A stretch of 64,000 bases of DNA, from the IMG/VR virus record IMGVR_UViG_3300027985_000843, positions 124,001 to 188,000 of that record; one strand, given 5' to 3'. The notes below the pieces were generated by a model that saw only the letters and a list, made by a program, of their open reading frames with translations, had not been told where the DNA came from and searched no databases. Made by a program: the position numbers and the translations under genes. Shown piece by piece: positions 1 through 64,000 of the stretch. How positions within the stretch are numbered: position 1 is the first letter of the stretch; the number at the start of each line of letters is the position of its first letter.

Positions 1-2953
1 AGAAGAGGGCCTCTCGAATCTTGCGGGACTCGTCTGCGTAGCCCATCTTCGCCAGAGGGATGACTTGGAAGTCGACCCCCGTGGTCGAGTCGATCGCATT
101 GATGAGGTCCGACTGCGCGGACCCTTGCCCAACAAGCTTCTGATTCAGCTCCGTCGAAACATTGGTACGGACGATCGGATCGGTTGTGTCCTTTTTCGCT
201 CCCGCCTTGAGCTGGATGGTTGTCTCTAGGTCGATGGCATTCAAGACGGCCTGTTTCGCGAGAACGTCTGCCGTCACGTGCCGCTGCTTGTTGAGAGCCC
301 GCTGGAACTCCTGAAGCAAGTCGTTGATCACGTAGGTCACGGCGAAATTCTCGTCATGGCTGTAGTCCACACTCACCGTCTGACCACTGAGGATGGCCGA
401 GGTGGTCGTGCGGACGACGGCCGCCGGAGTTGTTGCGGTGCCCTCGATGATCTCGAAGTCGGGGGCCACAGTGCTCGGGCCGTCGTATTCGATGGTCCGG
501 TCTTCCGAAAAGACTCGAAGCGTCGCTGTGTTGATGCCGATGGCTGCGAGCTTCTCCGAGAAGAAGCCGATCATGACATGCGTCTCATTGTTGACCGTGA
601 GAACATCGCCCGACGGCACACCTCCCACCTGGTTGATGGAGATGTAGTCCTGGGCGATGGTGCTCTCGCCATTCCACAGAGGATCCTCCGTCTTGTACAG
701 GTCGTAGCCCGCCGTGGAAGACAGAGTCCCAGACACCTCCCCGACAACCGACGTGACCCGCCGAACCGGCTGCAAGGTCGGGATGAACTTGTTCACACTG
801 CGATATCTCACGTCCGCGTGAATGACGTTGTCGATGGCAGTAACGAACGACTGAATGCTCACATCCAGCTGGAACGTCTGGTAGTCGAGGAGAACCACGC
901 CAGCCAAGTCGTAGTCGAGCCCCTGCGTCACGTTTCGGACCCCGAGTCCCTGGGCGATGTTGTCGAGAATCTCCACCAGCGGCGTGTCGACCGTTACCCG
1001 AGGATCAGTCACGCGGAAGATCAGGTTGACTGCATCCACGATCTGGCATTGCGTATCTCTCAGGACCTCGAAGGTGAAGGCAAACGTCTCCGTGACGGTC
1101 CGCTCTCGAACACCTTGGATCCAAATGTCCACCTTGCCGCCGATGTGCTTGTCTCGAACCTCATCGTAGTCGCGCATCATGAGGTCGTCCCCGGACTTTA
1201 CGACCTTGGCCCGTACGATGCCCTGCTGCTCGGCTGCGGTGGCAGCATAGCCGCCTTCCGTGCCCGTATCGACCGAAACGAAGCCAAGCTGCGCCCGGAC
1301 TGCGAGATCGTGGTTGCTTTCACGGTCCGTACCGAAGACGGTGGCCTCGGTGTTCGTCACGTTCATGCTTCCAGTCGCGGAGGCCGACTGGAAACTCGTG
1401 ATGGCCCCCGCCGACACATTGCCGTTGGCTCCGGGGTTCTCCGCCGTGATGGTGACAATCAGCTCGTACCGCTGCGTGTCGAAGTTGTAGTAGGCGTCAG
1501 CGTCTGCTGCTGGCAACAGGTAGGTGCCGCTCACGAGGAAGCGGACGGTGCCTGTCGACACGATGGTGCCCGAGGCGATCGTGATGTCCCGCGCGGGGCG
1601 AGTGGTCGTATAGAACACGGCCTGCCCTGTGGCCGGGCGGCCCGCAAGACGAGTCCGCTGGAAATTGCCCGCGAGCTTCTCAAACTGCGTGTCGATCAGC
1701 TGCTGAACCGCGATGTCCGTCGCGAACCCTAGAGCCGCCTTGAGGGCTGACTTGTAGGAGGACGAGGCCACCGCATCGGACACCTCGTCGCCATTGGCGT
1801 CATCGATGGGCAACAGGGTGAGGAAGCTCTGCGACCTGTGGACGAAGTCGAGGATGAACCAGATGCGCTCGGCCTCCGAGGCGAACGGATCAATCGACAC
1901 GTCCCGAGTGGTCGACCCGGGGAGCAAGCTGATCTCCTCGTTGACCCGCTTGATAGCGTCGAGGAAGTTGAGTGTCACCTGAAGCTGGGTCCGATCCGGA
2001 AGGTCCCGGATGGTCGTGTCGATGATGAGAGGCTTGCCCAGGATCTCCTGGCTGTACGGCGTCTCAAACTCCATCCTCTGCGTCGCGTCGTAGTAGACAC
2101 TGGTCACGACGTAGTAGAGGGGATCCTTGTCGTCCACGTCCGCGAACTGGTCGGAGTTGATAATCCCCGTCCCGCCGGCACGATTGTGGCGGAAATAGAG
2201 GTACTCCGTCCGATCCACCTCTTGCAGGTTGTAGCTCACCTGAAGGGTGTCGGCGTACCCAAACACGTCCAGTGAGTCGTCCACCAGCACGTTCTCGGTG
2301 ACGCCGAACGGGTCCTCTTCCGTGATCAACACATGGACGTTCGTCGAGGTCGTGGTGAAGGGCACGGCACTCGATGCAATGTCCACCAGCTCCTCATCGT
2401 AGTAGACGGACACCTCCGTCACCGGCGTCGCGTTGACCTTGAAGTAACCGGTCGTGCCACCAGGAGAAGTAGACGCGTAGAAGTTGAAGCCCCGGAACTC
2501 GAAGTCGCTTTCCTCAAGGCCCGTTGTGGCATTCGTCGCGACCACCGGCCGGGCCGCCATGACGTCGACGGAGTTGCGCCTACGGCGGAGCTTGATGCCA
2601 CTCGGGATGTCGACGGCCTGAACGACCTCCTCGACTCGGGTCACCTGGGCAGTAGCCGTGGGGCTGAGACTGCCCACCAGGTCGATTCCCCGAACCTGGA
2701 TGGTGTTGAGCCCGATCGACAGAGGGTAGCCGTCAGGATACGAAGACGGGTTGGGGAAGGTCCAGGTAGTGCCGTCGAGGTACACAAGGGTGGGGTCCGA
2801 GACGAAGGTCCCACCATCGAGGGCCACCTGAAGGTCCACGATGTTCGTGTCCATCGTCCCCGTCAACGTGATGTACCCAAGGTTCGTACTGAAGACGATG
2901 TCTTGAGCTGAGCCAGAACCGTCCCTGTAATTGATCTGCGGAGCTGTGGTCAT
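1..2953 (-). CDS. Baseplate J-like (wedge) protein, >980 aa, runs off the left edge
   Basis: Absent from the ORF track because it has no stop in the window. Hand translation from ATG 2953 (MTTAPQINYRDGSG) stays open in the parts read at both ends. It contains baseplate-J-like motifs PGSTTRD, LAGNF..TR..GRPATG, ITAENPGANGNV..GAI, VTNTEAT.FGTD.ES and GGKVDIW, and follows the gp25-like gene. Confidence 0.85.
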   Translation of the reverse strand, partial: MTTAPQINYRDGSGSAQDIVFSTNLGYITLTGTMDTNIVDLQVALDGGTFVSDPTLVYLDGTTWTFPNPSSYPDGYPLSIGLNTIQVRGIDLVGSLSPTATAQVTRVEEVVQAVDIPSGIKLRRRRNSVDVMAARPVVATNATTGLEESDFEFRGFNFYASTSPGGTTGYFKVNATPVTEVSVYYDEELVDIASSAVPFTTTSTNVHVLITEEDPFGVTENVLVDDSLDVFGYADTLQVSYNLQEVDRTEYLYFRHNRAGGTGIINSDQFADVDDKDPLYYVVTSVYYDATQRMEFETPYSQEILGKPLIIDTTIRDLPDRTQLQVTLNFLDAIKRVNEEISLLPGSTTRDVSIDPFASEAERIWFILDFVHRSQSFLTLLPIDDANGDEVSDAVASSSYKSALKAALGFATDIAVQQLIDTQFEKLAGNFQRTRLAGRPATGQAVFYTTTRPARDITIASGTIVSTGTVRFLVSGTYLLPAADADAYYNFDTQRYELIVTITAENPGANGNVSAGAITSFQSASATGSMNVTNTEATVFGTDRESNHDLAVRAQLGFVSVDTGTEGGYAATAAEQQGIVRAKVVKSGDDLMMRDYDEVRDKHIGGKVDIWIQGVRERTVTETFAFTFEVLRDTQCQIVDAVNLIFRVTDPRVTVDTPLVEILDNIAQGLGVRNVTQGLDYDLAGVVLLDYQTFQLDVSIQSFVTAIDNVIHADVRYRSVNKFIPTLQPVRRVTSVVGEVSGTLSSTAGYDLYKTEDPLWNGESTIAQDYISINQVGGVPSGDVLTVNNETHVMIGFFSEKLAAIGINTATLRVFSEDRTIEYDGPSTVAPDFEIIEGTATTPAAVVRTTTSAILSGQTVSVDYSHDENFAVTYVINDLLQEFQRALNKQRHVTADVLAKQAVLNAIDLETTIQLKAGAKKDTTDPIVRTNVSTELNQKLVGQGSAQSDLINAIDSTTGVDFQVIPLAKMGYADESRKIREALF

Positions 2954-2959
2954 CCTGCG

Positions 2960-4099
2960 TTACCCCATGAGCGTGTAATCCGAGAGGGACTGACGGAAGA
3001 CCCCCTGCTGTGCCGTTGCCCCAAGAAGATCAACGGGCTCGGGCACCTTGATGCCTCGCGAGATTTGGATAGGCTGCCTGGAACGGTTTTGGACGGTCGC
3101 GTCCACGAACATGACCGTCGGGTCTTGTTGACTCTGCGTCATCGAGATATTCAGCAATCGGAAAGGGTACTCCTCATCTGAGACGTACTGACCCACCTCT
3201 TGCTCCTGCTTACGCTTGATGGCCTGCCACCGACGAAACGACTCGCTGAGGTCCGCGACGATGAGGTTCTGCACGAGCCCGCTGCTGCTGATCTTCTTGC
3301 CTATCGTCTGCAAGAGATTCGATCCATACCACTCGTGGAAGGGATTGCTCCCTCTCACCGTGTAGACCATCTTGAGGACCTCTTGGATCAGCAGGGCCTC
3401 GTCTCGTACCTGGATGACTTCTCCCGTCGTGCCGTACACCCAATCATGCTCGACCCCGAGCCCACCACACCTACGGCACTCCTGCCTGATTGTGGTGTAG
3501 GTCAGCTCAACGAAGTCGTTGGCACCGCTTATGGGAGCGTCGAACACCACGAGGCGTGTCGGCCTGTCTCTGAGGGTGTTGGGGTCCCGCACGAGGCTCC
3601 AACCCGGCACGGTCGTCTGACCCCGCCACATGCGGTCGACCGAGAACCCCAAGGTGGTCGCAAGCGTGCTGGTCGACCGAATGAACAGAGACGATGCCAC
3701 CCCCTTCAAACCGGTGCGTATCCGAATGCGGCCGCGATTGGACACGAGGACCACAGCCTGACTGATGGCTTGGTTCAAATCGTAGGCTACCTGAGCAGCT
3801 GTGAGGCGATGCCCAGGCGTCGCGATAATGGTCTGCTCCTGCCCGTTGACCAGCACCACGAGCCTGTCGTTGACTCCAGGCACGATGTCGAAGGGGCCTC
3901 GACTCGAAGCAATGGCCTCGGCTGGAATCTTCGAGCCCTCAGACGGAACTGTCACAAGGCCGTTGACCCGTACCTTCATTGACTGGACGGCACCCACGGG
4001 GCGAAGGGGCCTCACCGTCACACGGTCGTCGCCAAAGAAGAGAGCCTCTTCCACCACCTGGTGAGAGCACACTTGATCGATCTTGCGGTCGTAGCTCAC
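2960..4099 (-). CDS. gp25/GPW-like sheath-initiator baseplate protein with N-terminal extension and CxxC
   Basis: 379 aa. C-terminal EVLKMVYTVRGSNPFHEWYGS..IG resembles gp25-family motifs. Contains CRRCGGLG. Adjacent to baseplate J. Confidence 0.7.
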   Translation of the reverse strand: MSYDRKIDQVCSHQVVEEALFFGDDRVTVRPLRPVGAVQSMKVRVNGLVTVPSEGSKIPAEAIASSRGPFDIVPGVNDRLVVLVNGQEQTIIATPGHRLTAAQVAYDLNQAISQAVVLVSNRGRIRIRTGLKGVASSLFIRSTSTLATTLGFSVDRMWRGQTTVPGWSLVRDPNTLRDRPTRLVVFDAPISGANDFVELTYTTIRQECRRCGGLGVEHDWVYGTTGEVIQVRDEALLIQEVLKMVYTVRGSNPFHEWYGSNLLQTIGKKISSSGLVQNLIVADLSESFRRWQAIKRKQEQEVGQYVSDEEYPFRLLNISMTQSQQDPTVMFVDATVQNRSRQPIQISRGIKVPEPVDLLGATAQQGVFRQSLSDYTLMG

Positions 4100-4866
4100 G
4101 TGTTCTGTCCTCCCTCACCCGGCTCATAGACCCCGGTGCCTTGCTTCTGGGGTGTCGTGACCACACGGGTTCCGCCCATGCCTGGGAACAGGGGCTCGTC
4201 GATGTCGTAAGCCGCGTGGTTCGCGTAGACGAGCTTGCCTTCCGGGTCCCGCTTGCCCTGATTCTGATCGTCGTAACAGGGGCGATAGTTGGGGTCTGAG
4301 AGGTATTCGTTGATCTGAGCCGCGATGTACTCCAGGGATCCCTCCGTGGACGCAGCAAGCTGCATCACCGTGAGGTTCTGCTTCTCCGCCCGAAGCTGGT
4401 CCGCGTAGTCCATGGCTCTGCGAATCTTCCTCTCCAGGCGAGAGAATCGGTATTGTACCGTCTCGTCCAGCCACCCCCGCATCTCATCCATCAGGACAGA
4501 GGTGGGGCCGTCTATGAGCCCCCTGCCGCCAATGGGCTCGCCACCGGAGGTGTACTGGGCTCCCGTCGCCTCGTTGCCCTGTACGAAGTAGAGCGGATCC
4601 GAGCCGGTGCGGAGGCGAAGATCGATGAAGGGGTTGCCTCCGAGGACCTCGTATGCTGCCAAGAGCTTCGCGAGATAAGAGTTGGACGGTCGGGCCGTGT
4701 ATCCTTGAGCCACGCCTCGGTCGAGCTTGAAGACAACCGTACCTATGCGAGCAATCTCCGCGTCGAGATGGTTCACACGGGCGTTGACGAGAGTCAGCTG
4801 GGATCGGGCGAACGTGACGAATCGCTCGAACTGGCTCTTGTTGAAGGTTCCTTTGAACTCAAACAT
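4096..4866 (-). CDS. Hypothetical helical/coiled-coil protein, probably virion-associated
   Basis: 256 aa, ATG start, GC3-biased codons, 4-nt overlap with the downstream gene; no family recognised. Confidence 0.8.
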   Translation of the reverse strand: MFEFKGTFNKSQFERFVTFARSQLTLVNARVNHLDAEIARIGTVVFKLDRGVAQGYTARPSNSYLAKLLAAYEVLGGNPFIDLRLRTGSDPLYFVQGNEATGAQYTSGGEPIGGRGLIDGPTSVLMDEMRGWLDETVQYRFSRLERKIRRAMDYADQLRAEKQNLTVMQLAASTEGSLEYIAAQINEYLSDPNYRPCYDDQNQGKRDPEGKLVYANHAAYDIDEPLFPGMGGTRVVTTPQKQGTGVYEPGEGGQNT

Positions 4867-4898
4867 CGCTCTACCTAGGGTTGCGCCTCAAATGATCC

Positions 4899-7139
4899 TC
4901 AAGTCCCGAAGATGATCTCGAAGGCATTCACGAAGGCGTCCACGTTGGGAGCCACGTAGGCCAAGCCGATGCCAGCCGAGTAGCCCGCCACCCCAGTGGG
5001 GGGCAGGTCGCCGCCGGCCGAGTCCAGGACCTGGGCCCAGGCGAAGGCCGTACCGTCAATGGCTCCTGAGTTCAGAAGGTAGGCCCCGACCTCCAACGAC
5101 TCAATGAAGTCCAGCAAGCTGATCAGGAACTCGATGAACTCCTCAAGGACTTCGATCTTCCGGATGAGCAAGTCAATGAAGTTCTTGATCTCCTGGATGA
5201 CCCCATTGAAGGCGTCGAGCAACGCCTGGATCTTGTCCAGCAGGTCATACAAGAAGCTACCCGACCAAGGGATGATGTCGCGCAGGGGAACGATGCTGAT
5301 CCAGTCTGGGGGGACCCCACCAAGGGTGAAGCTCTTGATGAAATTGATGACATCGAGGATGCTCAGCCGGTACGTGACGTTGGTGTAGCCCTCGACGTAC
5401 GCCTGGACCGATTCGAAGGTCGCCCGTGTTTCCACGTCGATGTAGGAGTCGGGGACAACGTAGTCTTCCGTCTCCGTGGCCTGGAAGACGACTTCCTCCA
5501 GTGTCGTGAAGCCGGACAGGTGCACAACGTTGATCTGTCCTCTTGGAAGAGAACGCATGAGGTCGCGGAAGGTCGTGATGGCCCCGCCCCCGACCTGAAG
5601 CATTGCAGTTCCGACAGCGTCCGCAAGCTGAGCCGACCTCCTACGAACGCCGAAGGTCGTCCAGGGCATCTCAGGGTAGGCCCCAGAGATCTCGTCCGGC
5701 TGGTAGCTCGTGCCCAGAGCTTCCAAGTCCTTGAGGGCACCCAGAAGAGGGAGAGACGGCAGACCGGCCAAGATACCAGACACGCGCGTCAAGCTTCCCT
5801 TGCCCACAGCCGAGTTGGGTGTGGAGTCGTCGAAGGGGGAGCCGTCCTGCTTGAACGAGTAGATGACCTTGCCGTCCTCGTCCACTGGTAGTTCCTCATG
5901 GAAGTCGAGGGAGAAGGCCACCTCGAACAACGCCTTGAGGTTCTCGATGACGTCGAAGTCCCCAACGTCTACCGGGATGCGCGTCTTGAGGATGGGCGTC
6001 GGGAAGCCCATCGACACAAGGTCCGTCACGCTCGAAGACGTCGAGGGCCAGAACATGACGGGGATGGTCGTATTGTTGCCGTACTTGGGAACCTGCAACG
6101 CATCGACAGAGGTCGGGAAGTTGATCTGCCCGGTTGAGTCATCGTAGTCGAGGTCGCCTATGAAGGCCCGCACCTGATAGTAGTAGTCCTCATCGGCCAC
6201 GACATTCTGATCGATGAAACGGTACTTGCCGGTCAAGCCAACGAGCTGCGTCCCGATGGGCGCCACGAGGTAGCTCTCGAACTTGATGACAGGCTCGCCG
6301 CTATCGTCACGCAAGACCTCCCTCCGAGTCACCCGGCGACCGTCTGACGACCGAAGGTCCGTCTCCCGGTCATACTCGACGATGCCCACGGCACCGGGAG
6401 TATTCAGCTCCGAGATATCGATCTTCCGAGCCGCCGGGTTGATGGTTGAGCGTCCGATCAAAAAACTCGGTGGCACCAACTCTCGGTAGACCTTCTGGAC
6501 GACATCGGAGAAGCCTGGGTCCGCGCTCTCTTGTGTGGTGGGAGGCGTCCACTGAAGTTGGATGGACTCGATAGGACCGGAGGTGAACACCTTCGCGGCC
6601 GCCAGAATGGGGTCACCGTCAGCTCCGACAGGCAGCACCTTGAAGTTGTTCGGAGCCAGGTACTGAGGCTTGTCCAAGCCCTTCCCAAAGAAGGCCAGCA
6701 ACCGGATGATGCGTTGGATGAGCTGCCACGGGCTTGTGGCATCCACCATGAGGATGACGAAGCCGCCACGATTCGATCCCCGGGGCTGCGGGCGGTTGAA
6801 GTCCTTGGTGTCAAACAAGCTCGCCTTGAACCGATCGACGAAGGCCGGATAGCCACCTCGAATCCAGTCGAGGTTGGGATCGTCGAGAGGGTTGGGTACA
6901 TCGATGTACATGAAGAAGCCGCTCTGCTTGAGAGCCAGGAACAGCTCTTCGATGAGCTTGATCAACGCCTCAACAAGGGCCCGGATGGGGTTGCCAAAGT
7001 CGATCAGGAACAGCTTGATCGTTTCCAGGATGGCCTTGAGGACTTCCAGGTAGACCAGGAGCGTCTCTAGGACGCTCCTGACGGGCTCCATGAAGTCCTT
7101 GCCAGGGACTTGTACGGTGAAGGACTTCCAGTCAGCCAT
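4899..7139 (-). CDS. Hypothetical 746-aa protein with amphipathic helical N- and C-termini
   Basis: ATG preceded by GAGGTGA. Leu/Ile/Phe-rich amphipathic runs at both ends flank a beta-rich middle. Confidence 0.85.
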   Translation of the reverse strand: MADWKSFTVQVPGKDFMEPVRSVLETLLVYLEVLKAILETIKLFLIDFGNPIRALVEALIKLIEELFLALKQSGFFMYIDVPNPLDDPNLDWIRGGYPAFVDRFKASLFDTKDFNRPQPRGSNRGGFVILMVDATSPWQLIQRIIRLLAFFGKGLDKPQYLAPNNFKVLPVGADGDPILAAAKVFTSGPIESIQLQWTPPTTQESADPGFSDVVQKVYRELVPPSFLIGRSTINPAARKIDISELNTPGAVGIVEYDRETDLRSSDGRRVTRREVLRDDSGEPVIKFESYLVAPIGTQLVGLTGKYRFIDQNVVADEDYYYQVRAFIGDLDYDDSTGQINFPTSVDALQVPKYGNNTTIPVMFWPSTSSSVTDLVSMGFPTPILKTRIPVDVGDFDVIENLKALFEVAFSLDFHEELPVDEDGKVIYSFKQDGSPFDDSTPNSAVGKGSLTRVSGILAGLPSLPLLGALKDLEALGTSYQPDEISGAYPEMPWTTFGVRRRSAQLADAVGTAMLQVGGGAITTFRDLMRSLPRGQINVVHLSGFTTLEEVVFQATETEDYVVPDSYIDVETRATFESVQAYVEGYTNVTYRLSILDVINFIKSFTLGGVPPDWISIVPLRDIIPWSGSFLYDLLDKIQALLDAFNGVIQEIKNFIDLLIRKIEVLEEFIEFLISLLDFIESLEVGAYLLNSGAIDGTAFAWAQVLDSAGGDLPPTGVAGYSAGIGLAYVAPNVDAFVNAFEIIFGT

Positions 7140-7147
7140 GGGTCACC

Positions 7148-7423
7148 TCAGGAGCCGTATTGCAGCTTGCGAAGTCTCCGGCGATCCTTGTCGATCTGGT
7201 GTCTCGTTGCATCGATGGCCTTCCGGACAACGTCTGCCATACGCTCGTTGATGGGCAGGGTCTGCTTGAACTTCCATTGAGGACCAGCATCTACAGGTTC
7301 CTCAGCGTCAGGAGCTTGGTCAGCTGATTCAGCGTCTCCGCTGCTGCCGTCGCTCGGTAGTCCTGCGCCCTCTCCTTCTTCGGCAAGATGCCCGTCCTCA
7401 GGTTCGTCCTCGCGTCGATCCAT
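7148..7423 (-). CDS. Small protein (91 aa) whose 5' part overlaps the end of the 2004-aa gene
   Basis: The non-overlapping part (7148-7290) has host-like GC3 codons (WKFKQTLPINERMADVVRKAIDATR). ATG 7423 has GAGGT 4 nt upstream. The start is uncertain (alternative ATG 7240). Confidence 0.55.
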   Translation of the reverse strand: MDRREDEPEDGHLAEEGEGAGLPSDGSSGDAESADQAPDAEEPVDAGPQWKFKQTLPINERMADVVRKAIDATRHQIDKDRRRLRKLQYGS

Positions 7424-10400
7424 GTGTACCTCACGTCATAGAGGCGATCCCCCGACGACATCGCTGCCTCAAGAGTCGCAATATCCCCGGTGCCCGGGTC
7501 GCTCAGCTCGACGATGCGAGCCAGGATGCTGGCCTGTTGGTCGGCCAAGTCCGAATGTGTCGTGCGTCTCCCGAAGGCCGACGCGTCCCACTCCACGGTC
7601 ACTGCCGTCTGGAGAAGGGAGCGGAACGTCTGAAGCCCCGACAAGGCCGCGTCCGCGTGCAGGAGAGCCTGCATCACAGCAGACAGGGTCAGGATGGTCA
7701 CGCCGAAGGCGTCCACGATACGATAGGACACGCTCGGGTTCGTGGCGGGGAAGCCCCCGTCAATGTCGAGGGTTGTCGAGCTGGTGACCGAAGCGATCTT
7801 GTAGATGCCCGCCACGGTGCCCGTCCGGACGAAGACGAAGTGGGTCGAATCAACCCCCGAAGCCGTGAAGTCCACCGATAGGTCAGTCAGCGTCGGCGAG
7901 CCATTCGAGGTAAAGCCGTTCGAGGACACCAGCACATCGGTCAGTACATGCTCTAGGAACCTCTCTAAAGCCTCGATCTGGGCCCAAGGCTTCAGGGGTG
8001 GCGCGTTGGTCGAAAGGACCGCCTCCTGGGCGTCTAGCTCCGCTACGGCCCCATCCAAAAGACTGCCCGTCCCACCGTAGGTGAGAATCGAGTCATCCAC
8101 TCGGTACGACACCGCGCCTGTTGACGAGAAAGCTTCCACCAAAAGTTGCGTGGCCGAGTTGACCGCTGTGACCTGCCGCCTCTCCTGGAGAGCCGGCACC
8201 ACCACCGTGTGCCCCACCTGCACCCCGTTGACGAAGAAGTTGCCGGCCGGATCATCGAGCTGCGTCGTGGTCGTGAGCGTGCCCGCTGAAGACACCAAGG
8301 CAGTGGTTGCAGTCACAACGAAACTGAACCCCGTGTCCTGTAGCGCGAACGGCGTGCTGACCGTGATGTCGCTCACCCCCACCACCGTGATCCGATGGTA
8401 GGAGGTCGGGCCGTTGAGCCCGTTCAAGATTGCCACGAGGTCCCCAGTCCGGGGGGTCGGCACGCCCCACGCCCCGCCAGTGTTCGTGACGATGGTCCTG
8501 GTGACGTCCAAGTCGCCGGTCCCAGCCAAAGCATCTGAAGTTGCCGCTTGGATGGCCGTCAGCTCCGAAGACTGCCGGGTCAGGATACCGATGTCTGGAG
8601 TCACCGACCCGTTCACTGTCTTGCTGAGGCCAAGCTCGGATTCCGGGTCCGGCGTCAGCAACGGAAACTGTCGATTGCCGTCATCGTCGGCCGTGCCACC
8701 GTCAAGGGCCGGGAACCGGTAAGGGCTCGTGATGGTGTTGAACAGGTAGGTGTTGATGTCGATGAACTCTCCCTCTCCTGGAGCCTGAATCTCCAGCTCC
8801 GCCGGGATGGCCGGAAAGCTCCCGTCGAACGGGGGATAGGGCTTGATGTACGTGAGCACGCCGTCGGTCTGATTCACCCCTACGTCGAACCCCACCCGGT
8901 ACGTGTGCAGGAAGGGGCTTGCAGGCGAAGGGGAGAACGTCGCATCATAGTTCGGGATGTGGTAGACCGTCGCCCCCACAGGGATAGTCGTAGGCACAGG
9001 TCCTGAAAGGGTGAGGCTGCTGATTGTCTTCGAGGACAGATTGAGAGCCGGCCCCATGTTGGGCGGGTTGCCGTTGGGGACGATCCACGCGCCGTCACGA
9101 TCTCTGATGACCACGATGGAGTCGGTGGAGGCCGTGTCAGGCCAGGCCGGCCGAAGCAAGTCCTCTTCCTCTTGCGTCGAGTCCACCTGAATGGTTGTCG
9201 AGCCCGCAGGAGCTTCTTGTGTCACGATGGACCACGGAAGCCGGCGGGCCACGCTCTGTACCGAGCTAAGGTTGGTGAACCCTGTCTCGGCAATCGTGTC
9301 CCCTGTCTCTACCCCAGAGACGGCTGGACTGAACAGCCGCCGGTAGGTGGGGTAGAACCGGCTGTAGACCGCCGCCTTGTACGCCTCTCGGTAGGTCCCG
9401 AGCCATGTGTATGCGAACGGGTTGAGCGAAAACTGGAGAGGGGGATCCGCAATCCTCAGAAGGTCATCGATCTGGTTGGTGACCTCGGCGAAGGTGGCCC
9501 TGTCGGGGTTGGTGATGAGCCCGTCGAACAAGAACCGGCCGTCATGGTCGCCGATGACTCGCCCGTCCATTTCCTGGAGGGCGTCTTCGAGGTAGTTGAT
9601 TCCATCATTGAAGTATTTCAGCGTCGGACGAGCCACTTCGTCTTCGTTGTAGAGCCGACCTTCAGTGTAGAAGATAGATTCCCGCCCCTGCTCGTAGAGC
9701 TGGAGTTGGCTCATGTTCTCCAGTCGCGGACCGGCCGTCGGGATGGTCGCTTGAGCGTCTTCTTCGTACTGCTCGACCAACTCCCCTCGGAAGTTGGTGA
9801 ACGTCTCGACCCGGAAGTAGAACGTGTCGGGCAGGTAGGTGGTGTAGTCCGCTTTCAGCAGCTGCCCATTGAGGCCATTGCTGTCTGTCGGGACAATAGA
9901 ATGTGTATAGGAGGCTCGTACCCGCCGACCCGCTTCGATGAGGTTCGTACCTGTGTACAGGACGGCGACCTCTTCCAACTCTTGAAGGGGCGTCGTGAGC
10001 ACGATCTTGCCGCTGTCGTCGATGCTGTAGTCGTCCGGCTGACTGAGAATCACGCCTGCCTGCCCCTCGATCCTTCGGTAGACGAGGAAGGGCTCGCTCA
10101 ACACCGGGCTGTTCGATGTCGTGGCAGTGGTTGCCGACCCGTCGAGGATGGGCCGCTTGGAATACTTGAGCGTAACCGATCCACCGTCGTACTGAGAGAT
10201 ACCATTCGACGTGAGCACGACCTCCGTTCGATTCAAGGTCGCGTCATAGACGGAGCCCGTCACCCGGTTGAAGTCAAGCAGAGTCCCGCCATCCGTGAAC
10301 AAGGTGATGGTACCCGACACGTACGTTCGCGTGACGTCTCCGGGAAGGTAGATGCGGTTCGCCCCTCTTGGGATCGTCGGCCACGAGGACAGCTCTGTGT

Positions 10401-13305
10401 AGAAGTAGGACGGGAAGAATCCCACGGTCGAGGTCCTAACGTCACCGGAAGAGATCTCAACCGACGGGTTGAGGAGGTCGGATCTGAAAACTTGCGGAGA
10501 GGCAAGCACGATGGTGGTCGTGTCGCTGGTTGCGTTGTAGGTCGAAGCTCCGATAAGGTAGATCTCTGAGCTGTCCAGCCGCAGGAGTCGGTTTGACACG
10601 AAGTCCGATGTGCGGTCCCCGATGATCGTGAATTGGGACGCGTCCGCCTCGATATTCACGATGACCCCGAGCATGGGCGGTTGAAGCACCGTCAGGGTCT
10701 TCTCGCCCCCAATGGCCCCGTAGACGTAGTAGTCGATGTAGACGCGCTCGGTGGGCAGCACGTTGTTGCCGTGAGGCAGGGCGTCGGTCACCTGGGTGTC
10801 CGACAAGAAGCGGACGGTGGAAGCCGAGACGTTGAAGGCCACCTTTGCGCTACTCTGAGGACGGCCGCCCCGGAACGCCTCCGGTGCAGGCGTGTCGGCC
10901 ACTTCCCTCCCGAGAGGGTTGAAGTGCAGAAGGTCCGTCACCGTAGGATGGTCTTGCGTGATTTCCTTGCGGACGAGGAAGCGCCCGCGTTCTTGAACGA
11001 GGATCTTCTCATCGTTCTCGTCGAGCACTGCGTACGTGAGGAATACTTCCTCACTCTCAAGCATCCGGTCAGTGAACTCGATAAGGCCGAGAGCTGGCTG
11101 CAATGCGTAGTCGGTCCCGAGCACAAGCGTGCGGGCCGAGTAGACGCTGAGCCCCGCAGTGATGTCCGCCTGACTGAAGTTGACCTCGCCCGTATCCTGT
11201 GCGATCTCGACTTCGCCCGCAGCCAAGAGGACGGGGGCCGTGAAAGCGCCCGCGTTGGCGACCACTGTGACAGACGTCGAGAAGGTTGACGTGCCGAAGC
11301 GGAATCGGTAGCTGCCCACGTAGGACACGTCAACGAACAGGCCCGAGGCCGTCGTGCCCATGTTGATCAGACGCTCGACCACCGTATTGGGGTCCACATC
11401 GGACACGTTCCGGAAGTAGCGGTCTGCAAGGATCTCGCTGGATCGACGGACCTCGTAGACAAGATTCGATTCCACGCCTCCGCTGATGTCCACCGTCAGC
11501 GAAGTCGTGCCCACGGTAGCGATCGTGTACACCCCTTGGGCCGTCCCAGAAGTGACGATGAGCAGGTCCCCGGGAAGCACTCCGGCCGCAGTGAAGTTCT
11601 GGCTGGTATCGGTGAAAGACGTGCCCGAGAAGGCGCCCGACCCGCTCGCGTACAGAACGCCCTGCGTGTCCGCAAACGTGATGAGGCCGCTTGTGTAGTC
11701 AAATAAGGCAGTCTCTCCGAGAACCAACTCGGTCCACCCCACCGTCGAAGGATAGACCGCCCCGCCCCCGACCACATCCTCCAGCTCCAACGTGAGCCGC
11801 TGCTCGAACACCAAAGGATTGGGGAGTTGAAGAGCCCCAAACGGGCCGGCCACCCGAAGACGGAAATTGTCCGCCCCCGAAGCCGACACAAGCTGCCCAT
11901 TGTGTCGCTGAGCGTAGTTGAGCACTCCCGAATCCGGGTCGAGAAGGTAGCCGTAGCCTGAGGGCGGCGAGAGCACGTCGAGGTTCGACAGGATGCCTGG
12001 GGGGTAGGTACCTGTCCCCTGAGCAACTCGGATCTCGATCGTCCGGCCTTCCACGGGAATCGCTGGGAGGGTGACCGACGGAGCCCCGATGATGGGATCC
12101 GCCCACGAGGCATCCTCCGTCGAGTGAAAGGCCGCGACATCCAATGTTGTGGGGTCGGAAGCTGTCAGGTCGACAGGCGTCCGAAACATCCGGAGCGTCA
12201 TTCCTCGTTCGATGTCGAGATCGGCCACGATCGCCTGGACATTCTCCGAGCCGTAGGACGACTGGTCAGCGGCGGAGAATCGGACGGCACCCGTTCCTCT
12301 GTTGACCTCCACCACGCCCCTCTTGCCCAACGCACTGAAGGAGTCGACGTACTTCGTCTCCTCGAACTGTACTACCCCCGGCACTCGGAAGAACAGATCG
12401 CTGTCTTCCGGCGGTACGGGGCTGAGAATCCCAGGAGCACTCACCGTCCCGAAGGCCGCAGCGAACACCGTTGCACCGAAGGCGAACGTCGAGCCGTCGT
12501 AGTAGACGGACTCCCCGGCATATGTCACTGCATCGGTGGCATTGAACCGCAGCTCTCCAGTGGCCCGGTCCCACTCAACAGTGCCCACTGCCGGGGTTCC
12601 AAGAGCTACAACCTCGACTGGCGTCAAGTATTCCTGGAACCCGATCCGAATGAGCGGGAACTGTCCCGATCTCGGTAGAGGGTTGAGCAGTAGCGTGTCC
12701 TCAATGGCTCCGAGCTTGCCGCTAGAGTCATCTCGCGTGTAGAAGCTCTGCCGCTGGAACCGCACGGCCTGGGCATCGTAAGTGACGAGGTCCGTGGGGC
12801 TCCACCCCATGCTCCCTGACTCTTGAGAGATCTGGACGCTGCCCACCGGAGGGTCGGGGCTGTTCAGATCGACGTCCAGAGCCACCAGGACGACCGTGAA
12901 GGACGTTCCAGCCCCTGACCCTACCGAGACCCTCACCGGGTACGTGACGAGGTCTGAGGAGGCAGGGATTGCGACTACGAGCCGGTTCGTGTTGGAGTCG
13001 GCACCGAGCACACCAGGCTCGTCCAAAACCGACCCTGGCAACATGCGGAACCTCTGCTGTCGGCCATCGTAGTCGAACCGGTTGATGACCTCGTTCTTGG
13101 TCCAGCAGAAGGTACAGTCGGGGAAGTCCCCGTCCTCAAGGACGAAGACATGGTACTCCGTCCTCGGAGCCGACTCGTCCGACGGGTAGTAGAAGTCGAA
13201 CGTCGTCTGATTCGAGATGTACACGTTCGGCGTCTGTGTAAACGCACTATTCGCCGCACCTACGCGAGGGGGGTCGACAATGTATCCTGTTATTGACAGG
13301 GGCAT
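7291..13305 (-). CDS. Giant (2004 aa) baseplate/tail structural protein with repeated beta modules
   Basis: Long open frame, Thr/Ser/Gly/Val-rich. About four copies of a module like TD....F...GV..GD...V..G...G.Y.I..V. Helical C-terminus. Lies between the spike and gp25/J genes. Confidence 0.85.
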   Translation of the reverse strand: MPLSITGYIVDPPRVGAANSAFTQTPNVYISNQTTFDFYYPSDESAPRTEYHVFVLEDGDFPDCTFCWTKNEVINRFDYDGRQQRFRMLPGSVLDEPGVLGADSNTNRLVVAIPASSDLVTYPVRVSVGSGAGTSFTVVLVALDVDLNSPDPPVGSVQISQESGSMGWSPTDLVTYDAQAVRFQRQSFYTRDDSSGKLGAIEDTLLLNPLPRSGQFPLIRIGFQEYLTPVEVVALGTPAVGTVEWDRATGELRFNATDAVTYAGESVYYDGSTFAFGATVFAAAFGTVSAPGILSPVPPEDSDLFFRVPGVVQFEETKYVDSFSALGKRGVVEVNRGTGAVRFSAADQSSYGSENVQAIVADLDIERGMTLRMFRTPVDLTASDPTTLDVAAFHSTEDASWADPIIGAPSVTLPAIPVEGRTIEIRVAQGTGTYPPGILSNLDVLSPPSGYGYLLDPDSGVLNYAQRHNGQLVSASGADNFRLRVAGPFGALQLPNPLVFEQRLTLELEDVVGGGAVYPSTVGWTELVLGETALFDYTSGLITFADTQGVLYASGSGAFSGTSFTDTSQNFTAAGVLPGDLLIVTSGTAQGVYTIATVGTTSLTVDISGGVESNLVYEVRRSSEILADRYFRNVSDVDPNTVVERLINMGTTASGLFVDVSYVGSYRFRFGTSTFSTSVTVVANAGAFTAPVLLAAGEVEIAQDTGEVNFSQADITAGLSVYSARTLVLGTDYALQPALGLIEFTDRMLESEEVFLTYAVLDENDEKILVQERGRFLVRKEITQDHPTVTDLLHFNPLGREVADTPAPEAFRGGRPQSSAKVAFNVSASTVRFLSDTQVTDALPHGNNVLPTERVYIDYYVYGAIGGEKTLTVLQPPMLGVIVNIEADASQFTIIGDRTSDFVSNRLLRLDSSEIYLIGASTYNATSDTTTIVLASPQVFRSDLLNPSVEISSGDVRTSTVGFFPSYFYTELSSWPTIPRGANRIYLPGDVTRTYVSGTITLFTDGGTLLDFNRVTGSVYDATLNRTEVVLTSNGISQYDGGSVTLKYSKRPILDGSATTATTSNSPVLSEPFLVYRRIEGQAGVILSQPDDYSIDDSGKIVLTTPLQELEEVAVLYTGTNLIEAGRRVRASYTHSIVPTDSNGLNGQLLKADYTTYLPDTFYFRVETFTNFRGELVEQYEEDAQATIPTAGPRLENMSQLQLYEQGRESIFYTEGRLYNEDEVARPTLKYFNDGINYLEDALQEMDGRVIGDHDGRFLFDGLITNPDRATFAEVTNQIDDLLRIADPPLQFSLNPFAYTWLGTYREAYKAAVYSRFYPTYRRLFSPAVSGVETGDTIAETGFTNLSSVQSVARRLPWSIVTQEAPAGSTTIQVDSTQEEEDLLRPAWPDTASTDSIVVIRDRDGAWIVPNGNPPNMGPALNLSSKTISSLTLSGPVPTTIPVGATVYHIPNYDATFSPSPASPFLHTYRVGFDVGVNQTDGVLTYIKPYPPFDGSFPAIPAELEIQAPGEGEFIDINTYLFNTITSPYRFPALDGGTADDDGNRQFPLLTPDPESELGLSKTVNGSVTPDIGILTRQSSELTAIQAATSDALAGTGDLDVTRTIVTNTGGAWGVPTPRTGDLVAILNGLNGPTSYHRITVVGVSDITVSTPFALQDTGFSFVVTATTALVSSAGTLTTTTQLDDPAGNFFVNGVQVGHTVVVPALQERRQVTAVNSATQLLVEAFSSTGAVSYRVDDSILTYGGTGSLLDGAVAELDAQEAVLSTNAPPLKPWAQIEALERFLEHVLTDVLVSSNGFTSNGSPTLTDLSVDFTASGVDSTHFVFVRTGTVAGIYKIASVTSSTTLDIDGGFPATNPSVSYRIVDAFGVTILTLSAVMQALLHADAALSGLQTFRSLLQTAVTVEWDASAFGRRTTHSDLADQQASILARIVELSDPGTGDIATLEAAMSSGDRLYDVRYTWIDARTNLRTGILPKKERAQDYRATAAAETLNQLTKLLTLRNL

Positions 13306-13315
13306 CAGGACACCC

Positions 13316-13534
13316 TCACCTCTTGTGCCGCCACCGGATGTTCAAGCCTTTTCTGTTGACAGGGCAGGGGCCTGTTCCAGTCAGATAGGCAATCCGACCA
13401 TCTTCAAGGGAGACCTCCACACAGAAGCCGAAGCCGTTAGGAACAGGTTCCAGATCGGGAGGGGTTACATCCGGATTTGTCCGTAGGGGTCGGTGCTCTC
13501 GGATGTCGATCACCGTAGCTATATTTGCTTTCAT
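13316..13534 (-). CDS. Hypothetical 72-aa protein
   Basis: Fills the gap between two structural genes; ATG 13534 with GGAG 7 nt upstream. Confidence 0.55.
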   Translation of the reverse strand: MKANIATVIDIREHRPLRTNPDVTPPDLEPVPNGFGFCVEVSLEDGRIAYLTGTGPCPVNRKGLNIRWRHKR

Positions 13535-13549
13535 CTTCAATCTCCATCT

Positions 13550-14122
13550 TCATAGGATTTTCCCGGTTCCCGTTCCAGCTCCGCCGGTAGGGGAGGCCGT
13601 TCCTACAATGACAATCGGGATAGCAAGACTCGCGAAAACGGAGTCGAGTGCCAGACCGATTGCGCCAGCAAGACGGGGCATAGCCTCGCCAACAAGCCCA
13701 GCTGCTGTGAAACCTGCGATCATGGGCCCTGCACAGGAGGGGGCCAGGAACTTCGCAACCCCAGTTCCCGAACCGATCACAGGATGGGTCGTCGTCACGA
13801 GCATCTGAAGGAAAGCCAGGGACATTCCATTGGACAAGCCTGTCACGAACAGGGGCATCATGACACCAACAATGCCAGCTGCTGGGACTGTACCCATGAG
13901 AGCAGCGAACAGAACAGGTTGGGGAATGGGTAGGGGTAGGGGAACATTGGTACCCACCCCCAAGGACCCGGTGTCCGTAGTCGTGACTTGGACAAGGGGG
14001 ATCCACTGCTGCAAACCATTGGCAACCCCGAGGGCGATTCGGGGGGAGTCCGTGCCCACCATGCCCACTGCGAGCAAGTTGGGGGCAATGACCCCTGTCA
14101 TGGATGGGATGGCGACAGGCAT
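13550..14122 (-). CDS. Gly/Ala-rich three-repeat protein, putative spike-tip protein
   Basis: 190 aa directly downstream of the spike gene. Three ~62-aa repeats (AVGMVG...P / AAGIVG...P / AAGLVG...P). Confidence 0.6.
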   Translation of the reverse strand: MPVAIPSMTGVIAPNLLAVGMVGTDSPRIALGVANGLQQWIPLVQVTTTDTGSLGVGTNVPLPLPIPQPVLFAALMGTVPAAGIVGVMMPLFVTGLSNGMSLAFLQMLVTTTHPVIGSGTGVAKFLAPSCAGPMIAGFTAAGLVGEAMPRLAGAIGLALDSVFASLAIPIVIVGTASPTGGAGTGTGKIL

Positions 14123-14123
14123 C

Positions 14124-16316
14124 TCAGCTCGACAACACTACCGCAGCACCCAGCAAGGGTGTACCGGTGATGGGATCCAGGGTTGGGGCGTTCGGGGGCA
14201 TAGAGGGGATGCCACGAGCCACACCAAGCACCCCGGGGGTAGCTGCCCCTCCCAGGTTGATGATGGCCGCAAGGGTGCTTGCAGCGGCGCCAGCGGTGAG
14301 ATTCAGTGCGAGCCCCGCAGTCAATGCCATGGCGCCGGCACCGGCCGCAGCGGACCACGCCCCCGCCCCGGTAGACAGCGTCACGGCTCCAGCCCCCGTC
14401 GTGGCCGCCAAAGCTCCCGTGCCCACGGCAATGCTGAAGGCACCGGCGGGGTTGAGGAACGAGGTAGCTCCTGCCGCAACGTTGTAAGTCATGGCACCGG
14501 CCAGCACGTTGGTGATCTGCGCCCCCGCGAGGATGGTTGAGATCTTGCCACCCGCCACGATGTTCTCCAGCACCTGGAGGGCGTAATTGAGCTGCGACTT
14601 ACCAGCGATCAGCTGGTTCATCTCGCCCGCATTGAGAGTGTAGCCCGAGTGAGAGTTGATCTCCGTCCGGTCCGCCTCCATGCGATTGAGGCCGTTGACG
14701 AACGTAATCTTTGAACCCGAGATGCTCTTCTGCTCGGCACCCGTGATGGATGTCTTCTTGATACCCTTGACTTCCACCGCGAGGGCGGCGTCTTCCTCAT
14801 TGGGGTTGCCGGTGAAGGTTTGCCGTACGGCACCACGGAAGTTCGTGGTGATGACGTTGCCTTCGGCATCTCGCCCGATGTCGAGGTGCAAGCCACCCGC
14901 AAGTGTGAGGTGGGCCGAGATGCGGTCAGGAGTTGAAGCCCCGATGAATGCCTTGAGGGCACCGGCCAAGTTGGCTTCGACCGACACATGGTTCGTACCG
15001 CTCGCATAGGCTTCCGACCCTGAGGCCGGGACGTTGATGAGAGCCTTGCCCTCCTTGGTCACAGCCACCACGAAGTGGTTGTCCCCACGAGACTTCGGAG
15101 GGCGGATCCTGAACAGGAATGCTCCCGCCGTCGTGTCAGTCTCCTCCGCCCCTACACGGTCAACCTCGTCGAGCTGGAACTTGCCCGGGCCGTGAGTCGT
15201 GAACTCAGGGAATAGACGAGGGGTCAGAATCTTCCCATACTGTCGCTGACCTCTGGAAGAGGTCAGGTCGTTGCCGATGATCGTGCCGTACACACGTTCG
15301 ATGTAGGGAGGCCGCCTGTCCACGGAGAAGCCGTCGACCTGCTCAAGAACTTCTTGTGTTAGGTCCGACGTGTGCGACAGCTCCAAGCGGTGCTCTACGA
15401 GAGCGTCGGCCGGGCTGTCAGGGTCCTCCAAGCTCAGGTCGGGCCGTAGGGATGGCGGGTAGTGGACCTGCTTGCCATTCGAGTAGACAACGACAGGAAA
15501 CTCTCGGGTGTCGTTGAACAACGAGTTGAGATTGCCATCCGTGTCGGCGAACTTGTAGGGCTCCCCCTCATTGCCAGGGCCGGCAGCTTGCAGCTCGTCA
15601 CGTCCGAAGTAGTTGTCCAGGTCGTAGTAGTCTTCGGTGACTTCCTTGAGCGTGCCGTCACCCTTGAGGATGTCGGGGGGCAGGAAGAAAGCGCTGCGTC
15701 GAGCAGGACCGGAAAAGAACCGAACACCGCTCTCTGTCTGCACTCGGTGAATGGCCTGTGCGACGAGAGTCCTCTCGGCGTCTCGAAGCTCGATCAGGTC
15801 CCCCGCCCGGTTGGTCATTGCCACGTCCTTCGACAGGACGAACTCAGCCCCATCAGAGGACATGCCGCCGACGTTGCCAGGTTTCATCAGCAGTCGCTTG
15901 TATCGGACCGTGGGGCCAACCAGCTCTCTGTAGATGGCCTCGTCCCCGTCTGCGACCTCCCCCGGGCTCGCTGCTGCGAAGGGGTCGAACCTCAGGCCAC
16001 TGCGGTTGCCCGTGGGGATGAAGCCAAGGATGACAGCCTCATTGAGATTCTTGTGGATCTTCCGGAATCCAAGGACGCAGATCGAATTGACCTCCGGCAC
16101 ACCACCCCAGAAGGAACGAGGGCCCGCCATCGCCTGGGCGATGTCCACCTCCAGCCGCCAACCGCCACCAGTGAGAATCTTGACGTCGGCCTTCATGTTG
16201 ATCTCGTCAACACGGGTGACTAGGCCGATGCGAGTTCCCTCGACCTTGGTGGGATCGAAGAATTCCGACTTCGGAACGGACCCAACAGGCCGCTTCGGTA
16301 CGTTGTTGAAATTCAT
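14124..16316 (-). CDS. Central baseplate spike (gp5/gpV/VgrG-like)
   Basis: 730 aa. N-terminal OB-fold-like GLVTRVD...V....G...P.V...VLGF. C-terminal Gly/Ala/Thr beta-helix-like repeats (AGA.T..V.AGA). Follows the hub gene. Confidence 0.8.
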   Translation of the reverse strand: MNFNNVPKRPVGSVPKSEFFDPTKVEGTRIGLVTRVDEINMKADVKILTGGGWRLEVDIAQAMAGPRSFWGGVPEVNSICVLGFRKIHKNLNEAVILGFIPTGNRSGLRFDPFAAASPGEVADGDEAIYRELVGPTVRYKRLLMKPGNVGGMSSDGAEFVLSKDVAMTNRAGDLIELRDAERTLVAQAIHRVQTESGVRFFSGPARRSAFFLPPDILKGDGTLKEVTEDYYDLDNYFGRDELQAAGPGNEGEPYKFADTDGNLNSLFNDTREFPVVVYSNGKQVHYPPSLRPDLSLEDPDSPADALVEHRLELSHTSDLTQEVLEQVDGFSVDRRPPYIERVYGTIIGNDLTSSRGQRQYGKILTPRLFPEFTTHGPGKFQLDEVDRVGAEETDTTAGAFLFRIRPPKSRGDNHFVVAVTKEGKALINVPASGSEAYASGTNHVSVEANLAGALKAFIGASTPDRISAHLTLAGGLHLDIGRDAEGNVITTNFRGAVRQTFTGNPNEEDAALAVEVKGIKKTSITGAEQKSISGSKITFVNGLNRMEADRTEINSHSGYTLNAGEMNQLIAGKSQLNYALQVLENIVAGGKISTILAGAQITNVLAGAMTYNVAAGATSFLNPAGAFSIAVGTGALAATTGAGAVTLSTGAGAWSAAAGAGAMALTAGLALNLTAGAAASTLAAIINLGGAATPGVLGVARGIPSMPPNAPTLDPITGTPLLGAAVVLSS

Positions 16317-19300
16317 GGCGGGAACTCTTGGTTGAGGTTGTTCAGTTCGAGGGTGACGTCACGAAGCTCCTGTTCGGCCGCGTCCAGGGCCTTCTGAAGC
16401 TCACTGAGCGTCGAGTCCACGCCAGTGACGACAACGCCACCTGCCGCGAGAGTTGCCTGTCTGTGTTCGATGTCGATTCGAAGATCAGCAACCCTGCGCT
16501 CCAACTGACGCTTGCGCTCTTCCAGCTCGGCTCGTTTCGAGTTGGACTTGAGGTTGTCGCTGAAGTCCTCGAACGCCTTCTCAAGGTTCTCTCTGGCAGA
16601 GCTGCCCTGTTGGGCAATGGCATCGAGGTCCCCGCCCCGCCCACGCCCCAAGGGGTTGAACGGAGGCGTGAAGCCACCCAAGTCTTGAGGGTTGAAGCCC
16701 CGCCCAAAACGAACCTCTTCGACGTTGACGGGCGGGCCTTCTTCCAGCTCGCCTCGAAGACCCTTCTCAAACTGCTGGTGTGGCCCATCGAGGGCCCGGT
16801 ATAGGCTCACGAGGTAGTCCTCGATCTTTGCTATGGTCTCTTCCCGACTCAGGGCCGGCGGAGCAATGGGGCGAGTGTTCAACTCCAGGTCGATTTGGCC
16901 CGTGTTGAACTGATAGAGGACGTCCTCGGGATCCTGCCCTGTCTGCAAGGCGTAGTCTTCGATTTGGGCCGACCTCTCCACGCCCTTCTGGTACGCCGCG
17001 CGAGCTTCGTCTGTGGTGATGCCCCGGCCGGTCGCCTGGACCTGGTACGCCTCATCCACGATCTTGGCGTAGTAGGCTTCCTGCTGGTCCGGGGGCAGCG
17101 TGCTGTAGTAGTCATCCTCTGCCAAGGTGGACGACACATAGTTGGACACGCCCTCGTAGATCTGATCCTCGTCGCTGGTGGTGATGGTGATACCCCCCTG
17201 CCCGAAGGACAGGGAGCTGTTGTCGGAAGCCGACGCATTGAGGATCTTCACCTGATAGCCGACGTTGATGAAGGCCAGATCGCTGCGACTCAGAAGACAC
17301 CCGCAATTCTCCGGAGAGGTGTCCTCCGTCTTGACGCTCAGCTCAGCCAGCGTCAGAGCCCTCGACAGCTGAGAAGCTTCCACCGAAACGTTCGTGCCCT
17401 TCTGTGCCGCCGACCCGAGAGGGGCGACGTCGACGAAGTTGGTCTCTGTGTTGACATATTCCGGCTCCCCCGTCTCAGGGCTGATGACTGCTGCCGTGTG
17501 CAGGTCATCCGGCTGCAACGTGGCGAGCGTCCGGGAAGGATTGGGGAACCCCGTGTTGATGGTCACGAGGCCCTGGGATTGAGCTTGGAGGGTCTCGGCC
17601 AAGCCCCCCGTCAGAGCCACCTGGGGCCTCACGTCCGCTCGACTGTTGAGAGCGCCTGGGTTGTCGGCCGTCTCGTTGAGTACCAAGCTGCCGTCCCTCA
17701 GGGAGACGTTACGTCCGTATTTGTAATGCCCGATGACCTCGAAGCCTCGCTCGTCCGACACAGGACGGATCATGGCTGTGGTGCCGTGGAAGACGTTCTC
17801 CAGCTGCCCTGTGTCTTCGTCTCGGAAAACCACATTGCTCTTGGGTATGAGCAACATTTCCTTGATGACTGCCGTTGACTCGTACAGGTAGGTGAAGACG
17901 CCCGCAGAATTGAGCCCGTAGGTGAAGCGGTTGTTCAGGTATCGCTCCCGGGCCCGGTCGATCTCATTCACCTGAAATTCCTTGTCGAACTCCCGCTGAA
18001 CGAGTTTGCCGGCGTCTTGGTTGAACTTCTTGGGGTCGAAGGCTGGCTTCGGGCCTCGCCCCGTACCTTCCTTCCGCCGGCCCGTGACCTTCGCGTAGTT
18101 GTCGGGGGCTGGCGCGAAAGGTCGCGTGTAGGCCATCACAACGTTGGGGTGGCCCAGGATGCGGTTCGTCTTCGGGTCCTTGAGGATGAGGGGCTCGTAG
18201 GGATCGTTCTCCCCCGGAGTCTCAGGGTAGTTCGTAGGGGGCAGCTGGGCAGCTTCCCCGACATCCCCCAAGAAGGTCGCTTCCCTTAGTGCTCGGGCCG
18301 GAGGTGTGGGTTCGTTGAGAGTGCCTTTCTGGTACGTCTGACCCTTGAGCTTGTCGAGACGAATGCTCCCGATGCCCTTCGGCGCGATGAACTTGGTCCG
18401 CTTGGCTGTGAGACTGAGAGTCGTCTGGGCTTGGCCGCCGAACTGCACGTTGTGTGAGATACCGGTGATGTACCAGACCTGATCCTTCGACGCGAGATAC
18501 ACAGGGAATCCCAATCGAAGCTCGGGGCGGAACGGGATAGCCACCGTGGCCCGGAACCGTCTGGCATTCATGCGGTCGAGAAGGTCGAGCCCCATGTAGA
18601 ACATGTGCAGCGTGGAGCCCATGAACTCCGAGTTGAAGGTCTCGACGCGCCACCCATACTTTCGGAGCAGGTGGTAGTCCGTGACGCTCGTGGCCGGCGT
18701 CATCTCCTCCCCGAAGCCATAGTCGATGTTGCCGCCATACGACCCGGAGATCTGAAGCTGCGTCACGACCTCCGCCTCAGACTCGGAAAGGTCCCAGCTG
18801 ATCACGTCGATGTCCTGAATCCAGCTCACGGGCTTGTTGCCCAGGACATCGAGGTTGTAGAAGGGCGGCTTGAAAACGATGTCCCCCGTCACGTCCATGT
18901 AGAACTCGAAACCGATGCAGTCCTTGGCGGCGTTCGCAAGTTCGAGCTTCGTCTGGTATTCACTCTGCCAGAAGTTGACCTGTCCCGCGTTCTGAAACTG
19001 CGTCCGGAAGGCAGTCACCTGGGAGTCTGTCGGGTCGAAGACGAGCTGGCTACCGGCCGATCCGCCGTTGGCCTTACGCACAGCCTGACTGATGGCATTC
19101 TTCGTGAGAGGTCGAGTCCCTCCAGGACCATAGGCAGCTTGCAGCTCGTCCCCCCGCACAGCGTTGCCTTGCGTGCCGTACAGCAGAAGGTTGGATCGAA
19201 TGTGCCGAAAGCGGTCCTCCCAGTAGACCATGAGGTCTGCGAGGGCTGCCTTGAACGTCGCTCGTTGGGACGTCTCCTTGTACATGCTCAATAGCGAGCC

Positions 19301-19882
19301 CGACCCAACGATGACGTCCCCGAAGCTGTGCTGTGCAAGGGTCCAGATGATGTCGTAGGGGTTGGCTCCCGAGAATACGTTGCCGAAGAGGTTGCGGCCC
19401 ATCTGCCCGACGCTCTGTGTGAACGCCGGGTTGATGTTCATCTTGCACAACTCCCACCACTTCAGGATGTCGGAGCAGTTGACGCTGAAGGTATGCTCGC
19501 CGCCCGAATAGCTCTCGGATACTTCGTTCACGAGACCCCAAAAGATGGGGTAGTATTGCGGAACACCCTCGACCACGAAGTGGCCCTTCGCGAAGATCTC
19601 GACCTCCATCATGGAGGTGATGAGAGGTTCCCCGTCGAAGAGGAACTCGTCCACGGCGTGTCGAGGAACGGACAGCGTGAAGCTCGCGGACCCCGGCACG
19701 CTTTGGGTGTTGAGGTCGACTTGAATGCTCGTGATGTACTTGTTCCAGGCAAACCGGCGTTTGCACTTCGGGCACCCGAGGATGTCCACCTCGCCGTTGA
19801 TGAACACAACAGCATCGGGGGCTGTCACGACAGTCGGACGGATGCCTTGCTGATATGTGCCTTGGTAGGGGCTGCGAGCCAT
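16313..19882 (-). CDS. Baseplate hub (gp27/gp44/GpD-like) with long C-terminal extension
   Basis: 1189 aa. Hub-type motifs: ITSIQVD...PGSASFTL, FWGLV.EV.ESYSGG...V.C.D, EFYMD.TGDIVFKPPFY, RPELRLGFPV, YITGISH. C-terminal coiled coil. Confidence 0.8.
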   Translation of the reverse strand: MARSPYQGTYQQGIRPTVVTAPDAVVFINGEVDILGCPKCKRRFAWNKYITSIQVDLNTQSVPGSASFTLSVPRHAVDEFLFDGEPLITSMMEVEIFAKGHFVVEGVPQYYPIFWGLVNEVSESYSGGEHTFSVNCSDILKWWELCKMNINPAFTQSVGQMGRNLFGNVFSGANPYDIIWTLAQHSFGDVIVGSGSLLSMYKETSQRATFKAALADLMVYWEDRFRHIRSNLLLYGTQGNAVRGDELQAAYGPGGTRPLTKNAISQAVRKANGGSAGSQLVFDPTDSQVTAFRTQFQNAGQVNFWQSEYQTKLELANAAKDCIGFEFYMDVTGDIVFKPPFYNLDVLGNKPVSWIQDIDVISWDLSESEAEVVTQLQISGSYGGNIDYGFGEEMTPATSVTDYHLLRKYGWRVETFNSEFMGSTLHMFYMGLDLLDRMNARRFRATVAIPFRPELRLGFPVYLASKDQVWYITGISHNVQFGGQAQTTLSLTAKRTKFIAPKGIGSIRLDKLKGQTYQKGTLNEPTPPARALREATFLGDVGEAAQLPPTNYPETPGENDPYEPLILKDPKTNRILGHPNVVMAYTRPFAPAPDNYAKVTGRRKEGTGRGPKPAFDPKKFNQDAGKLVQREFDKEFQVNEIDRARERYLNNRFTYGLNSAGVFTYLYESTAVIKEMLLIPKSNVVFRDEDTGQLENVFHGTTAMIRPVSDERGFEVIGHYKYGRNVSLRDGSLVLNETADNPGALNSRADVRPQVALTGGLAETLQAQSQGLVTINTGFPNPSRTLATLQPDDLHTAAVISPETGEPEYVNTETNFVDVAPLGSAAQKGTNVSVEASQLSRALTLAELSVKTEDTSPENCGCLLSRSDLAFINVGYQVKILNASASDNSSLSFGQGGITITTSDEDQIYEGVSNYVSSTLAEDDYYSTLPPDQQEAYYAKIVDEAYQVQATGRGITTDEARAAYQKGVERSAQIEDYALQTGQDPEDVLYQFNTGQIDLELNTRPIAPPALSREETIAKIEDYLVSLYRALDGPHQQFEKGLRGELEEGPPVNVEEVRFGRGFNPQDLGGFTPPFNPLGRGRGGDLDAIAQQGSSARENLEKAFEDFSDNLKSNSKRAELEERKRQLERRVADLRIDIEHRQATLAAGGVVVTGVDSTLSELQKALDAAEQELRDVTLELNNLNQEFPP

Positions 19883-21813
19883 CAGGTGCCCTCTTCCGCG
19901 TTCGGGTCGGAAATGTTGGTCAGAATGTCGTCATTGCGAGAGGGATCGAACTGACGAAGGATGTCCGCGTCTGTGACTGTGCCGTCCACCTGATCTTGAG
20001 GATCCACGCCCGCCACCCCGGCAAGGGAGAACAGGTCACCATCATTGACGGACGGGTCACCTGGGATGGTTGGGATGGCGCCCTGGGTCTGCGAGCTTTG
20101 GGCACCCGAGTATGCGAGCCCGTATTCGCTGTCAGGGCGGTCCAAGAGGTACGCTGACCGCACCTTGAACTCGAAGCTGTACTCTGCCGTGAAGGGGGCG
20201 GTGTCGGTCTCAGTGATGTTGAATGAGTCGAATGAGCCCACATACAGGGTGCTGTCGTAGTAGATGTAGATCGAACCGAGGAGGGTGAGGTTGTTGACCC
20301 CCTCTTCTGCCGTAAGGCTGTCGTCGAGCCACATGGCCGCGTTGCTTTGATACAGCAAGAACAGGGACATGAAGTTCCGCCAAGACTCGGAGAACTTCGC
20401 GGCTTTGCGGGTGAGACCAGGCCCTACCGCGTTGGTGATGTCCATCGCGTAGAAAGCCGCAATGCGTCCAGACGCAGACACGCTATCTTGGTCGTCTCCC
20501 CAGAACTCGATGATGGGACCCTGCCGTCCCCAGTTGCCATCCGAGACGATCTTCGCCCCCTTGACCGAGAACTTCTGTGGATTAACCAGAAGCCGAAGGG
20601 GTGGGGTGTTTTTCATCTGCTCCAGGGCTGCCTGCATGGCCGCAATCTGCTGACGCTGGGCGGCCTGGTACTTCTTGCCGAGGTCCGTTTGATTGAGAGG
20701 CGTCCCGTCAGTCTTGTCCTTTTCCTTCCTCGACGTCTTGGACGCATCACTACCATTAGGAACCCAGTCGCCCCCGCGCCCCTCGCCGACTGTCTCGACG
20801 GGGGCATCCGGCACGTCGTTCCCGAGAGCTGCCTCAGCCTCTGCGATCTTGGCTCGGACGAGCTGAGGGGGCAGGTTGGCGATCATCGTCGTCAGCATGG
20901 CGTGTGTGAGGCGCCCCTCTCCGTTCTTGTCCAGGCTGCTGTTCTGGTCATAAGCCCTTTGCTGAAAGTCCGACCTGGTGTAGACGTCTTTCCGCGTTGT
21001 GCCCGGAGGATACTTGCCGGCGTCGATCTGCGCCTGAACGTACTTCTCTTGGTAGGCAATGCTCGCATAGGCACTCCCGTCGGGATTTCTCAACCCGCCG
21101 AAGTGCTTGCCATACATGGCGTTACGGTCACCCTTCATGCGGACCCGCTTCATGTAGCGTTCCATCCATGCGAGCTGGTCCTCAGGACCGAGGTTGCCGT
21201 ACTCCTCCCACTCCTCCCGTGTCATGCCGGAGCCCCGGCCGCAGGACCACACGAACTGGCTCATCCCCACAGCTATGGGCTGGTTGGCCTCTTTCCTACG
21301 CTTGATCTCCGCAGGATTCACACCGTAGTTTTTCTCAGCCGGGTTGAATCCACTCTCGTTGTAGATGATGGCGGCCCAGTCCACAGGATTCGCGCCAACC
21401 CGGCGGCACATTCCGACGAATTTGATCCAGAAGTCGTCGGACAGTGAAGGGACGTAGCTGCCCCACGGGGCATCTTCGTCATACTTCCCTTCGGAGCTTC
21501 TATCGTCCCGGCTATCGGCCTCACGCTGCCCCGTTATCACAGGCACGTCTTCGTCCCGAGCAATGGTGGCGGAGCGGTCGAGGATGCGCCCTGTCACGTT
21601 CACCGCAGGGGGAATGACGCCCACCGCAAACAGCTTCGACGCTTGAGGGTTCCTTGTGTGTGCTGCCGTGAGCGGGATGAACTCGTTGGACAGGGCATCC
21701 ATGGACCTGTCCAACCGGCTGTAGAAGGTCAGGAGATTGGCGTAGACGGCCGGACCGTAGTAGTCAGCAGTGGCCTCGATGTCCTGGTAGATCTTGGGAT
21801 CGCCAAGTGCCAT
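19882..21813 (-). CDS. Lytic transglycosylase (SLT/lysozyme-like) fused to a tube-initiator (gp48/gp54-like) domain
   Basis: AAIIYNESGFNP (catalytic Glu), GMSQF, EDQL..ME.Y, Y.QN..LD.NG.G.LT. C-terminal L.VNPQ...I.FWG...D...SG is paralogous to the adjacent gene. Confidence 0.75.
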   Translation of the reverse strand: MALGDPKIYQDIEATADYYGPAVYANLLTFYSRLDRSMDALSNEFIPLTAAHTRNPQASKLFAVGVIPPAVNVTGRILDRSATIARDEDVPVITGQREADSRDDRSSEGKYDEDAPWGSYVPSLSDDFWIKFVGMCRRVGANPVDWAAIIYNESGFNPAEKNYGVNPAEIKRRKEANQPIAVGMSQFVWSCGRGSGMTREEWEEYGNLGPEDQLAWMERYMKRVRMKGDRNAMYGKHFGGLRNPDGSAYASIAYQEKYVQAQIDAGKYPPGTTRKDVYTRSDFQQRAYDQNSSLDKNGEGRLTHAMLTTMIANLPPQLVRAKIAEAEAALGNDVPDAPVETVGEGRGGDWVPNGSDASKTSRKEKDKTDGTPLNQTDLGKKYQAAQRQQIAAMQAALEQMKNTPPLRLLVNPQKFSVKGAKIVSDGNWGRQGPIIEFWGDDQDSVSASGRIAAFYAMDITNAVGPGLTRKAAKFSESWRNFMSLFLLYQSNAAMWLDDSLTAEEGVNNLTLLGSIYIYYDSTLYVGSFDSFNITETDTAPFTAEYSFEFKVRSAYLLDRPDSEYGLAYSGAQSSQTQGAIPTIPGDPSVNDGDLFSLAGVAGVDPQDQVDGTVTDADILRQFDPSRNDDILTNISDPNAEEGT

Positions 21814-22646
21814 CAGGTACCTCCCCTCAGAATTGCCGCAACGTCTGCGTCGACCTCATCATTGGCAGCTGACCGGGCAGCGTCGTCCTCCGTAAAGGCC
21901 CCTCGACGGGCTTGAGCGGCCGCCGCTGACGTGACCTCCTGTTGATACTCTTCGTCGGTTCTCACCCGGCTTGGGCCGGGCACAGAGGCATCTCCAGGCA
22001 CGTTCTGGGTTTGGAAGGTCGGGACAGGGGCATAGGCTAGACTGTAGAAGTCGGAGTAGGTGAATGGGACGCTCATGATGGTGTATTCGATCTTGAAGGC
22101 CCAGTTGAGGCGGAACGCGAACGGACTGTCGTCCGTCTCCTCGACCTCGAAGGATCGAAAGTGCCCCAAGTAGGTCCCCCGGTCGTACATGAGCATGATG
22201 TGTCCCTGAAGGACGATGTTCCCGTAGGGGTCGTAAAGGCTGCCGTTGTTCAAGTACAGGTCGTGCAGGTCCCTGTATCGGTCCCATGCGATGGTTCGCT
22301 GTCGGAGCACGGACGATAACCCCGTCCGAATATGCATGAACGTCCCCGTCGACCCGTCCGCCGTGATCTCGATGAGATCCTGCCCCCAGTGTTGCTCGAC
22401 CCACCCACCTCGCGTTTGAAAGCGCTCCACCTTCTGAACGTAGCTCTCGTTCAAGCTCTGCGGATTGACGTGAAGAACCAACGTGTGCGGCAACAGGATG
22501 CGAGTCCGGTTGAAAGGACTCGTCACCTGGAAAGCCATGGCGATGGGCTTGTTCTTCCTGCCCGCCGCAGGGTGCTCATAGACATTGCCCTGTGTTGGGA
22601 CAGGAGCCTCCGCGAAGTCCGGGTTGGGTGAGGGGATGCGAGGCAT
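21813..22646 (-). CDS. Tail tube initiator / baseplate-tube junction protein (gp48/gp54-like)
   Basis: 277 aa right after the tape measure. LHVNPQSL.ESY......QTRGGWVEQHWG.....I.ADG.TG and G.F.SFEV.ETD.SPF motifs. Confidence 0.65.
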   Translation of the reverse strand: MPRIPSPNPDFAEAPVPTQGNVYEHPAAGRKNKPIAMAFQVTSPFNRTRILLPHTLVLHVNPQSLNESYVQKVERFQTRGGWVEQHWGQDLIEITADGSTGTFMHIRTGLSSVLRQRTIAWDRYRDLHDLYLNNGSLYDPYGNIVLQGHIMLMYDRGTYLGHFRSFEVEETDDSPFAFRLNWAFKIEYTIMSVPFTYSDFYSLAYAPVPTFQTQNVPGDASVPGPSRVRTDEEYQQEVTSAAAAQARRGAFTEDDAARSAANDEVDADVAAILRGGT

Positions 22647-25600
22647 CAGGAGTTCCTCTCACGCTGTTTGTACTCGTAGATCCCATCCATGACCTGCGCC
22701 CTGATCAGACGCTGGGCGTTGGGGTCCAGGGTGATGTGGACGTTGGTCGTCCCACCGCCCCCGCCGCGACCCCGGGCATAAGCGGGCCGAATCTCCTCGC
22801 CCGGGCCGATGGCCGCATAGCCCTCACCCGGAGGCGGTGGCTGGACGACAGCGAGTCCGTCTCTGACGTGGGTCACGAGCCCGCCATGTTGGTTCGGCTC
22901 ACCGCCCGCACCAACCTCCCCAGTCGACATGTTGCCGTACAGCTCGTCGCCGGTTCCGATCTGCTCACTGAAGGGCCGAGCAAAATCCTCAACCGACAGG
23001 TTGGATTCCCGCATCAGATCCGCCACCTGGCCGCGATCCATTTCAGAGTACATCCAGTATTCGAACAAGGCTGTGCGAGCCGCGTCCAAGACAGCTTCCT
23101 TGACCACCTTCTTGTAGTCCCCCTTGAGGAACTTGGTGCTGTACTTGACGTACAGGGTGCCGTCCTTGGTCGCCTTCTCATCCAAGTGAGCCGAGGACTC
23201 CGCACTCGCCTTGGTGGCCTCTGCGGTGGCCTTGGCCTCCTCGTAGTAGCCAGTCTCTTCGAGAGCCGGCGTCATCGCAGTCATAGTTTTCAGGGCTTCG
23301 GTGCTGTCCTCTATCCACGGCACCTTCTCCATGACCTTCGCCATCTCTTCTTCGGTGATGCCCGCGTGCTTCAGGGCATCTGCCATCATCGCCTTGTCGT
23401 CCACCGCTCCCGCGTGGGTAGACCGATAGCTCATGTACTTGAACAACTTGGAGGACGTATCTCCCTCGCCACCACCCATACCGGCGGCCTTCATGGCCTC
23501 GCCCATGCTCTTCGAGGACATGTTTTCCATCATGGCCTTCTTCATGTCATCGAAAGCTTTCTGACTGCTATCAGCGGCCCTCAGTTGCGACTCAGCCGCC
23601 ACCAGAGCCTTCTCATCGGCGTCAGTCCACTTGCTAGGGTCCGAGGACTTGCGTTCTGCCAAGCTTGTGTACTTGGCCTCGATGTCGTCCCGATTGGAAT
23701 TGGTGGTCGCAAAGGTAGACGCGGCTTTGCCGATAGCAGATGCGAGGGCTGTCTTGGCGAGCCCTCCTTTGACATCGCCTCCCTTGCTAGCCACGCTCAC
23801 CAGCTCGTTCTTGGCGGCGCCTCCCTCTCTTGCAGCCTTGATCTGAGCTATCCGCTTCTTCGTCTCCTCGTCACCAACACCAGGGATGTTCATGATGCCC
23901 TCCCAGATGCCCAACATCGCGTTGTAGATCTGGTTCATGACGAAGTCGACGAGCACCCCGAGCTTGTCGATCAAGCTCTGGGTCATCTTCCCTTGGTCCT
24001 TGGCGAAGTCCTCCATGCTCTTGGCATCATCCTTGAGGGCCTTCTGCTCTTCCTCGCTCATCGAATCGAGGATGTCTTGTGTGGACCCGTTCAAGGCCAA
24101 GTCCTTGTCGCCTTGTGCGAGAAGCGCCTTTCGTTGCTCCTCCACAGCAACCTCCAACTTCATCATGCCGCGAAGTTGCTGAGTGGACATGCCCAGCATC
24201 TCGGACATTTTAGTCATTCCGAGGTTACCTGCACCCTCCATGAGGGAGTTACCCCCGCCGAATCTCGAAAGGGCTGCACGCATCATGTCGACCGTCGAGC
24301 CCATACCGAGGTTTTCCATCGCGAAAGCTTGCCCGTAGACCCCCTTCTTGGAAGCATTCTCGTCGATATTCAATTCGAGAGAGGACTCTCGAAGGGTACC
24401 CAACTGTTCCTTGGCCCTGTCTTGGACCTTGTCCCACAGGGCCTTCGGGTCTGAGGTGATCTGATCCCGGACAGCGTCAGCCTGTTCCCCGATGGCCTTC
24501 CCGATGTCGCGGTAGAGATTCTCTCTCCGAGTCTGCAAGTCCTGTTCGACGATCTTCTTACCCTTGTTGCCCGCAAGAAGGGCGACCTTGAGGCGCTCGT
24601 CCTGGCCCATGTTCTTGAGGCCCTGGGCCGCCTGCTGCATGAACTTCGCAGCGTTGCGAGGGTTCATCACCTTGCCCAGCATCTTGAGCAGCTTGACCGC
24701 AGAACCCATTCGAACGTTGTAGAGGGACAGGTCCTGCGACACGCCACGGATGATAGTGAAGAACCGGTTGGCGGCGATGCCCGACTCGGTGGCTGACCGT
24801 GTCATCTGAGCAAAGGCCAGTCTCGTGTCTTCGAGCCCCATCCCGAGGTCGGTCATCATCTCGCCCTGGAACTTGGTCACCTCCTGGAGAGACACGCCGA
24901 AGGCCCGGGAATAGGCCACGCTCACGTGGGTGAGTTCTGACGCGAACTCCCCTACTTCCTTCTTGGCAACAGCCGCCTCTTGAGTGATGCGCTTGATTGA
25001 CACGCCTTCTTGCGTAAGTGTCGAGATGACGGCCACGTGCTCGTCCGAAGAGATGCCCCACTTGATGTTCTCCCACGAGAAGGCCGCGTCTCGAATGGAT
25101 TTCATCGCATCAGACAAGTCCTCGTAAGCCAGGGCCGTATCACCCGCCGCCCCGGCCATGAACTCAGCGGTGCTCGCGGACTCCAGGATGCTCTTCTGGA
25201 ACTTCTTGGCCTTGGCGTCTGCGTCGATCATGACCTGCACAACAGCCATGAGAGCCGCCGTAACGCCCCCGATGACAGGACCAAGCTTCGAGAGCGTGGA
25301 CACCATGCTGCCCATTTTGCCCATAGCCCCGCCCACAGCCTTCAGGCTCTTGCCAGCGAGGGCTGTGGCCTTACCGGCACCCGGCTTGTTCATCAGGCCG
25401 GTGCCAACCCCTCTGAGCTTGACTCCGCCAGTACCGATGCCGCTGAGGAACATCTTGCCAACGCTCTTGGCGATACCGCCACCACCCTTCAGCATGCCTG
25501 GGATGTCACGCTGGAAGAAGCTGCGCATCGTCTCCTTGAAGTCCTTGGCAGCCTCACCCATCCCCTTTTTGGCTTCGGTCCCCATGGCCTTCATGTCGAA

Positions 25601-25972
25601 GGGAGAGACCTCTGTCTTCTTCCGCTTGAGCTGTTTTGCCAGGGCCTTGATCTGGTTGTCGATGCCCTTCTTGGCCGAATCGTCAGCGCTCTCTCGTTGC
25701 CTCTTCAGATGCTCGATGGCGTTGTCCAGACGCCGGATCTCTTTGATCTCGTTCGAGTAATACCCCGAGACCTTCCCGAGATTATCGATCCAGTCCTCTG
25801 TGGAGTCGGCAGCATCATCTGATACTCGTTGGGCCGTCTTGCCGAGCTTCTCGATGCTCTTGCTGACCTTGCCGATCTGCCTGTCCATCTCACGCTGGAA
25901 CTTGGCAGCCTCCCGCACACCTTTCTTGGTATCGACGTCAATGACGTAGCCTAGGACTTCTTTGTCGGCCAT
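22646..25972 (-). CDS. Tape measure protein
   Basis: 1108 aa, Ala/Lys/Met-rich helical, coiled-coil N-terminus, hydrophobic segments, C-terminal IGPGEEIRP...GGGG. Canonical position after tube and chaperones. Confidence 0.85.
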   Translation of the reverse strand: MADKEVLGYVIDVDTKKGVREAAKFQREMDRQIGKVSKSIEKLGKTAQRVSDDAADSTEDWIDNLGKVSGYYSNEIKEIRRLDNAIEHLKRQRESADDSAKKGIDNQIKALAKQLKRKKTEVSPFDMKAMGTEAKKGMGEAAKDFKETMRSFFQRDIPGMLKGGGGIAKSVGKMFLSGIGTGGVKLRGVGTGLMNKPGAGKATALAGKSLKAVGGAMGKMGSMVSTLSKLGPVIGGVTAALMAVVQVMIDADAKAKKFQKSILESASTAEFMAGAAGDTALAYEDLSDAMKSIRDAAFSWENIKWGISSDEHVAVISTLTQEGVSIKRITQEAAVAKKEVGEFASELTHVSVAYSRAFGVSLQEVTKFQGEMMTDLGMGLEDTRLAFAQMTRSATESGIAANRFFTIIRGVSQDLSLYNVRMGSAVKLLKMLGKVMNPRNAAKFMQQAAQGLKNMGQDERLKVALLAGNKGKKIVEQDLQTRRENLYRDIGKAIGEQADAVRDQITSDPKALWDKVQDRAKEQLGTLRESSLELNIDENASKKGVYGQAFAMENLGMGSTVDMMRAALSRFGGGNSLMEGAGNLGMTKMSEMLGMSTQQLRGMMKLEVAVEEQRKALLAQGDKDLALNGSTQDILDSMSEEEQKALKDDAKSMEDFAKDQGKMTQSLIDKLGVLVDFVMNQIYNAMLGIWEGIMNIPGVGDEETKKRIAQIKAAREGGAAKNELVSVASKGGDVKGGLAKTALASAIGKAASTFATTNSNRDDIEAKYTSLAERKSSDPSKWTDADEKALVAAESQLRAADSSQKAFDDMKKAMMENMSSKSMGEAMKAAGMGGGEGDTSSKLFKYMSYRSTHAGAVDDKAMMADALKHAGITEEEMAKVMEKVPWIEDSTEALKTMTAMTPALEETGYYEEAKATAEATKASAESSAHLDEKATKDGTLYVKYSTKFLKGDYKKVVKEAVLDAARTALFEYWMYSEMDRGQVADLMRESNLSVEDFARPFSEQIGTGDELYGNMSTGEVGAGGEPNQHGGLVTHVRDGLAVVQPPPPGEGYAAIGPGEEIRPAYARGRGGGGGTTNVHITLDPNAQRLIRAQVMDGIYEYKQRERNS

Positions 25973-27240
25973 TACCGGTTACCTCGTCTGAAAGGCTTGC
26001 CTGGAGGTCTCTGCGCCACAACCACAGGGGCAACTTCTCGTAGCTGCTGTTCTGTGACCTTGGGGTCGTGCCACTTGTCCATGAATTCGGACAGCTTGGG
26101 GTCGAACGCCTCCGGGAACTTCTGAGCAGCTGACGCCTTACTAGCAACCAGCCTTCGTCGATCCGCGATACGCTGTTGGACTTCCTCTTGTGTGAGGCCC
26201 CGAGTTATCTCTGCCCCACCGACCACAGCATTCGGGCCAAACTGCTCGATATGCTGGTCTCGAAGGGTTTCGAGAGCCTGCATGCGTTCTGCGTAGCGGG
26301 CTCGAACGCGGGCCTCTTGAGCCTCGACCACCTGATCGTGCCAGTCTTTTTCGCCCCTCAGATCGTTCTCCAGCTGTTCAGCCAGCTCTTCCACAGTGCG
26401 AGCTACCTGAGTGGGAGACCCCGCCTTGGCCGTCGAAGAGGTCAACGATTCGTTCAACAGAGCCGCTCGCAAGAGACGGTCTCTTCTTGCCAGCCGATCG
26501 TTGCGCTCCCTCTCTCGCCGTTGCTTATCGCGATTGTTGATCGGTGCAAGGCCCTTGCTACCGGCGAAAGCTCCCGCAACGAACTTGGTATTCTCCCACT
26601 CCCTCTCGATTTGCTCTTGCTGATCCTCGAAGTAGTTGATCGCTCGCCACGTAAGCTGCCCCCAGTTGAGACCGAGTGCCTCCGTACCAGAGAAGCCCGT
26701 CACAGCAGACGACGTCAGGTCGAGCTTCTGGTATTGCGCCCAACGAAGCCTCGACTGAGAGTCCATGGCGTAGACGTCCGTCAACAGAACCGCCCGGCTG
26801 GCTCTTCGGTTGACCTCGCTGAGGTTCCGGATGACCTTCTGCTTGGATCTGTTCTCGAACTGTCGGAAGGTCTCGGCAATGTCGGGGATCCATCGCTCCC
26901 GGTCCGGGAGGATGTTGATGCCATCGACCATCAGAACACCGAAGGCCAGGAAGTAGTTGTAGAAGTTCGAGCGGCCCTGTCGACCGGTCGGATTCACCGT
27001 GAGTAAGAGACGCTCGTATTCGTGATGGTTGAGCGACTTAAAGACGAAGGTGACCCCGTTTATCTCCGCTGCCACGTACAGAAAGCCGTGAAACAGTAGA
27101 GGTTCCACGTCCTTCAGAAGCTCAGGGTTGACCTCAGGCGGCTTCGGAGCCTCGATGTGGATGTCCTCGGCGGTACCTGTATGCTGACGTTCGAGCCGTG
27201 CTTGCTCGCGAGCATACTGCTGTTCCGCTGCCGTCGACAT
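25972..27240 (-). CDS. Putative tail assembly chaperone 2
   Basis: 422 aa just upstream of the tape measure. N-terminal GFL....I.G..F.FKSL...EY resembles the neighbouring chaperone. Confidence 0.6.
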   Translation of the reverse strand: MSTAAEQQYAREQARLERQHTGTAEDIHIEAPKPPEVNPELLKDVEPLLFHGFLYVAAEINGVTFVFKSLNHHEYERLLLTVNPTGRQGRSNFYNYFLAFGVLMVDGINILPDRERWIPDIAETFRQFENRSKQKVIRNLSEVNRRASRAVLLTDVYAMDSQSRLRWAQYQKLDLTSSAVTGFSGTEALGLNWGQLTWRAINYFEDQQEQIEREWENTKFVAGAFAGSKGLAPINNRDKQRRERERNDRLARRDRLLRAALLNESLTSSTAKAGSPTQVARTVEELAEQLENDLRGEKDWHDQVVEAQEARVRARYAERMQALETLRDQHIEQFGPNAVVGGAEITRGLTQEEVQQRIADRRRLVASKASAAQKFPEAFDPKLSEFMDKWHDPKVTEQQLREVAPVVVAQRPPGKPFRRGNR

Positions 27241-27241
27241 G

Positions 27242-28417
27242 TCATCCTTGTGGTGGCTTGAACCGCGTGTTGATTCCTACCCTAGGCGGCGTACCGATAA
27301 TTGTTCGAGCCCCTCTCCCGTCCACACTCTTGATGGGTTCCGAAAGTACGGCGACCTCTCCCCCATGAGGGTCGTACATACCTGTTTCGTCCAGAATGCC
27401 CGGATCCACCTGGGATTCGAGATTCGCGATGGCGGCGGATCGCCCCCGCATGCTCGACGCATTCTCCGCAGCTGCCTTTCGGATGTGCTCAGGGACCTCG
27501 ACCTTTTTGGCTGCTGGCACAGCTTCGTCTTGCACTGGACGCGACACCGTCACGGGTCGACGATTGAGCGGCATCCGTGTTCGCATCAGCTCTTCGGGCG
27601 TTGGGTCCGAAGATGCCCGTTGCACGGGCTCGGGAGCGGGTTCAGGAGCCTTTTGCCTCACTGGCGGCTCAGGGGCCACGGGCAGAGACTCGGTGGCCTG
27701 AGGGGCCACTTGGACGTTCTGGAGGCGAGAGGTCACACGATCGAACTCTTCCTTCGAGGACGACTTGAAGAACCCAACCTCGTTGTAGATGGCGGACACC
27801 ATCTCGGGCGGCAGGTCCTCTTCGGCTTCCTTCAGCTCGGAGAGGATCCGACGAAACTTCTCCTCGGCTGTTTCGTCTGGGATCTTGAAGGTGACCCCCT
27901 CGCGGGCCTTCTCGTCGGCCATGTCCAAGACCTCGGCGAACTTCTTCCACGCGACGGCAACAGCCTCCCTCCCCCATCCGGGTAGAAGGTGTTCCTTGAT
28001 CCACGTGTGCCGTTCGAGGCGAACGGAGCGGGGCTCGCCACTAGGAGGGATCAAGCCCGCCTCGCCACTCCTCTTCCGGACCTCTTCCACGATGGCCTCG
28101 GCGGCCTTCTTGTTTGGAAGTTGGGCCTCAACCACGTAGGCACCGCTTGGGACCTCTTCCTCGATGAACTGAACGTCTCGAAGATCTTGGTCCCCGATCT
28201 CCACGATCGCTCGACAGATGTGACCCTCTTGGAAGCCGTACAGGTAGGCCACCTCGTCGAGATCCTCCGTCTCAGCGTGGATGTCGTTGTAGTCAGACGT
28301 GGTGAGGTTCTGAAGAACGATTGAGCACCCGTCGATGGTGACGGGTATCTCGACGCGCCCTACCTGCTTGGCTCGATTGAGTGCCTCTAGAACCTTCGAT
28401 GCTTGCAACGTTGCCAT
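27242..28417 (-). CDS. Putative tail assembly chaperone 1
   Basis: Follows the tube gene. GRVE..V.I.G....L.NL...DY motif; Pro-rich disordered C-half. Start placed at the second ATG, 6 nt after AGGAG. Confidence 0.6.
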   Translation of the reverse strand: MATLQASKVLEALNRAKQVGRVEIPVTIDGCSIVLQNLTTSDYNDIHAETEDLDEVAYLYGFQEGHICRAIVEIGDQDLRDVQFIEEEVPSGAYVVEAQLPNKKAAEAIVEEVRKRSGEAGLIPPSGEPRSVRLERHTWIKEHLLPGWGREAVAVAWKKFAEVLDMADEKAREGVTFKIPDETAEEKFRRILSELKEAEEDLPPEMVSAIYNEVGFFKSSSKEEFDRVTSRLQNVQVAPQATESLPVAPEPPVRQKAPEPAPEPVQRASSDPTPEELMRTRMPLNRRPVTVSRPVQDEAVPAAKKVEVPEHIRKAAAENASSMRGRSAAIANLESQVDPGILDETGMYDPHGGEVAVLSEPIKSVDGRGARTIIGTPPRVGINTRFKPPQG

Positions 28418-28444
28418 CCCCATCTCCTTTTCATCTCACCCAGG

Positions 28445-28534
28445 GACGGCGACGAAGACGAAAGCGATTAGACCTGATTCATTAGGCACCAATTGCCGCT
28501 GGAGGGTCTTTTTATTTTCATCTTCATCGTCGTC
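28445..28534 (-). promoter_or_regulatory. Long intergenic RNA hairpin between tube and chaperone 1
   Basis: On the mRNA strand GACGACGAUGAAGAUGAAA pairs with UUUCGUCUUCGUCGCCGUC (18/19 including 2 G-U), with an inner AGACC/GGUCU stem. Confidence 0.55.
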
Positions 28535-28550
28535 TAGGCGTTGCCGACGC

Positions 28551-29288
28551 TCAGAGAGGCGTCGGGGAACCTGCACCACCAGCGAACCGCAAGGAGTAGC
28601 CCTTGCCGGCCGCAGACCCCGCACTCGGAGCGAGTCCGGTGTCCATCCACTCGCCGTATTCGCTGAGGCCGTCGATGATGTCCGTCACCGTGACAGAACC
28701 ATTCTCCGCCACGATGGCAGAGTCCGCCGCGAACGACGCAGAGTAGCTGTTGAACCAGCAACCCTCGAAGAACGTAAACAGGGCCCGAGCCGTGCCGATC
28801 GGGGCACCGGCACCTGAGCCGTTGACGCCCGTCTGCACTGTGGCTGTGCCCACGCCAAGAGCGCCGTCGATGTCGCCTTCCACATTGGTGCCACCGGAGA
28901 CGATCTCGGAGAAGACCAGCTCCTGCTTGATGTCGAACGGCCACCGGTGGTGCTTGAGGGACCGAACCAGGCCCTCGACACCGCCCTTGTAGCCTACGAC
29001 CTGGAAGAGGTTCACGGCGTACATCAGCGTTTTGTTCAGGGTCAGGGTCATGGGCTCGGTCACGCCAGGGACCAGCTCAGCGATCTGGTCGCCGTAGCCC
29101 ACACCTCGAACGGCTTCCACGGCCCGAGACTCGTCCGAGTTGAATTCCGAGACCACGCCGATCTGCTGGAATTGGCCTACGCTGTACATGTAGCCGTAGA
29201 CCTTGTTTTTCTGGCTGGATGCAGCACGGGTGTTCGGAGCCGTGCCCATTCTGTAGATGTAGTTCGATGCGGAACTGGGGGATGCCAT
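28551..29288 (-). CDS. Tail tube protein
   Basis: 245 aa. QIG.V.EF...ESR.VE..RG.G.GD...ELVPG, L.LNKT, L.H..WPFDI, T.FEGCWF.SYS motifs fit contractile-tail tube proteins. Upstream of chaperones and tape measure. Confidence 0.85.
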   Translation of the reverse strand: MASPSSASNYIYRMGTAPNTRAASSQKNKVYGYMYSVGQFQQIGVVSEFNSDESRAVEAVRGVGYGDQIAELVPGVTEPMTLTLNKTLMYAVNLFQVVGYKGGVEGLVRSLKHHRWPFDIKQELVFSEIVSGGTNVEGDIDGALGVGTATVQTGVNGSGAGAPIGTARALFTFFEGCWFNSYSASFAADSAIVAENGSVTVTDIIDGLSEYGEWMDTGLAPSAGSAAGKGYSLRFAGGAGSPTPL

Positions 29289-29330
29289 TATCTCGTCTCC
29301 TGTGCGTCTGGGTCTAGTCTCAACGACCTA

Positions 29331-30206
29331 TCAGTAGTAGTCGTCCCCCGAGTCCACCTTCACGGGGCTTGGGCTTGGTTCAGGGGCTGGAGCCGCTGAG
29401 GCACCCTTTGGGAAGAACAACCCATGCAGGTGGTTGGCTCGCGCTGCGTACTTCGCGAGGTCCTCTTGGGCCCAGGACTCCATCAGGTCCGTGCTGGCTG
29501 TGAGGCTCGCTACGCGTTGAGTCAGCTCGTAGACGTCGAGACGAGCCTGGACATGGTCGAACTGCTTGCCCGATTCCACGAGCTGCCCGATCTTCTCGTC
29601 GACGGCCGACATCTTTTCGAGGATGCCGCTGACCGTCTTCTCTCCCGGGTTCAGCACCTGAGCCACCTTCGCAGCATCCACGTCCTCGACCTGGGTCACT
29701 TCAGGAGGCCGGTCCACACCAGCATCGAAGACCTTCGCTCCAAGACCGAGATAGGCTGTGTTGCTGCTTTGGTCGACGACCTTCGCAACGAACTTCTGCA
29801 AGATGCCCACGCCCTCGGCCATCTTCTTGGCGGGCACACGACCCGCTACCCGGTTCAGGTTTCCGATGTGCTGTAGGATGTTGTCGAGATCAGAGCTGAT
29901 CGTATCCATCGTTTTTCCTTGGCTCGTCTGTCGATCCGTGGGGATAAAAGGATGCGCTACCGCCCACCTACTCCGGCGAGGGGCCAGAAGGCTCCACAGA
30001 CGATCTTCGTCCACGCGGAGCATGACCTCCTCGCCCTTGAGGAACTTGTTGAGGACCTCTCGGGCCTTCCTACTTCCCCCAAGGCAAGCCTTAACCACGA
30101 AGTTCAGGACGGAGACGGACCCAAGGTTAAACTTCTGGCCGTCAGGCGTGCGAACCCAATTGGTGGCCTTGTCCGAGCCGATTGTGACGAGCAAACGTGC
30201 ACCCAT
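29331..30206 (-). CDS. Hypothetical protein with possible internal in-frame start at 29909
   Basis: 291-aa open frame with host-like codon bias; AAGGA + A-rich spacer + ATG at 29909. Confidence 0.8.
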   Translation of the reverse strand: MGARLLVTIGSDKATNWVRTPDGQKFNLGSVSVLNFVVKACLGGSRKAREVLNKFLKGEEVMLRVDEDRLWSLLAPRRSRWAVAHPFIPTDRQTSQGKTMDTISSDLDNILQHIGNLNRVAGRVPAKKMAEGVGILQKFVAKVVDQSSNTAYLGLGAKVFDAGVDRPPEVTQVEDVDAAKVAQVLNPGEKTVSGILEKMSAVDEKIGQLVESGKQFDHVQARLDVYELTQRVASLTASTDLMESWAQEDLAKYAARANHLHGLFFPKGASAAPAPEPSPSPVKVDSGDDYY

Positions 30207-30248
30207 TCACCTTGGGTGGGGTACGAAAGCTCTATTGAAAAATCCAGC

Positions 30249-31055
30249 CTACAGCCGCACGAGGACTTTGACGAGGGCTTCCAAGGGCAACAGTGTGCCC
30301 TTCACCGGGCTGTACAGGAAAGTCCCAGTGCTCTTCCAATCAGAGGGCTCCCCCATGGCCGCCTCGGCCTCGTTCAGGACATCCGCCCCCTTCAAGAGGT
30401 CGAAGGCCAGCAAGAGGCTTTTGCGGGCCGCCAGGACGTGGAGCCGGTCCCCCCTCTGACGAACCAACGCCCCCTTCAAGAAGCCCTGCCGAAACAGCTC
30501 GACCCAACCCTTCCTCAGGTCCTTGTGCTGCGTCTTCGCCAGAACGAAACCAACCGTGCCCACATCCAGCAATTCCGGCATCGGAACCCTGGGAGGCAAG
30601 GCGGGATAGGCGTCTTCCGTTATCGCGTAGAAAATCCACTCCACGACCGTAGCCAGACGCTTGTGCTGCTCCGACAACGACAGCCCCTCGGGCAGGTAGC
30701 TCTTCAGCAGCTCGAAGAACCGACCCATGTCCGACGTGATGTGGGCGCAACCGGACTCTCCGTACGCCTCCACCAGATGGGCTGCCACTATGAAGTCGGG
30801 TGTCCTCGGGTGAATGGCGAGCTGCCGGTTGAGAAACAGGGCGATGGCGAGCAGAGTGCTCACCGAATCCACCGATCGAGTCAGAAACTTGAGGGGAAAG
30901 GGCTTCCCCATGATCAGGTCGGAGTAGAAGTCCCCCAGGGCGGGCAGCCCTGTGTAGACATAGGGTCCCTTGAAAGTACCGAAGGCCACAACTGTATCTC
31001 CGACAACACCATCGTGTTTCGGATCGACAACGACCTGGAACTCAAACTCCTCCAT
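30249..31055 (-). CDS. Degenerate DHH/DHHA1-like protein (function tentative)
   Basis: Start at ATG 31055 (MEEFEF). C-terminal LNEAE....W.....SP..GT.LP.E.L resembles phage DHH-like proteins as recalled; no DHH triad present. Confidence 0.45.
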   Translation of the reverse strand: MEEFEFQVVVDPKHDGVVGDTVVAFGTFKGPYVYTGLPALGDFYSDLIMGKPFPLKFLTRSVDSVSTLLAIALFLNRQLAIHPRTPDFIVAAHLVEAYGESGCAHITSDMGRFFELLKSYLPEGLSLSEQHKRLATVVEWIFYAITEDAYPALPPRVPMPELLDVGTVGFVLAKTQHKDLRKGWVELFRQGFLKGALVRQRGDRLHVLAARKSLLLAFDLLKGADVLNEAEAAMGEPSDWKSTGTFLYSPVKGTLLPLEALVKVLVRL

Positions 31056-31073
31056 GTCTGGAGGGTACACCAA

Positions 31074-32060
31074 CTAGTTGGCGACGGGACCGTAAAAGGC
31101 GTCGGCGTCATCCTCTGCGATGTCGCCCCACTCGGCCAGCTCTTCGGAGGCTGACCGCCTTCGAGACTGTTGCCACGCTCGCAGAGAGTCGTCGAAGACC
31201 TTGATGATCTCGGCGGCCTGCTCCTGTGTGAAGCGTCGTCGGAAGTCGTCCGGCCCGTTGGGCATGGGACCAAACTTTCGGTCGAGGTTGTGCTTCTGCC
31301 AGAGCCACGCCTTGCCACTCAGGTGGTACTTGAGACGCTCGATCTGAGCATCTGTTGGACCTCCTCCAGGATTCTGTTGTGGCCTCGGAGCAGGTTGCTG
31401 GCTCCGCTGGTCGTTCTGGATTCGGTCGTGCTCGGCACGAGCTTCGAACTCAGTCAACGCATCCCTGAGATGCGTGATGAGCCGAGAAGCTGATCCATCG
31501 CGACCACCATCGAGCATCGAGAAGTCTTTGGGCTCGGTGCTACCGTCGAGCCCAAAGTCCTTCCAGTGGATCTGACCTTGCAGCTTCCGCTGGAACACCA
31601 TGGATACCAGCTTCTGGATGAACTCCATTTGCTTGGGAGAAGGACCACTCGCCGCAGGAGCTACTCCTTCGGCCCTCTTCTCCCAGTAGTCCTCGCTGTC
31701 TTCGTAGATGTCGATGAGCTTGTCGACACGATCGTCAAGAGCCGATCGCCAGTTCTTGGTGCGCATCACAAGCACAATTCCGTGCTTCTTCTGCGTGGCC
31801 TTGGTCATCAGGTATTCGCCCTTACCCTTGACCTTCAGGCTGACCAGGAAGACCTCGATGGCATCGTCCCCTACCCCACGAACCTCTTCACGTCCAATGG
31901 ACAGGGAGGTGTGAATGCGAACCCCAACATTGGGTCCGACCTGGAGGGTGTAAGTCAGCTGGTTGCCGATCCGGCCCGGCTTCGGACGGTATGGACGGTA
32001 GGAGTTCATGACGAACTTCTCCATCTCATCCTTGGAGATCTCGACGTACCGATCAGCCAT
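31074..32060 (-). CDS. Hypothetical, possibly nucleic-acid-binding protein with two P[ST]xxQ helical repeats
   Basis: ATG 32060 overlaps the helicase stop, SD GAGGGAG. N-domain R.VG.DAI.V...RT.NWR; repeats GPSPKQMEFIQKL and GPTDAQIERLKYHL. Confidence 0.8.
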   Translation of the reverse strand: MADRYVEISKDEMEKFVMNSYRPYRPKPGRIGNQLTYTLQVGPNVGVRIHTSLSIGREEVRGVGDDAIEVFLVSLKVKGKGEYLMTKATQKKHGIVLVMRTKNWRSALDDRVDKLIDIYEDSEDYWEKRAEGVAPAASGPSPKQMEFIQKLVSMVFQRKLQGQIHWKDFGLDGSTEPKDFSMLDGGRDGSASRLITHLRDALTEFEARAEHDRIQNDQRSQQPAPRPQQNPGGGPTDAQIERLKYHLSGKAWLWQKHNLDRKFGPMPNGPDDFRRRFTQEQAAEIIKVFDDSLRAWQQSRRRSASEELAEWGDIAEDDADAFYGPVAN

Positions 32061-35000
32061 TGTCCACTCCCTCATTCCACCGAATCGAAGCCTCGACCAA
32101 GTCCTCTTCGGTCATGTCGTCCTCAGAGGGGTCGGCGCCCCACCAGATGGATGCGTCAGCAGCTGTCTTGGAGGTCACGCCGTCGACCGCTGCCGCAGCT
32201 TCGCCCGCCACACCTGCCGGGTTGACGTTCTCTCCTGGTGCCAAGCCCGCTTCCAACACGAACCGACTGATACCCGAAGGCTTGTTGTTCAACCTCTTCG
32301 GGCAGATGATCGTGAGGTTCTTCTCAGCACGAGTGATGGCAACATACCCAAGACGCCGTTCGTCTTCGAGTTGCTTCTGTTCCTTCTCGGGCGGAGGCGG
32401 GGGCTCGTCTGGTTTCGTGAACAGAGGCATGGGGAACTTGCTGTCCGGCATGGGGACGTAGACGTTCTTCCACTCCAGACCCTTCGTGCTGTGCACTGTG
32501 TTCAGGGACATGAAGTCCGAAGGCCCCTCAGGGAGGACCTCACCACGCTTGAGGGCCGCCTTGCGCTCCTCCTCTGTCGGGACTCGCAGGCTCTTGGCCC
32601 GATCTTCGTAGCGAAGCATCTTGGCGGCAAACCCTGCCGGCGTGTTGGGGTTCTGGGCCACGTCACCAGGATCCGTTGGATCGACTTCCGTGAGAAGATA
32701 CAGGAAGGACACGTTGCCCAAACCAAGTTCGGACGCGTTGACGTCTCCCACGGCTTCCTTGTCAACATTGTCTTCGTCGGTCGAGTTCCGGAGGTCCCCT
32801 TCGATGTTCTCACGAAGAGAAATCGACTTCCATTCGGAGCGGCCTGTTTCCTCGTTGATGGTAGGGACCTCACTGCGGATGTCCAGGATGGCACCGAACA
32901 AGTCCTTGGTGGTGGTCTCTTCCTTGTCAGCGTTGGCCTGAATCTCCATGAGTTCATCACGAAGGGCCTCGATCTTGCGCATGGCCGGCTTGATGCCGTT
33001 GTGGCTCTTGGCAAGCCTGCTCGCCAACATCTCGACGAAGACTCCGTCCCTGAGCGCCTTGATGGGGCTGATGGCACTCACATCCTCCCCCTTGCGACGG
33101 GCATACTCCCGGAAGACCCCCTTGACGATGTCAGGGCCTTCTTTGCCACGGAAGAAGCGCAGGGGTGAATCGATGACGTTGCCGAAGGACTCCTGCATCC
33201 TTTCGTAGTCGCTGCCCATGATCAGGTCGACGTACCCGAGCACAGCCTTCGCCTCTGAAGACTCCAAGAACCCCTTCCCGCCCTTTCGTTGGTAGGGGAC
33301 ACCTCGAACGATGCATGCTGTCTCGTAGGAATTCAGTTCGGCGTTGGTGCGGGTGAGAACAGCATGATTCTTGAACTCGTCACCATCGGGCCGATCCACT
33401 GCCGCCTTGACCCGATCGATCACGGAGATGGCTGCCGCTGCCTCGTCCACGGGAAGTTCGACTCGGATGGAGGCGTTGCCCGACTGACGTGCCGGGTTGG
33501 CGTTGGCCTCCATCGGAATCTGATCCTCGTTGTTGGCGATGAGCTTGTTGGCTGCCGTGATGATCTCAGGCTCGCACCGGTAGTTGGTTCGGATCATCCG
33601 AACCGTAAACTCCTCGTTCGTAGCCAGGGCAATGAACAGGTCAGGTCGAGCCCCACGGAAGCCGTAGATCGACTGCTTGTCGTCTCCCACCATCCACAGG
33701 GACCGACCATCCTTGCCGTCACCCACCTGTTCCGTGATGTAGCCGATGACCTCGTGCTGGATCGTGTTCATGTCCTGGCACTCGTCGACGATGACGTGGT
33801 CGAGTCCAGACTGAATCTTCTTCCTCGCGGCAGGGTTCCGGCGGAGAATGTCCCGAGCGATCGAGAGCTGATCATCGAAGTCGCCGGCTGGAACCAAGCG
33901 AGAGCGGTTGTTGTACTGAACAGTTCGGACAGACGCGAGGAAGGCTTCCCATTGAGTGGTTCGCCTGTTGGACGGAGGCCGACGTCCCCACTGCCTGGCC
34001 TTCTGGACATTCTCCTGGTGCTCTTCCTCGATCGCCTCTCGTTGGCGCTCTTCGCAAGGAGGTTCCCAGTTCTTGCCATTGGACGTCTTGAACTGGTTGT
34101 ACCATTCGTACCAGCGGGCTGCGAGGGCCTCTTCCTCGTTCTCAGCGATCTCTGCCGCCTTCTGCGGAGAAATGTCATTGCCCGCCCAAAGGCTCTTGTA
34201 CAACATCATGGTGCTGAGCGGTGGCACGTTTTCCTTGCCGTAGCAGGCGCCCCACACCTTGTTGACCCACCGACCAATCTTGCTGCCGTCTCCCGTGAAG
34301 GCGGCCTCTACTGCCATCTGTTCGTCTTCGTTGCCGAAGTCCTTGATGACTCGCAAGAAGGTCGAGTGCAGTGTGCCGAGCTTGCCCGACGCGTCCATGC
34401 GTTTGACCACGTCCTCACCAAGCGTGGGCTTGAGACGTTCTGCCAGCTCCTTGCCCGCCTTCTTGTTGAAGGTCGTGGCGAGGATCCTCGTGGGCGCCAC
34501 CCCCCGATCCAGGACCAAGTGGGAGATTCGAGCCACGGCCGTCCGTGTCTTGCCCGAACCGGCCGACGCTGCCACGAGCACCTTGCCGTCTGTGAGAGCA
34601 GCCGCTCGTTGCTCATCGTCGAGCCCCTTGAGGGTCTGGGGGATGTTCTGTGGGTTGGAAAGGTCGGTTACGGCCGTCAGAGCGGCCGCTGTTGCGATTC
34701 CCACCACCTCGGACTTCTTCGGGGGCACGTCGGGCTCCCCGCTCGCTTCTAGGGCCTTCTGAGCCTTGGCAGTGGCCTCTTGCTCTACGATGGCAACAGT
34801 TTCAGCCCGAGCAGCCTTGGCTTCCTGAATCTCCTCAGGGTCGACAGCCGCGAGCTGTCGAGCTTGCTGGGCCACGAGAGTGCTGGCCTGATCAGTCACC
34901 TCGCTCGCACCCACTTCCACGGGAGACACGAACTCGGGGAAGAATTCGTCCGCACGAAGGGGCCTCGCCACCTCGTCTGCCCAGTCAATCCACTTGCGGA

Positions 35001-35652
35001 TGAGGGCGTGCTTCACGGGAATGGCTGCGAGCTTCTTGAGGGCGGCATCCCCGTCATCCATCTGGACGGCGGCGAAGGCTTCCTGCACTTGGTTGCGGAG
35101 CTTGATCTTGTTCCCGAACACACCCTTGAGCGTCTTCGGGCCGCCGCGCGTCACCACGCCGCGAAGGTCCCGGGCTCGAACCGCCATACTCTGAGGGCTT
35201 CGAGCAGGCTTGCGCATCGCCCGGTCCAGCTTGGTGTGATACTGCTCCGGCAAGTGTTCACGCATGAAGTCGGTGAACTGGGCCATCTCTGAGTCGAGGC
35301 GCCGCATCAGTCGGACACCCGCCTGGACAACCTTGTCTACGGGATTCTCTCGGTTCTGTTCGAGCTTGACGAGTTGCTCATCGATGTCAGCAACCTGATC
35401 GTAGTCCAGCTCTCCCGCACCATTGTCCACAACGGACATCAGGGCTTCCCGACGTTCCGTCAGGGTCTGGATCTTGAACTGGATGGTGCTCTCCAAGTGC
35501 CTAGAGTACACATCAAAAGCTTGAACGAAGATCAGGTACTCGGAAGCCTGGTATGCCTCCAACGGCTCCGCTTCCCCCTCCTCCATGGCAGCTAGATGCT
35601 GCGTGAAGTCTTCGACTGCTGCCCGGAGTTCTTGCTGTTGCTGTGCATCCAT
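32053..35652 (-). CDS. uvrD: UvrD/Rep/PcrA-family SF1A helicase with ~340-aa N-terminal extension
   Basis: All motifs present: LDDEQ, ASAGSGKT, TTFNKKA, TLHS, VDECQD, VGDDKQSIYGFRGA, NYRC, TVHSTKGLEW, EDERRLGYVAITRA. Start either ATG 35652 or TTG 35673. Confidence 0.95.
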   Translation of the reverse strand: MDAQQQQELRAAVEDFTQHLAAMEEGEAEPLEAYQASEYLIFVQAFDVYSRHLESTIQFKIQTLTERREALMSVVDNGAGELDYDQVADIDEQLVKLEQNRENPVDKVVQAGVRLMRRLDSEMAQFTDFMREHLPEQYHTKLDRAMRKPARSPQSMAVRARDLRGVVTRGGPKTLKGVFGNKIKLRNQVQEAFAAVQMDDGDAALKKLAAIPVKHALIRKWIDWADEVARPLRADEFFPEFVSPVEVGASEVTDQASTLVAQQARQLAAVDPEEIQEAKAARAETVAIVEQEATAKAQKALEASGEPDVPPKKSEVVGIATAAALTAVTDLSNPQNIPQTLKGLDDEQRAAALTDGKVLVAASAGSGKTRTAVARISHLVLDRGVAPTRILATTFNKKAGKELAERLKPTLGEDVVKRMDASGKLGTLHSTFLRVIKDFGNEDEQMAVEAAFTGDGSKIGRWVNKVWGACYGKENVPPLSTMMLYKSLWAGNDISPQKAAEIAENEEEALAARWYEWYNQFKTSNGKNWEPPCEERQREAIEEEHQENVQKARQWGRRPPSNRRTTQWEAFLASVRTVQYNNRSRLVPAGDFDDQLSIARDILRRNPAARKKIQSGLDHVIVDECQDMNTIQHEVIGYITEQVGDGKDGRSLWMVGDDKQSIYGFRGARPDLFIALATNEEFTVRMIRTNYRCEPEIITAANKLIANNEDQIPMEANANPARQSGNASIRVELPVDEAAAAISVIDRVKAAVDRPDGDEFKNHAVLTRTNAELNSYETACIVRGVPYQRKGGKGFLESSEAKAVLGYVDLIMGSDYERMQESFGNVIDSPLRFFRGKEGPDIVKGVFREYARRKGEDVSAISPIKALRDGVFVEMLASRLAKSHNGIKPAMRKIEALRDELMEIQANADKEETTTKDLFGAILDIRSEVPTINEETGRSEWKSISLRENIEGDLRNSTDEDNVDKEAVGDVNASELGLGNVSFLYLLTEVDPTDPGDVAQNPNTPAGFAAKMLRYEDRAKSLRVPTEEERKAALKRGEVLPEGPSDFMSLNTVHSTKGLEWKNVYVPMPDSKFPMPLFTKPDEPPPPPEKEQKQLEDERRLGYVAITRAEKNLTIICPKRLNNKPSGISRFVLEAGLAPGENVNPAGVAGEAAAAVDGVTSKTAADASIWWGADPSEDDMTEEDLVEASIRWNEGVDNG

Positions 35653-35699
35653 CTTACCGACTCTCGGAGACAAGTAGAAACGCTATACCAGCACGTAAC

Positions 35700-35732
35700 A
35701 AGGCCCGGCGTCAACAGCTGACGTCGGGCCTT
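35700..35732 (-). terminator. GC-rich hairpin after HU, candidate intrinsic terminator
   Basis: AAGGCCCGACGTCA-loop-TGACGCCGGGCCTT, 13/14 paired; the U-tract is weak (CCTTGTT). Confidence 0.55.
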
Positions 35733-35751
35733 CGGCGACTACGGTCGAGGT

Positions 35752-36069
35752 TCAGGCAACGGCATCCTTGAGGGCCTTGACGGGGGCTGACTTGACGGCC
35801 TTCGAGGCCGGCTTGGCCTTGAACGTCATCTCTTCCCCCGTGAACGGATTGCGGCCCTTGCGGGCGGCCGTCGCGGGCTTGACCTTCACGGTGAACTTGG
35901 CGACGCCCGGAAGCGTGAAGACTCCCGCCGTCTTGAGTTGCTTCGCCATGATCCCCTGGACGGCGTTGAGGAAGCCGGCGGCCTCCGACTGGGTGCAACC
36001 GCAGTCTTCCGCGAGGGACTTGACGAATTCAGCCTTGGTCATTGGTTTCTTGGTGGTGGTTTTGCTCAT
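35752..36069 (-). CDS. hup: HU-family DNA-binding protein
   Basis: MTKAEFVKSLAE...FTLPGVAKF...KPAT.ARKGRNPFTGE.MTFKAKPA. True start ATG 36069 after GGGGAG. Confidence 0.92.
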   Translation of the reverse strand: MSKTTTKKPMTKAEFVKSLAEDCGCTQSEAAGFLNAVQGIMAKQLKTAGVFTLPGVAKFTVKVKPATAARKGRNPFTGEEMTFKAKPASKAVKSAPVKALKDAVA

Positions 36070-36121
36070 GCTCCCCCATATACACCAAGACGGGGAAGTT
36101 ACAGAGCAAATTTTCACGAGG

Positions 36122-36859
36122 CTAGCCCCTAAGAATCTTGGCGAATACCCGGATGGGGCCGTGAATCTTGATGGACCCCGACACCACCGAAGGGGCCACC
36201 ATGAACTTGACCTGAAGGTCTGTCACATACCCGGTGATGCCAGACAGGGTCTTCCGGCCACTGAGATGCAGCATCTGAGGGCCGTGAATCGTGTCGATGA
36301 ACTTCCGGTAGGTGCTCGCGATGGCACTATTGCCCGAGTTGTAATCCACCCGAAGGTAAGTCTCCCACGTGCTGCCAGTTCCGACGTCGTAGACGTCACA
36401 GGACGCCTCCACTTCGATGATGTCGTTGTTCGTGACATACTGACCGGACATATCCAACGTGAGCAATGTGGTGAGGTCTGTGGTGGCGATGACCGTCTCG
36501 TCAGACGTGGTCCCTGACACGTCCTCAGTTTCGTACTGACGAACATGGTAGTTGACCCGTGTTGGCTGCGACCATACAATCACACCCGAACCAGGATCGG
36601 CCGAATAGGTAGCAATGGTGCCGGCACCCTTTGACCACGCATTCAAGTAGGACGGGGAAGCATCATCGTCCCGACTCCACCCGGTAACACCGTAAACAGC
36701 GTTCACCGACTGCTCAAAACCGTTACCGGTCGAATAGAGCCGGGTCTTGATTGTGCCGGTACCTGACTCCCAAACCAGATGGAAGTTCGACAGGCCACGG
36801 TCATCGTATGAAGCGATGCCCCCAGGAGTTTGCAGGGACTTGTCTGTGAATTTGGGCAT
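36122..36859 (-). CDS. Hypothetical beta-rich protein, possibly virion-associated
   Basis: 245 aa, Ser/Thr/Gly/Tyr-rich; ATG with GAGGA; no family recognised. Confidence 0.75.
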   Translation of the reverse strand: MPKFTDKSLQTPGGIASYDDRGLSNFHLVWESGTGTIKTRLYSTGNGFEQSVNAVYGVTGWSRDDDASPSYLNAWSKGAGTIATYSADPGSGVIVWSQPTRVNYHVRQYETEDVSGTTSDETVIATTDLTTLLTLDMSGQYVTNNDIIEVEASCDVYDVGTGSTWETYLRVDYNSGNSAIASTYRKFIDTIHGPQMLHLSGRKTLSGITGYVTDLQVKFMVAPSVVSGSIKIHGPIRVFAKILRG

Positions 36860-36906
36860 GTGGTCCTCGATGATAGGCGTTCACTCCTATCGAGGTCACA
36901 AGGAAA

Positions 36907-38199
36907 TTACACGGGAAGCACATCCAGCAGCCGGTGCCTAAGGTACTCGGGATCTGTGTAAGGTTCGTCCTCACGGATCACCAAAAGGTGATAGCGACCA
37001 TCGTCGACAACTTGTCGAGCCTTCTCAGCGTCCCGTTCAACCATGGCATCGAACAGGATACGATCTTGGATGTAGACGCTCGGGAATGTCCAGTGCTGGT
37101 AGCCGTGAAACTCGACGATGAGGTTGTGGCTAGGGAAGAACCCGTCGAAGCGGAAGCGGTGCCCTGTCTTGGGGTTCGTGAACTTCCGGGGGCTCCACTC
37201 CATCTCGTAAGGGGTTCCTAGAACGTCCTTGACAGCCTCCAAACATAGAATCTGACGCAGAGCGTGCACCCTGACAGGCAATCCGAGTCGCACGCATTCC
37301 TTGCGGATCGTGGTTGCTGTATGGCCCAAGCCTCGCATGGCGTGTGCAAGAACCACCCTGCCATTAACCTGACGGTAGGGCTCAAGTTGCTCCGCCGTGA
37401 GTACAACCCGTGTGACTTCGGCTGACTTGCGGCTCATCTCGTGAAACCTGCCATCAGCCTTGTCCCGCTCAACACGGGCACCCACATACTTGGTCGAAAG
37501 CCGAAGCCCCAAAGACTCCATGTAGGCCGTGATAGTGGGTTCACAAAACCCAAGCTCTTCCGCCATGGCACGCCGATCCACAGCCCCGGTAGCGTCTAGG
37601 AACGGTGTGAAATCCACCTGGGATAAGTCCGCCTTGAGTCCATTCGTACAGGGACCGCCCGTCTTAAGGGCCGACAGCTTCTCAGCCGTGCTACGAAGGC
37701 TCGGATGGTCGCCTTTCGTGAGCCCCTTGCTCCACGACTTTCGGCCCTTCATCCCAGCCGCAGCACGGGCAACACGCTCGTCCGTCTCCTTGGTCAAGCC
37801 TCGGTTCCACCCCGCACTGGCCGACATTTTCGCCCGCGTCTCAGCAGACAGCTTCCGGCCCTTGAGTGGTGATGGCTTGCGGACCTTCGGTTTGGAAGCC
37901 TTGTCCCTTGCCTTGCAAGCAGGGCAACGAAGGTCTTTCGAGGCGGATGTGGCCGCTACCTCATGAACAACTCCACAAGGGCACGTGACCGCCTTCCTGA
38001 GCCCCTTGCGGGGCTTCTCAGCATGGGCCTTAGAGATAGCAGCACGTCGGTTCGACTCACAGACTTCCGACCGAATACGAGCCTCGGGAAACTGCTCTCG
38101 GTACGCATCCGCCGTGATGCCGTGTGCTGCCTTGAGGTGCCTTGCAAGGGTTTGGGCTTGGTGCCCGCAGATGAGGCAGGAGACTAGGGTTTCCAGCAT
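36907..38199 (-). mobile_element. Free-standing homing-type endonuclease: MucR-like Zn finger + NUMOD3 + PD-(D/E)XK (Vsr/DUF559-like) domain
   Basis: CLICG....L..HL...HG.T...YR..FP; KGRKLSAETRAKMS; two W.KGLTK repeats; FRFDGF......VEFHGYQHW. Inserted just downstream of the sheath gene. Confidence 0.8.
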
Positions 38200-38205
38200 G
38201 CTTTC

Positions 38206-38244
38206 AGCCTAGCTCTTGATTATCAGCCTGTCAAGAGCTAGGTT
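38206..38244. promoter_or_regulatory. Perfect 12-bp inverted repeat containing sigma70-like promoters on both strands
   Basis: CCTAGCTCTTGA (38208-19) / TCAAGAGCTAGG (38231-42). Minus strand: TTGACA-17-TAGGCT-6-ATG. Plus strand: TTGATT-17-TAGGTT. Confidence 0.7.
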
Positions 38245-38263
38245 TAGAAAGTTCTGGCCCCTG

Positions 38264-41200
38264 TTAAATCCTTGCTCTCAAGTTGAATGTCAGGACAATG
38301 TACAGAAGCGGGAAAATCGGCTGGTAGTACGACTCGTAGCGCATGATGGTCGGGTCATCCGGATCGACCGTTGCCGAGATACCGGTGAAGGCTCCGACGA
38401 TCTCCGCCTGAACGAGCTGCTTGAACAGCGAGGTCATCGAGACCTCGACCTCGTTCGTACGGCTGCTCAGGTACTTGGTTCCCACGAAGGAGTCGAGAAC
38501 CACACGGCTCTGTTGCTGCACGTAGTCGGCGATCTGCGTGACCGTCGGCAGACGGGTCAGAACGCTGGTCATGTCGGTCGTCAAACCCTGTCGGATTCGG
38601 ACGATCGGGGACAGGTCCTCCAGGAGCGTGATGCCCGCGACAGCCGTCTGGTTCATCTGGATCGGATCCAGGATGCGAGGCAGTCGAGTGAAGCCGATGA
38701 CGTGCCGACGCGTCCACGGGGTCGCGACGTCCACAGCCGGGGAGATCACCGCACCACCCACCGCAGCGGCGAGGAAGGTGCCGTCCACCAGAACCTCGAA
38801 GTTCTCTCCCAGCTCGTTGGTCAGGGTGACAACTGCCGAGTCCGGATAGACGGCCGCGATGCGGTTGCTCAAGAGAGCCTTGGCGATGGTCTGAGCACTG
38901 GTCGGAGAAGTCCCCGACGCAAACCCGATGATGCCCATTCGCTCCGACTGGTTCCGGATGTTCGACTGCGTTTCGCAGTGCTGCATCAGGAAGCTGTAGA
39001 CCGACGTGTCGGTGGACAGCGGGAGCAAAAGGTTGGGCCGGATGTTGCCCGGCAACGGAGTCGCCAGGTCAGCGATGGCGTTGTTGAAGCTCTGTGCCGA
39101 CGCCTGGTTGGTGTTGACCACCTTGAGCACCTGCTTGATGCCCACGAGGACTGCACCGTTCTGGATCGCCAGGTAGGATGCGAGGGTGACCCGGTTCTCT
39201 GCCGAGAGGGGGCCGAAGTTCGCCTCGATCGTCTTGAACTGCTGGTACAGACGCGTCGAGAAGTCCTGCTTCATGAACTTGTAGGTGATGTAGTAGTAGT
39301 CGCCGATGGCCGGTTCCAAACCGCTCGGGTCGAACGTCTGGACAGTCGCGGTGTCGTCCACTCCCACACCCACGGTGTCGGTGACCACCACTTCGAGGCC
39401 GCCGATCGAGAGCCACGGAACGGCCGGGTTGACCTGGAAGGTCGGCGAGACGATCATGGTGAAGTTGCCGGTCGGGGTGTAGGTCCCGGTGGCTGCTGCC
39501 AAGACGGTGAAGCGCAGACCCGTGGTAGCGTCCGTGTAGGTCTGACCGGGGATGCCGGTACCGGCGGACCCACTCGCGTTCGAGGAGGTCACGGTGAAGA
39601 TGTCGTGTGCGTCCTCTCCGTTGTCGCCGCTGGTGCCCGGGATGATCTCAGTCCCAGTACCCTCGATGAAGGCACTCGTGGTGCCCGTCGCGAAGGCGAT
39701 GGTCGAGGTCGTCGCACCCGTCGCGATCGACTCGATGGTGACGTAGTCCTGACCCTCGATCTGGCTCACATACGCGACACCATCGGTCACGAAGCTTGCC
39801 GTTGCCACGAGTTCGTCGACGATCTCCTGGGCCCCGACCTGCGTCCAGCTCGCTCGATCTCCCGAGGTGAAGCCAAGGACTGTCAGAGCGGTGGAGGTTG
39901 ACAAGATCTCGACACTCGAACCCGCGTTGAAGGTTGTGGAAGTGAGGCGGACCTTGTTGAGGTTGGCGAGAGTGCCAACCGATGCCACGCCTGTGACCAC
40001 AGAGTTGATGTCACCGGCGATCGTAGCCGCTGTCACCGCCGCGCCTGCCGTCAGGGTGACCTGGTAGTCGACACCGTCCACTCGGACGTCGAGCTGGTCG
40101 TCCACGCCCGCCGTGACCAGGAAGGGGCCGGCCTCGGTACCAAGGAGGGTGGCTGGCTTCGTGGTCGCCGTCGGAGTACCGCTGGCGCTCTGGAAGGTCT
40201 CGAACCCAAGGTACGTCTCCGCAGTGCCCTGACGAACAGCCACGGTCGAGGCGTGGTCGAAGCCGCCGGGGAGGGCCGCCGGGGTCGAGTAGGATTCGAT
40301 GATGATGAACGCGGCCGTCGCTCCGATGCTCACCGCCTGAGCGAGGGCATTCGGTGCGGTGGCCGTGAAGTCGATACCACCGGAACCTGAGAAGTCCGCC
40401 GCGTCGATGGCCGCATTGATGTCGGTGACGATCTGCGCAGGGGTCGGGTTCGGCAAGCCTGTCGTCAACGTGACGTCGATCTCGTTCGGCGAACCGTCGA
40501 TCGTGATCTTCAGGGAGTCGTTGACAGCGGCCGTGATGGTTGCCGTCAAGCTGCCCGCCGTCAGGGCGATGCGGCTGCCAACAAGATAACCCTTGGCGGC
40601 CGTGTCGAGGTCGGTGACGTAAGGGGTCCCATTGAGGGTCGTACGCCAGAAGTCCGAGGCCCCAGCGAACATGCTGTAGGGGGCGGGCCCTTCGTTCGTG
40701 TAGACGGCATTGAGAGCCGCCGACGAAGAGAAGGTCACCGTCACGATCTCAGCCACCGGGGTTCCCGCGCCTGTGTGGAACGCGTCCGGAATGGTCTCCA
40801 CACCTCGCGGCCACTGCACCGTCTCCGGCAGGCCGGTCTTGACCCCAAAGCGGCACTGGTACAGGTTCGTGGCGTACGTCGTCGAATACACTTCGTACTG
40901 ACCCACGCCCACGGACCCTGCCACCTTGTTGGTGAAGATGTAGGTGTCATCCGAGAGACGGGAGTACCAGAAGGTCGCGTAAGCGTTGTGGTCCGGCGGG
41001 ACCGCGTCCTTCAAGGTGATGGTGCGGGTGGTTGCATCCACCTGCGTCACGGTGACGGGGTTGCGGCCGAGCGCGTCGCGGAGGTCGCGACCGGTGTACA
41101 CGATGACGAGATCAGGCCGATTGGTGTTCAGGCCAACGCGGTTGTTGCTGATCGCGGTGTACACGGAAGACCCCAACGGGGTATCGCGGCCGTTACCCAA

Positions 41201-42559
41201 GGTGGGAATCTCGGGCAGCAAGAACTGATTGGGGCTCTGTACCGCCGGCACCACCGTGGTGTTGACCACCCGGGTGCACTCGGCGTTGTAGAGCTTGTCG
41301 TCCACGAGGGTCGGGATGATCTGGGTGTCGTCGAAGACGGTGGCCCCAGCCGTTCTGCTCGTCGAAGCAACCACGTAGCTCGCGCCCCAGTGGATGATCG
41401 ACACGTCCGCACTCGGGTTCGAGACAACGAAGTCTTGCTCTTCGATGTAGTCGTTGCGGTTCGGAGAGAACCCGCAGCGAATGACATCGGTGACCATCGT
41501 GTTGGGCAGGTAGTCGAAGGTGTCCTGCCAGGTGTTCGCCCAGTATTGGATGGTCACGGTCGAACCGCTCGCGGGCGGCTGCGACAGGGTCACAACGCCA
41601 TTGGTACCATCCACCGAGATGGGGATGACCTGCACGCCATTGACCATGACCACGACCTTGCTCGTATCCGTCGTGGTGATGCCGCCGTCGGTGCCATCGA
41701 CGATCGGACGCTGGAAGACACGGAAGGCTGTGTTGCGGCTCGTCTGGGCACCGGCTGCGAATCCGAGGATCCCGTTGGCGTTGCCGCTGCCGATGACGAT
41801 GCTCTGAGCCGCCGTGAGACGCAGGTGGCTGCCACCTTGCTCGTCCGTGTAGACGGAGGTCGTCAGGCCGGTGATGGCTGCCGCGTCGACAAGGGCCTTG
41901 AGGCCGGCGGCCGTGTAGGTTCCCGCTGCGAAGACGACCGTTGACTCGGAGCCGCCATCGATGGTCAGGGAGAACGTGTCGGTGGTGCTGAGCGTGATGG
42001 TGTACGTCGCTGCTGCGGGAGCCGTCAGGATGGCCTGTTCCGTCGTCACCTGGTCGGACACGATGTCCGTAAAGGCGGTGTCGCCACGGTGGAAGTAGTA
42101 GGTGCAACGAACGTTGGAGCCCACGGGCGGGGGCACCTGGAGGACGACGTAACCGCCGGTCCCCTGAACACTGCCAACTGCAACCTGCTGCCCGTCCACG
42201 GTCACGCTGACATGACGAGGGCTGTTCGCCGTACGCCCGAAGCCTTCACCGGTGACGATCGGGTAGTTGCGGACACGGAACCGGGAAACGGCACCGTTGG
42301 CTGCCCCCAGAACGGGGCTGTTGGGGTTCGTCGAGTCAACCACGAACCTTTGCGAGACATCCTCACTGACAATCTGCTGGTCCAGGGTGGCAGAAGAGCC
42401 ACGAACCAACTCCAGGTCCGGCTGCTCCAACTCTTCCTGTCCCACGCCGATGAGCACAGGGATTCTCAGCCCCGCGACCATGTTGGCCGCATTGGCTTCG
42501 GTGAGGGTGCGGGTGTAGATCCCAGGGGGTACGTACGTAGCGAGAGGTCCAAGAGCCAC
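38264..42559 (-). CDS. Tail sheath protein with very large insertions (1431 aa)
   Basis: N-terminal YVPPGIYT. C-terminal sheath domain (AGITLLE...IRQGLTT, PTV..IADYV, D..DPT.......YQPIFPL.YI...F). GTG start with AGGAG. Confidence 0.92.
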   Translation of the reverse strand: MALGPLATYVPPGIYTRTLTEANAANMVAGLRIPVLIGVGQEELEQPDLELVRGSSATLDQQIVSEDVSQRFVVDSTNPNSPVLGAANGAVSRFRVRNYPIVTGEGFGRTANSPRHVSVTVDGQQVAVGSVQGTGGYVVLQVPPPVGSNVRCTYYFHRGDTAFTDIVSDQVTTEQAILTAPAAATYTITLSTTDTFSLTIDGGSESTVVFAAGTYTAAGLKALVDAAAITGLTTSVYTDEQGGSHLRLTAAQSIVIGSGNANGILGFAAGAQTSRNTAFRVFQRPIVDGTDGGITTTDTSKVVVMVNGVQVIPISVDGTNGVVTLSQPPASGSTVTIQYWANTWQDTFDYLPNTMVTDVIRCGFSPNRNDYIEEQDFVVSNPSADVSIIHWGASYVVASTSRTAGATVFDDTQIIPTLVDDKLYNAECTRVVNTTVVPAVQSPNQFLLPEIPTLGNGRDTPLGSSVYTAISNNRVGLNTNRPDLVIVYTGRDLRDALGRNPVTVTQVDATTRTITLKDAVPPDHNAYATFWYSRLSDDTYIFTNKVAGSVGVGQYEVYSTTYATNLYQCRFGVKTGLPETVQWPRGVETIPDAFHTGAGTPVAEIVTVTFSSSAALNAVYTNEGPAPYSMFAGASDFWRTTLNGTPYVTDLDTAAKGYLVGSRIALTAGSLTATITAAVNDSLKITIDGSPNEIDVTLTTGLPNPTPAQIVTDINAAIDAADFSGSGGIDFTATAPNALAQAVSIGATAAFIIIESYSTPAALPGGFDHASTVAVRQGTAETYLGFETFQSASGTPTATTKPATLLGTEAGPFLVTAGVDDQLDVRVDGVDYQVTLTAGAAVTAATIAGDINSVVTGVASVGTLANLNKVRLTSTTFNAGSSVEILSTSTALTVLGFTSGDRASWTQVGAQEIVDELVATASFVTDGVAYVSQIEGQDYVTIESIATGATTSTIAFATGTTSAFIEGTGTEIIPGTSGDNGEDAHDIFTVTSSNASGSAGTGIPGQTYTDATTGLRFTVLAAATGTYTPTGNFTMIVSPTFQVNPAVPWLSIGGLEVVVTDTVGVGVDDTATVQTFDPSGLEPAIGDYYYITYKFMKQDFSTRLYQQFKTIEANFGPLSAENRVTLASYLAIQNGAVLVGIKQVLKVVNTNQASAQSFNNAIADLATPLPGNIRPNLLLPLSTDTSVYSFLMQHCETQSNIRNQSERMGIIGFASGTSPTSAQTIAKALLSNRIAAVYPDSAVVTLTNELGENFEVLVDGTFLAAAVGGAVISPAVDVATPWTRRHVIGFTRLPRILDPIQMNQTAVAGITLLEDLSPIVRIRQGLTTDMTSVLTRLPTVTQIADYVQQQSRVVLDSFVGTKYLSSRTNEVEVSMTSLFKQLVQAEIVGAFTGISATVDPDDPTIMRYESYYQPIFPLLYIVLTFNLRARI

Positions 42560-42590
42560 GGTGGTCTCCTTTTGCGAAGTGTTTCTTTTC

Positions 42591-42634
42591 TGGATCTGGG
42601 TCTAGGGCTTTTGGATCTGGGTCTGGATCTGGGT
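42591..42634 (-). repeat. Three near-tandem copies of ACCCAGATCC in the sheath 5' region
   Basis: Plus strand tggatctgggtct (42591), ttggatctgggtct (42611), ggatctgggt (42625). Confidence 0.85.
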
Positions 42635-42697
42635 ATTCATTTGGAGGTCGGATGCCCGTCCTCTACCCCCATCATGCGAACGAAAGCATTATCGAAG

Positions 42698-43111
42698 TCA
42701 GTCTTCGGCTACTTCGAACTGCCGGATCCGATCGACGATCTTCTTTCGTTCTGCGACGACGTTACCGCCCTCTTCGTACTCGATGGCGTTAGCGTAGGTT
42801 CGACGCCGAAGGGCTCGGGTGCCTCCGACCTCCCTCACCTTTTCCTTGACCTTCTCACGCTCGTCGTATTCTTCCCAACGTGCCTCGGCAGAACGTCCCA
42901 CAGCTTGGTCAGCCGTAGGGGAGTCATGCTTGGTCACGCCACTGTTGCCGGGAGTCGAACCAGGGGTGAAGTCAAAACCAAAGCCTTGTCCATCCCACTG
43001 GCGAGGGGCTTCCTCACCGCAGTCAGGGCAGACGTGCATGGAGTGGTTTCCGGCCTTGAGCGTGCGGGTGAACTGCACTCCGCACAAGCAGCTGAATGTG
43101 TACTGGGGCAT
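42698..43111 (-). CDS. FmdB-family zinc-ribbon protein
   Basis: MPQYTFSC.CG..F.........CP.CG. Confidence 0.8.
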   Translation of the reverse strand: MPQYTFSCLCGVQFTRTLKAGNHSMHVCPDCGEEAPRQWDGQGFGFDFTPGSTPGNSGVTKHDSPTADQAVGRSAEARWEEYDEREKVKEKVREVGGTRALRRRTYANAIEYEEGGNVVAERKKIVDRIRQFEVAED

Positions 43112-43129
43112 CTCATCCTCATCTGATTT

Positions 43130-44299
43130 TTAGCTGATCTTCTCGTAGTCGCTGTTCCGGTCAATCAAGACTGCCCGGGTAGCGAAGAACAGGTCATCTG
43201 GTACCTGATGAATCCCTGAGGGCGCCGACGGATCTTCATCCCCGGCAGCTGTCACAGGCGTGACTCTGGACAAGGTGAGAGGTATGGGAATGTGGATCTC
43301 CCAGTCCGCTTGAACCTGCACAGACATTGACGCCTGATAGTACGAGTCGTCACCCGTTTCATCGGCGATCTCTTCCGATTCCCCGCCCATGGACACATCG
43401 ATCAACTCGATGCCCTCCAGGGCCAGCTTGGACCTCTTCTCGCCCCACAGGTACATAACCAGCAGGTCGGCGATCTCCTCCATCTGGTAGGGGTCACGAG
43501 CAATGACGTCGATATCGAAACTGGCTTCGAACTTCCCACCATACGCTTGAGCGGTGCTCACTCGATCGTCGTACACGACCACCGCAACCTTCTGACCTGC
43601 CTCTGCCCTCTTCCCGAAAGCCAAGACAACACCGGGCAAGGTCACACTGTCCGCAGAGTTCCACTTGAAGGGGATAGGGCCCCTAGACTCACCGGCATAT
43701 CGGTAGTCCGCTGTCACCAGCGAATCGGACGAGAATCGAGACAGGAACGTGATGGCTCCCGAGGGGGTCGCTGTGTAGTCTCGTCCCTCAAGAAGGGGGA
43801 ACTTCCGGTCCATCCACAAGCGAAGCGTGTTGGCAACCGGCTCTTGTTGGAGCTGCGCTGTGTGTTCCAATCCGCTCTGGAACAGGATGACGCCCTCGTC
43901 CTTCTGTGTGAGCAGAGGGTCCACAGCAAAGAACCCGATCTCGCCCGCGTCCGTGGGTGCCTGTAGGATCTCGATGAAATAGACCCCAGGGAGGGTTTGC
44001 AGGCCGTTCTCTTGGATGGCCCTCAGGTCTTCCCGGACCCACTCCAGCGGATAGACGGGGGAGCCGACGTACGCCAACATGACGTGGCTCAAGATCGTCC
44101 CCACGTAGTTGTCAGCCGAGAGCTGTACCTTGTTGGCGTTGGAACCCTTGACCACGATCCCGAACTGAGGCCGGCTGTCGAAGGCGAACTTGTTCTGGAT
44201 GTTTGGTGTGATCTTGCGGAAAACAGGATGCTTGCTGAAGCTGTCCTGAAGCTCCAGGAGGATGCGATTCTTGAGGGCGCCGATCAGGTAGTAGAACAC
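43130..44299 (-). CDS. Putative tail terminator/completion protein
   Basis: 389 aa upstream of the sheath. F.IDVIARDP....EIADL...YL and Y.AS.SV.V..DW fit a tail-terminator fold; assignment partly positional. Confidence 0.6.
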   Translation of the reverse strand: MFYYLIGALKNRILLELQDSFSKHPVFRKITPNIQNKFAFDSRPQFGIVVKGSNANKVQLSADNYVGTILSHVMLAYVGSPVYPLEWVREDLRAIQENGLQTLPGVYFIEILQAPTDAGEIGFFAVDPLLTQKDEGVILFQSGLEHTAQLQQEPVANTLRLWMDRKFPLLEGRDYTATPSGAITFLSRFSSDSLVTADYRYAGESRGPIPFKWNSADSVTLPGVVLAFGKRAEAGQKVAVVVYDDRVSTAQAYGGKFEASFDIDVIARDPYQMEEIADLLVMYLWGEKRSKLALEGIELIDVSMGGESEEIADETGDDSYYQASMSVQVQADWEIHIPIPLTLSRVTPVTAAGDEDPSAPSGIHQVPDDLFFATRAVLIDRNSDYEKIS

Positions 44300-45333
44300 T
44301 ACTCGTCCTCGTATTCCTCGACAGCCAACACCAGAAGACCCTCAGCCACCGCTGTCAACGGATTGGCGGCAGCCCGTATGTCGGAAACGTCGATCGGGAA
44401 TCCGTCCTTCTGAATCTTCGAGAATTGCTGCTTGAAGACATCCATGAACCCTTCGACCTTGGACGTGCCGCCGGACACGATGAAGGGAATCGGTTCCAGA
44501 AGCTCCACCTCACCCCGGTTCTTGCTGAACTGGGCGGCGACGTTCTTCAGGCAGTAGTCGATGAGTGCCCGTACGTAGAGCGCAATGGCCTCTTGCTCGC
44601 GATTCTTGGGCTTCGTGAGGTTGACCCCCTTCTCCTTCACGGCACATATCTGAGCGGCCGTTCTGCCCACCGCACGGCCCGATTGTGCGTCCACCCAATC
44701 TCCGCCCCGAGCGAGGGAGAAGTCCATGGCCTGCGTCGCCTGGTAGCTCAGAGCCACATTGCACATACCGGCCCCGAAGCTCACGGCCAGGCCGTTGAAC
44801 ATGTCCTCGGCGCACTGACTGTAGACGATTGCCATGGCCTCATTCGTGGGGTGGGCCTGGTAACCAAGCTCATCCACGATGCGCCGGAAGACTTCCGTGT
44901 GGTAGATGATGTCCTGGCTCGGATCGTCAATCGGCGAAGACGGGACCGAGTAGAAGCAATGCTCTTTCGACTGGACAGGGTCCTGCAAGACGTGATGGAT
45001 CAAGATGCTCAGGATTTCCTGAGCATCGATCTCACCGGACGAGATGACACCCTTGCTCAGAGGGCGACGGGCCTCCCGCTTGAACAGGTTCGCCATCGTC
45101 AGAACGCTGTCCCCAATCACGATGAGCTTGCCGTCCTTCTCGACGTAGTCCACGCTGCTCATCTTGAGGCTTCGCTTGGCCGACATGTCGAGATCCAGGA
45201 AGGCGTCCCGGACCTGACTGACTCGCGTCGCATCGTCGAGCCCTCGACGAGCGGACACGATGTTCATCGTCCCGATATCGAGCCCCACGCCGGGCTTGTA
45301 TGCCTGCTCGGGCTCCACTTTCTTGTTACTCAT
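44299..45333 (-). CDS. Actin-fold ATPase, volactin-like
   Basis: Phosphate-1 GLDIGTMN, connect-1 P.NEAMA..YS, phosphate-2 VSFGAGMCNV, ARGGDWVD, adenosine VSGGTS..EGF, connect-2 PL.AVA.G. Confidence 0.9.
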   Translation of the reverse strand: MSNKKVEPEQAYKPGVGLDIGTMNIVSARRGLDDATRVSQVRDAFLDLDMSAKRSLKMSSVDYVEKDGKLIVIGDSVLTMANLFKREARRPLSKGVISSGEIDAQEILSILIHHVLQDPVQSKEHCFYSVPSSPIDDPSQDIIYHTEVFRRIVDELGYQAHPTNEAMAIVYSQCAEDMFNGLAVSFGAGMCNVALSYQATQAMDFSLARGGDWVDAQSGRAVGRTAAQICAVKEKGVNLTKPKNREQEAIALYVRALIDYCLKNVAAQFSKNRGEVELLEPIPFIVSGGTSKVEGFMDVFKQQFSKIQKDGFPIDVSDIRAAANPLTAVAEGLLVLAVEEYEDE

Positions 45334-45379
45334 CTAGTCCTCGTTTTCTCTGAATTTGGATCTGGGTCTCGTAGTCGAA

Positions 45380-46018
45380 TCAGCTACGATCGTAGCTGTA
45401 AACGACTTGACGACTTCGTTGCGTCAAGAGGTAGACGAACTCCTCGTGCTTGCTGGCGATGCCCTGAAGAAGGTCGTCCAAGCCTTCGGTCAGTGCCCCT
45501 GACGCCTCGATGTGCTTCTTGATGGTCGTGAGTGCCTTGATCAGCATCGTCTCGGCGTTCAAGGAGAGGGCAACGAGGGCGTTGGGCTCGGGGGCTCCCT
45601 TGTGCCCAAAGCGTTGCTTCCACGTCTCAAGGATGGTGTGCATGCTGTGGACCTGGTCGCACAGGCAAACCTTCGAGGGGTCGCCAGTCAGGCCAACGAG
45701 TCTCTCCGCCAGCCCGTCGATGCCCTCTTGGCTGTCGTTGTACAGACGCTCGAACAGCAGGTGGTCTCCGTAGTAGGCATGCCCCCGCGTCTGCCAGTGG
45801 GCCGTCTGGTGGACCATGGCAAGGAGGCGCAAGCCCACCAAGAGCTGAGACAGAGCGTCGTAGGGACTCTTCGGCTTCGGCACGTCGTAGTAGGCGGCAC
45901 TCTTGTTGACGTATTCGCGAGCCTCCCGACGCTGGACAGCTGTCACCGGAAGATACGGCGGGCCGTCGCGCATCGGGTCGTAGTCCATAGGGTCACGCCA
46001 CACTGCATCCGTGCTCAT
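45380..46018 (-). CDS. Ferritin/Dps-like four-helix protein (DUF5856-like)
   Basis: HQTAHWQTRG..YYGDHLLFERLY......D.LAER ... LL..IA..HE..VYLL; ~50-aa N-terminal extension. Confidence 0.8.
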   Translation of the reverse strand: MSTDAVWRDPMDYDPMRDGPPYLPVTAVQRREAREYVNKSAAYYDVPKPKSPYDALSQLLVGLRLLAMVHQTAHWQTRGHAYYGDHLLFERLYNDSQEGIDGLAERLVGLTGDPSKVCLCDQVHSMHTILETWKQRFGHKGAPEPNALVALSLNAETMLIKALTTIKKHIEASGALTEGLDDLLQGIASKHEEFVYLLTQRSRQVVYSYDRS

Positions 46019-46041
46019 GACACACCTCTCGAATCAATGGA

Positions 46042-46725
46042 TTAGGCGGGCTTGCCCTTGGCCCGACCCTTCTTCAATTCCCGAAGTGACGACGCAGCTC
46101 CCTTGACGGTGGACCCTTCCAGAACGTCCACTTTTTTGGTCTGGATGTTCGTCTCAGCGTCTTGCGGCTGAATCGTGTCGGGGATGAAGACAGGGATGTC
46201 GCCACCCACAGCCTGGAGGGCTTCCTGGACACCCTCGACCACGGACACTTGCCCCGAGCCCAGTCGAGACAGCATGCCCACGATGGTCTCCAGCTTCTTC
46301 GTGTGGTCCTCTTGGAGGGACGAGTTGTGCTTCTGTGCCGCCGCGAGTTCCGTCAGGGCATCGGTCAACCGACCCTGGACCAACAGAAAGTCCTGACGGG
46401 CCTTCTCCGCTTCTTGCCGAGCCGAGACCAGTTCTTGCTTGGCCGCCTCCAGCTCGGACTTCAGTTGGTCAACCTCTTCCTTCGAGGCTGCCGGCACGCT
46501 GACGGGAGTGGCCTTTGGCGCCGGCCTAACGGCCCCAGATTGGCCTTTCAAGAGGAACAGGCGCTTCTGGTCGATCCCAATCCACAAGTCCCGGGAACGG
46601 TGTGCCTCGTCCGCCGGAATGTGTACTGCGACTCGATAGGGCACCGGGAGCTTGAGATCCTCGATGACGTGAGTACCTGTGACCATGCCCACTACTGTGT
46701 AGGTGCCCTGCGTTGGGTTGTTCAT
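46042..46725 (-). CDS. Hypothetical coiled-coil protein
   Basis: 227 aa; central heptad run EVDQLKSELEAAKQELVSARQEAEKARQD; C-terminal PVFIP. Confidence 0.8.
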   Translation of the reverse strand: MNNPTQGTYTVVGMVTGTHVIEDLKLPVPYRVAVHIPADEAHRSRDLWIGIDQKRLFLLKGQSGAVRPAPKATPVSVPAASKEEVDQLKSELEAAKQELVSARQEAEKARQDFLLVQGRLTDALTELAAAQKHNSSLQEDHTKKLETIVGMLSRLGSGQVSVVEGVQEALQAVGGDIPVFIPDTIQPQDAETNIQTKKVDVLEGSTVKGAASSLRELKKGRAKGKPA

Positions 46726-47225
46726 TTGGATTTCCTCATGGCAGATCGAAGCTGTTTCCGAATCTCTTTCTGAATTCGTTTTTTGATGATCTCGCGGGCT
46801 TCTTTTTTAGCCTCTTCGATGATTCTCGTTGACTTGTGGCCCGGGTGCATCCAGCCCCCGTTTCGCATCGACTTGGCTGTGGCCGTGCGGAAGATGACCT
46901 CTCCGTCGTCCGTGATGATAGGGATGGGCCGGCGAGCTTTTTGGAGCCACGTCATCTGCCCGCGTGCCTGCCCCTTGAGGAGGGGAAAGAAGGCCGGGTG
47001 CGTGGCGATGAGCGTGATGCTGTTGGGCCCGATCTTGATCTCCAAACCGTTCCGAAGCGCTTGCTTGGCTCGGGCTGAGAACGCAGCCAGCTCAATCCGG
47101 GCCTTCATTGCCTTGAACACCTCTTTTTGAAGGGACTTGAGCACCTTCTCAGGGTGGATCGAAGACAACGCCCCCACGGCGAGGGGCTTGTAGTTGACCC
47201 GGGCGACGAAGGGATACTTGGGCAT
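46722..47225 (-). CDS. Putative neck/tail-completion protein (HK97 gp10-like)
   Basis: Basic 167-aa protein, ATG overlapping the upstream TGA; W.HPG motif; lies after the head-closure gene. Confidence 0.5.
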   Translation of the reverse strand: MPKYPFVARVNYKPLAVGALSSIHPEKVLKSLQKEVFKAMKARIELAAFSARAKQALRNGLEIKIGPNSITLIATHPAFFPLLKGQARGQMTWLQKARRPIPIITDDGEVIFRTATAKSMRNGGWMHPGHKSTRIIEEAKKEAREIIKKRIQKEIRKQLRSAMRKSK

Positions 47226-48577
47226 CAGTACATGATGTCTTCCCACGTCTTAGTGCGGCCTCGAATCTCCCTCTCGTCAGGGATGTTCGGCTTGTCCGTC
47301 ACTTGCGGGGGTTCGTTCTCCGGCGGGATGGCCGGGGCCAATTGCGTCTGACTCGTGGGCCGGTCCATCGGCACACGGTATCGGATGTCCCTCTCGTCGA
47401 TGTGCCCGACAGTGAAGTGCTGCTGAAGGACCATGCCCCGATTGGTGGGCATTCTGACGGCCCCCACGCTGTAGCGCTCCCCGTTGATCTTCACCAGGAA
47501 GTCTCGTTGCGACAGCAGAGGGCTGGGGCCGGTCCAGACCTCGTAGGCGTGTTCGATGGTCCGGCCGATGTCCCGCTGGGCAATCCTGCGTTCCGCGTCG
47601 TCCGGAGCGATGACAAGGTCGAACGGACCCTCGTACCCTCCGATGAAGCCCGTCCCGAAACACTTCGGGCAGTCGTTTTGCGGCTGCTTGTACCTCGGCC
47701 TCTCAGTGCACCCACACGGGATGCCATTCCGCTTCCGGATGAAGATCTTGACCCGCTCCCCACCCTGCCGAAGGATCCAAGCATTCCGGCGCACAGCTTC
47801 TCGCCAGATGTAGTCGATCTTCTCGATCTCTTTGCTCGACGTGAAGGTTGCCCACTCCAGGGGTGTCTCCACGAGGTCCTGGGGTTGCGCTTGGCTGATG
47901 GGCAGGGTCGTCGGAACGCCCACCGTGGAGACTCGATAGAAAACTCGCTGGTCCAGATCGGTCCGAAGCAAACTGCGATTGTACAGGTAGGTGACCCGCA
48001 CCTCCGCATTAGCACCCGGGACAATGGCCGGCTCAAGCGTCTGCGTGTCGACGTTGGGGTACCACATGGGATCCAGCTCGATCTCTCCAGACGTGCCATC
48101 CACCCGAAGGATGGTGGCCCGCGTGCCATTCACCGTGACAACGACATCGGAGGGAGCGTCCGCCGGTGTGGCTTGGGACCCGGACTTGACGATGGGGCGA
48201 CGCTGCGTGCACAGCACGTAGCGTACCTGGTCAGAACCAGCCGTCTGGACGCCCCGAAGCACCCAGTAGTCATCCTCCACCAGCTCCCCCTCGATGAGCA
48301 CGTTGTCCGTGCGGTCTCGCCAGTACATCGCCCCTATCGGGAGAGACGTGAGTCGTTCGTACGGACCGAACTCAGAATCGAAGGCGCGGTAGATGTTGAC
48401 CCCACAGACGTGGAACTGCGAGTTGAGAGCCAAGCTCGCGGGGTCGTCCCATACGAGGTCGTACACACCAGCCTCGAAGCCGCTCGTCAAGAACAGGTTC
48501 CTGGGAGGGGCCGGCCACGGGGCCTTCTCGATTTCATCCCACTGGGGGCGTCTGTCTCGGTCCGATGCGTAAGGCAT
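47225..48577 (-). CDS. Head-closure (neck) protein with Zn-finger insertion
   Basis: GE.V....RK..G..CGC......CPKCFGTGF.GGY; WT...P.L...D.L....GERY; N-terminal FN3-like part. Confidence 0.65.
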   Translation of the reverse strand: MPYASDRDRRPQWDEIEKAPWPAPPRNLFLTSGFEAGVYDLVWDDPASLALNSQFHVCGVNIYRAFDSEFGPYERLTSLPIGAMYWRDRTDNVLIEGELVEDDYWVLRGVQTAGSDQVRYVLCTQRRPIVKSGSQATPADAPSDVVVTVNGTRATILRVDGTSGEIELDPMWYPNVDTQTLEPAIVPGANAEVRVTYLYNRSLLRTDLDQRVFYRVSTVGVPTTLPISQAQPQDLVETPLEWATFTSSKEIEKIDYIWREAVRRNAWILRQGGERVKIFIRKRNGIPCGCTERPRYKQPQNDCPKCFGTGFIGGYEGPFDLVIAPDDAERRIAQRDIGRTIEHAYEVWTGPSPLLSQRDFLVKINGERYSVGAVRMPTNRGMVLQQHFTVGHIDERDIRYRVPMDRPTSQTQLAPAIPPENEPPQVTDKPNIPDEREIRGRTKTWEDIMY

Positions 48578-48613
48578 GGGGTCTCCTCATGGAACGAACC
48601 ATAAGGAGAGTTG

Positions 48614-48904
48614 CTACGCAGAAGGCTTGTCCTCAGCCATCTCGAAGGCCCCTGTCTTGGGATCGATCTCGATAACGGTGCCCGGAGCGAAGCCCCTCTC
48701 CGTGAGGATCTTGTTGAAGATCTCGTCCCGCTGCTGATCCAGGCGGCGAATGGTCGCGAGGATCTGTACCTTCCGTAGGTCGATATCGATGCCCTCGATC
48801 GAGAGCTGCGTGCGGAACTTCACGATGTGGTCGAGCTGGCTCAGAACCTCCTGAGACACAGGGGTGTTCTGGGGGATTCTGACGTCATCATTTTCAGTAG
48901 GCAT
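48614..48904 (-). CDS. Hypothetical 96-aa protein
   Basis: ATG with GGAG; helical core; GC3-biased codons. Confidence 0.75.
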   Translation of the reverse strand: MPTENDDVRIPQNTPVSQEVLSQLDHIVKFRTQLSIEGIDIDLRKVQILATIRRLDQQRDEIFNKILTERGFAPGTVIEIDPKTGAFEMAEDKPSA

Positions 48905-48928
48905 GGTTCATCTCCATCTGGTTTTTGG

Positions 48929-49819
48929 CTAGAAGCCAACGAACTTACGAGGGGACAGTGCGCCCCTCCCAGCGTAGGGTCCGAAGGCGGAACGAATGCC
49001 AACCCCATAGCGGGGTTGCTTGAGACCACGAATCGTTTTGACCGTCTGCTTTGCTCGGTCGAGCTGCGTGTCAAACTGGTCCTTCATGGCCTGATAGGCG
49101 GACTCGTACTTGCTCGACTTCTCGATGGTCAACGACACACCACCGATGCTGTAGTCGAACTCGTCGGCGATCCAGTTGACCATGAGGGCGAACAGTGCGT
49201 GCATGGCAGCACCGTTAAGGAGCAGGGTCCGCCACTCAGGGTAGCACTGGACAAGCGTGTCGCAGTTGTTGAAGGGCGTCCTCGGGGGAGCCGCTGCGAT
49301 CATGTCCAAGCTGCGGTTGATGTACTCCTGGAGTTCGATGTCCTCCCAGATGTACCCGAAGACCTGGTTGAACTGTCCGATGGTCGTCTCATGGGCGGGC
49401 GGGCGAAAATGGTAGTTGCGATCGGGGTTGTTGTCCCGAAGGTAGATCCGGAGTCTCCGGATCATGTCGTCTTCGCAGGTGGTAAACTGGCTCGCGAGGT
49501 TCGTGGACTTGTCGATGACCTCGAACTCCTGCAACACCTGGTGGATGGGGCCACCGATGCGCTCTCTGAAGGTCCACCGGATCCGGTAGTTGCCGATGTT
49601 GGCGTCCAAGGGCACGATGATGCTGACGTAGTAGGCCCCTACGGAAGGATTGACGGGGGTGCGCCTGGGCGCCCCAAGGAGCACTTCCTGCCCCGTGGTG
49701 AAGTCGTACAGGGCATAGGTGATCTCGGCCGCGTTCGTGGGTACCCCAGACGTGTCCTCTAGGAAGATGTTGAGGTCTTCGCTTCCGAGCTGTTGTCCCT
49801 TGTAGAACGCGACGGACAT
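48929..49819 (-). CDS. Head-tail adaptor (neck) protein with N-terminal Ig-like domain
   Basis: C-half MI..LR..LRD..P...W.D.EL..Y...L......P.T and E..YS.GG.S......KY fit adaptor proteins. Confidence 0.65.
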   Translation of the reverse strand: MSVAFYKGQQLGSEDLNIFLEDTSGVPTNAAEITYALYDFTTGQEVLLGAPRRTPVNPSVGAYYVSIIVPLDANIGNYRIRWTFRERIGGPIHQVLQEFEVIDKSTNLASQFTTCEDDMIRRLRIYLRDNNPDRNYHFRPPAHETTIGQFNQVFGYIWEDIELQEYINRSLDMIAAAPPRTPFNNCDTLVQCYPEWRTLLLNGAAMHALFALMVNWIADEFDYSIGGVSLTIEKSSKYESAYQAMKDQFDTQLDRAKQTVKTIRGLKQPRYGVGIRSAFGPYAGRGALSPRKFVGF

Positions 49820-50158
49820 CTACTCACCCCACCGTTCTTCCCAAGTGACAGTGATGGTCAACCCACCGCCGCGCTTCTGGGTGTCGATGTTCTTCAGCTG
49901 GCTACTGATACCACCTGGAACCTTGGAAGGGAAGGTGAAGTATCGACTGAACTCCCTTCGCAGGTCCTGTTTGTCGGGGGCCCCGTCGAACTGTTCCTCC
50001 AGCGTCTGGGGAGGTACCGTCAACACTACCTCGAAGGTATCCCCTGACTCGTCGACCTTCTGAACGAACCTACCCCACTTCTCCCGGAAGGCGGGAGGGA
50101 GGTCTCTCTTGGTCAGAGCCCGCAGATACCTAGCGACAACACGCCTTACCAAGTTCAT
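49820..50158 (-). CDS. Hypothetical 112-aa protein (MNLVRRVVARYLRA)
   Basis: TGATG overlap with the upstream gene defines ATG 50158. Confidence 0.75.
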   Translation of the reverse strand: MNLVRRVVARYLRALTKRDLPPAFREKWGRFVQKVDESGDTFEVVLTVPPQTLEEQFDGAPDKQDLRREFSRYFTFPSKVPGGISSQLKNIDTQKRGGGLTITVTWEERWGE

Positions 50159-50910
50159 CAATTCCACCCGTACTTCCGGCACCTGACCGTGACGTCCCTA
50201 GGACAGTTCGCCAAGGCTGCATCGAGGACCTCGAACTCCATTTCCTTGCTCTGGGCCACAGAGTTGAGGTTGTACCACCATTCCCATACGACAACCCACG
50301 AGCCGGGCTGCCCTAGTTCCCCGGCCTTCCCGGCCACGTAGAATTCACCAGTCTCGCCCGCCACCGGGACTCTGCGAGCTGGACCCGCCTGCCTCCGAGT
50401 GCCGCTGGGCAGCACCTGGTACAGGGTGTACCGCACCAACACGGGCACGACAGGGCCCGTCTGATTGCAAAGGTAGATGGGCAGGTCACCTCGTTGCAAC
50501 AGCTGGCCGTAGCGGAACTGCTTGGGCGGCGAGACGATGGCTCGCACGGCCGGCAGCTGATGTTCCACGACGGGCTCCCCCACCATGCTGGACGTCCCAT
50601 GAATGGGCAGGGGAACACCCACCAGCAAGAGGTCGCCGAAGCCGATAGCCCAACCTGCCACGCTGATGACCTTGAGGGCCTGCCCTGTCGTTGTAGACGT
50701 CCCCGAAGCTACCCCCGCCACAGGCGTGGTCAAGTCAACTTCGAGAAGGCTCGTGCCGACAGTGTGACCCGTGACGATCTGACTGCGTCCAACCGAGGCA
50801 GTCGTGTCAGAGCTGCCTTGAGCAAGGGCTGACACATTGCGCACGACTCCCGTTGCCCCAACAACGACTGCCTGGCCGACAGTGAGTCCTGCTGCGTCAA
50901 TAATCGTCAT
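50158..50910 (-). CDS. Putative neck fibre/collar protein; C-domain paralogous to the adaptor N-domain
   Basis: Gly/Thr/Ala/Val-rich N-half. C-half F..GQ.L...DL.I.L...EFEV.D matches 48929-49819. Confidence 0.7.
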   Translation of the reverse strand: MTIIDAAGLTVGQAVVVGATGVVRNVSALAQGSSDTTASVGRSQIVTGHTVGTSLLEVDLTTPVAGVASGTSTTTGQALKVISVAGWAIGFGDLLLVGVPLPIHGTSSMVGEPVVEHQLPAVRAIVSPPKQFRYGQLLQRGDLPIYLCNQTGPVVPVLVRYTLYQVLPSGTRRQAGPARRVPVAGETGEFYVAGKAGELGQPGSWVVVWEWWYNLNSVAQSKEMEFEVLDAALANCPRDVTVRCRKYGWN

Positions 50911-50925
50911 ACGTCCTCAGATCCC

Positions 50926-51309
50926 TCAATCCTCCGTGACGGTCAGCTGCCCGGTAGGAAACCTCAGCTGGTCGGAGGTCAAGATCTCCCTGCTGGCCGT
51001 GAGGTTGGCGTAGTAGAGCATGTTGCCCGCCGAGGCCGCATCGAACAGAGCGTATGCCACGATGGTGCCCCAGTCCCCCGTAGCTATCGGAAAGGTCACA
51101 TCGGCACTGTTGCTGACACTGTCAGGCGAGGGAGCCGTGAAGGTCACGGACTGCCTGGCGTACGCGCCACCAGACACTTCCGTCCCCCCGCCTGTCTCAT
51201 CCGGTGCGACCGTGAAGAGTCCCACGTAGACGGTGGTGGGGGAGCTGTATGCCGTGTTCCTCAACACATGGTTGAGAAGCTGCGTTTCGAGGTAGTTGGT
51301 CTTGCTCAT
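50926..51309 (-). CDS. Phage fibre-base-like protein (MS.YLE..LL.H family)
   Basis: MSKTNYLETQLLNH....Y.SP..VYVGLFT.AP...GGG.EVSGG.YARQ...FP.AT..WGT....LFDA...GN. Confidence 0.8.
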   Translation of the reverse strand: MSKTNYLETQLLNHVLRNTAYSSPTTVYVGLFTVAPDETGGGTEVSGGAYARQSVTFTAPSPDSVSNSADVTFPIATGDWGTIVAYALFDAASAGNMLYYANLTASREILTSDQLRFPTGQLTVTED

Positions 51310-51323
51310 GGGTCTCACTCGGA

Positions 51324-51344
51324 GAGGCTCATAAAAAGAGCCTC
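51324..51344. promoter_or_regulatory. 7-bp perfect inverted repeat with A/T loop upstream of the fibre-base gene
   Basis: GAGGCTC-ATAAAAA-GAGCCTC. Confidence 0.35.
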
Positions 51345-51356
51345 AGGCGAAGACCC

Positions 51357-51746
51357 TCAAGGTCGCGTGAAAGCTGCCCGAAGGCTCGTTTCCGCTTGGG
51401 GAAGGTTCACGACGTTGTAGTCCTGAGCCATGATCTGCGTGCCGGCAGTGTAGTTGATGATCACCCGCCAGAAACCGATCGCGTTGGGGCGCCACCGAAC
51501 ACTGTAGAACCCCGGGCTACCGGTGATCTCTGTCCAGTACAAGACACCTGAGCGGACCTGGCTGTCTTGGGTGGTCGTACCATCGACCAACGTCCAGGGC
51601 TGCAAGGCGTTGTTGAAGAACACCTGGTGAGTCAAGTCACCTACGACCAAGCCGACCTTTCGAGTGAATTCGTCTACCTCGAAGAAGTCGGGCTGGTCAT
51701 AAGCCACCTGACTGGTCTGGATGAGCTGTTGTCCACGGGTAATCAC
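51357..51746 (-). CDS. Hypothetical Ig-like virion protein
   Basis: 129 aa, GTG start with GGAGG; G.YSVRW....G.WR resembles the neighbouring Ig-like domains. Confidence 0.75.
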   Translation of the reverse strand: MITRGQQLIQTSQVAYDQPDFFEVDEFTRKVGLVVGDLTHQVFFNNALQPWTLVDGTTTQDSQVRSGVLYWTEITGSPGFYSVRWRPNAIGFWRVIINYTAGTQIMAQDYNVVNLPQAETSLRAAFTRP

Positions 51747-51764
51747 TTCTGCCTCCGAGGGATC

Positions 51765-52016
51765 CTACGGCATGTGGCAGATTGACTTCAGACTCTTGAT
51801 CGCATCGGCGAACGGCAGTGCCTCCACGCGCCCGGTCCGATTGAACCAAGCAGTCTTCAGCTCCTCGATGTTGGTCACCGAGGAGTCGAAGACGAAAGTC
51901 ACTTTGTTGTTGCCGCTTCGATCGGTCCGAAGCATCCGTGCCCCCGCAACCTGAAGGTAGGCTGCGAAGTAGAGATCACACGTCCGGAACTCGTCCGGGT
52001 TCAGGTTCTTGCTCAT
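51765..52016 (-). CDS. DUF5659-like small protein (possible winged-helix regulator)
   Basis: F.T.DLYFAAYL...G.......R......F.F ... F..AIK.LK. Start ATG 52016. Confidence 0.65.
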   Translation of the reverse strand: MSKNLNPDEFRTCDLYFAAYLQVAGARMLRTDRSGNNKVTFVFDSSVTNIEELKTAWFNRTGRVEALPFADAIKSLKSICHMP

Positions 52017-52117
52017 CTGATCTTCTCTTGGTCTGGGCACAGAGTGCCTGTAGTCGTTTCGGGTTCGAGTTCTGGATCTGTGTTTTCATCTTCATTTGCC
52101 GTCAGAGGCTACTGGTA

Positions 52118-53230
52118 CTAGCTGACAGCTACGGCCAGTGACACCTGCTGACGAACCTGGACCTGCGCGTAGGTCGTGGTCGTGGCAGCCCCCGGAATGA
52201 GGGAGGCCGGAACTACGATAGCGGTGTCGGACACTGTGCCGCCAGCGGCTTCCAGGACTTGCTGAGTGATGACCGTCGTGACATCGCCCGTGAACTTGAT
52301 CACGGTCTCATTCCGCTCGGGATCACCCAAGCCAGTTCCAGCGATGGTCACGTCACCCGCAGTGGGGCTGTCGAGGGTCGCCGAAGATGTGGTGGGCAGC
52401 GTCAGCGAGAACGCGGTTCCGTCGTCCGAACACACGGAGATGGCAGGCCCATTCGATAGGGCGGGCCGGCGGCGAGGGTCGGGGTTGAAGTTCGCACTCA
52501 GCAGGTCGGCCATGTTGCCCACGAGGTAGCTGTCGAGAACCTTGGGGGTCTCGACGAGTCGGGGAGCCAAGGCGTCTGCCACCGCCGTAACCGTTCCACG
52601 AGCATCGGGGATGAGGTTCAGGGCATTGGAGTTGGTGGATGCCCCCACCGCCTTGATGGTCACCGCCGTCACATCGAGAGGGCCGCTCACAGGAAGACAG
52701 TCCGCGATGAAAGCGGCGGCCGAAGGCATGGTGCGGGCACCGTCCGTAAGACCCAACGGGGTGTTTGCCACGGAACCATTCAACACGGTATCGAGCGCGA
52801 TGTACGAGTTCACGCCGTAGGTGTTCGACTCCAGAGCCACACCATTGCCGGCCACGTTCGTGCGGGCCGTGATGCCGGTCCCCGTGAGGGCCGTGTTCAC
52901 AGCTGCGACGAGCGATGCCAGTGTGGCGTATGCTGCCTGGGTGATGAGCACGGTGGTGAACGCCGCCGTTGCCGACGTCTTGACCTTGAGGTCATCGTTG
53001 GTGGCATCGATGGTGAGCGGGAACGTGCCCGAGATGTCGGACCCGTTGAGGGTTGCACCGGCACCCGTCGTGGAGTTCGACAGGGCTGCCTCGACGACGG
53101 ATGTCACGGGGCGGCTGATGTAGCGCTCCTGTCCACGGGGCTCGGTGGGAGGATTGTACCTGGAAACGGGCTCCAAATCCGCCAGGAAAACAGGACCAGG
53201 AAGGTCTCCACGAATGACGCCGACTCTCAT
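52118..53230 (-). CDS. Virion-type protein with C-terminal IPT/TIG-like domain
   Basis: 370 aa; ATLDSPTAGDVTIAGTGLG module is shared with the 53629-54789 repeats. Confidence 0.8.
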   Translation of the reverse strand: MRVGVIRGDLPGPVFLADLEPVSRYNPPTEPRGQERYISRPVTSVVEAALSNSTTGAGATLNGSDISGTFPLTIDATNDDLKVKTSATAAFTTVLITQAAYATLASLVAAVNTALTGTGITARTNVAGNGVALESNTYGVNSYIALDTVLNGSVANTPLGLTDGARTMPSAAAFIADCLPVSGPLDVTAVTIKAVGASTNSNALNLIPDARGTVTAVADALAPRLVETPKVLDSYLVGNMADLLSANFNPDPRRRPALSNGPAISVCSDDGTAFSLTLPTTSSATLDSPTAGDVTIAGTGLGDPERNETVIKFTGDVTTVITQQVLEAAGGTVSDTAIVVPASLIPGAATTTTYAQVQVRQQVSLAVAVS

Positions 53231-53239
53231 TGTTGACTC

Positions 53240-53620
53240 CTACTCGTTGGGTGGGTTCTCCGTGCCGTCGAACCGTCCCCTTGCCTGATCAATCTTGAGA
53301 TACTGGAGGACAGTCCCGTAGTCACTGTAGAATTCCGCGATGGCCTGGATGAGCAAGAGGTCGTCAGCTCTCCAAGCGAACTGAGCCCGCCGCAGGGCGA
53401 GCTGCATCCTGTTGAGGATGCGGGTGTAGATTGGTGCTCTGTCAAGGGTCTGAAGCTCGGCTTGCGCCTCCTGGAGACCCTTGAACTTCGCCACGGCATC
53501 CTTGAGGATGTTGCTGCTGATGATCGATGGAATGAGGTCCTTCGGCCTCCACCGCTTGTCGATTTGGTAGAAGCGATCACCTTCTTGCTGCAACAGCCTC
53601 GGTAGATGTCGATACAGCAC
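53240..53620 (-). CDS. Hypothetical 126-aa helical protein
   Basis: GTG start; fills the gap between two structural-type genes; host-like codons. Confidence 0.7.
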   Translation of the reverse strand: MLYRHLPRLLQQEGDRFYQIDKRWRPKDLIPSIISSNILKDAVAKFKGLQEAQAELQTLDRAPIYTRILNRMQLALRRAQFAWRADDLLLIQAIAEFYSDYGTVLQYLKIDQARGRFDGTENPPNE

Positions 53621-53628
53621 GTCACTTC

Positions 53629-54789
53629 TCAGGGCACCGTGAATGCGTTGCTGGCCTGACCATCCGCTGTCACCGTGATGGTGTCTCCGGACGTCAGACC
53701 AGCGATCAGGGTCGAGTCGATGATGATCTGGGTATCGCCCACAGCTCCAGGAGCCGTGCCTGTGATGGTGGCCTCGTCCAAGGTCACGTCGCCCACACCA
53801 GCACCAACCAGGTGGACGGAGCCCAGAACGGTGAAGCCCTCGCCGTCGATGGTGACGTCGCCAGCTGCCGGGGCATCCAAGGTCACAGCGGTGATGGAAG
53901 CGGGCACCACGAAGGCTGTGCTTGCCTTGCCATCGGCCGTAACCACGATGGTGTCATCCGGCGCCAGGCCAGGGACCAACGTGGCGTCCACGATGATCTG
54001 CGTGGCACTCACGGCACCAGGAGCCACCGCTTCGATCTCGGTCTTGGTGAGGGTGATCGGGGCACCCACGCCAGCACCATCGAACGTGACAGAGGTTTCG
54101 TTCGGAGCGGACGAATCGAAGTCGGTACCGTCGATCGTGATGTCTCCGGCGGCCGGGTCGTTCAGGGCTGCCCCCGTGACGATCGGCTTCGTGTAGATGG
54201 TGAAGGCCGCTGTCGTCTGAGCATCCGATCGAACCTGCACAGTGTCACCGTCAGCCAACCCGACGAGCAGGGTGGAATCGATCACGATGCTGGTATTGCC
54301 TACGGCTCCGGGAGCGACCGCCTCGATCTGGGCCTTGGTAAGGGTCACCGACCCGATGCCAGACCCAGAGAAGATGACCGTCGTGATCTCCGGCAACACC
54401 GACAGGAAGTTGGTGCCCGTGATCGTCAGGTCGCCCGCCGCCGGACTGTCCGGTGTCGTGGCCGTGATGGTCGGGGCATTCAGGTCAGCGATCACGAGAT
54501 TCACGACGCTGATCAGACCAGCACTCTGGAGGCCGGCGATCTTGCCCGACCCGGCGGACATGAGCACTCGCTGGGTCTCTTCCAAGTCGATGTATCCTGC
54601 GACCGTCGCATCGGTGGCCTTGACTCGGGGAATGTAGCACGGCTGCTTCCGAGAGTTGGCGTAGCCATCCCTGGCGTACGTCTTGGGGTCGGAAGTCATA
54701 CGGTGGGCGGTCTTGTTCGGCAGCCCGTCGTCAATGTCGTCGACGAGCAGGGCGCCCTGAACGGTCTGTGAGTGGATGAGCCGTAGCAT
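53629..54789 (-). CDS. Protein with three tandem IPT/TIG-like Ig domains (candidate decoration protein)
   Basis: Three ~95-aa repeats P.AGD.TI.G..F......V.F.G.G.G...L....I...APGAV..T.I..D.TL..GL...DT..V..D. SD AGGAG. Confidence 0.8.
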   Translation of the reverse strand: MLRLIHSQTVQGALLVDDIDDGLPNKTAHRMTSDPKTYARDGYANSRKQPCYIPRVKATDATVAGYIDLEETQRVLMSAGSGKIAGLQSAGLISVVNLVIADLNAPTITATTPDSPAAGDLTITGTNFLSVLPEITTVIFSGSGIGSVTLTKAQIEAVAPGAVGNTSIVIDSTLLVGLADGDTVQVRSDAQTTAAFTIYTKPIVTGAALNDPAAGDITIDGTDFDSSAPNETSVTFDGAGVGAPITLTKTEIEAVAPGAVSATQIIVDATLVPGLAPDDTIVVTADGKASTAFVVPASITAVTLDAPAAGDVTIDGEGFTVLGSVHLVGAGVGDVTLDEATITGTAPGAVGDTQIIIDSTLIAGLTSGDTITVTADGQASNAFTVP

Positions 54790-54838
54790 GTGTGTCTCCT
54801 GTCAGGTTCTACCCTTTGGACCTATAAAAGAAGAATCA

Positions 54839-55489
54839 TCACAACGGCAGGTAGTTCGCCATTGTGGCCGTGAAGGTCGCGGTAGCACCACCCCCACGAA
54901 CAACCAGGGTCGCCACTGACCCGGGCTGAAGACTTCGGACCTCCCCAGGAGGTATCCTGATCTCAGGACCTCCCTCCACCGGTGCCACATACAGGGGGGT
55001 TGCGGTCTCTTCGTTGTGAACGGCCACATCCTTCATACTGAACGGGAGGTTCAGAGTGAGAGACCCCGAGATGTCAGCAGCACTCGGAGCTGTGCCCCTG
55101 ATGCTCACCGTGCTCGACGCCTGAAGTTCGTCATCCGGAAGGATCAGGTTTGGGTTCCCGATTGCTCCACCGACCCCTGCGAAGTCCACGGGCTGGAACT
55201 GGATCCAGATGTGCTGGGTATCCGTGATCCCCGCGAGGACCGTGTAGTTGTCCGGGTCGAACACGGCCCTGATGTGGTTCCAGTTGTTGACGCTGTTGAG
55301 GGTCGCCCTGTTGATGGACGAGTCCAGGTGGCCCGAGGATATGGGGGCCGTGAAGAGGGCCGTGAAGGGGCCGTTGAACGTCGCGGCGGCCAGGAAACGG
55401 TACCCTGCCACGTCGGCCCTCTTGGGGGTCAGGAGGTCCACCAGATTTGCTCGACGTCGGATGACGGAAAAGTCGCGTGTGTTGCTCAT
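54839..55489 (-). CDS. Hypothetical beta-rich virion-type protein
   Basis: 216 aa with host-like codons; no family recognised. Confidence 0.75.
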   Translation of the reverse strand: MSNTRDFSVIRRRANLVDLLTPKRADVAGYRFLAAATFNGPFTALFTAPISSGHLDSSINRATLNSVNNWNHIRAVFDPDNYTVLAGITDTQHIWIQFQPVDFAGVGGAIGNPNLILPDDELQASSTVSIRGTAPSAADISGSLTLNLPFSMKDVAVHNEETATPLYVAPVEGGPEIRIPPGEVRSLQPGSVATLVVRGGGATATFTATMANYLPL

Positions 55490-55516
55490 GGGTACCCTCT
55501 ACGATTCACAAGAGGA

Positions 55517-58177
55517 CTAGCTGTTGACTGTGATGGTCCAGCCGGGCAGAGCTGTCTGCGCCGCCGCCTTGATTGCCGGTGTTGGGGTCGCGTTGGTCCC
55601 GCCCGAGAGGTTGATGGTGCCTGCTGCCGGGCGTCCCGCCGCACCCGTGGTGAAATCAATGAGGATTTGATCGACTGCTGCGAGGGTGAGGGCGTTGTCA
55701 TGCATGTCGAACGTTGTGCAAGTAGCCGCAATGACCGATGGTGCGTAACCGGTGATTACGTTCCCAAAGTAGTGCGCCTCGACCAAAGCAGTGCAACCTG
55801 TGAACGATGGCAGTGTTCCAACAAAACCACTGTTGTATCCGTACACAACAAGCAACGCCGGCTTGCTCCCAAGATCGGGTAGCTGTGTGAACGCAGGGTT
55901 ATCGTTGAAATAGTACCTACTCAAAGATGTCGCGCCAGATAGGGTTGGGGGCGCACCAATCAAATCGTTTGCTGTGCAGTACAACAGTAGGAGACTCGTT
56001 GGTGCACAATACCCACGAATCACGTACGTACCAGCGCTCGCGTAGGTGTGAGTGATTGCCTGGTTCACCCCAGTGCCCGTGTACCAATTGCTCGTCCCGT
56101 CACCCCACTCGAACACGTACACCGCGCCCGCCGCAAGGTTCATCGTCCAGTTCTGTGTCGTGTCCGTGGTAGTGACCTCCCAGAACGGCTCGGGGATGGT
56201 GCCGGACAGCTTGCCTGCGCGGATCGCTTCGAAGGGGTTGAACTCGGAGAGATAGTGGGTCACCGCTGCGATCGTACTGCCAGCGTCCAAGTCGGCCACC
56301 AGATACGGCAACGACTGCGTGTAGGTCGTGTCTGTGACCGGGTTCGATCCCGATGTCGTGGGAACGAGGGTCCAATCGGCATACGTGCCACCTTTTAGCC
56401 ACACACTGAACTGCCCGTCCACGCGGCGCGTGATCCAAAACTCATACTCGACCCCTGCCGTCAACACCCCTGTGGCCGTGCCGAAGATGTTGACGTGTCC
56501 GCCGCCTACGTTCCTGCGAAGGTACAGTTCGCCAGCACTGCCCAAGATGAGCGCGTACCCGACAGGCGCGTTGGACCCAGCCACACGATCACTCAAGAAA
56601 TTCAAGAACGTGGTTTGCAGCGAAGCCACGCTCGCCTTGAAGTACCACGCTCCGTACGCCGCAAAGTTGGCTTGGGTCCACACCACACCTGCGGTCACGC
56701 ATTGGATCGATCGAGCGCCTGGCCGACCGTTCGCAGGTGCCGCTTCGATCACCTTGTGGGTTCCGCTCTGCACCTGCCACCCGTTCGCGATCTCGTTCGG
56801 TGCGCCCACCGCTGCCAGCGAGACCGGGCACGAACCGTCGCTGTGTACACGCGCATCGAGCAGGCACTTGGTCGCGCCCCTCAGGTACTCGGCGCGGACC
56901 TCGGCGGGGGTGAGGGCTGCCACCTGTACTTTCCCACTAGCAACCTCGCCCCAAAATCGCGTTGTCGGGCTTCCGCCATATGCCCCGATTCGCCACGTCG
57001 GGTTGGCTCCTACAGCCAAGTCAACCGCAGGACCTGCGGATACACTATGCTCCACAGAATCGATGAACAGTCGCGCGTTCTGACCGTTTACTTTGACAAG
57101 TGCCACATGGGTTGGTTTCTTGGGGAGCAGGTAGCCTACCCAAGACTGAGGCGTGCCCGCGACATCAGACCAAAAATTGGCCAGTGCGTTATCAAACCTG
57201 AACAAAAGCAAACCGATGCTGAGCAGATTCTGATTTGACAGCGCCGTAGTACTGTCGACCTCAACCCAGAACGAGCATGAGAACGAGGTGGGGGCGGCAC
57301 AGACCGCAGTCCCGGTCACGTACCCGCTCTTGTCAAAACGGAATGAGGTAGTAAACGGACCCTTACGAGACACATCGATCGCCCCAGCCGTTATGGTTCC
57401 CGGTGTCCCCGCATGGTTCGGTACCTGCCCGCCCGAACCCACCACGGGCTCCATGTCGAGAATGATCCCTTCCGCCGCGTACTCGCTCGGTGTCTTGGAT
57501 GGGTACGGCAGCGAGAACCCCTTGCGCGGGCGACGCACCACCGATGGCCCCGCCACAAGCTCACGATGGAGCCGGGCGATGTCGGCGTCGGTGATGCCGT
57601 CGGCGTCGATCATGAGGCTGGCGTGGTTCGGCCTAGTTGCGCTCTGGTTGATGCGGACTTCCTGCGCGGATGATGCCCAGGTTTGCGCATTGGATACAGA
57701 GTTGGTCACCACCGCCCCATCTACAAAAAACCTCGTAGGACTGCCACTAACCAATAGCGCAGCAACACTGGAGTTGTTGTACATTTTGGTGGTTACGGGC
57801 GATGCCAAGCAAGACGCACTGCCATTGTACGTAGCCAGACTTGTACTGCTAACGTAAAAGTAAAAAGACGTCCAAGGCGGCGTGCCGAAAAACACAGAGT
57901 TCGCTGGCGTTCCGTGAAGATTGCTCGCCATACACACCAACAGGAGCCCAGTCGATGGGAATTCCAGAGACAGGGCAGCGGCGAAGGTTTGTACGAGTCC
58001 AGTATTCGAAATGTACAAGCCTTTGCCTTTGCGCGTGTTTTGCCACTTGCCTGTCCCACTGCCGACGAATGAGGAAGTGTGGCTGTACGCGCTCAGGTCT
58101 TGGTACGAACCCGTGCGGTAGTCGACGTACAGACGAAGCCGACCGTCCTCATGAAGTGCGCGAATGAACTGTCCCAT
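55517..58177 (-). CDS. LamG (ConA-like) + PKD + LRR-like adhesin/receptor-binding protein
   Basis: LamG-type P.H.ALV......RLFID; PKD FEWGDG.......HTYASAGTY; C-terminal NALT..AVD.IL......GT.NL.GG.NA.P..W.ITVN. Start from TAATG overlap. Confidence 0.75.
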   Translation of the reverse strand: MGQFIRALHEDGRLRLYVDYRTGSYQDLSAYSHTSSFVGSGTGKWQNTRKGKGLYISNTGLVQTFAAALSLEFPSTGLLLVCMASNLHGTPANSVFFGTPPWTSFYFYVSSTSLATYNGSASCLASPVTTKMYNNSSVAALLVSGSPTRFFVDGAVVTNSVSNAQTWASSAQEVRINQSATRPNHASLMIDADGITDADIARLHRELVAGPSVVRRPRKGFSLPYPSKTPSEYAAEGIILDMEPVVGSGGQVPNHAGTPGTITAGAIDVSRKGPFTTSFRFDKSGYVTGTAVCAAPTSFSCSFWVEVDSTTALSNQNLLSIGLLLFRFDNALANFWSDVAGTPQSWVGYLLPKKPTHVALVKVNGQNARLFIDSVEHSVSAGPAVDLAVGANPTWRIGAYGGSPTTRFWGEVASGKVQVAALTPAEVRAEYLRGATKCLLDARVHSDGSCPVSLAAVGAPNEIANGWQVQSGTHKVIEAAPANGRPGARSIQCVTAGVVWTQANFAAYGAWYFKASVASLQTTFLNFLSDRVAGSNAPVGYALILGSAGELYLRRNVGGGHVNIFGTATGVLTAGVEYEFWITRRVDGQFSVWLKGGTYADWTLVPTTSGSNPVTDTTYTQSLPYLVADLDAGSTIAAVTHYLSEFNPFEAIRAGKLSGTIPEPFWEVTTTDTTQNWTMNLAAGAVYVFEWGDGTSNWYTGTGVNQAITHTYASAGTYVIRGYCAPTSLLLLYCTANDLIGAPPTLSGATSLSRYYFNDNPAFTQLPDLGSKPALLVVYGYNSGFVGTLPSFTGCTALVEAHYFGNVITGYAPSVIAATCTTFDMHDNALTLAAVDQILIDFTTGAAGRPAAGTINLSGGTNATPTPAIKAAAQTALPGWTITVNS

Positions 58178-59253
58178 TATCGGTTCCTCATCTGTCGGGC
58201 TCGGCGCCCCCACTCGCGCACCTGCGCGGGATTCAACTCGAACCCGTACACAGCCGATTGGAAGATGGTGCCCTTGTACCGGTTGCCCCCCACGATGTCC
58301 TGACCGAAGAACGCCTTGCTCGCCGCATCGAACGAAGCGAGCCGCACGTCCCCAGCCACGCTACCCATCACCCGGTCATTCACCATCAGACGCATGCCCG
58401 TGGAAGAGATGCTCGCGGCCACTACGAACGGTTGCCCGAACTCGCTCCCGCCGTACCCACTGGTGATGGTGACGCCGGTGGTGTCGTCCTTCTCCCAGAC
58501 CAGCGTGCCTGCGCTCAGGTCGTAGTAGAGGCTGTACCGCTTCCCCGCAATCCCCACCTCGTAGATGCGACCGTCCGCGCTCGGGGTGGTGGGCTGGACG
58601 AGAGACAGGACGGTGAAGGTCTGCGTGTCGAGCGGTCCGCCCGCTGCCCAGTCGAGGCCCGCGTACTGACTCCCGTTGAACGTGAGCCCGCGCCCGCTCC
58701 GCTGCCCCGGCATCGTGCTTGCCGTGTGCCCGTCCCCCAGTCGCGCGTAGTTCAACGCGCCCGGCACGAGCGAGAGGCTGCGGGTGACCTGTGGGTGCTC
58801 AATCGCAGAGAAATCGTCAAACTCCGCGTACCCGTTTGCGATGATAGAGAGGAATAGGTTGCCATTCACGAAGGCGACCTTATCGAATTCCTGCCACGAC
58901 AACGTGCTGTTGGTGTTGATGTCAAGCACGCCGCTAGTTCCACCTACATAAGCGGTTACAATTCCCGTGGTCCACCCTCGGAGATGCAGATACTTTGAGG
59001 GCAGCACTTGAGACGCCCATCCGAGACCGGTATCGGTGACTCGCATCACACGCGTCCCACTTCCTCCTGGCCTCGCCCCCAAAACACTTGTAACCACAGC
59101 ACCGGAACCAGCGGGCCAATTGGGAAGCAGTGGGTTTTCGAATCCGCCATCAGTCAGCAACTCAGCCCCCACGTCCTGGCGGAACTGCCCGTCCATCGGA
59201 AGGCACACGATCGCGTACTGCGGCGCGATGCGGTCAATGTCTGGATACGTCAT
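58177..59253 (-). CDS. CBM-like + LamG domain protein
   Basis: ELL.DGGFE...W (CBM4/9-like); LamG motifs Y.L, L.VN, FFG......YKG.I....VY..EL...QV. Confidence 0.75.
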   Translation of the reverse strand: MTYPDIDRIAPQYAIVCLPMDGQFRQDVGAELLTDGGFENPLLPNWPAGSGAVVTSVLGARPGGSGTRVMRVTDTGLGWASQVLPSKYLHLRGWTTGIVTAYVGGTSGVLDINTNSTLSWQEFDKVAFVNGNLFLSIIANGYAEFDDFSAIEHPQVTRSLSLVPGALNYARLGDGHTASTMPGQRSGRGLTFNGSQYAGLDWAAGGPLDTQTFTVLSLVQPTTPSADGRIYEVGIAGKRYSLYYDLSAGTLVWEKDDTTGVTITSGYGGSEFGQPFVVAASISSTGMRLMVNDRVMGSVAGDVRLASFDAASKAFFGQDIVGGNRYKGTIFQSAVYGFELNPAQVREWGRRARQMRNR

Positions 59254-60893
59254 CGTGCGGCCCTCAGCATGTAATTGGCTACCATCGCTCGCTCAGATGT
59301 TGAAAGCTCACCCGACACCAAAAATATCTTCCGCTCGGTTCCAGCTAGGTACTGACTCAGCCCCCCGTAAGCCCCCAAGGTAATACCCGTTGAATCGGTA
59401 GACCCAGCGTTACCAACCACCTGCGTTCCCCCATTGATACCAATCTTAGAATTCGCGCCGTTGAAAACAGCGTCTACGACAAACGAAGTGACAACCGCTG
59501 GGTAGGAGGGACCGACCACTTGCGCTCCAGCGTATATATTGATTTTCCCACCGGTTCCCTCGAAGATCCGCATAGAGTTTCCGGCAACCCCGTCCACAAG
59601 TGTCTGTGTAGGTACCGCTGCATTGAGTGTGCACAACACGAAGATGTGCGTTGGTTGTGGAAGTGGAGCTGTGACCCTGAAGTAATCCGACACACCATCG
59701 AACCGCACCCCGAGCCCGTCGCTCGACTTCCACCCCATGTTTGCTGCCGTGGCCTGCGCGAACTTGGTCCCCGCCAGCGTGCCACTGCCGTAGTAGTTGA
59801 GTTTTTTGCAGGAACGTTGTTCGAGTCGGATACGCGCAAAGTCCGCGTACCCACTGTTCGGGAAAGCGGTAACTCTCAAGTTCGTATCCCCGGCCCAAGT
59901 ACCCTCACCTTGACTGAACATCCAATCCACGTTCGACCCCGACAAGACCGCAGCGTTGCCGAGGTCTACTCGGTAACTGGTGGAAGTCCTTCGAGCGGCG
60001 TAAAGAGATGCGACGTATCGATTTCCTACAATACCAACCGGTTGATACATCGTAAAAGCGGTGCCAGCTCCGGTAGCCGTCATCCTAACAAAGTTAGTGA
60101 TCCCACTTGGACCACCAACCATGTGGGCCAGAGTTGACTGGTATGCACTCCACCCTGTCACACCGGCATCGAAGTCTGGGTTCAGGAGATTCGCCGGTGT
60201 ATTCAAATCGTACGTCCCAGGCTCATCTCCATCGAGGTAGAGCCCGTTATCGTACGTCCCGCCGAAGTCGGTCAGCAGGCTGCGGGGTGTCCAACCCTCG
60301 ATGGCACTTGCACCGAACGCCTCTTCCTCATCGAAGGCGTCGCGGTAGACGTCGATCTTGTAGACGGTGGCACCCCACGGTTTGGTTCCTGTGGACGAAG
60401 CACCCACGAAGAGGGTGGTTGGACTTCCTGTGGCAAGTGTGATGCTGTCGCTGCCGATCCGGACGCCGTCACACCAAAATTCCACAGTTCCGTCAACAAA
60501 TACCCAACCGAGAGTGTGGCGGCCAGCACTTATGGTGTCGTCACTGACGACCGACGCTCCACCATTGCCAATCATCTTGAGCTGGTTCGTGGAAGCTAGA
60601 CCCAGTTCGAAGCGATCCCCCAAAGAAGGATGGCCGCAATTAAGGAGAGCCCTTTGCGTGCCGCTTGCTGGCACACTCACATCGGCGAAGATACTCCAAT
60701 GAGACAAGGACCCGACCAGGTCCGCACCTCGCCCACCGAAGACGATGTACCCACCCCCGGACAGGTCCGCACCCTGGTCCACGCTCACCGAACCGTAGAC
60801 AACCCCACCGCCCCCCATCACGTAGCCGAGGTGTTGGAAGCTATTGGAGAACTGGAGGTACTGGGAACGAATGCCGGGAATCCAGAGCTTCAT
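59250..60893 (-). CDS. LamG + CBM-like + LamG domain protein
   Basis: H.LGWVF..GTVEFW.DG, LFVGA, NLLNPDFD.G..GW, GVRFDG..DY, EL...ER..VANY. Confidence 0.75.
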   Translation of the reverse strand: MKLWIPGIRSQYLQFSNSFQHLGYVMGGGGVVYGSVSVDQGADLSGGGYIVFGGRGADLVGSLSHWSIFADVSVPASGTQRALLNCGHPSLGDRFELGLASTNQLKMIGNGGASVVSDDTISAGRHTLGWVFVDGTVEFWCDGVRIGSDSITLATGSPTTLFVGASSTGTKPWGATVYKIDVYRDAFDEEEAFGASAIEGWTPRSLLTDFGGTYDNGLYLDGDEPGTYDLNTPANLLNPDFDAGVTGWSAYQSTLAHMVGGPSGITNFVRMTATGAGTAFTMYQPVGIVGNRYVASLYAARRTSTSYRVDLGNAAVLSGSNVDWMFSQGEGTWAGDTNLRVTAFPNSGYADFARIRLEQRSCKKLNYYGSGTLAGTKFAQATAANMGWKSSDGLGVRFDGVSDYFRVTAPLPQPTHIFVLCTLNAAVPTQTLVDGVAGNSMRIFEGTGGKINIYAGAQVVGPSYPAVVTSFVVDAVFNGANSKIGINGGTQVVGNAGSTDSTGITLGAYGGLSQYLAGTERKIFLVSGELSTSERAMVANYMLRAAR

Positions 60894-60896
60894 GAC

Positions 60897-61310
60897 TCAT
60901 CCCTTCGCGGGCTTGTCCTTGACGGTGGCCTTGTCTTTGATGACGGCCTTCGCCAGCTTCTTTTCCTTGTCGGTGCGTTCATTCGCAGGCTTTGCCTTCG
61001 CCGTCTCGATCTCGGCCACAATCTCATCGTGCAGCTCAAGCCGCTTCGTGACACCGTCTGCATCAGTCTCGATTGGGTATGTGTCCTTGATGCCGACCCA
61101 CTTGGAGTGCTTGTCGAGGGGCAGGGGGTTGCCTTCCGCGTCGACTTCATCCTTCCAACCGGGAAGCTGATTGATCGGGACGAAGACCCCGCCGATCTTC
61201 TTGCAGCCGATGCGGGGCTGCCCGTTAACTGTGGAGTTGCACATGTCGTTCTGGATCGCGTACACGTCCAGAACAACTTGCTCGTCGGCGGTTTCGAGAA
61301 TCTTGGTCAT
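60897..61310 (-). CDS. Charged 137-aa hypothetical protein (possible fibre chaperone)
   Basis: ATG with GAGGT; Lys/Glu/Asp-rich; sits between adhesin genes. Confidence 0.75.
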   Translation of the reverse strand: MTKILETADEQVVLDVYAIQNDMCNSTVNGQPRIGCKKIGGVFVPINQLPGWKDEVDAEGNPLPLDKHSKWVGIKDTYPIETDADGVTKRLELHDEIVAEIETAKAKPANERTDKEKKLAKAVIKDKATVKDKPAKG

Positions 61311-61318
61311 GTCCTACC

Positions 61319-64000
61319 TCACGCGTACTTGGCTGCGAGCTTAGTTTCCAACCGAATTGCTTCTGTGAGAGATAGTATACGAGAGAACACCAAGCAATCG
61401 TACGTGACCATCTCATTCGTAATGGCGTAAGGCGGGTTTGCCCCTATCCTCGCCCCAAACGTCGCAGCAGCATCGAGCGGTGTCCCGGTAAGCAAAACCG
61501 ACGAGGATACGCCATCCAATCGTCCTAGAAGCTGAGTTGAGGTAACACGCATCACAACCACTCGCGTTGACGCTGAAATCGTCCCAAGTGGCAACTCTCC
61601 GATTTTGGCTGTCCCATTTTTTAGAATCGCGACGTAATTTGAGGCGTTGCGGTATATCTGGAACCCATTAGAGTTGGACCCAGCTTCTCCAGTATCCCAA
61701 AGATACTTGGTTCCAGACACATCGGCCCCTTGTTTCCATGTCATTACCAACGTTCCGCCGTTACCGTCATTGAGGCATTTGACGGCAGTCGTCGCACCAG
61801 CAGCAGAATCCACAATCCCATCGTCAACCGCGAAGGAGATTCCTCCGGTCGCAATGTCTTCCCAAGGCATGTACCCTGCGGAAGCCTGTGTTAGATTGTT
61901 TGCCGTAGCCCCAGCACGCGGAGTCACGGCGACGAGGGACTCATTGACTACAGAAGCAGCATCGATTTCAAACCACGAACCAACGCCGGCAGTGATTGTC
62001 ATGACTCCGAACCGGAAACCAGGAGAAGGCAACGTGAAATCGCCCTCAACGAGACCCCAATTCGTCGAGGTATAAGGCCAGCCCACCTCAGTGCCCGACC
62101 CACCACCAGCACCAACAGTAACCCCCGATGATGCACGCATGGCTATACGTAAATAGTACCGATTCCCAGACGTGCCGAGCTTGTAGACATCGATCGCCCC
62201 ACCTCCGTTGTCGGTCACGCGCATATTACGTATGCCCTCATAGGGAGACGCTGACTCCTTAGACAACGTGGCACCTGCTCCAGACAGATACGCAGAAGTA
62301 TCAACCCCGTCCATGTTGAAGTCTGTGCTGTTTAATTGTGGCGCGTATGTGTAAGCCCCCTCGTACAACGGATCCACCCACGTCACGAGCCCAGCCCAAC
62401 CCTCAAGCTCCGCGTCAGAAAGCTCGTCATAGGAGAGCGGGATGTTGTGCTTGTTCGACAACATCCTCTCGACGTTTGCACGCTCGGCATCCGTGAGAGC
62501 GGTAGGACGAAACATGACATCGGCGTGCGAGCCCGTCATTGCGTACCCAACACCACCATATCCAAAGTTCATTGGGTAAGAGGGCAAGCCAGCAATAAAC
62601 CCAGAAGTGGACGCTGTGTTGTGCACTAAAACGCCATCGATCCAGATCTTGAACGATCCTCCGAGACCTTCGTGAACCATCACCAGCTGGAACGGCTTGT
62701 TTGCGATGATCGCACCCGTCGGCAAGCTGGTAGACCAAGCCGGAGCACCCGTACCATTCGCAATATAGATGGTGATCACACCAGTGGACGGCGACACGAG
62801 CACGAGTATCCCAAACTGGGTGAACGTATTGAAGTTTCCAAAGATGGCACTTGAATCCGAAGTGACACTGAACACACCAGCTATCGAAAAAGGTCGGCCA
62901 TCATGCAAGAAATCGAACGCGCCGTTGGGTAGGTTCGAGGCATTCCTGTCAGTCGAGCTTGTGTCGTACCTGACCCATCCCGTATTCGGATCGATCCACG
63001 ACATGGCCGTAGCACTCGCCTGAACGATGCTCCCGCACGGATCGTCAAGGTCTATCACTTCGATCTGGTCAAATTCAACCCATGATCCAACAATGGTGCC
63101 AATCGAGCCCACATACAGTGTTGTGTTTCCACCGCACAGAACCACGACATCAAAGTATTGCCAATCCGTGTTTGCCTCGCCGTCCCATCCTGCGTTCAGC
63201 CCGCACAGCACGCGTGGCGCTTGCGACGCCGTGGACGAACGCGCCCACCCACGCAACCTATAGGTGTGGCCTAGCGTAAGTATTCCGCTTTGGGTAGCGT
63301 AGAACGTGGCGGCCGTGCACGTCACGCGTAGGACTTGTGTTCCGTCTCCTGATGGCGAGCCACTTTCCTTGGTTAGTGTTGCATCGACTGCTGCCCACGA
63401 TGCAACCCCTACATATTCCATCCTCCCATCGTTGCAGCGATTGAGACCGGGGCCCCTCGCTTCAATGCCGACGACAGAGTGATTCGTGCCAGGGTTCACC
63501 TCGTCATACTCAGAATAAGTCGTTCCGACGGTCCACAACCGGGCGATGTTCACCGTTGCGGTGAATTCCCCCATGTCGAGCAGTGTCCAATCGGTGAGCG
63601 ACGTTTGTGCAAAGATGCTTCCGTCATGATACATGCGAGCATCGGAGGACCCGTCGCCTCTGCCATAAACCCCCACATCCGAGTAGCGATTGCCGACGGT
63701 TAGAAATGCAACAGGTATCGTGTACGGGTTGGCCGTGCCGTTGTAGGCTACGCGCATCCCGTTGCCAACCAGTCCAGTGACGGTCGTGAGCACTGCATCG
63801 TTGACAGGTGCCCAGCCAGTTGTGGTCTCCAGTGAAGTGTTCGGGAGACTCGGCGGTGGAGCATACGTCACGCTCAGCGGGTCCCCCACCGGATCGATCC
63901 ACCACGCATCCCCCAGGTCCGCGAAAGTGAAGGGGGTCGTTCCCCCGCGCACCACGCCGCAACCGACACCACAACCGATACCATCCGCCCCACGAGGAGT
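61319..64000 (-). CDS. Multi-CBM + LamG adhesin-like protein, 5' end probably outside the window
   Basis: The frame stays open from GTG 63955 to 64000 (TPRGADGIGCGVGCG). Three CBM-like modules and two LamG-like modules. Confidence 0.8.
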   Translation of the reverse strand, partial: TPRGADGIGCGVGCGVVRGGTTPFTFADLGDAWWIDPVGDPLSVTYAPPPSLPNTSLETTTGWAPVNDAVLTTVTGLVGNGMRVAYNGTANPYTIPVAFLTVGNRYSDVGVYGRGDGSSDARMYHDGSIFAQTSLTDWTLLDMGEFTATVNIARLWTVGTTYSEYDEVNPGTNHSVVGIEARGPGLNRCNDGRMEYVGVASWAAVDATLTKESGSPSGDGTQVLRVTCTAATFYATQSGILTLGHTYRLRGWARSSTASQAPRVLCGLNAGWDGEANTDWQYFDVVVLCGGNTTLYVGSIGTIVGSWVEFDQIEVIDLDDPCGSIVQASATAMSWIDPNTGWVRYDTSSTDRNASNLPNGAFDFLHDGRPFSIAGVFSVTSDSSAIFGNFNTFTQFGILVLVSPSTGVITIYIANGTGAPAWSTSLPTGAIIANKPFQLVMVHEGLGGSFKIWIDGVLVHNTASTSGFIAGLPSYPMNFGYGGVGYAMTGSHADVMFRPTALTDAERANVERMLSNKHNIPLSYDELSDAELEGWAGLVTWVDPLYEGAYTYAPQLNSTDFNMDGVDTSAYLSGAGATLSKESASPYEGIRNMRVTDNGGGAIDVYKLGTSGNRYYLRIAMRASSGVTVGAGGGSGTEVGWPYTSTNWGLVEGDFTLPSPGFRFGVMTITAGVGSWFEIDAASVVNESLVAVTPRAGATANNLTQASAGYMPWEDIATGGISFAVDDGIVDSAAGATTAVKCLNDGNGGTLVMTWKQGADVSGTKYLWDTGEAGSNSNGFQIYRNASNYVAILKNGTAKIGELPLGTISASTRVVVMRVTSTQLLGRLDGVSSSVLLTGTPLDAAATFGARIGANPPYAITNEMVTYDCLVFSRILSLTEAIRLETKLAAKYA

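What the first reader, a model, noticed from the sequence alone, without database searches (positions are those of the whole stretch)
13550..14122. Non-PAAR pseudo-threefold protein in the spike-tip position
It has three ~62-aa internal repeats: LAVGMVGTDSPRIALGVANGL / PAAGIVGVMMPLFVTGLSNGM / TAAGLVGEAMPRLAGAIGLAL, each ending in a G.GT-type turn. PAAR/gp5.4 tips are known monomers with threefold pseudo-symmetry that cap trimeric spikes. This gene starts 2 nt after the spike stop but lacks PAAR motifs and metal-binding His/Cys clusters, and is hydrophobic. It may be an independent, membrane-piercing tip design.
Basis: partly seen in the sequence, partly recalled or inferred. Interest (0 to 1): 0.6.

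Follow-up and report, generated by a model that had tools for sequence, protein, structure and literature searches.

The report
Apolar three-repeat cap for phage spike
A small, almost charge-free protein made of three tandem copies of one module, encoded right after the tail spike of an uncultured 372-kb phage, most likely sits as a single cap on the end of the three-chain spike, doing the job PAAR proteins do elsewhere with an unrelated fold.

Summary
Window 13550..14122 (-) encodes a 190-aa protein with three ~62-aa repeats (z 6-7.6 against shuffles; repeat profiles match at 97.6-98.3%). It is the most apolar protein in the window (GRAVY 0.97, 4% charged) and has no PAAR motif or His/Cys cluster. 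It belongs to an unnamed family with 345 cluster representatives, nearly all ~190 aa, from huge-phage contigs.

AlphaFold2 (pLDDT 90) gives three helix-helix-hairpin units. This is not a PAAR cone, and no solved fold matches it.

The upstream 730-aa protein is a gp5/gpV-type spike: an OB fold, a beta-helix, and an apolar C-terminus with no His.

A model of three spike C-termini plus one copy passes its controls (0.62 against 0.00). The same loop of each repeat contacts the LDPITGT segment of one spike chain.

Neither this phage record nor a related one contains PAAR or PAAR-like genes.

Two caveats. The neighbour kept in every lineage examined is the downstream ~2000-aa protein, not the spike. 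Membrane action is an inference.

Verdict: probably a new, non-PAAR spike-tip family, supported by computation only.

The parts
13550..14122 (-). Gene for the 190-aa three-repeat apolar protein (P0001), the proposed spike cap. The stop codon is 13550-13552.
   Evidence: ORF; family of 345 representatives; AF2 model with pLDDT 90.1 and pTM 0.83.
13937..14122 (-). Repeat 1 (aa 1-62): helix 5-18, loop with invariant G23, helix 25-43, hairpin 45-59.
   Evidence: Predicted spike contacts are residues 20-26 and 28-29.
13751..13936 (-). Repeat 2 (aa 63-124): helix 68-78, loop with invariant G86, helix 89-105, hairpin 108-126.
   Evidence: Predicted spike contacts are residues 83-89 and 91-92.
13553..13750 (-). 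Repeat 3 (aa 125-190): helix 131-140, loop with G145 (92% conserved), helix 148-165, hairpin 167-189.
   Evidence: Predicted spike contacts are residues 142-148 and 150-151.
14124..16316 (-). Central spike gene (730 aa): N-terminal OB fold, middle domain, C-terminal beta-helix.
   Evidence: phrog_694 'baseplate hub and tail lysozyme', E 7.7e-5, over residues 521-687. Some homologues carry PF10106/DUF2345. OB-fold matches at probability 0.96-1.0 and P2 gpV 3qr8 at rank 24. There are more than 356 homologues on contigs up to 659 kb.
14127..14576 (-). Apolar, nearly charge-free distal part of the spike (aa 581-730): GRAVY 0.92, 4 charged residues, no His or Cys, so no HxH iron apex.
14160..14180 (-). 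Spike residues 713-719 (LDPITGT), the predicted docking segment for the cap. L713 is invariant and T717 is 98% conserved in 45 spikes. The motif is kept as LDPLTG in a spike only 25% identical.
7291..13305 (-). Gene for a 2004-aa protein of unknown fold. It is the most persistent neighbour of the cap gene across lineages. It may be a baseplate component that contacts or shields the tip (inference).
   Evidence: No family match.

Best explanation
[quoted passage not shown] It arose by triplication of a ~62-aa helix-loop-helix-hairpin module. One chain therefore presents three equivalent faces to the three spike chains, which is how PAAR and T4 gp5.4 resolve the 3:1 symmetry mismatch. In the model, the Gly-containing loop between the two helices of each repeat grips the conserved LDP(I/L)TG segment near the C-terminus of one spike chain. 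The cap and the last ~150 residues of each spike chain are almost free of charge, so the piercing end is an apolar needle. Inferred, not shown: this apolar end eases entry into or through the host membrane(s) and then comes off to unplug the tube. Also inferred: before firing it is shielded inside the baseplate, perhaps by the ~2000-aa protein whose gene always lies beside it.
For: The internal threefold repeat is robust. The AF2 model is confident and is 3 x (helix, helix, hairpin). [quoted passage not shown] The last 170 residues of the spike have no His, so there is no HxH iron apex. [quoted passage not shown] The spike stop and cap start are 1 nt apart, and no promoter-like or terminator-like site lies between them. 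The order spike-cap-giant is kept in 10 of 10 close loci and in L022 and L023. It parallels the order gp5 - tip gene - gp6 - gp7 in T4-like phages (PMC12407873). Complex prediction: score 0.62, best of 3 controls 0.00. That mark was reached by 58 of 80 solved complexes and 2 of 110 mismatched pairs. The runs agree in at least 94% of contacts and the partner's pLDDT is at least 72. Contacts are spike 713-719 of all three copies, and cap residues 20-29, 83-92 and 142-151, which are the same loop in each repeat. That loop holds the family-invariant G23 and G86, and G145 at 92%. No PAAR, DUF4150 or DUF4280 gene is found in the 372-kb record. No PAAR is found in the related 485-kb phage LR745208, which does have both a family member and a spike with the LDPLTG motif. 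The cap's composition matches the distal spike: GRAVY 0.97 and 0.92, with 4.2% and 2.7% charged residues, against 12-31% for the other proteins in the window.
Against: All evidence is computational. The phage is uncultured and no RNA or protein data were found. In at least four lineages the gene is not next to a spike but stays next to the giant-protein homologue (L009/L010, L007/L008, L021, L006). In LR745208 it lies 245 kb from the spike and 3 kb from the giant homologue. Taken as a whole, the predicted interface columns are no more conserved than the rest of the protein (entropy 2.48 against 2.38). The complex job differed from the tool's calibration, because it used my own alignments and three copies of one chain, so the pass rate applies only roughly. 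The own record is estimated 78% complete, so a PAAR gene could lie in the missing part. I had no model coordinates, so the threefold arrangement is inferred from the contact pattern and the secondary structure.
Confidence: 0.55

Rival explanations
1. The protein is a partner of the downstream ~2000-aa protein, either an assembly chaperone or a small structural subunit bound to it in the baseplate. Its position after the spike in this clade would then reflect only module order.
For: Wherever the flank could be read, the giant-protein homologue lies within 3 kb of the gene. This includes lineages where no spike is nearby.
Against: This does not explain the pseudo-threefold build, or the specific symmetric docking on the spike trimer with zero-scoring controls, or the composition shared with the distal spike. 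In T4-like phages the tip gene also sits directly upstream of the wedge genes, so linkage to a baseplate gene is compatible with a tip role.
Confidence: 0.2
2. It is an integral membrane protein that acts in the host membrane, for example a holin-like, pore-forming or exclusion protein, and is not a virion part.
For: Very high hydropathy is conserved across the family (median GRAVY 0.83, median 8 charged residues). Two 19-residue windows exceed Kyte-Doolittle 2.0. The weak structural neighbours are membrane transporters (Z 4.8 or less).
Against: No holin or membrane family matches in Pfam, PHROGs or NCBIfam. The predicted helices are 10-19 residues long and alternate with conserved Gly-rich hairpins in a compact, confident fold. 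The hydrophobic segments have no flanking positive charges and there is no signal peptide-like N-terminus. The gene sits inside a baseplate operon with no lysis genes beside it. Z 4.8 is below the level the tool itself calls meaningful.
Confidence: 0.1
3. It forms a homo-oligomer or a lumen plug elsewhere on the tail axis, for example inside the hub or tube, rather than at the distal end of the spike.
For: Threefold pseudo-symmetry would suit any position on the tail axis. Its apolar nature would suit a buried location.
Against: The only interface tested, the spike C-terminus, passed with equivalent contacts on all three chains. There is no evidence for another site.
Confidence: 0.08

Closest known systems
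PAAR-repeat spike tips (Pfam PF05488; T6SS PAAR such as PDB 4JIV; T4 gp5.4)
   Same: Both are a single chain with internal threefold pseudo-symmetry, encoded next to the spike gene, and predicted to sit on the blunt C-terminal end of the trimeric beta-helix at one copy per trimer.
   Different: No sequence or profile match. The fold is alpha/beta (3 x helix-helix-hairpin) and not an all-beta cone. It is about twice the size. It has no Zn-binding His/Cys and is far more apolar. PAAR does not appear among the top 50 structural matches shown, which stop at Z 2.8.
PAAR-like PIPY domains (DUF4150, PF13665), hydrophobic T6SS tips that need the DUF2169 chaperone (PMC11883445)
   Same: Both are non-PAAR-motif tips with a hydrophobic surface. 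For PIPY domains that surface was proposed to aid membrane penetration and to need shielding before firing. That precedent supports both the apolar-tip idea and the idea of a shielding partner.
   Different: PIPY keeps the PAAR-like conical fold. There is no HMM match here or anywhere in the phage record. There is no DUF2169-like neighbour.
Iron-binding apex domain of P2 gpV / phi92 gp138-type spikes (HxH motif)
   Same: It has the same role of sharpening the spike end. P2 gpV is a weak structural match to the upstream spike.
   Different: The apex is fused to the spike and holds Fe through three HxH motifs. This spike has no His in its last 170 residues, and the cap is a separate gene.
RB43 orf205w, a ~690-aa candidate non-PAAR tip of a T4-like phage (PMC12407873)
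   Same: It is a precedent for a spike tip that is not PAAR, encoded between gene 5 and gene 6, with an alpha/beta N-terminal part.
   Different: It is unrelated in sequence (hhalign probability 0.5%). It is 3.6 times longer, and I saw no three-repeat pattern in its sequence.

Membership tests
PAAR (PF05488) / T4 gp5.4 | Match to the PAAR_motif profile, i.e. PAAR repeats | tested here: not met
   No Pfam hit at E<=1 for P0001. PF05488 is not among the top 25 of 27 families listed for the 88 family members. 'PAAG' at residues 80-83 is not conserved.
PAAR (PF05488) / T4 gp5.4 | All-beta conical fold | tested here: not met
   The AF2 model has six helices and three hairpins. No PAAR or gp5.4 chain appears in the rows shown by Foldseek or VIA-align.
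PAAR (PF05488) / T4 gp5.4 | Metal site formed by His/Cys near the vertex | tested here: not met
   The protein has 1 His and 1 Cys. Family medians are 1 and 1, and neither residue is an invariant column.
PAAR (PF05488) / T4 gp5.4 | [quoted passage not shown] | tested here: met
   In silico only. Score 0.62 against 0.00 for the best control, with equivalent loops of the three repeats on residues 713-719 of the three spike chains.
PAAR-like DUF4150 (PIPY) and DUF4280 | Match to PF13665 or PF14107 | tested here: not met
   No Pfam hit. Neither family is found in the own record. The DUF4280 control genomes also gave nothing, so that absence is weak.
Fe-apex spikes (P2 gpV type) | HxH motif near the spike C-terminus | tested here: not met
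   No His in spike residues 561-730, and none in the consensus C-terminus of 45 homologues.
Central spike (T4 gp5 / P2 gpV / VgrG C-terminal part), for the upstream 730-aa protein | N-terminal OB fold plus C-terminal trimeric beta-helix | tested here: met
   OB-fold matches at probability 0.96-1.0 and gpV 3qr8 at rank 24. phrog_694 beta-helix match, E 7.7e-5. PF10106 on homologues. The trimer of residues 561-730 was modelled at pLDDT 91-92. The monomer model itself is poor (pLDDT 58).
Holins / phage membrane proteins | Match to a known holin or membrane family, or transmembrane helices of at least 20 residues with flanking positive charges | tested here: not met
   No family match. Predicted helices are 10-19 residues. 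The protein has only 4 basic residues. No dedicated transmembrane predictor was available.
RB43 orf205w-like tips | Sequence or profile similarity | tested here: not met
   hhalign probability 0.5%.

The most novel reading that the evidence does not exclude
Huge phages carry a second, evolutionarily independent class of spike tip. It is an alpha/beta, triplicated, charge-free cap that, together with an equally apolar distal spike, works by partitioning into lipid rather than by acting as a rigid metal-stabilised point. It is kept shielded in the baseplate by the giant protein encoded beside it, in the way DUF2169 shields PIPY tips in T6SS.
Probability: 0.3. Interest if true: 0.75.

Novelty: new variant of a known kind. 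Interest (0 to 1): 0.62.

Why it matters
Spike tips are among the most conserved parts of contractile injection machines, and most known ones are PAAR-type (PMC12407873). A separate fold doing the same 3:1 capping job would be a case of convergence on pseudo-threefold symmetry. It is present in hundreds of huge-phage lineages that lack PAAR. It would also name a previously anonymous conserved gene in huge phages. Finally, it would offer a natural, nearly charge-free needle end for testing whether tip hydrophobicity matters for crossing membranes, a question raised for T6SS PIPY tips but still open.

Tried and rejected
- tblastn of P0001 against 50,697 phage records found no match. The member in LR745208 was found only with a profile.
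- A profile of the family against PDB sequences gave only a chance hit, PmbA at E 0.81.
- Foldseek against PDB and BFVD found nothing at E<=0.001. VIA-align wide gave a best Z of 4.8 to Na+/H+ antiporters, which I treat as noise under the tool's own guidance.
- In Pfam, DUF3842 matched 3 of 88 members (best E 3.8e-07), too few members to define the family. I judge it a compositional match; this was not tested.
- RB43 orf205w, tested as a possible relative, is unrelated.
- The test of whether predicted interface columns are more conserved than the rest was negative.
- The AF2 monomer model of the spike is poor (pLDDT 58), so only its OB domain was informative.
- The identity of the 2004-aa protein stayed open. 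Nothing came from Pfam, PHROGs, NCBIfam, PDB sequences, the ESM Atlas or BLAST against RB43 gp5-gp10.
- The search for related loci with the wide alignment A3 failed for lack of a conserved stretch, as did A1 on genome contigs. P0001 alone found nothing in the genome collection.
- The 74-aa ORF between the cap and giant genes is not conserved, so I did not count it as a part.
- The 295-aa family member P0193 looks like a mis-called start, with 'MPV...' at residue 112, and not a fusion.
- No RNA runs were found. Read laying was not used, because the holders are contigs of the probable source sample.
- No alternative genetic code was used.

Full report
**Where we are.** The window is bases 124001-188000 of a 371,739-bp IMG/VR virus record, estimated 78% complete. 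GC content is about 60%. The only runs that hold this DNA are a hydrothermal-vent metagenome and an unlabelled metagenome, which are probably its source. All long genes lie on the minus strand.

The genes around the finding form a baseplate module:
- A 643-aa, a 1189-aa and a 730-aa protein lie upstream.
- Then comes the 190-aa protein of the finding.
- A non-conserved 74-aa ORF and a 2004-aa protein follow.
- Next are proteins of 746, 256, 379 and 984 aa. The 379-aa protein has a weak gp25-like match and the 984-aa protein matches a 'tail protein' family.

**The observation.** The ORF at 13550..14122 (-) encodes 190 aa. Its ATG lies one base after the TGA of the 730-aa gene. The three thirds align with z = 6.0-7.6 against 1000 shuffles. 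In 88 diverse family members, the repeat profiles match each other at 97.6-98.3% hhalign probability.

The protein has GRAVY 0.97 and 8 charged residues, with one His and one Cys. It is the most apolar protein in the window by a wide margin: 4.2% charged, against 12-31% for the others.

**A real and sizeable family.** A word-based search found 15 homologues of 183-192 aa. No Pfam, PHROGs or NCBIfam model fits, so I ran the exhaustive profile search. It gave 345 representatives at E<=1e-3 and 195 at E<=1e-10. Of the best 150, 130 are 183-200 aa long and align end to end.

Apolarity is a family trait: median GRAVY is 0.83 and the median number of charged residues is 8. No Cys or His is conserved. 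The invariant columns are glycines. One lies in the loop between the two helices of each repeat (G23, G86; G145 at 92%). Several lie in the hairpins (G52/55/57, G117/119/121, G174/183/185/187). The ESM Atlas holds several unnamed, mostly viral clusters of the same size and shape, with TM-scores up to 0.82.

**Fold.** With the 15-sequence alignment, AlphaFold2 gives pLDDT 90.1 and pTM 0.83. The model has three units, each consisting of a helix, a helix and a beta-hairpin. This is not the all-beta PAAR cone.

Foldseek found nothing in the PDB or BFVD at E<=0.001. The exhaustive VIA-align search peaked at Z 4.8 on membrane antiporters, which is below the level the tool regards as meaningful. I had no coordinates. 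The threefold arrangement is therefore inferred from the repeat pattern and from the contacts described below.

**The upstream protein is a spike.** Several lines agree:
- Residues 521-687 match the beta-helix end of phrog_694, 'baseplate hub and tail lysozyme' (E 7.7e-5).
- Some of its more than 356 homologues carry PF10106/DUF2345, the VgrG-associated domain. These homologues lie on contigs up to 659 kb.
- The monomer model is poor (pLDDT 58), but its N-terminal domain matches OB folds at probability 0.96-1.0. P2 gpV appears at rank 24.

The spike's last 150 residues have GRAVY 0.92, only 4 charged residues and no His or Cys. It therefore has no HxH iron apex. [quoted passage not shown]

Yet the record holds no PAAR, DUF4150 or DUF4280. 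The 485-kb phage LR745208 also holds no PAAR, although it has both a related spike and a family member.

**Docking test.** I modelled three copies of spike residues 561-730 (45-row alignment) with one copy of the 190-aa protein (15 rows). The scores were 0.62, 0.62 and 0.59, and the best of 3 controls scored 0.00. That mark was reached by 58 of 80 solved complexes and by 2 of 110 mismatched pairs. The runs agree in at least 94% of their contacts, and the partner's pLDDT is at least 72. The tool warns that these counts apply only roughly, because I used my own alignments and the job held three copies of one chain.

The contact pattern is the informative part. Spike residues 713-719 (LDPITGT) of all three copies touch the cap. 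On the cap, the contacts are residues 20-29, 83-92 and 142-151, which are the same helix-helix loop in each repeat. Each spike chain lies between two neighbouring repeats in cyclic order. In the spike, L713 is invariant and T717 is 98% conserved. The motif survives as LDPLTG in the LR745208 spike at 25% overall identity, and as LDYITG and LDTLTG in two other lineages.

One caution applies. Apart from the glycines, the cap's interface columns are no more conserved than the rest of the protein.

**Gene neighbourhood.** In the window's clade the order 1189-aa protein, spike, cap, giant protein holds in 10 of 10 loci. One locus has a methyltransferase-like insertion between the spike and the cap. 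Two more distant members (L022, L023) also follow a spike.

Other lineages differ:
- In L009/L010, L007/L008 and L021 there is no spike upstream, but the gene is directly followed by the giant-protein homologue.
- In L006 the two genes are adjacent and divergently transcribed.
- In LR745208 the gene lies 245 kb from the spike and 3 kb from the giant homologue.

So the most persistent neighbour is the ~1500-2100-aa protein, whose function I could not determine. This does not contradict a tip role. In T4-like phages the tip gene lies between gene 5 and the wedge genes 6 and 7 (PMC12407873). It does keep a rival reading alive, in which the protein is a partner of the giant protein. It also suggests that the giant protein may contact or shield the tip.

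**Mechanism proposed.**
- Shown by computation: a triplicated module, a confident alpha/beta fold, specific symmetric docking on the spike end, and an apolar composition shared with the distal spike.
- Inferred: the cap completes an apolar needle that enters lipid more readily, then leaves with or from the spike to open the tube.
- Inferred: the apolar end is buried in the baseplate before firing. Hydrophobic T6SS PIPY tips, which need a DUF2169 shield, are a precedent for both ideas (PMC11883445).

**Comparison and novelty.** In function the closest known kind is the PAAR/gp5.4 tip. Membership fails on every sequence and fold criterion and is met only for the mode of binding. The RB43 candidate tip orf205w is unrelated. 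I found no paper describing this family. I rate it a new variant of a known kind. My confidence in the cap role is 0.55.

**Limits.** There is no experimental evidence of any kind. The record is incomplete. There was only one complex job. I had no access to model coordinates.

Noticed in passing
window 7291..13305 (-): A 2004-aa protein with no family or structure match. It has a recurring N-terminus (MP.I.T.FI..PRV in distant lineages) and a conserved C-terminal RY.W.D.RTN motif. Its homologue lies within 3 kb of the cap gene in every lineage examined, including those where the spike gene is elsewhere.
   Followed up: partly
window 14127..14576 (-), spike aa 581-730: The distal beta-helix of the spike is almost pure Ala/Gly/Thr/Leu, with 4 charged residues in 150. 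This is not a trait of the rest of the spike, whose other segments are 21-28% charged.
   Followed up: partly
window 13316..13540 (-): A 74-aa ORF fills the 245-nt gap between the cap and giant genes. Related loci have gaps of 4-392 nt. Five of the nine checked hold ORFs of 45-122 aa that are unrelated to each other, so this is a variable slot and not a conserved gene.
   Followed up: yes
L014:8851-9949: In one related 301-kb phage contig, a 255-aa DNA-methyltransferase-like gene (it has a DPPY motif) and a 122-aa ORF are inserted between the spike and the cap genes.
   Followed up: no
L002:8425-9198 (LR745208.1): In the 485-kb phage, the gene after the spike is a 257-aa protein that looks by eye like a peptidoglycan amidase and is not a cap. 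The cap homologue lies 245 kb away. Next to it is an ORF with an HNH-like Cys/His pattern, and an SNF2-type helicase lies further on. Both identifications are by eye and untested.
   Followed up: partly
window 32053..35673 (-), 36907..38199 (-), 38264..42559 (-): Upstream of the tail module lie three further genes: a 1206-aa helicase (phrog_1967, E 3.9e-82), a 430-aa protein with an HNH endonuclease domain, and a 1431-aa protein of unknown function in the most GC-rich stretch of the window (64%).
   Followed up: no
window 13916..13942 (-), cap aa 61-69: The linker between repeats 1 and 2 is proline-rich (VPLPLPIPQP, with P63 and P67 conserved in the close clade). It recalls the P(I/V)P(Y/F) patch of T6SS PIPY tips. 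It is not conserved across the wider family, so I do not read it as the same motif.
   Followed up: partly

What the first reader, a model, noticed from the sequence alone, without database searches (positions are those of the whole stretch)
29307..52082. Shared AGACCCAGA(TCC) motif upstream of sheath (x3), tube, actin and DUF5659 genes
The plus-strand core tctgggtct occurs at 42595 and 42616 (a third copy, tctgggt, at 42628) before the sheath, at 29307 (18 nt before the tube start), and at 45357-45369 (tggatctgggtct, 23 nt before the actin start). Variants lie at 52028 and 52071 before the DUF5659-like gene. All are in short intergenic gaps, on the same strand, ahead of genes likely needed in high or matched amounts. 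Inference: an operator or mRNA site coordinating sheath, tube and actin. The DUF5659-like protein, with variants in its own leader, is a candidate autoregulated binder.
Basis: partly seen in the sequence, partly recalled or inferred. Interest (0 to 1): 0.65.

Follow-up and report, generated by a model that had tools for sequence, protein, structure and literature searches.

The report
Hexamer-repeat signal before phage late operons
The motif is real: it is a piece of a strand-specific array of short repeats spaced six bases apart, conserved across a large group of uncultured giant phages in front of their main late gene blocks, and it looks like an undescribed expression signal whose reader is unknown.

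Summary
AGACCCAGA occurs six times in the 372-kb phage genome, and four copies lie on the gene strand in the sheath, tube and actin leaders.

The 9-mer is only one facet of a larger element. That element is a run of ARAY cores spaced 6 nt apart (sometimes 5 or 7), with unit consensus CCAGAT, usually starting 0-3 nt after a GC-rich hairpin.

In relatives the array is conserved in these leaders:
- sheath: 22 of 27 by score, almost all by eye;
- the cement gene that heads the major-capsid operon: 30 of 59 by score;
- DUF5659: 36 of 67;
- the gene after the tube: 5 of 9.

The actin leader carries it only in the closest subclade. The tube leader does not (0 of 11). It is almost never antisense (1 of 395) and is rare in coding DNA. 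It is not coding and matches no Rfam family.

I lean towards an RNA leader array read by a multimeric protein (0.4). A late-promoter or operator array in DNA is nearly as likely (0.35). No transcript data exist to decide between them.

DUF5659 as the binder stays untested. It co-occurs with the array across phages, but its fold shows no nucleic-acid-binding relative, and distant DUF5659 genes lack the array.

The parts
42588..42644 (-). Sheath leader arrays. The distal run spans 42615-42644 and includes CCAGAT, CCAGAC, CCAGAT. The proximal run spans 42588-42605 (CTAGAC, CCAGAT, CCAGAA) and ends 28 nt before the GTG at 42559.
   Evidence: PWM 23.9, the best in the genome. Orthologous leaders score in 22 of 27 relatives.
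42644..42663 (-). Hairpin directly 5' of the distal sheath run: GAGG/CCTC outer stem and CGG/CCG inner stem.
   Evidence: Relatives carry different hairpin sequences at the same place. The 44 nt before the first run fold better than shuffles in all three leader families.
42676..42693 (-). Conserved box GATAAT plus a T-rich stretch, just after the stop of the zinc-ribbon gene (TGA at 42698-42700). It is a possible -10 element that would place the arrays inside the transcript.
   Evidence: variants such as TGATAAT..CTTTCGTT and TAGTTCTTTTGTT recur at the 5' edge of relatives' sheath leaders. Its function is inferred, not shown.
38264..42559 (-). Tail sheath gene, 1431 aa.
   Evidence: tblastn to annotated tail sheaths, including Tunturi_5 (33%), LR745208 (40%), phage G and Mycobacterium phages.
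45348..45371 (-). Actin leader array of four in-phase units (CGAGAC, CCAGAT, CCAAAT, TCAGAG), ending 14 nt before the ATG at 45333. It follows the palindrome at 45382-45397.
   Evidence: PWM 20.7. Conserved only in the close subclade L003, L004, L005, L006, L027; 4 of 19 by score.
44299..45333 (-). Actin-like gene, 344 aa.
   Evidence: Pfam Volactin PF25216, E 4.7e-74.
29306..29322 (-). Tube leader: three AGAC cores spaced 5 and 6 nt apart. This is weak and is not a conserved array.
   Evidence: PWM below 12. A similar sequence occurs only in L027, and 0 of 11 orthologous leaders score.
28551..29288 (-). Probable tail tube gene, 245 aa.
   Evidence: homologue of the Tunturi_5 'virion structural protein'. 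Atlas look-alikes in tail-tube clusters. My own fold failed.
28508..28537 (-). Array in the 133-nt gap after the tube gene, which is the leader of the 391-aa gene 27242-28417. In this genome it pairs with a downstream TTCGTC-rich strand.
   Evidence: fold z -1.95. Orthologous leaders score in 5 of 9 relatives, and by eye nearly all carry AGAT/AGAC runs.
52058..52099 (-). DUF5659 leader array: four strict units (52076-52099), then three relaxed units. A hairpin follows (52036-52048), then AGAC/AGAT cores (52017-52036) next to the ATG at 52016.
   Evidence: PWM 17.7. Orthologous leaders score in 36 of 67 relatives, against 2 antisense and 1 and 0 in controls.
51765..52016 (-). DUF5659 gene, 83 aa from the ATG at 52016.
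48910..48927 (-). Weaker run (CAAAAA, CCAGAT, GGAGAT) directly before the 96-aa gene 48614-48904.
   Evidence: PWM 16.0. One relative (G002) has a similar run at the orthologue's start. The run overlaps the ribosome-binding site, so it may be coincidence.
42698..43111 (-). Zinc-ribbon protein gene (137 aa) directly upstream of the sheath leader. It is conserved in relatives and is an alternative candidate reader, by inference only.
   Evidence: Zn_ribbon_8, E 1.5e-5, below the Pfam cut-off. Orthologues found in 16 relatives.

Best explanation
The motif is part of a cis-acting array in the leaders of a few late operons of a large clade of jumbo phages. The array is a run of ARAY cores in direct repeat, spaced 6 nt apart (tolerating 5-7). 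The unit consensus is CCAGAT. Runs often open with CCCAGAT or CTAGAY, start 0-3 nt after a GC-rich hairpin, and often come as two clusters.

I propose that the array is transcribed and read as single-stranded RNA by a multimeric protein, with one subunit per core. This is the logic of TRAP on its (G/U)AG repeats. The proposed effect is on the output of the operon behind it, through translation, mRNA stability or read-through.

Shown: the anatomy, the strand specificity, the conservation, the non-coding nature, and which genes carry it.
Inferred: that it acts as RNA, that a protein reads it, and what the effect is.
For: - Enrichment. In 1.02 Mb of this genome plus relatives there are 36 strict runs in the 10% that is intergenic, against 14 in coding DNA. 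All 36 are on the strand of the downstream gene.
- Conservation. Arrays recur in otherwise unalignable orthologous leaders: sheath 22/27, gene after the tube 5/9, DUF5659 36/67, cement gene 30/59. Roughly 300 other gene upstreams give 1 hit, and antisense gives 1 of 395.
- Spacing, measured without a model. Core-to-core distance on the sense strand peaks at 6 (49, 51 and 77 cases in the three families), with shoulders at 5 and 7. Antisense and coding controls are flat. Strictly head-to-tail repeats with a tolerance of 1 nt fit the reading of a flexible single strand better than phased contacts on duplex DNA.
- Not coding. The units fall in all three phases relative to the start (cement 5/5/6). 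The downstream reading frame is closed between array and start in 23 of 26 cases. A 1-nt indel separates this genome from L004 just before a shared CAAAAGCCCTAG.
- Pairing. Arrays are less base-paired than the rest of the leader (0.47 against 0.575, p 0.02). The sheath leader is less folded than its shuffles (z +1.2).
- Flanking hairpins keep their place while their sequence changes.
- A conserved GATAAT/T-rich box lies upstream of the arrays in sheath leaders.
- In the leader after the tube gene, the array and the start region sit in conserved stems.
Against: - No transcript data exist. No public RNA run holds this phage, so it is not shown that the arrays are transcribed.
- The arrays sit at heads of operons, while the abundant major capsid and tube genes lack them. 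That fits a promoter as well as an RNA signal.
- In 60 cement-gene leaders the array keeps a fixed place. Its last T lies 7 nt before a conserved A of an ACCCCAGC box, 30-38 nt before the start. This is promoter-like geometry.
- No other motif shared by late leaders was found.
- The lower pairing of the arrays may simply follow from their A-rich, G-poor composition.
- The start region is sequestered only in the leader after the tube gene.
Confidence: 0.4

Rival explanations
1. The array is a DNA signal: either the late promoter itself, read by host RNA polymerase with the phage's own sigma-like factor, or an operator or activator array overlapping that promoter. On this reading the hairpin just upstream is the terminator of the preceding unit.
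For: - Location at heads of late operons: cement then major capsid, sheath, DUF5659, and the gene after the tube. The capsid and tube genes themselves lack it.
- Fixed geometry in 60 cement leaders. The last AGAT ends 7 nt before a conserved C-A, 30-38 nt before the start. In some genomes a second ACCCCAG copy lies near -35.
- A hairpin lies 0-3 nt upstream.
- The phage encodes a sigma-70-like ORF and no RNA polymerase beta subunit.
- The early and middle genes use a different, clear motif, GGTGTA-N3-T, that is scarce in the late cluster.
- No other shared late motif was found.
- Fur boxes are a precedent for 6-bp arrays on DNA (my own knowledge).
Against: - The unit number varies from 2 to 7, and there are two or three clusters per leader.
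- Spacing slips to 5 or 7 nt.
- No single unit is better conserved than the others.
- The hairpins lack T-runs, and the sigma-70 and terminator scans are at chance level.
- In actin leaders the whole gap is 35-47 nt, which would leave a 5' UTR of only about 10 nt.
- In DUF5659 leaders, cores abut the ribosome-binding site.
- All repeats are direct, not the inverted repeats expected of a dimeric duplex binder.
Confidence: 0.35
2. The array is a passive leader feature with no dedicated protein. It is an unstructured, A-rich, G-poor stretch that serves as a ribosome standby or enhancer site, or as a nuclease entry site.
For: The arrays are less paired than their flanks. They contain 42% A and 16% G. 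The sheath leader is less folded than its shuffles. The arrays lie 14-60 nt before starts.
Against: A composition constraint alone would not keep a four-base core in a 6-nt register across 27-67 diverged leaders while the two spacer bases vary freely. The most abundant proteins, capsid and tube, lack it.
Confidence: 0.1
3. The array is a centromere-like site for the actin-like protein, as parC is for ParM and ParR.
For: An array of direct repeats lies just upstream of the actin gene in this genome and five close relatives.
Against: The actin leader is the least conserved site (4 of 19). The best conserved arrays are at the sheath, cement and DUF5659 genes, up to 30 kb away. The gene after the actin gene is a 389-aa protein with no family match, not a small adaptor.
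Confidence: 0.04
4. The motif is chance, low-complexity DNA or hidden coding sequence, such as Pro-Asp or Glu-Asp repeats.
For: Read in one frame, the units give PDPD or EDEN strings. Some coding hits are GAAGAC-type codon repeats.
Against: Shuffles give about 1 run per genome against 10 observed. The frame is not conserved, stops intervene, and unit phases are random. The conserved positions include what would be a third codon position, A.
Confidence: 0.02

Closest known systems
TRAP binding sites in Bacillus trp leaders: 9-11 (G/U)AG triplets with 2-3 nt spacers, wrapped around an 11-mer ring
   Same: Head-to-tail short cores in a leader, a period of 5-6 nt with slack, free spacer bases, sense strand only, and flanking hairpins whose formation matters.
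   Different: The core here is four bases (ARAY) with mostly C before AG. Runs are shorter (2-7 units) and split into clusters. No TrpBP homologue is encoded. Action at the RNA level is not shown.
Fur boxes read as arrays of NAT(A/T)AT hexamers on duplex DNA
   Same: A 6-bp unit ending in AT, at least three units, variable array length, placed at promoters.
   Different: Fur hexamers occur in both orientations. Here all units point one way, and spacing slips to 5 or 7 nt. No iron-related context.
Start-associated sequences (SAS and extended SAS) of Cluster K mycobacteriophages, and the stoperators of phage L5 (recalled from memory)
   Same: Phage-wide, orientation-specific short motifs in small intergenic gaps near gene starts or stops, found by genome reading. 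The function is partly (SAS) or fully (stoperators) tied to gene expression.
   Different: Those are single 13-17-bp sites at many genes. This is a tandem 6-nt array at only about 5-7 leaders per genome.
Phage Mu Com acting on the mom leader, and lambda nut sites (a linear box plus a hairpin)
   Same: A small phage protein (zinc-binding in Mu) reads a linear RNA element beside a hairpin at the head of a late transcript. Here a zinc-ribbon gene sits directly before the sheath leader.
   Different: No sequence similarity. Start-site sequestration is seen only in the leader after the tube gene. No binding was tested.

Membership tests
TRAP-type RNA repeat site | A TrpBP-family ring protein is present. 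| tested here: not met
   PF02081 search of the genome: no match at E 0.1. The control genome Bacillus subtilis was found.
TRAP-type RNA repeat site | Nine or more (G/U)AG triplets with 2-3 nt spacers. | tested here: not met
   Units are NNARAY, and position 2 is C in 34 of 64 units. Runs have 2-7 units.
Any Rfam RNA family | A match to a covariance model. | tested here: not met
   No hit at gathering score in the window. No hit at E up to 1 in the sheath, DUF5659 or cement leaders.
Sigma-70 type promoter | TTGACA-like and TATAAT-like hexamers 16-18 nt apart, with A at position 2 and T at position 6 of the second hexamer. | tested here: not met
   The scan of 27000-46500 gives 6 sites against 3.3 expected, and none lies at the sheath or actin arrays. 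The units lack the A-N3-T spacing of the -10 element that the phage's own GGTGTA-N3-T motif shows.
Phage-specific late promoter | Transcription starts a fixed short distance downstream. | not testable with these tools
   No RNA run holds the phage. The geometry in cement leaders is compatible with this.
Intrinsic terminator (for the hairpins before the arrays) | A GC-rich stem followed by a T-run. | tested here: not met
   The stems are there, but they are followed by CYTAGAT-type sequence rather than T-runs. The terminator scan is at chance and none lies at these sites.
parC-type centromere of an actin partition system | A repeat array beside the actin gene, plus a small adaptor gene downstream. 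| tested here: not met
   The array at the actin gene is kept in only 4 of 19 relatives. The next gene encodes a 389-aa protein with no family match.
Fur-type hexamer operator | Hexamers in mixed orientation on duplex DNA with a strict 6-bp register. | tested here: not met
   All units are direct repeats on one strand. Spacings of 5 and 7 nt are common.
DUF5659 as a nucleic-acid-binding protein | A fold related to a known DNA- or RNA-binding domain. | tested here: inconclusive
   The model has pLDDT 84.7. Best Foldseek E is 0.3. Best VIA Z is 4.0, below the noise level the tool itself states.

The most novel reading that the evidence does not exclude
A clade-wide RNA code for late phage gene expression. 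A phage-encoded ring or filament protein would read ARAY cores spaced 6 nt apart in the leaders of the capsid, sheath and DUF5659 operons, and so time or balance virion production. Candidates are the DUF5659 protein, which carries the array in its own leader, or the zinc-ribbon protein next to the sheath leader. This would be a new RNA-protein regulatory pair, analogous to TRAP but unrelated to it, spread over hundreds of uncultured jumbo phages.
Probability: 0.25. Interest if true: 0.75.

Novelty: new variant of a known kind. Interest (0 to 1): 0.55.

Why it matters
Almost nothing is known about how uncultured jumbo phages control late genes. This element is a simple, countable marker for the heads of their main late operons in several hundred contigs. 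The major capsid search alone found 531 relatives.

If the array is an RNA site, it adds a new protein-RNA recognition scheme. If it is a promoter or operator, it defines the late promoter class of this clade and gives the phage sigma-like factor a target.

Either way it yields concrete, cheap tests: gel shifts on RNA and on DNA, reporters, and 5'-end mapping. It also helps annotate operon structure in metagenomic phage genomes.

Tried and rejected
- Near-identical DNA in GenBank phages: none.
- Coding reading of the repeats: rejected.
- Rfam: no match.
- TRAP and Hfq homologues in the genome: none.
- RNA polymerase beta: none.
- Public RNA runs: none hold the phage, and the only holders are DNA runs that may be its source.
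- DUF5659 fold search: no significant neighbour. No paper mentions DUF5659. The Tunturi paper has nothing on promoters.
- Tube fold: the model failed at pLDDT 30. A profile search of solved structures gave nothing for the tube or the 391-aa protein.
- The T-rich box as a general late promoter: found in only 10 of 35 late leaders against 27 of 177 others, so not established.
- Sequestration of the ribosome-binding site as a general feature: seen only in the leader after the tube gene, 0.71 against 0.63.
- GATC (Dam) sites as the real signal: rejected. The base after AGAT is C in only about half of the units, and many units are AGATG, AGATT or AAAT.
- Pairing of GAUCCA with the 16S 3' tail: rejected, because GATCC is not conserved in relatives.
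- One literature search failed on a syntax slip. The repeat found nothing relevant.
Full report
**Setting.** The window is bases 124,001-188,000 of a single 371,739-bp contig at 59% GC. It is an IMG/VR virus record judged 78% complete. Its only public holders are DNA runs labelled hydrothermal vent metagenome, or simply metagenome. All called genes in the window lie on the minus strand.

- 38264-42559 is a 1431-aa tail sheath.
- 44299-45333 is an actin of the Pfam Volactin family, E 4.7e-74.
- 51765-52016 is a DUF5659 protein.
- 28551-29288 is probably the tail tube. It is homologous to a Tunturi_5 virion protein and has look-alikes in tail-tube clusters of the ESM Atlas. My own model of it failed.

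**The observation.** Every coordinate is right. The exact 9-mer occurs 5 times in the window against 0.63 expected. It occurs 6 times in the whole genome, with 4 copies on the gene strand in three leaders. So the 9-mer is very local and is not a genome-wide promoter word.

**What the motif really is.** I fetched 34 related loci through the sheath protein, at 55-82% identity. Their sheath leaders cannot be aligned with this one. Nearly all of them nevertheless carry runs of six-base units such as CCAGAT, CCAAAT, TCAGAT, GTAGAC and GAAGAT.
- Units taken from strict runs have A, R, A, Y at positions 3-6 by the selection rule used to find the runs. The first two positions, which the rule leaves free, prefer C.
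- A test with no model confirms the register. The distance between successive ARAY cores on the sense strand peaks sharply at 6 nt, with 49, 51 and 77 cases in the sheath, cement and DUF5659 leader sets. There are shoulders at 5 and 7. Antisense strands and coding controls are flat.
- Lag-6 autocorrelation is also the maximum in sheath leaders.

**Enrichment and strand.** This genome plus relatives make 1.02 Mb. In that DNA, 36 strict runs of three or more units lie in the 10% that is intergenic, and 14 lie in coding DNA. All 36 intergenic runs are on the strand of the gene downstream. With a position weight matrix, 35 of 395 gene upstreams in relatives score on the sense strand and 1 scores on the antisense strand. 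Shuffled genomes give about one run, against ten observed.

**Which genes carry it.** In this genome the strong arrays precede four genes:
- the sheath (PWM 23.9);
- a 207-aa gene just outside the window, with its array at genome 200,082-200,099 (21.7);
- the actin (20.7);
- DUF5659 (17.7).

Weaker arrays precede a 96-aa gene (16.0) and the 391-aa gene after the tube (13.9). The tube leader scores below 12.

The 207-aa protein looks like a capsid cement protein. The next gene is the major head protein (phrog_2522, E 3e-53). That array therefore heads the cement-capsid pair.

Conservation in relatives is as follows:
- sheath, 22 of 27 by score and nearly all by eye;
- cement gene, 30 of 59 non-redundant leaders at score 14 or more, and most of the others carry GAAT-type variants at the same place;
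- DUF5659, 36 of 67, against 2 antisense and 1 and 0 in flanking controls;
- 391-aa gene, 5 of 9;
- actin, 4 of 19, all in the closest subclade;
- tube, 0 of 11;
- about 300 other genes, 1 hit.

**Anatomy.** The first run usually begins 0-3 nt after a GC-rich hairpin. The hairpin sequence differs between relatives, and the 44 nt before the run fold better than shuffles: -16.6 against -10.0 kcal/mol for DUF5659 leaders, -11.5 against -7.8 for cement, and -10.2 against -7.5 for sheath. Sheath, DUF5659 and 391-aa leaders usually hold two clusters.

In sheath leaders a GATAAT/T-rich box follows the stop of the upstream zinc-ribbon gene and precedes the hairpin and arrays. In cement leaders the array keeps a fixed place. 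Its last T lies 7 nt before the conserved A of an ACCCCAGC box, which lies 30-38 nt before the start. In several genomes a second ACCCCAG copy lies upstream of the array.

**Not coding.** Unit phases relative to the start codon are spread over all three frames. The downstream frame is closed between array and start in 23 of 26 cases. A one-base indel between this genome and L004 shifts the repeats relative to a shared downstream string.

**Mechanism.** Two readings survive.

For an RNA array read by a multimer:
- The repeats are strictly direct.
- The spacing has 1 nt of slack.
- The copy number varies and there are multiple clusters.
- The arrays pair less than their flanks (0.47 against 0.575, p 0.02).
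- The sheath leader is under-folded (z +1.2).
- A possible promoter box lies upstream of the arrays in sheath leaders.
- In the leader after the tube gene, conserved stems involve the array and the start region.

For a DNA signal (late promoter or operator array):
- The arrays sit at operon heads, while the capsid and tube genes lack them.
- The geometry in cement leaders is fixed.
- A hairpin lies just upstream.
- The phage encodes a sigma-like ORF and no polymerase beta subunit.
- No other shared late motif was found.
- The phage's other clear promoter word, GGTGTA-N3-T, is scarce in the late cluster.

I lean to RNA (0.40 against 0.35), mainly because of the direct repeats with slack spacing. 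Only 5'-end data can settle the question, and none exist.

**The proposed binder.** DUF5659 is single-copy here. It is present in 9 of 10 large array-bearing relatives and absent from Tunturi_5 and LR745208, which also lack the array. That fits the idea, but any clade-specific gene would show the same pattern.

Its model is confident (pLDDT 84.7; strand, helix, two strands, two helices). The model has no significant structural neighbour. DUF5659 homologues at 46-52% identity in other phages have ordinary leaders without arrays. The idea is therefore neither supported nor excluded.

The zinc-ribbon gene directly before the sheath leader is an equally plausible candidate. That rests on analogy with Mu Com only.

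**Comparison with known systems.** The element matches no Rfam family. It works like TRAP sites in layout, or like Fur hexamer arrays if it acts as DNA. It fails the defining features of both; see the membership test. Among phage genome motifs it most resembles the start-associated sequences and stoperators of mycobacteriophages in how it was found and where it sits, but not in form.

**Verdict.** This is a real, conserved, undescribed cis element of late operon leaders in a large jumbo-phage clade. The regulatory reading is supported in general, the gene set is corrected, and the binder remains open.

Noticed in passing
whole genome; in the window, the leader of 35752-36069: GGTGTA-N3-T occurs 82 times in intergenic DNA on both strands, mostly outside the late cluster. 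In about 25 genes its end lies exactly 10-11 nt before the ATG, often in divergent pairs (TACACC .. GGTGTA). This looks like a -10 element that gives leaderless early or middle transcripts.
   Followed up: partly
outside the window, genome 351,600-352,900: A CRISPR-like array of about 18 copies of a 36-nt repeat, with a period of 71-75 nt and unique spacers. No cas genes were searched for.
   Followed up: partly
window 44299-45333: The phage actin belongs to Pfam Volactin, a family named for a haloarchaeal actin (E 4.7e-74). It is conserved beside the sheath in relatives. No paper on a phage volactin was found.
   Followed up: partly
window 28418-28550: The leader of the 391-aa gene after the tube folds into a 19-bp stem between the GAYGAA-type array and a TTCGTC-rich strand. 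A second stem covers the ribosome-binding site and start. Both are kept in L027 and L004, with changes on both sides in other relatives. This hints at translational control of that gene.
   Followed up: partly
window 32053-38199 and 45380-46018: DNA-handling genes sit inside the tail gene block: a UvrD-type helicase (32053-35652), an HU-like protein (35752-36069), a protein with a Ros/MucR zinc-finger domain (36907-38199), and a Dps/ferritin-like protein next to the actin.
   Followed up: no
genome 199,412-200,035 and 198,484-199,365 (L037:11412-12035 and 10484-11365): The major head protein is 91-97% identical across 80 fetched contigs, and 531 relatives were found. The sheath of the same phages is only 55-82% identical. 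This is an unusually frozen capsid gene.
   Followed up: no
DUF5659 and 391-aa leaders in relatives (for example L042, L044, L045): The start context is strongly conserved as AGATGAGGATG, then 3-6 nt, then A(G/A)ATG. That is, ARAY cores flank the GAGGA ribosome-binding site and overlap the start codon.
   Followed up: no
window 50926-51309: A 127-aa protein matches Pfam Gp80, a podophage GP4 fibre protein (E 8.6e-47), inside a myophage-like tail region.
   Followed up: no

What the first reader, a model, noticed from the sequence alone, without database searches (positions are those of the whole stretch)
38199..38244. Palindromic bidirectional sigma70-like promoter: leaderless endonuclease mRNA one way, antisense to sheath the other
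A perfect 12-bp inverted repeat gives TTGACA-17-TAGGCT on the minus strand, ending 6 nt before the endonuclease ATG with no SD (leaderless geometry). By symmetry it gives TTGATT-17-TAGGTT on the plus strand, firing into the 3' end of the sheath gene. The palindrome could also be an operator for the endonuclease's MucR-like finger, or an mRNA hairpin in read-through transcripts. A mobile gene bringing its own promoter plus antisense control of a late gene would be unusual.
Basis: partly seen in the sequence, partly recalled or inferred. Interest (0 to 1): 0.6.

Follow-up and report, generated by a model that had tools for sequence, protein, structure and literature searches.

The report
Homing-endonuclease promoter wrapped in a hairpin
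A mobile endonuclease gene inserted behind the tail-sheath gene of a huge phage brings its own bacterial-type promoter, placed so that its mRNA should start at the ATG. The promoter sits inside a conserved hairpin, a new variant of the control logic known from phage T4 homing endonucleases.

Summary
A perfect 12-bp inverted repeat lies at 38208-38219 / 38231-38242. On the minus strand it carries TTGACA-17-TAGGCT, then 6 nt, then the ATG at 38199, with no Shine-Dalgarno sequence.

Comparison with about 20 relatives from huge-phage contigs supports the minus-strand promoter:
- TTGACA-16/18-TAnnnT-5..12 nt-ATG is kept while the surrounding sequence is scrambled.
- It has decayed in the closest relative, whose endonuclease gene is dead.
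- It also precedes two other homing-endonuclease-like genes of the same phage.

Leaderless geometry is normal in this phage: about 80 genes follow a different, -35-less motif, GGTGTA-N10-ATG.

The hairpin is also real. Six of 12 pairs show compensatory changes and 94% of cells are paired. Its 5' arm lies upstream of the predicted transcription start, so it can form only in read-through RNA from the sheath gene.

The plus-strand "antisense promoter" is the mirror image of the palindrome. It is present only in the immediate sub-clade and is never followed by a start codon. An operator role is not supported, because arm sequences differ between homologues.

No transcript data could be obtained. 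Verdict: a new variant of the T4-type arrangement of a promoter inside a hairpin. Interest is moderate.

The parts
38264..42559 (-). Tail sheath gene (1431-aa ORF). The start is not verified; a GTG is preceded by AAAGGAGA. The stop is TAA at 38264-38266.
   Evidence: tblastn: 40% identity to uncultured 485-kb phage LR745208.1; 33% to Tunturiibacter phage Tunturi_5 'tail sheath'; the C-terminus resembles actinophage and phage G sheaths. SD seen.
38229..38234 (-). -35 hexamer TTGACA of the endonuclease cassette promoter.
   Evidence: Sequence. A perfect or 5/6 TTGACA sits at 16-18 nt from TAnnnT in 14 or more distinct homologous cassettes. It has decayed to TCGGCA in the dead allele L016.
38206..38211 (-). 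-10 hexamer TAGGCT (TAnnnT type), 6 nt upstream of the ATG.
   Evidence: Homologues carry TAGnnT, TATCTT, TAAGCT or TATAGT at the same distance.
38197..38199 (-). ATG start codon of the endonuclease. The predicted transcription start is at or next to the A at 38199 (leaderless). This is inferred, not measured.
   Evidence: Geometry: the -10 ends 6 nt upstream. There is no SD-like 4-mer in -18..-4. The same geometry occurs at about 80 GGTGTA-N10-ATG genes in the genome.
38208..38242 (-). Core hairpin: 12-bp perfect inverted repeat (38208-38219 / 38231-38242) with an 11-nt loop. It overlaps the -35 and the -10.
   Evidence: Covariation in 8 orthologues: 93.7% of cells paired, 6 of 12 pairs with double changes, 0 of 500 shuffles reach this, slid controls 18-48%.
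38193..38257 (-). Extended imperfect hairpin (27-nt arms, 74% complementary). The outer stems CCAG/CUGG and CUUUC/GAAAG flank the AUG.
   Evidence: The outer stems are kept through wobble pairs in L016.
36907..38199 (-). Free-standing homing-endonuclease-like gene (430 aa): Ros/MucR zinc finger, a weak NUMOD3-like motif, and a C-terminal Vsr-like nuclease domain.
   Evidence: Pfam ROS_MUCR 2e-8. NUMOD3 0.016. AF2 model with pLDDT 84.8. Foldseek: Vsr prob 0.99, I-Bth0305I catalytic domain prob 1.0 with TM 0.64, Ros prob 1.0. Invariant E334, D352, E363, H369, D390, K393. Present or absent in the same slot across relatives. GC3 is 0.66, against 0.82 for the sheath gene.
38216..38244 (+). Mirror-image promoter-like match TTGATT-17-TAGGTT on the plus strand. 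No start codon follows it.
   Evidence: Present in all 5 members of the WIN sub-clade as a consequence of the palindrome. Absent in 9 of 13 other cassettes.
36122..36859 (-). 245-aa ORF directly downstream of the endonuclease. It is preceded by GTGACC-18-TATCAT-10-ATG and GAGGA. It has no family match and no homologue in any fetched relative.
35752..36086 (-). HU-like DNA-binding protein gene (ATG 36069) with the phage's native promoter motif GGTGTA (36086-36081), 11 nt, then ATG.
   Evidence: Sequence. Pfam Bac_DNA_binding 6.8e-19.

Best explanation
The element is the 5' control module of a free-standing homing-endonuclease cassette. The cassette is inserted between the stop codon of the tail-sheath gene and that gene's terminator in a huge phage of at least 372 kb.

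(1) TTGACA-17-TAGGCT on the minus strand is a sigma70-type promoter carried by the cassette. It differs from the phage's own -35-less CGGTGTA promoters. Its -10 ends 6 nt before the ATG, so the cassette's own mRNA should begin at or next to the AUG and be translated as a leaderless mRNA. That is the translation mode that about 80 other genes of this phage appear to use.

(2) The inverted repeat is a structure selected as a hairpin. Its 5' arm lies upstream of the predicted start, so it cannot form in the cassette's own transcript. It can form only in RNA that reads through from the sheath gene. There it most likely insulates the two genes. It keeps the SD-less internal AUG structured and untranslated, or blocks re-initiation after the sheath stop. 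It may also serve as a 3' stabilising or processing hairpin for the sheath message.

Shown by sequence and comparison: the motifs, their conservation, their decay in the dead allele, and the covariation. Inferred: promoter activity, the transcription start, read-through from the sheath gene, and what the hairpin does.
For: Promoter:
- TTGAC(A/N)-16..18-TAnnnT, then 5-12 nt, then the start codon, recurs in front of 14 or more distinct homologues (30-80% protein identity). Their flanking sequence does not otherwise align, and some are not adjacent to the sheath gene.
- In the closest relative L016 (sheath C-terminus 91% identical) the endonuclease is truncated after about codon 30. There the signals have decayed: TTGACA to TCGGCA, TAGGCT to TAAGTC, ATG to ATA.
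- Two further homing-endonuclease-like genes in the same genome have the same layout. A LAGLIDADG gene has the identical TTGACA-17-TAGGCT-6-ATG. A second MucR-finger/Vsr-like gene has TTGACA-16-TAACGG-6-ATG.
- I estimate about 0.006 such perfect matches expected by chance over about 450 gene starts.
- The phage has a sigma70-family gene and no detectable RNA polymerase of its own, so it must use the host core enzyme.

Leaderless geometry:
- None of 19 such genes has an SD-like 4-mer.
- GGTGTA is followed by ATG at 10-11 nt in 73 cases and precedes about 80 ORFs.

Hairpin:
- The core helix is 93.7% paired over 8 orthologues, with 6 of 12 pairs showing double changes. None of 500 shuffles reaches this.
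- L016 keeps 11 of 12 pairs through three compensatory changes.
- In other sub-clades, unrelated arm sequences form hairpins at the same place.
- The 12 cassettes of this family have mean MFE z = -3.5, against -0.84 for 80 native leaderless promoters (Mann-Whitney p = 1e-5).
- In the cassettes where the predicted hairpin was clear, the 5' arm lies upstream of the predicted start.

Transcription unit:
- There is no terminator-like site between the sheath stop and the endonuclease.
- A canonical terminator follows the endonuclease in L054.
- Endonuclease-free alleles have that terminator directly after the sheath stop.

Precedent: T4 I-TevI, I-TevII, I-TevIII, segB and Aeh1 mobE have a promoter inside a hairpin that forms only on upstream-initiated transcripts (PMC2988022).
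Against: - There are no transcript data.
- The -10 TAGGCT matches TATAAT at only 3 of 6 positions, and the host is unknown.
- Occlusion of the start codon is modest. The unpaired probability over -10..+10 is 0.33 in the read-through context, against 0.41 in controls. For this window it is 0.42, against 0.47 in its own leaderless RNA. In the MFE fold the AUG lies in an internal loop.
- An SD-less internal AUG would be poorly translated anyway, so the need for a hairpin is not obvious.
- The plus-strand RNA of this window folds better than the sense RNA by 7.5 kcal/mol. Across 20 sequences the sense strand is favoured in only 14. An RNA-level, sense-strand function is therefore not proven.
- Compensatory-looking changes in quasi-palindromes can arise by template switching during replication, without selection (established knowledge).
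- L016 keeps the hairpin after the endonuclease died. This fits a role for the sheath mRNA better than a role in controlling endonuclease translation.
Confidence: 0.62

Rival explanations
1. Truly bidirectional palindromic promoter. The plus-strand TTGATT-17-TAGGTT also fires and makes a non-coding antisense RNA into the 3' end of the sheath gene, which modulates this late gene.
For: - All five members of the immediate sub-clade (WIN, L052, L054, L056, L057) have an antisense match. Three have TTGACT (5/6), and L052 is perfectly symmetric.
- The plus-strand RNA folds very stably (-53.1 kcal/mol, z = -5.7).
- Genuine back-to-back divergent promoter pairs (TACACC..GGTGTA) exist elsewhere in this genome.
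Against: - The antisense match follows automatically from a palindrome centred on the spacer, so its retention adds no independent evidence.
- It is absent in 9 of 13 other cassettes that keep the sense promoter and a hairpin. It is also absent in L016.
- No start codon follows it. Every credible promoter in this genome is followed by ATG at 5-7 nt, and the divergent pairs have an ORF on both sides.
- In this window the match is only 7 of 12.
Confidence: 0.1
2. The palindrome is a DNA operator. The endonuclease, through its Ros/MucR-type finger or another dimeric regulator, binds it and represses its own promoter. This would resemble I-TevI autorepression or the C-boxes of restriction-modification controller proteins.
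For: - The palindrome overlaps both promoter hexamers.
- The protein has a DNA-binding zinc finger.
- I-TevI represses its own promoter through an overlapping operator (PMC2988022).
- Leaderless C-protein genes with palindromic operators are known (PMC2175313, listed).
Against: - Homologues share a conserved finger: 70-75% identity over short N-terminal fragments (about 30-54 residues), with C8, C11, H21 and H26 invariant or nearly so. Yet their arm sequences, loop lengths (3-37 nt) and arm positions relative to -35 and -10 are unrelated.
- A LAGLIDADG gene with HTH motifs instead of the finger has the same layout.
- G·U pairs occur in the stems.
- The hairpin is kept in L016, where the protein is gone.
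- There is no similarity between the promoter region and endonuclease-free alleles, so no operator that mimics the homing site as in I-TevI.
Confidence: 0.1
3. The hairpin is mainly the 3'-end element of the sheath mRNA: a terminator for the polymerase in use, or a processing or stabilising hairpin. It replaces the displaced native terminator. Its overlap with the endonuclease promoter would then be incidental compaction.
For: - It lies 22-56 nt after the sheath stop. Endonuclease-free alleles have their terminator hairpin at that place.
- It is retained with compensatory changes in L016 after the endonuclease and its promoter decayed.
- The extended duplex of about 21 bp is in the size range of RNase III substrates (established knowledge).
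Against: - No U-run follows the stem, whereas the native terminators of relatives have clear T-runs.
- Cassettes that are not adjacent to the sheath gene (L010-L014, L022, L029), and the two other endonuclease-like genes elsewhere in this genome, also have a hairpin spanning promoter to start codon.
- Some relatives (L010) have a separate hairpin after the sheath stop as well as the promoter-spanning one.
Confidence: 0.18

Closest known systems
T4-type control of homing endonuclease genes (I-TevI, I-TevII, I-TevIII, segB; mobE of phage Aeh1): a promoter placed inside a hairpin that forms only on upstream-initiated transcripts (PMC2988022)
   Same: - A mobile endonuclease gene embedded in a host transcription unit.
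- Its own promoter immediately upstream of the ORF.
- A stable hairpin whose 5' arm lies upstream of that promoter's start, so only read-through RNA can fold it.
- The hairpin abuts or covers the translation start.
   Different: - The T4 hairpins sequester a consensus Shine-Dalgarno sequence about 8 nt before the AUG. Here there is no SD at all, and the gene's own mRNA is predicted to be leaderless.
- The promoters in T4 are phage middle or late types. Here it is a host sigma70-type promoter with -35 and -10, unlike the phage's own GGTGTA motif.
- Occlusion of the AUG is only partial in this window.
- Nothing has been measured here.
Leaderless mRNAs made from TAnnnT -10 promoters about 6-7 nt upstream of the start codon, as is common in Actinobacteria and Deinococcus (established knowledge)
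   Same: A -10 of TAnnnT type ends 5-7 nt before an ATG, with no SD. The same geometry is used genome-wide in this phage.
   Different: Here the arrangement is a portable module of a mobile gene in a huge phage of unknown host, it carries a perfect -35, and it is wrapped in a hairpin. The transcription start has not been mapped.
I-Bth0305I / EDxHD homing endonucleases and the Vsr endonuclease fold (PMC3239194)
   Same: The modelled C-terminal domain matches Vsr (prob 0.99) and the I-Bth0305I catalytic domain (prob 1.0, TM 0.64). Acidic and His residues are invariant. The gene is phage-borne and variably present in one slot.
   Different: - The motif reads E-F-H-G-x-Q-H rather than E-D-x-H-D.
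- The gene is free-standing rather than encoded in an intron or intein.
- The N-terminus is a Ros/MucR-type Cys2His2 finger plus a weak NUMOD3-like motif.
- No Pfam nuclease model matches it.
Autoregulated controller (C) protein genes of restriction-modification systems: leaderless transcripts with palindromic C-box operators (PMC2175313)
   Same: A palindrome overlapping the promoter of a leaderless gene that belongs to a mobile nuclease system.
   Different: C-boxes are conserved binding sites for the cognate protein. Here the palindrome sequence is not conserved across homologues with a conserved DNA-binding domain, and it covaries like a helix.

Membership tests
sigma70-type (-35/-10) bacterial promoter | -35 hexamer close to TTGACA | tested here: met
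   TTGACA, 6 of 6, at 38234-38229 on the minus strand.
sigma70-type (-35/-10) bacterial promoter | Spacer of 17 +/- 1 nt and a -10 hexamer close to TATAAT, with the key A at position 2 and T at position 6 | tested here: inconclusive
   The spacer is 17 nt. TAGGCT has T1, A2 and T6 but only 3 of 6 overall, so the scanner does not list it. Homologues all carry TAnnnT.
sigma70-type (-35/-10) bacterial promoter | Purifying selection on the hexamers relative to their flanks | tested here: met
   The hexamers are kept in 14 or more divergent cassettes whose flanks do not align. They have decayed in the pseudogene allele L016.
sigma70-type (-35/-10) bacterial promoter | Transcription initiates 5-9 nt downstream of the -10 with sigma70 holoenzyme | not testable with these tools
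The host is unknown.
Leaderless mRNA | No Shine-Dalgarno sequence and an AUG start codon | tested here: met
   There is no GGAG, GAGG, AGGA or AAGG in -18..-4, here or in 18 related or analogous genes. The start codon is ATG.
Leaderless mRNA | The 5' end of the transcript coincides with the start codon | not testable with these tools
   Only the geometry is available: the -10 ends 6 nt before the A. The same geometry occurs at about 80 GGTGTA-N10-ATG genes.
T4-type homing-endonuclease regulatory hairpin (I-TevI / mobE type) | A stable hairpin at the 5' end of the ORF that is conserved as a structure | tested here: met
   z = -4.4. Covariation: 6 of 12 pairs, 93.7% paired. The 12 cassettes of this family have mean z = -3.5, against -0.84 for controls.
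T4-type homing-endonuclease regulatory hairpin (I-TevI / mobE type) | [quoted passage not shown] | tested here: not met
   There is no RBS to sequester. The AUG is only partly occluded: unpaired probability 0.42 here, family mean 0.33, controls 0.41.
T4-type homing-endonuclease regulatory hairpin (I-TevI / mobE type) | The gene's own promoter is placed so that its transcript lacks the 5' arm | tested here: met
   By geometry only. The 5' arm lies at -43..-32 relative to the ATG, and the predicted start is at the ATG. The same holds in the homologues where the predicted hairpin was clear.
T4-type homing-endonuclease regulatory hairpin (I-TevI / mobE type) | The gene lies inside a longer upstream-initiated transcription unit | tested here: inconclusive
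   No terminator-like site lies between the sheath stop and the ORF. A terminator follows the ORF in L054. Read-through itself has not been observed.
Intrinsic (Rho-independent) terminator | A G+C-rich stem followed by a run of U | tested here: not met
   The stem is followed by GCUGAAAGCAUG. It is not listed by the terminator scan. Native terminators in endonuclease-free alleles do have T-runs.
Operator of an autoregulatory DNA-binding protein | A binding-site sequence conserved among homologues that share the DNA-binding domain | tested here: not met
   Arm sequences, loop sizes and positions differ among sub-clades although the finger is conserved.
Vsr-like / EDxHD homing endonuclease | Vsr-type nuclease fold with conserved catalytic acidic and His residues | tested here: met
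   Foldseek: 1vsr and 1cw0 prob 0.99; 3r3p prob 1.0 with TM 0.64. All Foldseek E-values were above 0.001. Invariant E334, D352, E363, H369, D390, K393.
Vsr-like / EDxHD homing endonuclease | The E-D-x-H-D motif, and site-specific cleavage of the endonuclease-free allele | tested here: inconclusive
   The motif here is E-F-H-G-Y-Q-H. Cleavage cannot be tested. Mobility is inferred from presence or absence in one slot and from a decayed remnant.

The most novel reading that the evidence does not exclude
Homing-endonuclease cassettes of this clade of huge phages carry a portable expression module. It is a host sigma70-type -35/-10 promoter that makes a leaderless mRNA, and it is deliberately different from the phage's own -35-less CGGTGTA leaderless promoters. 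It would therefore follow a different temporal programme, possibly separating host sigma from the phage-encoded sigma. The module is wrapped in an RNA hairpin that insulates it from the late sheath transcript. That hairpin has been co-opted as part of the sheath mRNA 3' end, which would explain why it survives with compensatory changes after the endonuclease has died (L016).
Probability: 0.3. Interest if true: 0.65.

Novelty: new variant of a known kind. Interest (0 to 1): 0.55.

Why it matters
Mobile endonuclease genes must be expressed without harming the genes they land next to. How they manage this is known almost only from T4-like phages.

Here the same logic, a private promoter inside a hairpin that forms only on host read-through RNA, appears in an unrelated clade of uncultured huge phages. 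It is rebuilt for a leaderless translation regime and uses a host-type promoter that the phage's own genes do not use.

If confirmed, this would show three things:
- The arrangement is a convergent, general solution for free-standing homing endonucleases.
- The cassettes carry a compact portable leaderless expression module of about 45 nt.
- An uncharacterised endonuclease family exists (Ros/MucR finger plus Vsr-like nuclease) with at least 149 metagenomic members.

The genome-wide CGGTGTA-N10-ATG motif found in passing offers a way into the transcription programme of these huge phages.

Tried and rejected
No start or end of any RNA is shown.
- DNA similarity to known phages: a megablast of 8 kb found nothing. 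tblastn of the endonuclease against the phage collection found nothing.
- Simple promoter and terminator scan: it lists neither proposed promoter and no terminator at the site. The promoter case rests on comparison, not on the window alone.
- Genome-wide enrichment of TTGACN-16/18-TAnnnT: 11 sites, against about 13 expected by composition (my estimate), so there is no overall enrichment. A shuffle control that counts any ORF of 40 aa or more gave 0-6 hits, against 5 observed. Only the restriction to real gene starts, and to endonuclease genes, is informative.
- Strand of the structure: comparing sense and antisense folds gave only a weak preference for the sense strand (14 of 20). This window goes the other way.
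- Start-codon occlusion: only a modest effect. Strict "sequestration" as in T4 is therefore not claimed.
- Operator resembling the homing site, as for I-TevI: there are only chance-level 7-9-mers between the promoter region and endonuclease-free alleles, the sheath 3' end and the helicase 5' end.
- ssDNA-promoter idea (Frpo-like): rejected on anatomy. The -35 and -10 lie on opposite arms and would pair with each other rather than rebuild a duplex promoter.
- Pfam and PDB sequence searches for the nuclease domain: no match. Only the fold comparison identified it, and all its Foldseek E-values were above 0.001.
- Phage RNA polymerase: no hit to the RNAP beta-subunit Pfam family PF00562. The T7-type model PF00940 rang in no control genome, so its blank says nothing.
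Full report
**Setting**

The window is bases 124001-188000 of a 371,739-bp IMG/VR viral contig (CheckV completeness 78%, about 59% G+C). All credible genes around the finding lie on the minus strand.

- The 1431-aa ORF at 38264-42559 is a tail sheath. tblastn gives 40% identity to an uncultured 485-kb phage and 33% to the annotated sheath of Tunturiibacter phage Tunturi_5. Its C-terminal 350 residues resemble the sheaths of actinophages and phage G.
- The 430-aa ORF at 36907-38199 follows it after 64 nt.

**Observation**

- The perfect 12-bp arms are at 38208-38219 and 38231-38242.
- The minus strand reads TTGACA (38234-38229), 17 nt, TAGGCT (38211-38206), 6 nt, ATG (38199).
- The plus strand reads TTGATT (38216-38221), 17 nt, TAGGTT (38239-38244).

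The repeat continues imperfectly to 38193-38257 and then brackets the ATG. Perfect stems of this length are rare: 7 in the genome, against about 0.5 expected. The RNA fold is significantly stable, with z = -4.4 for the sense strand and -5.7 for the antisense strand.

A plain consensus scan lists neither promoter, because both -10 boxes match TATAAT at only 3 of 6 positions.

**The gene is a mobile endonuclease**

The domain evidence is as follows.

- Pfam finds only an N-terminal Ros/MucR zinc finger (E = 2e-8) and a weak NUMOD3 motif.
- At least 149 homologues exist, all from metagenomic contigs, several of them 300-480 kb long. None carries a functional name.
- An AlphaFold2 model built on 42 homologues has pLDDT 84.8, and above 90 in the C-terminal domain.
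- In Foldseek the best matches are the Vsr endonuclease (prob 0.99) and the catalytic domain of the homing endonuclease I-Bth0305I (prob 1.0, TM 0.64). The N-terminus matches Ros. All Foldseek E-values were above 0.001, so these are weak matches by that measure.
- E334, D352, E363, H369, D390 and K393 are invariant.

The mobility evidence comes from 35 related sheath loci. The slot right after the sheath stop is hypervariable.

- Many relatives have a homologue of this gene there.
- Others have unrelated genes.
- Several go straight from a canonical hairpin-plus-T-run terminator to the UvrD-type helicase gene.

The closest relative, L016, has a sheath C-terminus 91% identical. It retains only the first 30 or so codons, with ATG changed to ATA. 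GC3 of the gene is 0.66, against 0.82 for the sheath gene. Nuclease activity and homing remain inferred.

**The minus-strand promoter is supported by comparison**

I anchored on the start codons of the homologues. The pattern TTGAC(A/N), 16-18 nt, TAnnnT, 5-12 nt, ATG or GTG recurs in 14 or more distinct sequences.

- These homologues share only 30-80% protein identity, and their flanks do not otherwise align.
- The set includes cassettes that are not adjacent to the sheath gene.
- In L016, where the gene is dead, the -35, the -10 and the ATG have all decayed.

Within the same genome, two other homing-endonuclease-like genes have the same layout.

- A LAGLIDADG gene has the identical TTGACA-17-TAGGCT-6-ATG.
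- A second MucR-finger/Vsr-like gene has TTGACA-16-TAACGG-6-ATG.

None of 19 such genes has an SD-like 4-mer. Structural genes such as the sheath gene do have one.

The phage encodes a sigma70-family protein. No hit to the RNAP beta-subunit family was found, and the T7-type model gave no control signal, so its blank is uninformative. The phage therefore appears to depend on the host core RNA polymerase.

**Leaderless geometry is the norm in this phage**

GGTGTA is followed by ATG at exactly 10 nt in 50 cases and at 11 nt in 23 cases. It precedes about 80 ORFs.

- The logo reads (c/t)C-GGTG-TAnnnT, then 6 nt, then ATG, with no -35 signal.
- The motif often occurs as back-to-back divergent pairs.
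- It also precedes the helicase gene in relatives and the HU-like gene at 36069 in the window.

The endonuclease cassette therefore shares the leaderless geometry but uses a different promoter type, one that depends on a -35.

**The hairpin**

In an alignment of 8 orthologues, the 12-pair core helix is 93.7% paired. Six pairs show changes on both sides. None of 500 shuffles reaches the observed values, and slid controls pair at 18-48%. L016 keeps 11 of 12 pairs through three compensatory double changes, although two of those changes destroy its -35.

In other sub-clades, hairpins of unrelated sequence and 8-20 bp occupy the same place. In the cassettes where the predicted hairpin was clear, the 5' arm lies upstream of the predicted start and the 3' arm abuts or covers the start codon.

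The 12 cassettes of this family are much more structured than the phage's native leaderless promoters: mean z = -3.5 against -0.84, p = 1e-5. The second MucR-finger gene has z = -2.7 and the LAGLIDADG gene -1.8.

**What the hairpin does is less certain**

Points in favour of an insulating role in read-through RNA:

- No U-run follows the stem, so it is not a canonical terminator.
- A canonical terminator follows the endonuclease in L054. This suggests that the cassette sits inside the sheath transcription unit.
- The layout mirrors T4 I-TevI and mobE, where a hairpin that forms only on upstream-initiated RNA blocks translation and the gene's own promoter lies inside it (PMC2988022).

Points against, or leaving the question open:

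- Predicted occlusion of the start region is only modest: 0.33 against 0.41 in controls, and 0.42 for this window.
- The sense strand is favoured over the antisense strand in only 14 of 20 sequences, and this window goes the other way.
- The hairpin survives in L016 after the gene died. That points to a role in the sheath mRNA.
- Quasi-palindrome template switching could mimic compensatory change.

**The antisense promoter and the operator**

The plus-strand match is present in all five members of the immediate sub-clade. In L052 it is perfectly symmetric. This follows automatically from a palindrome centred on the spacer. The match is absent in 9 of 13 other cassettes and in L016. No start codon ever follows it, unlike every credible promoter in this genome.

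An operator is unlikely for four reasons.

- Palindrome sequences and positions differ among homologues with a conserved finger.
- The LAGLIDADG gene lacks the finger but has the same layout.
- The promoter region shows no resemblance to endonuclease-free alleles.
- The stems contain G·U pairs.

**Verdict**

The promoter, the leaderless geometry, the mobile gene with its own promoter, and the read-through hairpin are supported. Antisense control of the sheath gene and an operator role are not.

This is a new variant of the T4-type module of a promoter inside a hairpin, adapted to leaderless translation in a huge-phage clade. It sits in front of an uncharacterised Vsr-like homing-endonuclease family. 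Everything about activity remains to be measured.

Noticed in passing
Whole genome G000. In the window: GGTGTA at 36086-36081 (-) before ATG 36069, and at about 31071 (-) before an ATG near 31055.: A genome-wide motif, (c/t)C-GGTG-TAnnnT, then 6-7 nt, then ATG (that is, GGTGTA-N10/11-ATG), precedes about 80 ORFs. It has no -35 signal and prefers C at -1. It looks like the phage's main promoter class and would give leaderless mRNAs. It is also present before the helicase gene in relatives.
   Followed up: partly
G000 19029/19035, 26191/26202, 27522/27535, 28649/28655, 34190/34205, 50607/50613, 314773/314774, 317660/317666 (outside the window): Back-to-back divergent GGTGTA promoters (TACACC..GGTGTA). 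Most have an ATG about 10 nt away on both sides. They look like genuine compact bidirectional leaderless promoter pairs.
   Followed up: no
G000:283659-283769 (-), a 307-aa ORF (locus L058): The phage encodes a sigma70-family protein (Sigma70_r2, 24.1 bits, at the cut-off). No RNAP beta-subunit hit was found. The two promoter classes might be read by different sigma factors.
   Followed up: partly
G000: ATG 268262 (-), 312 aa; ATG 9923 (-), 312 aa; ATG 275588 (-): There are more homing-endonuclease-like genes in the phage.
- A LAGLIDADG gene with the identical TTGACA-17-TAGGCT-6-ATG.
- A second MucR-finger protein with a classical Vsr/DUF559-like motif (IAIEVDG..H), TTGACA-16-TAACGG-6-ATG and a hairpin.
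- An HNH_3 gene that is SD-led and sits right after a tRNA-like sequence.
   Followed up: partly
window 36122-36859 (-): A 245-aa ORF directly downstream of the endonuclease. It has no Pfam or PHROG match and no homologue in any of the 40 or more related loci. It may be a second, unique insertion in the same hotspot.
   Followed up: partly
window 35752-36069 (-): An HU/IHF-like DNA-binding protein gene (Bac_DNA_binding, 6.8e-19) lies between the hotspot and the helicase gene. It is followed by a terminator-like hairpin (about 35702-35730). GGTATA-N10-TTG then precedes the UvrD-type helicase ORF, which may be a one-mismatch variant of the native promoter with a TTG start.
   Followed up: partly
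L056:2937-4058; L054:2932-4154; L057:2755-4183: In relatives the same sheath-helicase slot holds other cargo downstream of the endonuclease: a GmrSD_N-domain protein (L056) and strings of small ORFs. The slot is a general insertion hotspot.
   Followed up: no
L006:5254-5271; L057:2739-2757; L023:3741-3760: In relatives the native GGTGTA-N-ATG promoter of the next gene overlaps the 3' end of the endonuclease ORF. This recalls the T4 cases where promoters of downstream genes are embedded in homing-endonuclease genes.
   Followed up: no
window 38250-38262 (-) and the equivalent positions in L005, L008, L009, L016: A short conserved GGCCAGA just after the sheath stop occurs in several endonuclease-containing alleles (and in the remnant allele L016) but not in endonuclease-free ones. 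It may be the left end of the cassette or a remnant of the target site.
   Followed up: no
window 38264-42559 (-): The sheath protein is unusually long at 1431 aa. Only the last 350 or so residues resemble ordinary sheaths. The remainder is Thr/Ala/Gly-rich, with repeated Ig-like-looking segments and a weak DUF2460 hit.
   Followed up: no
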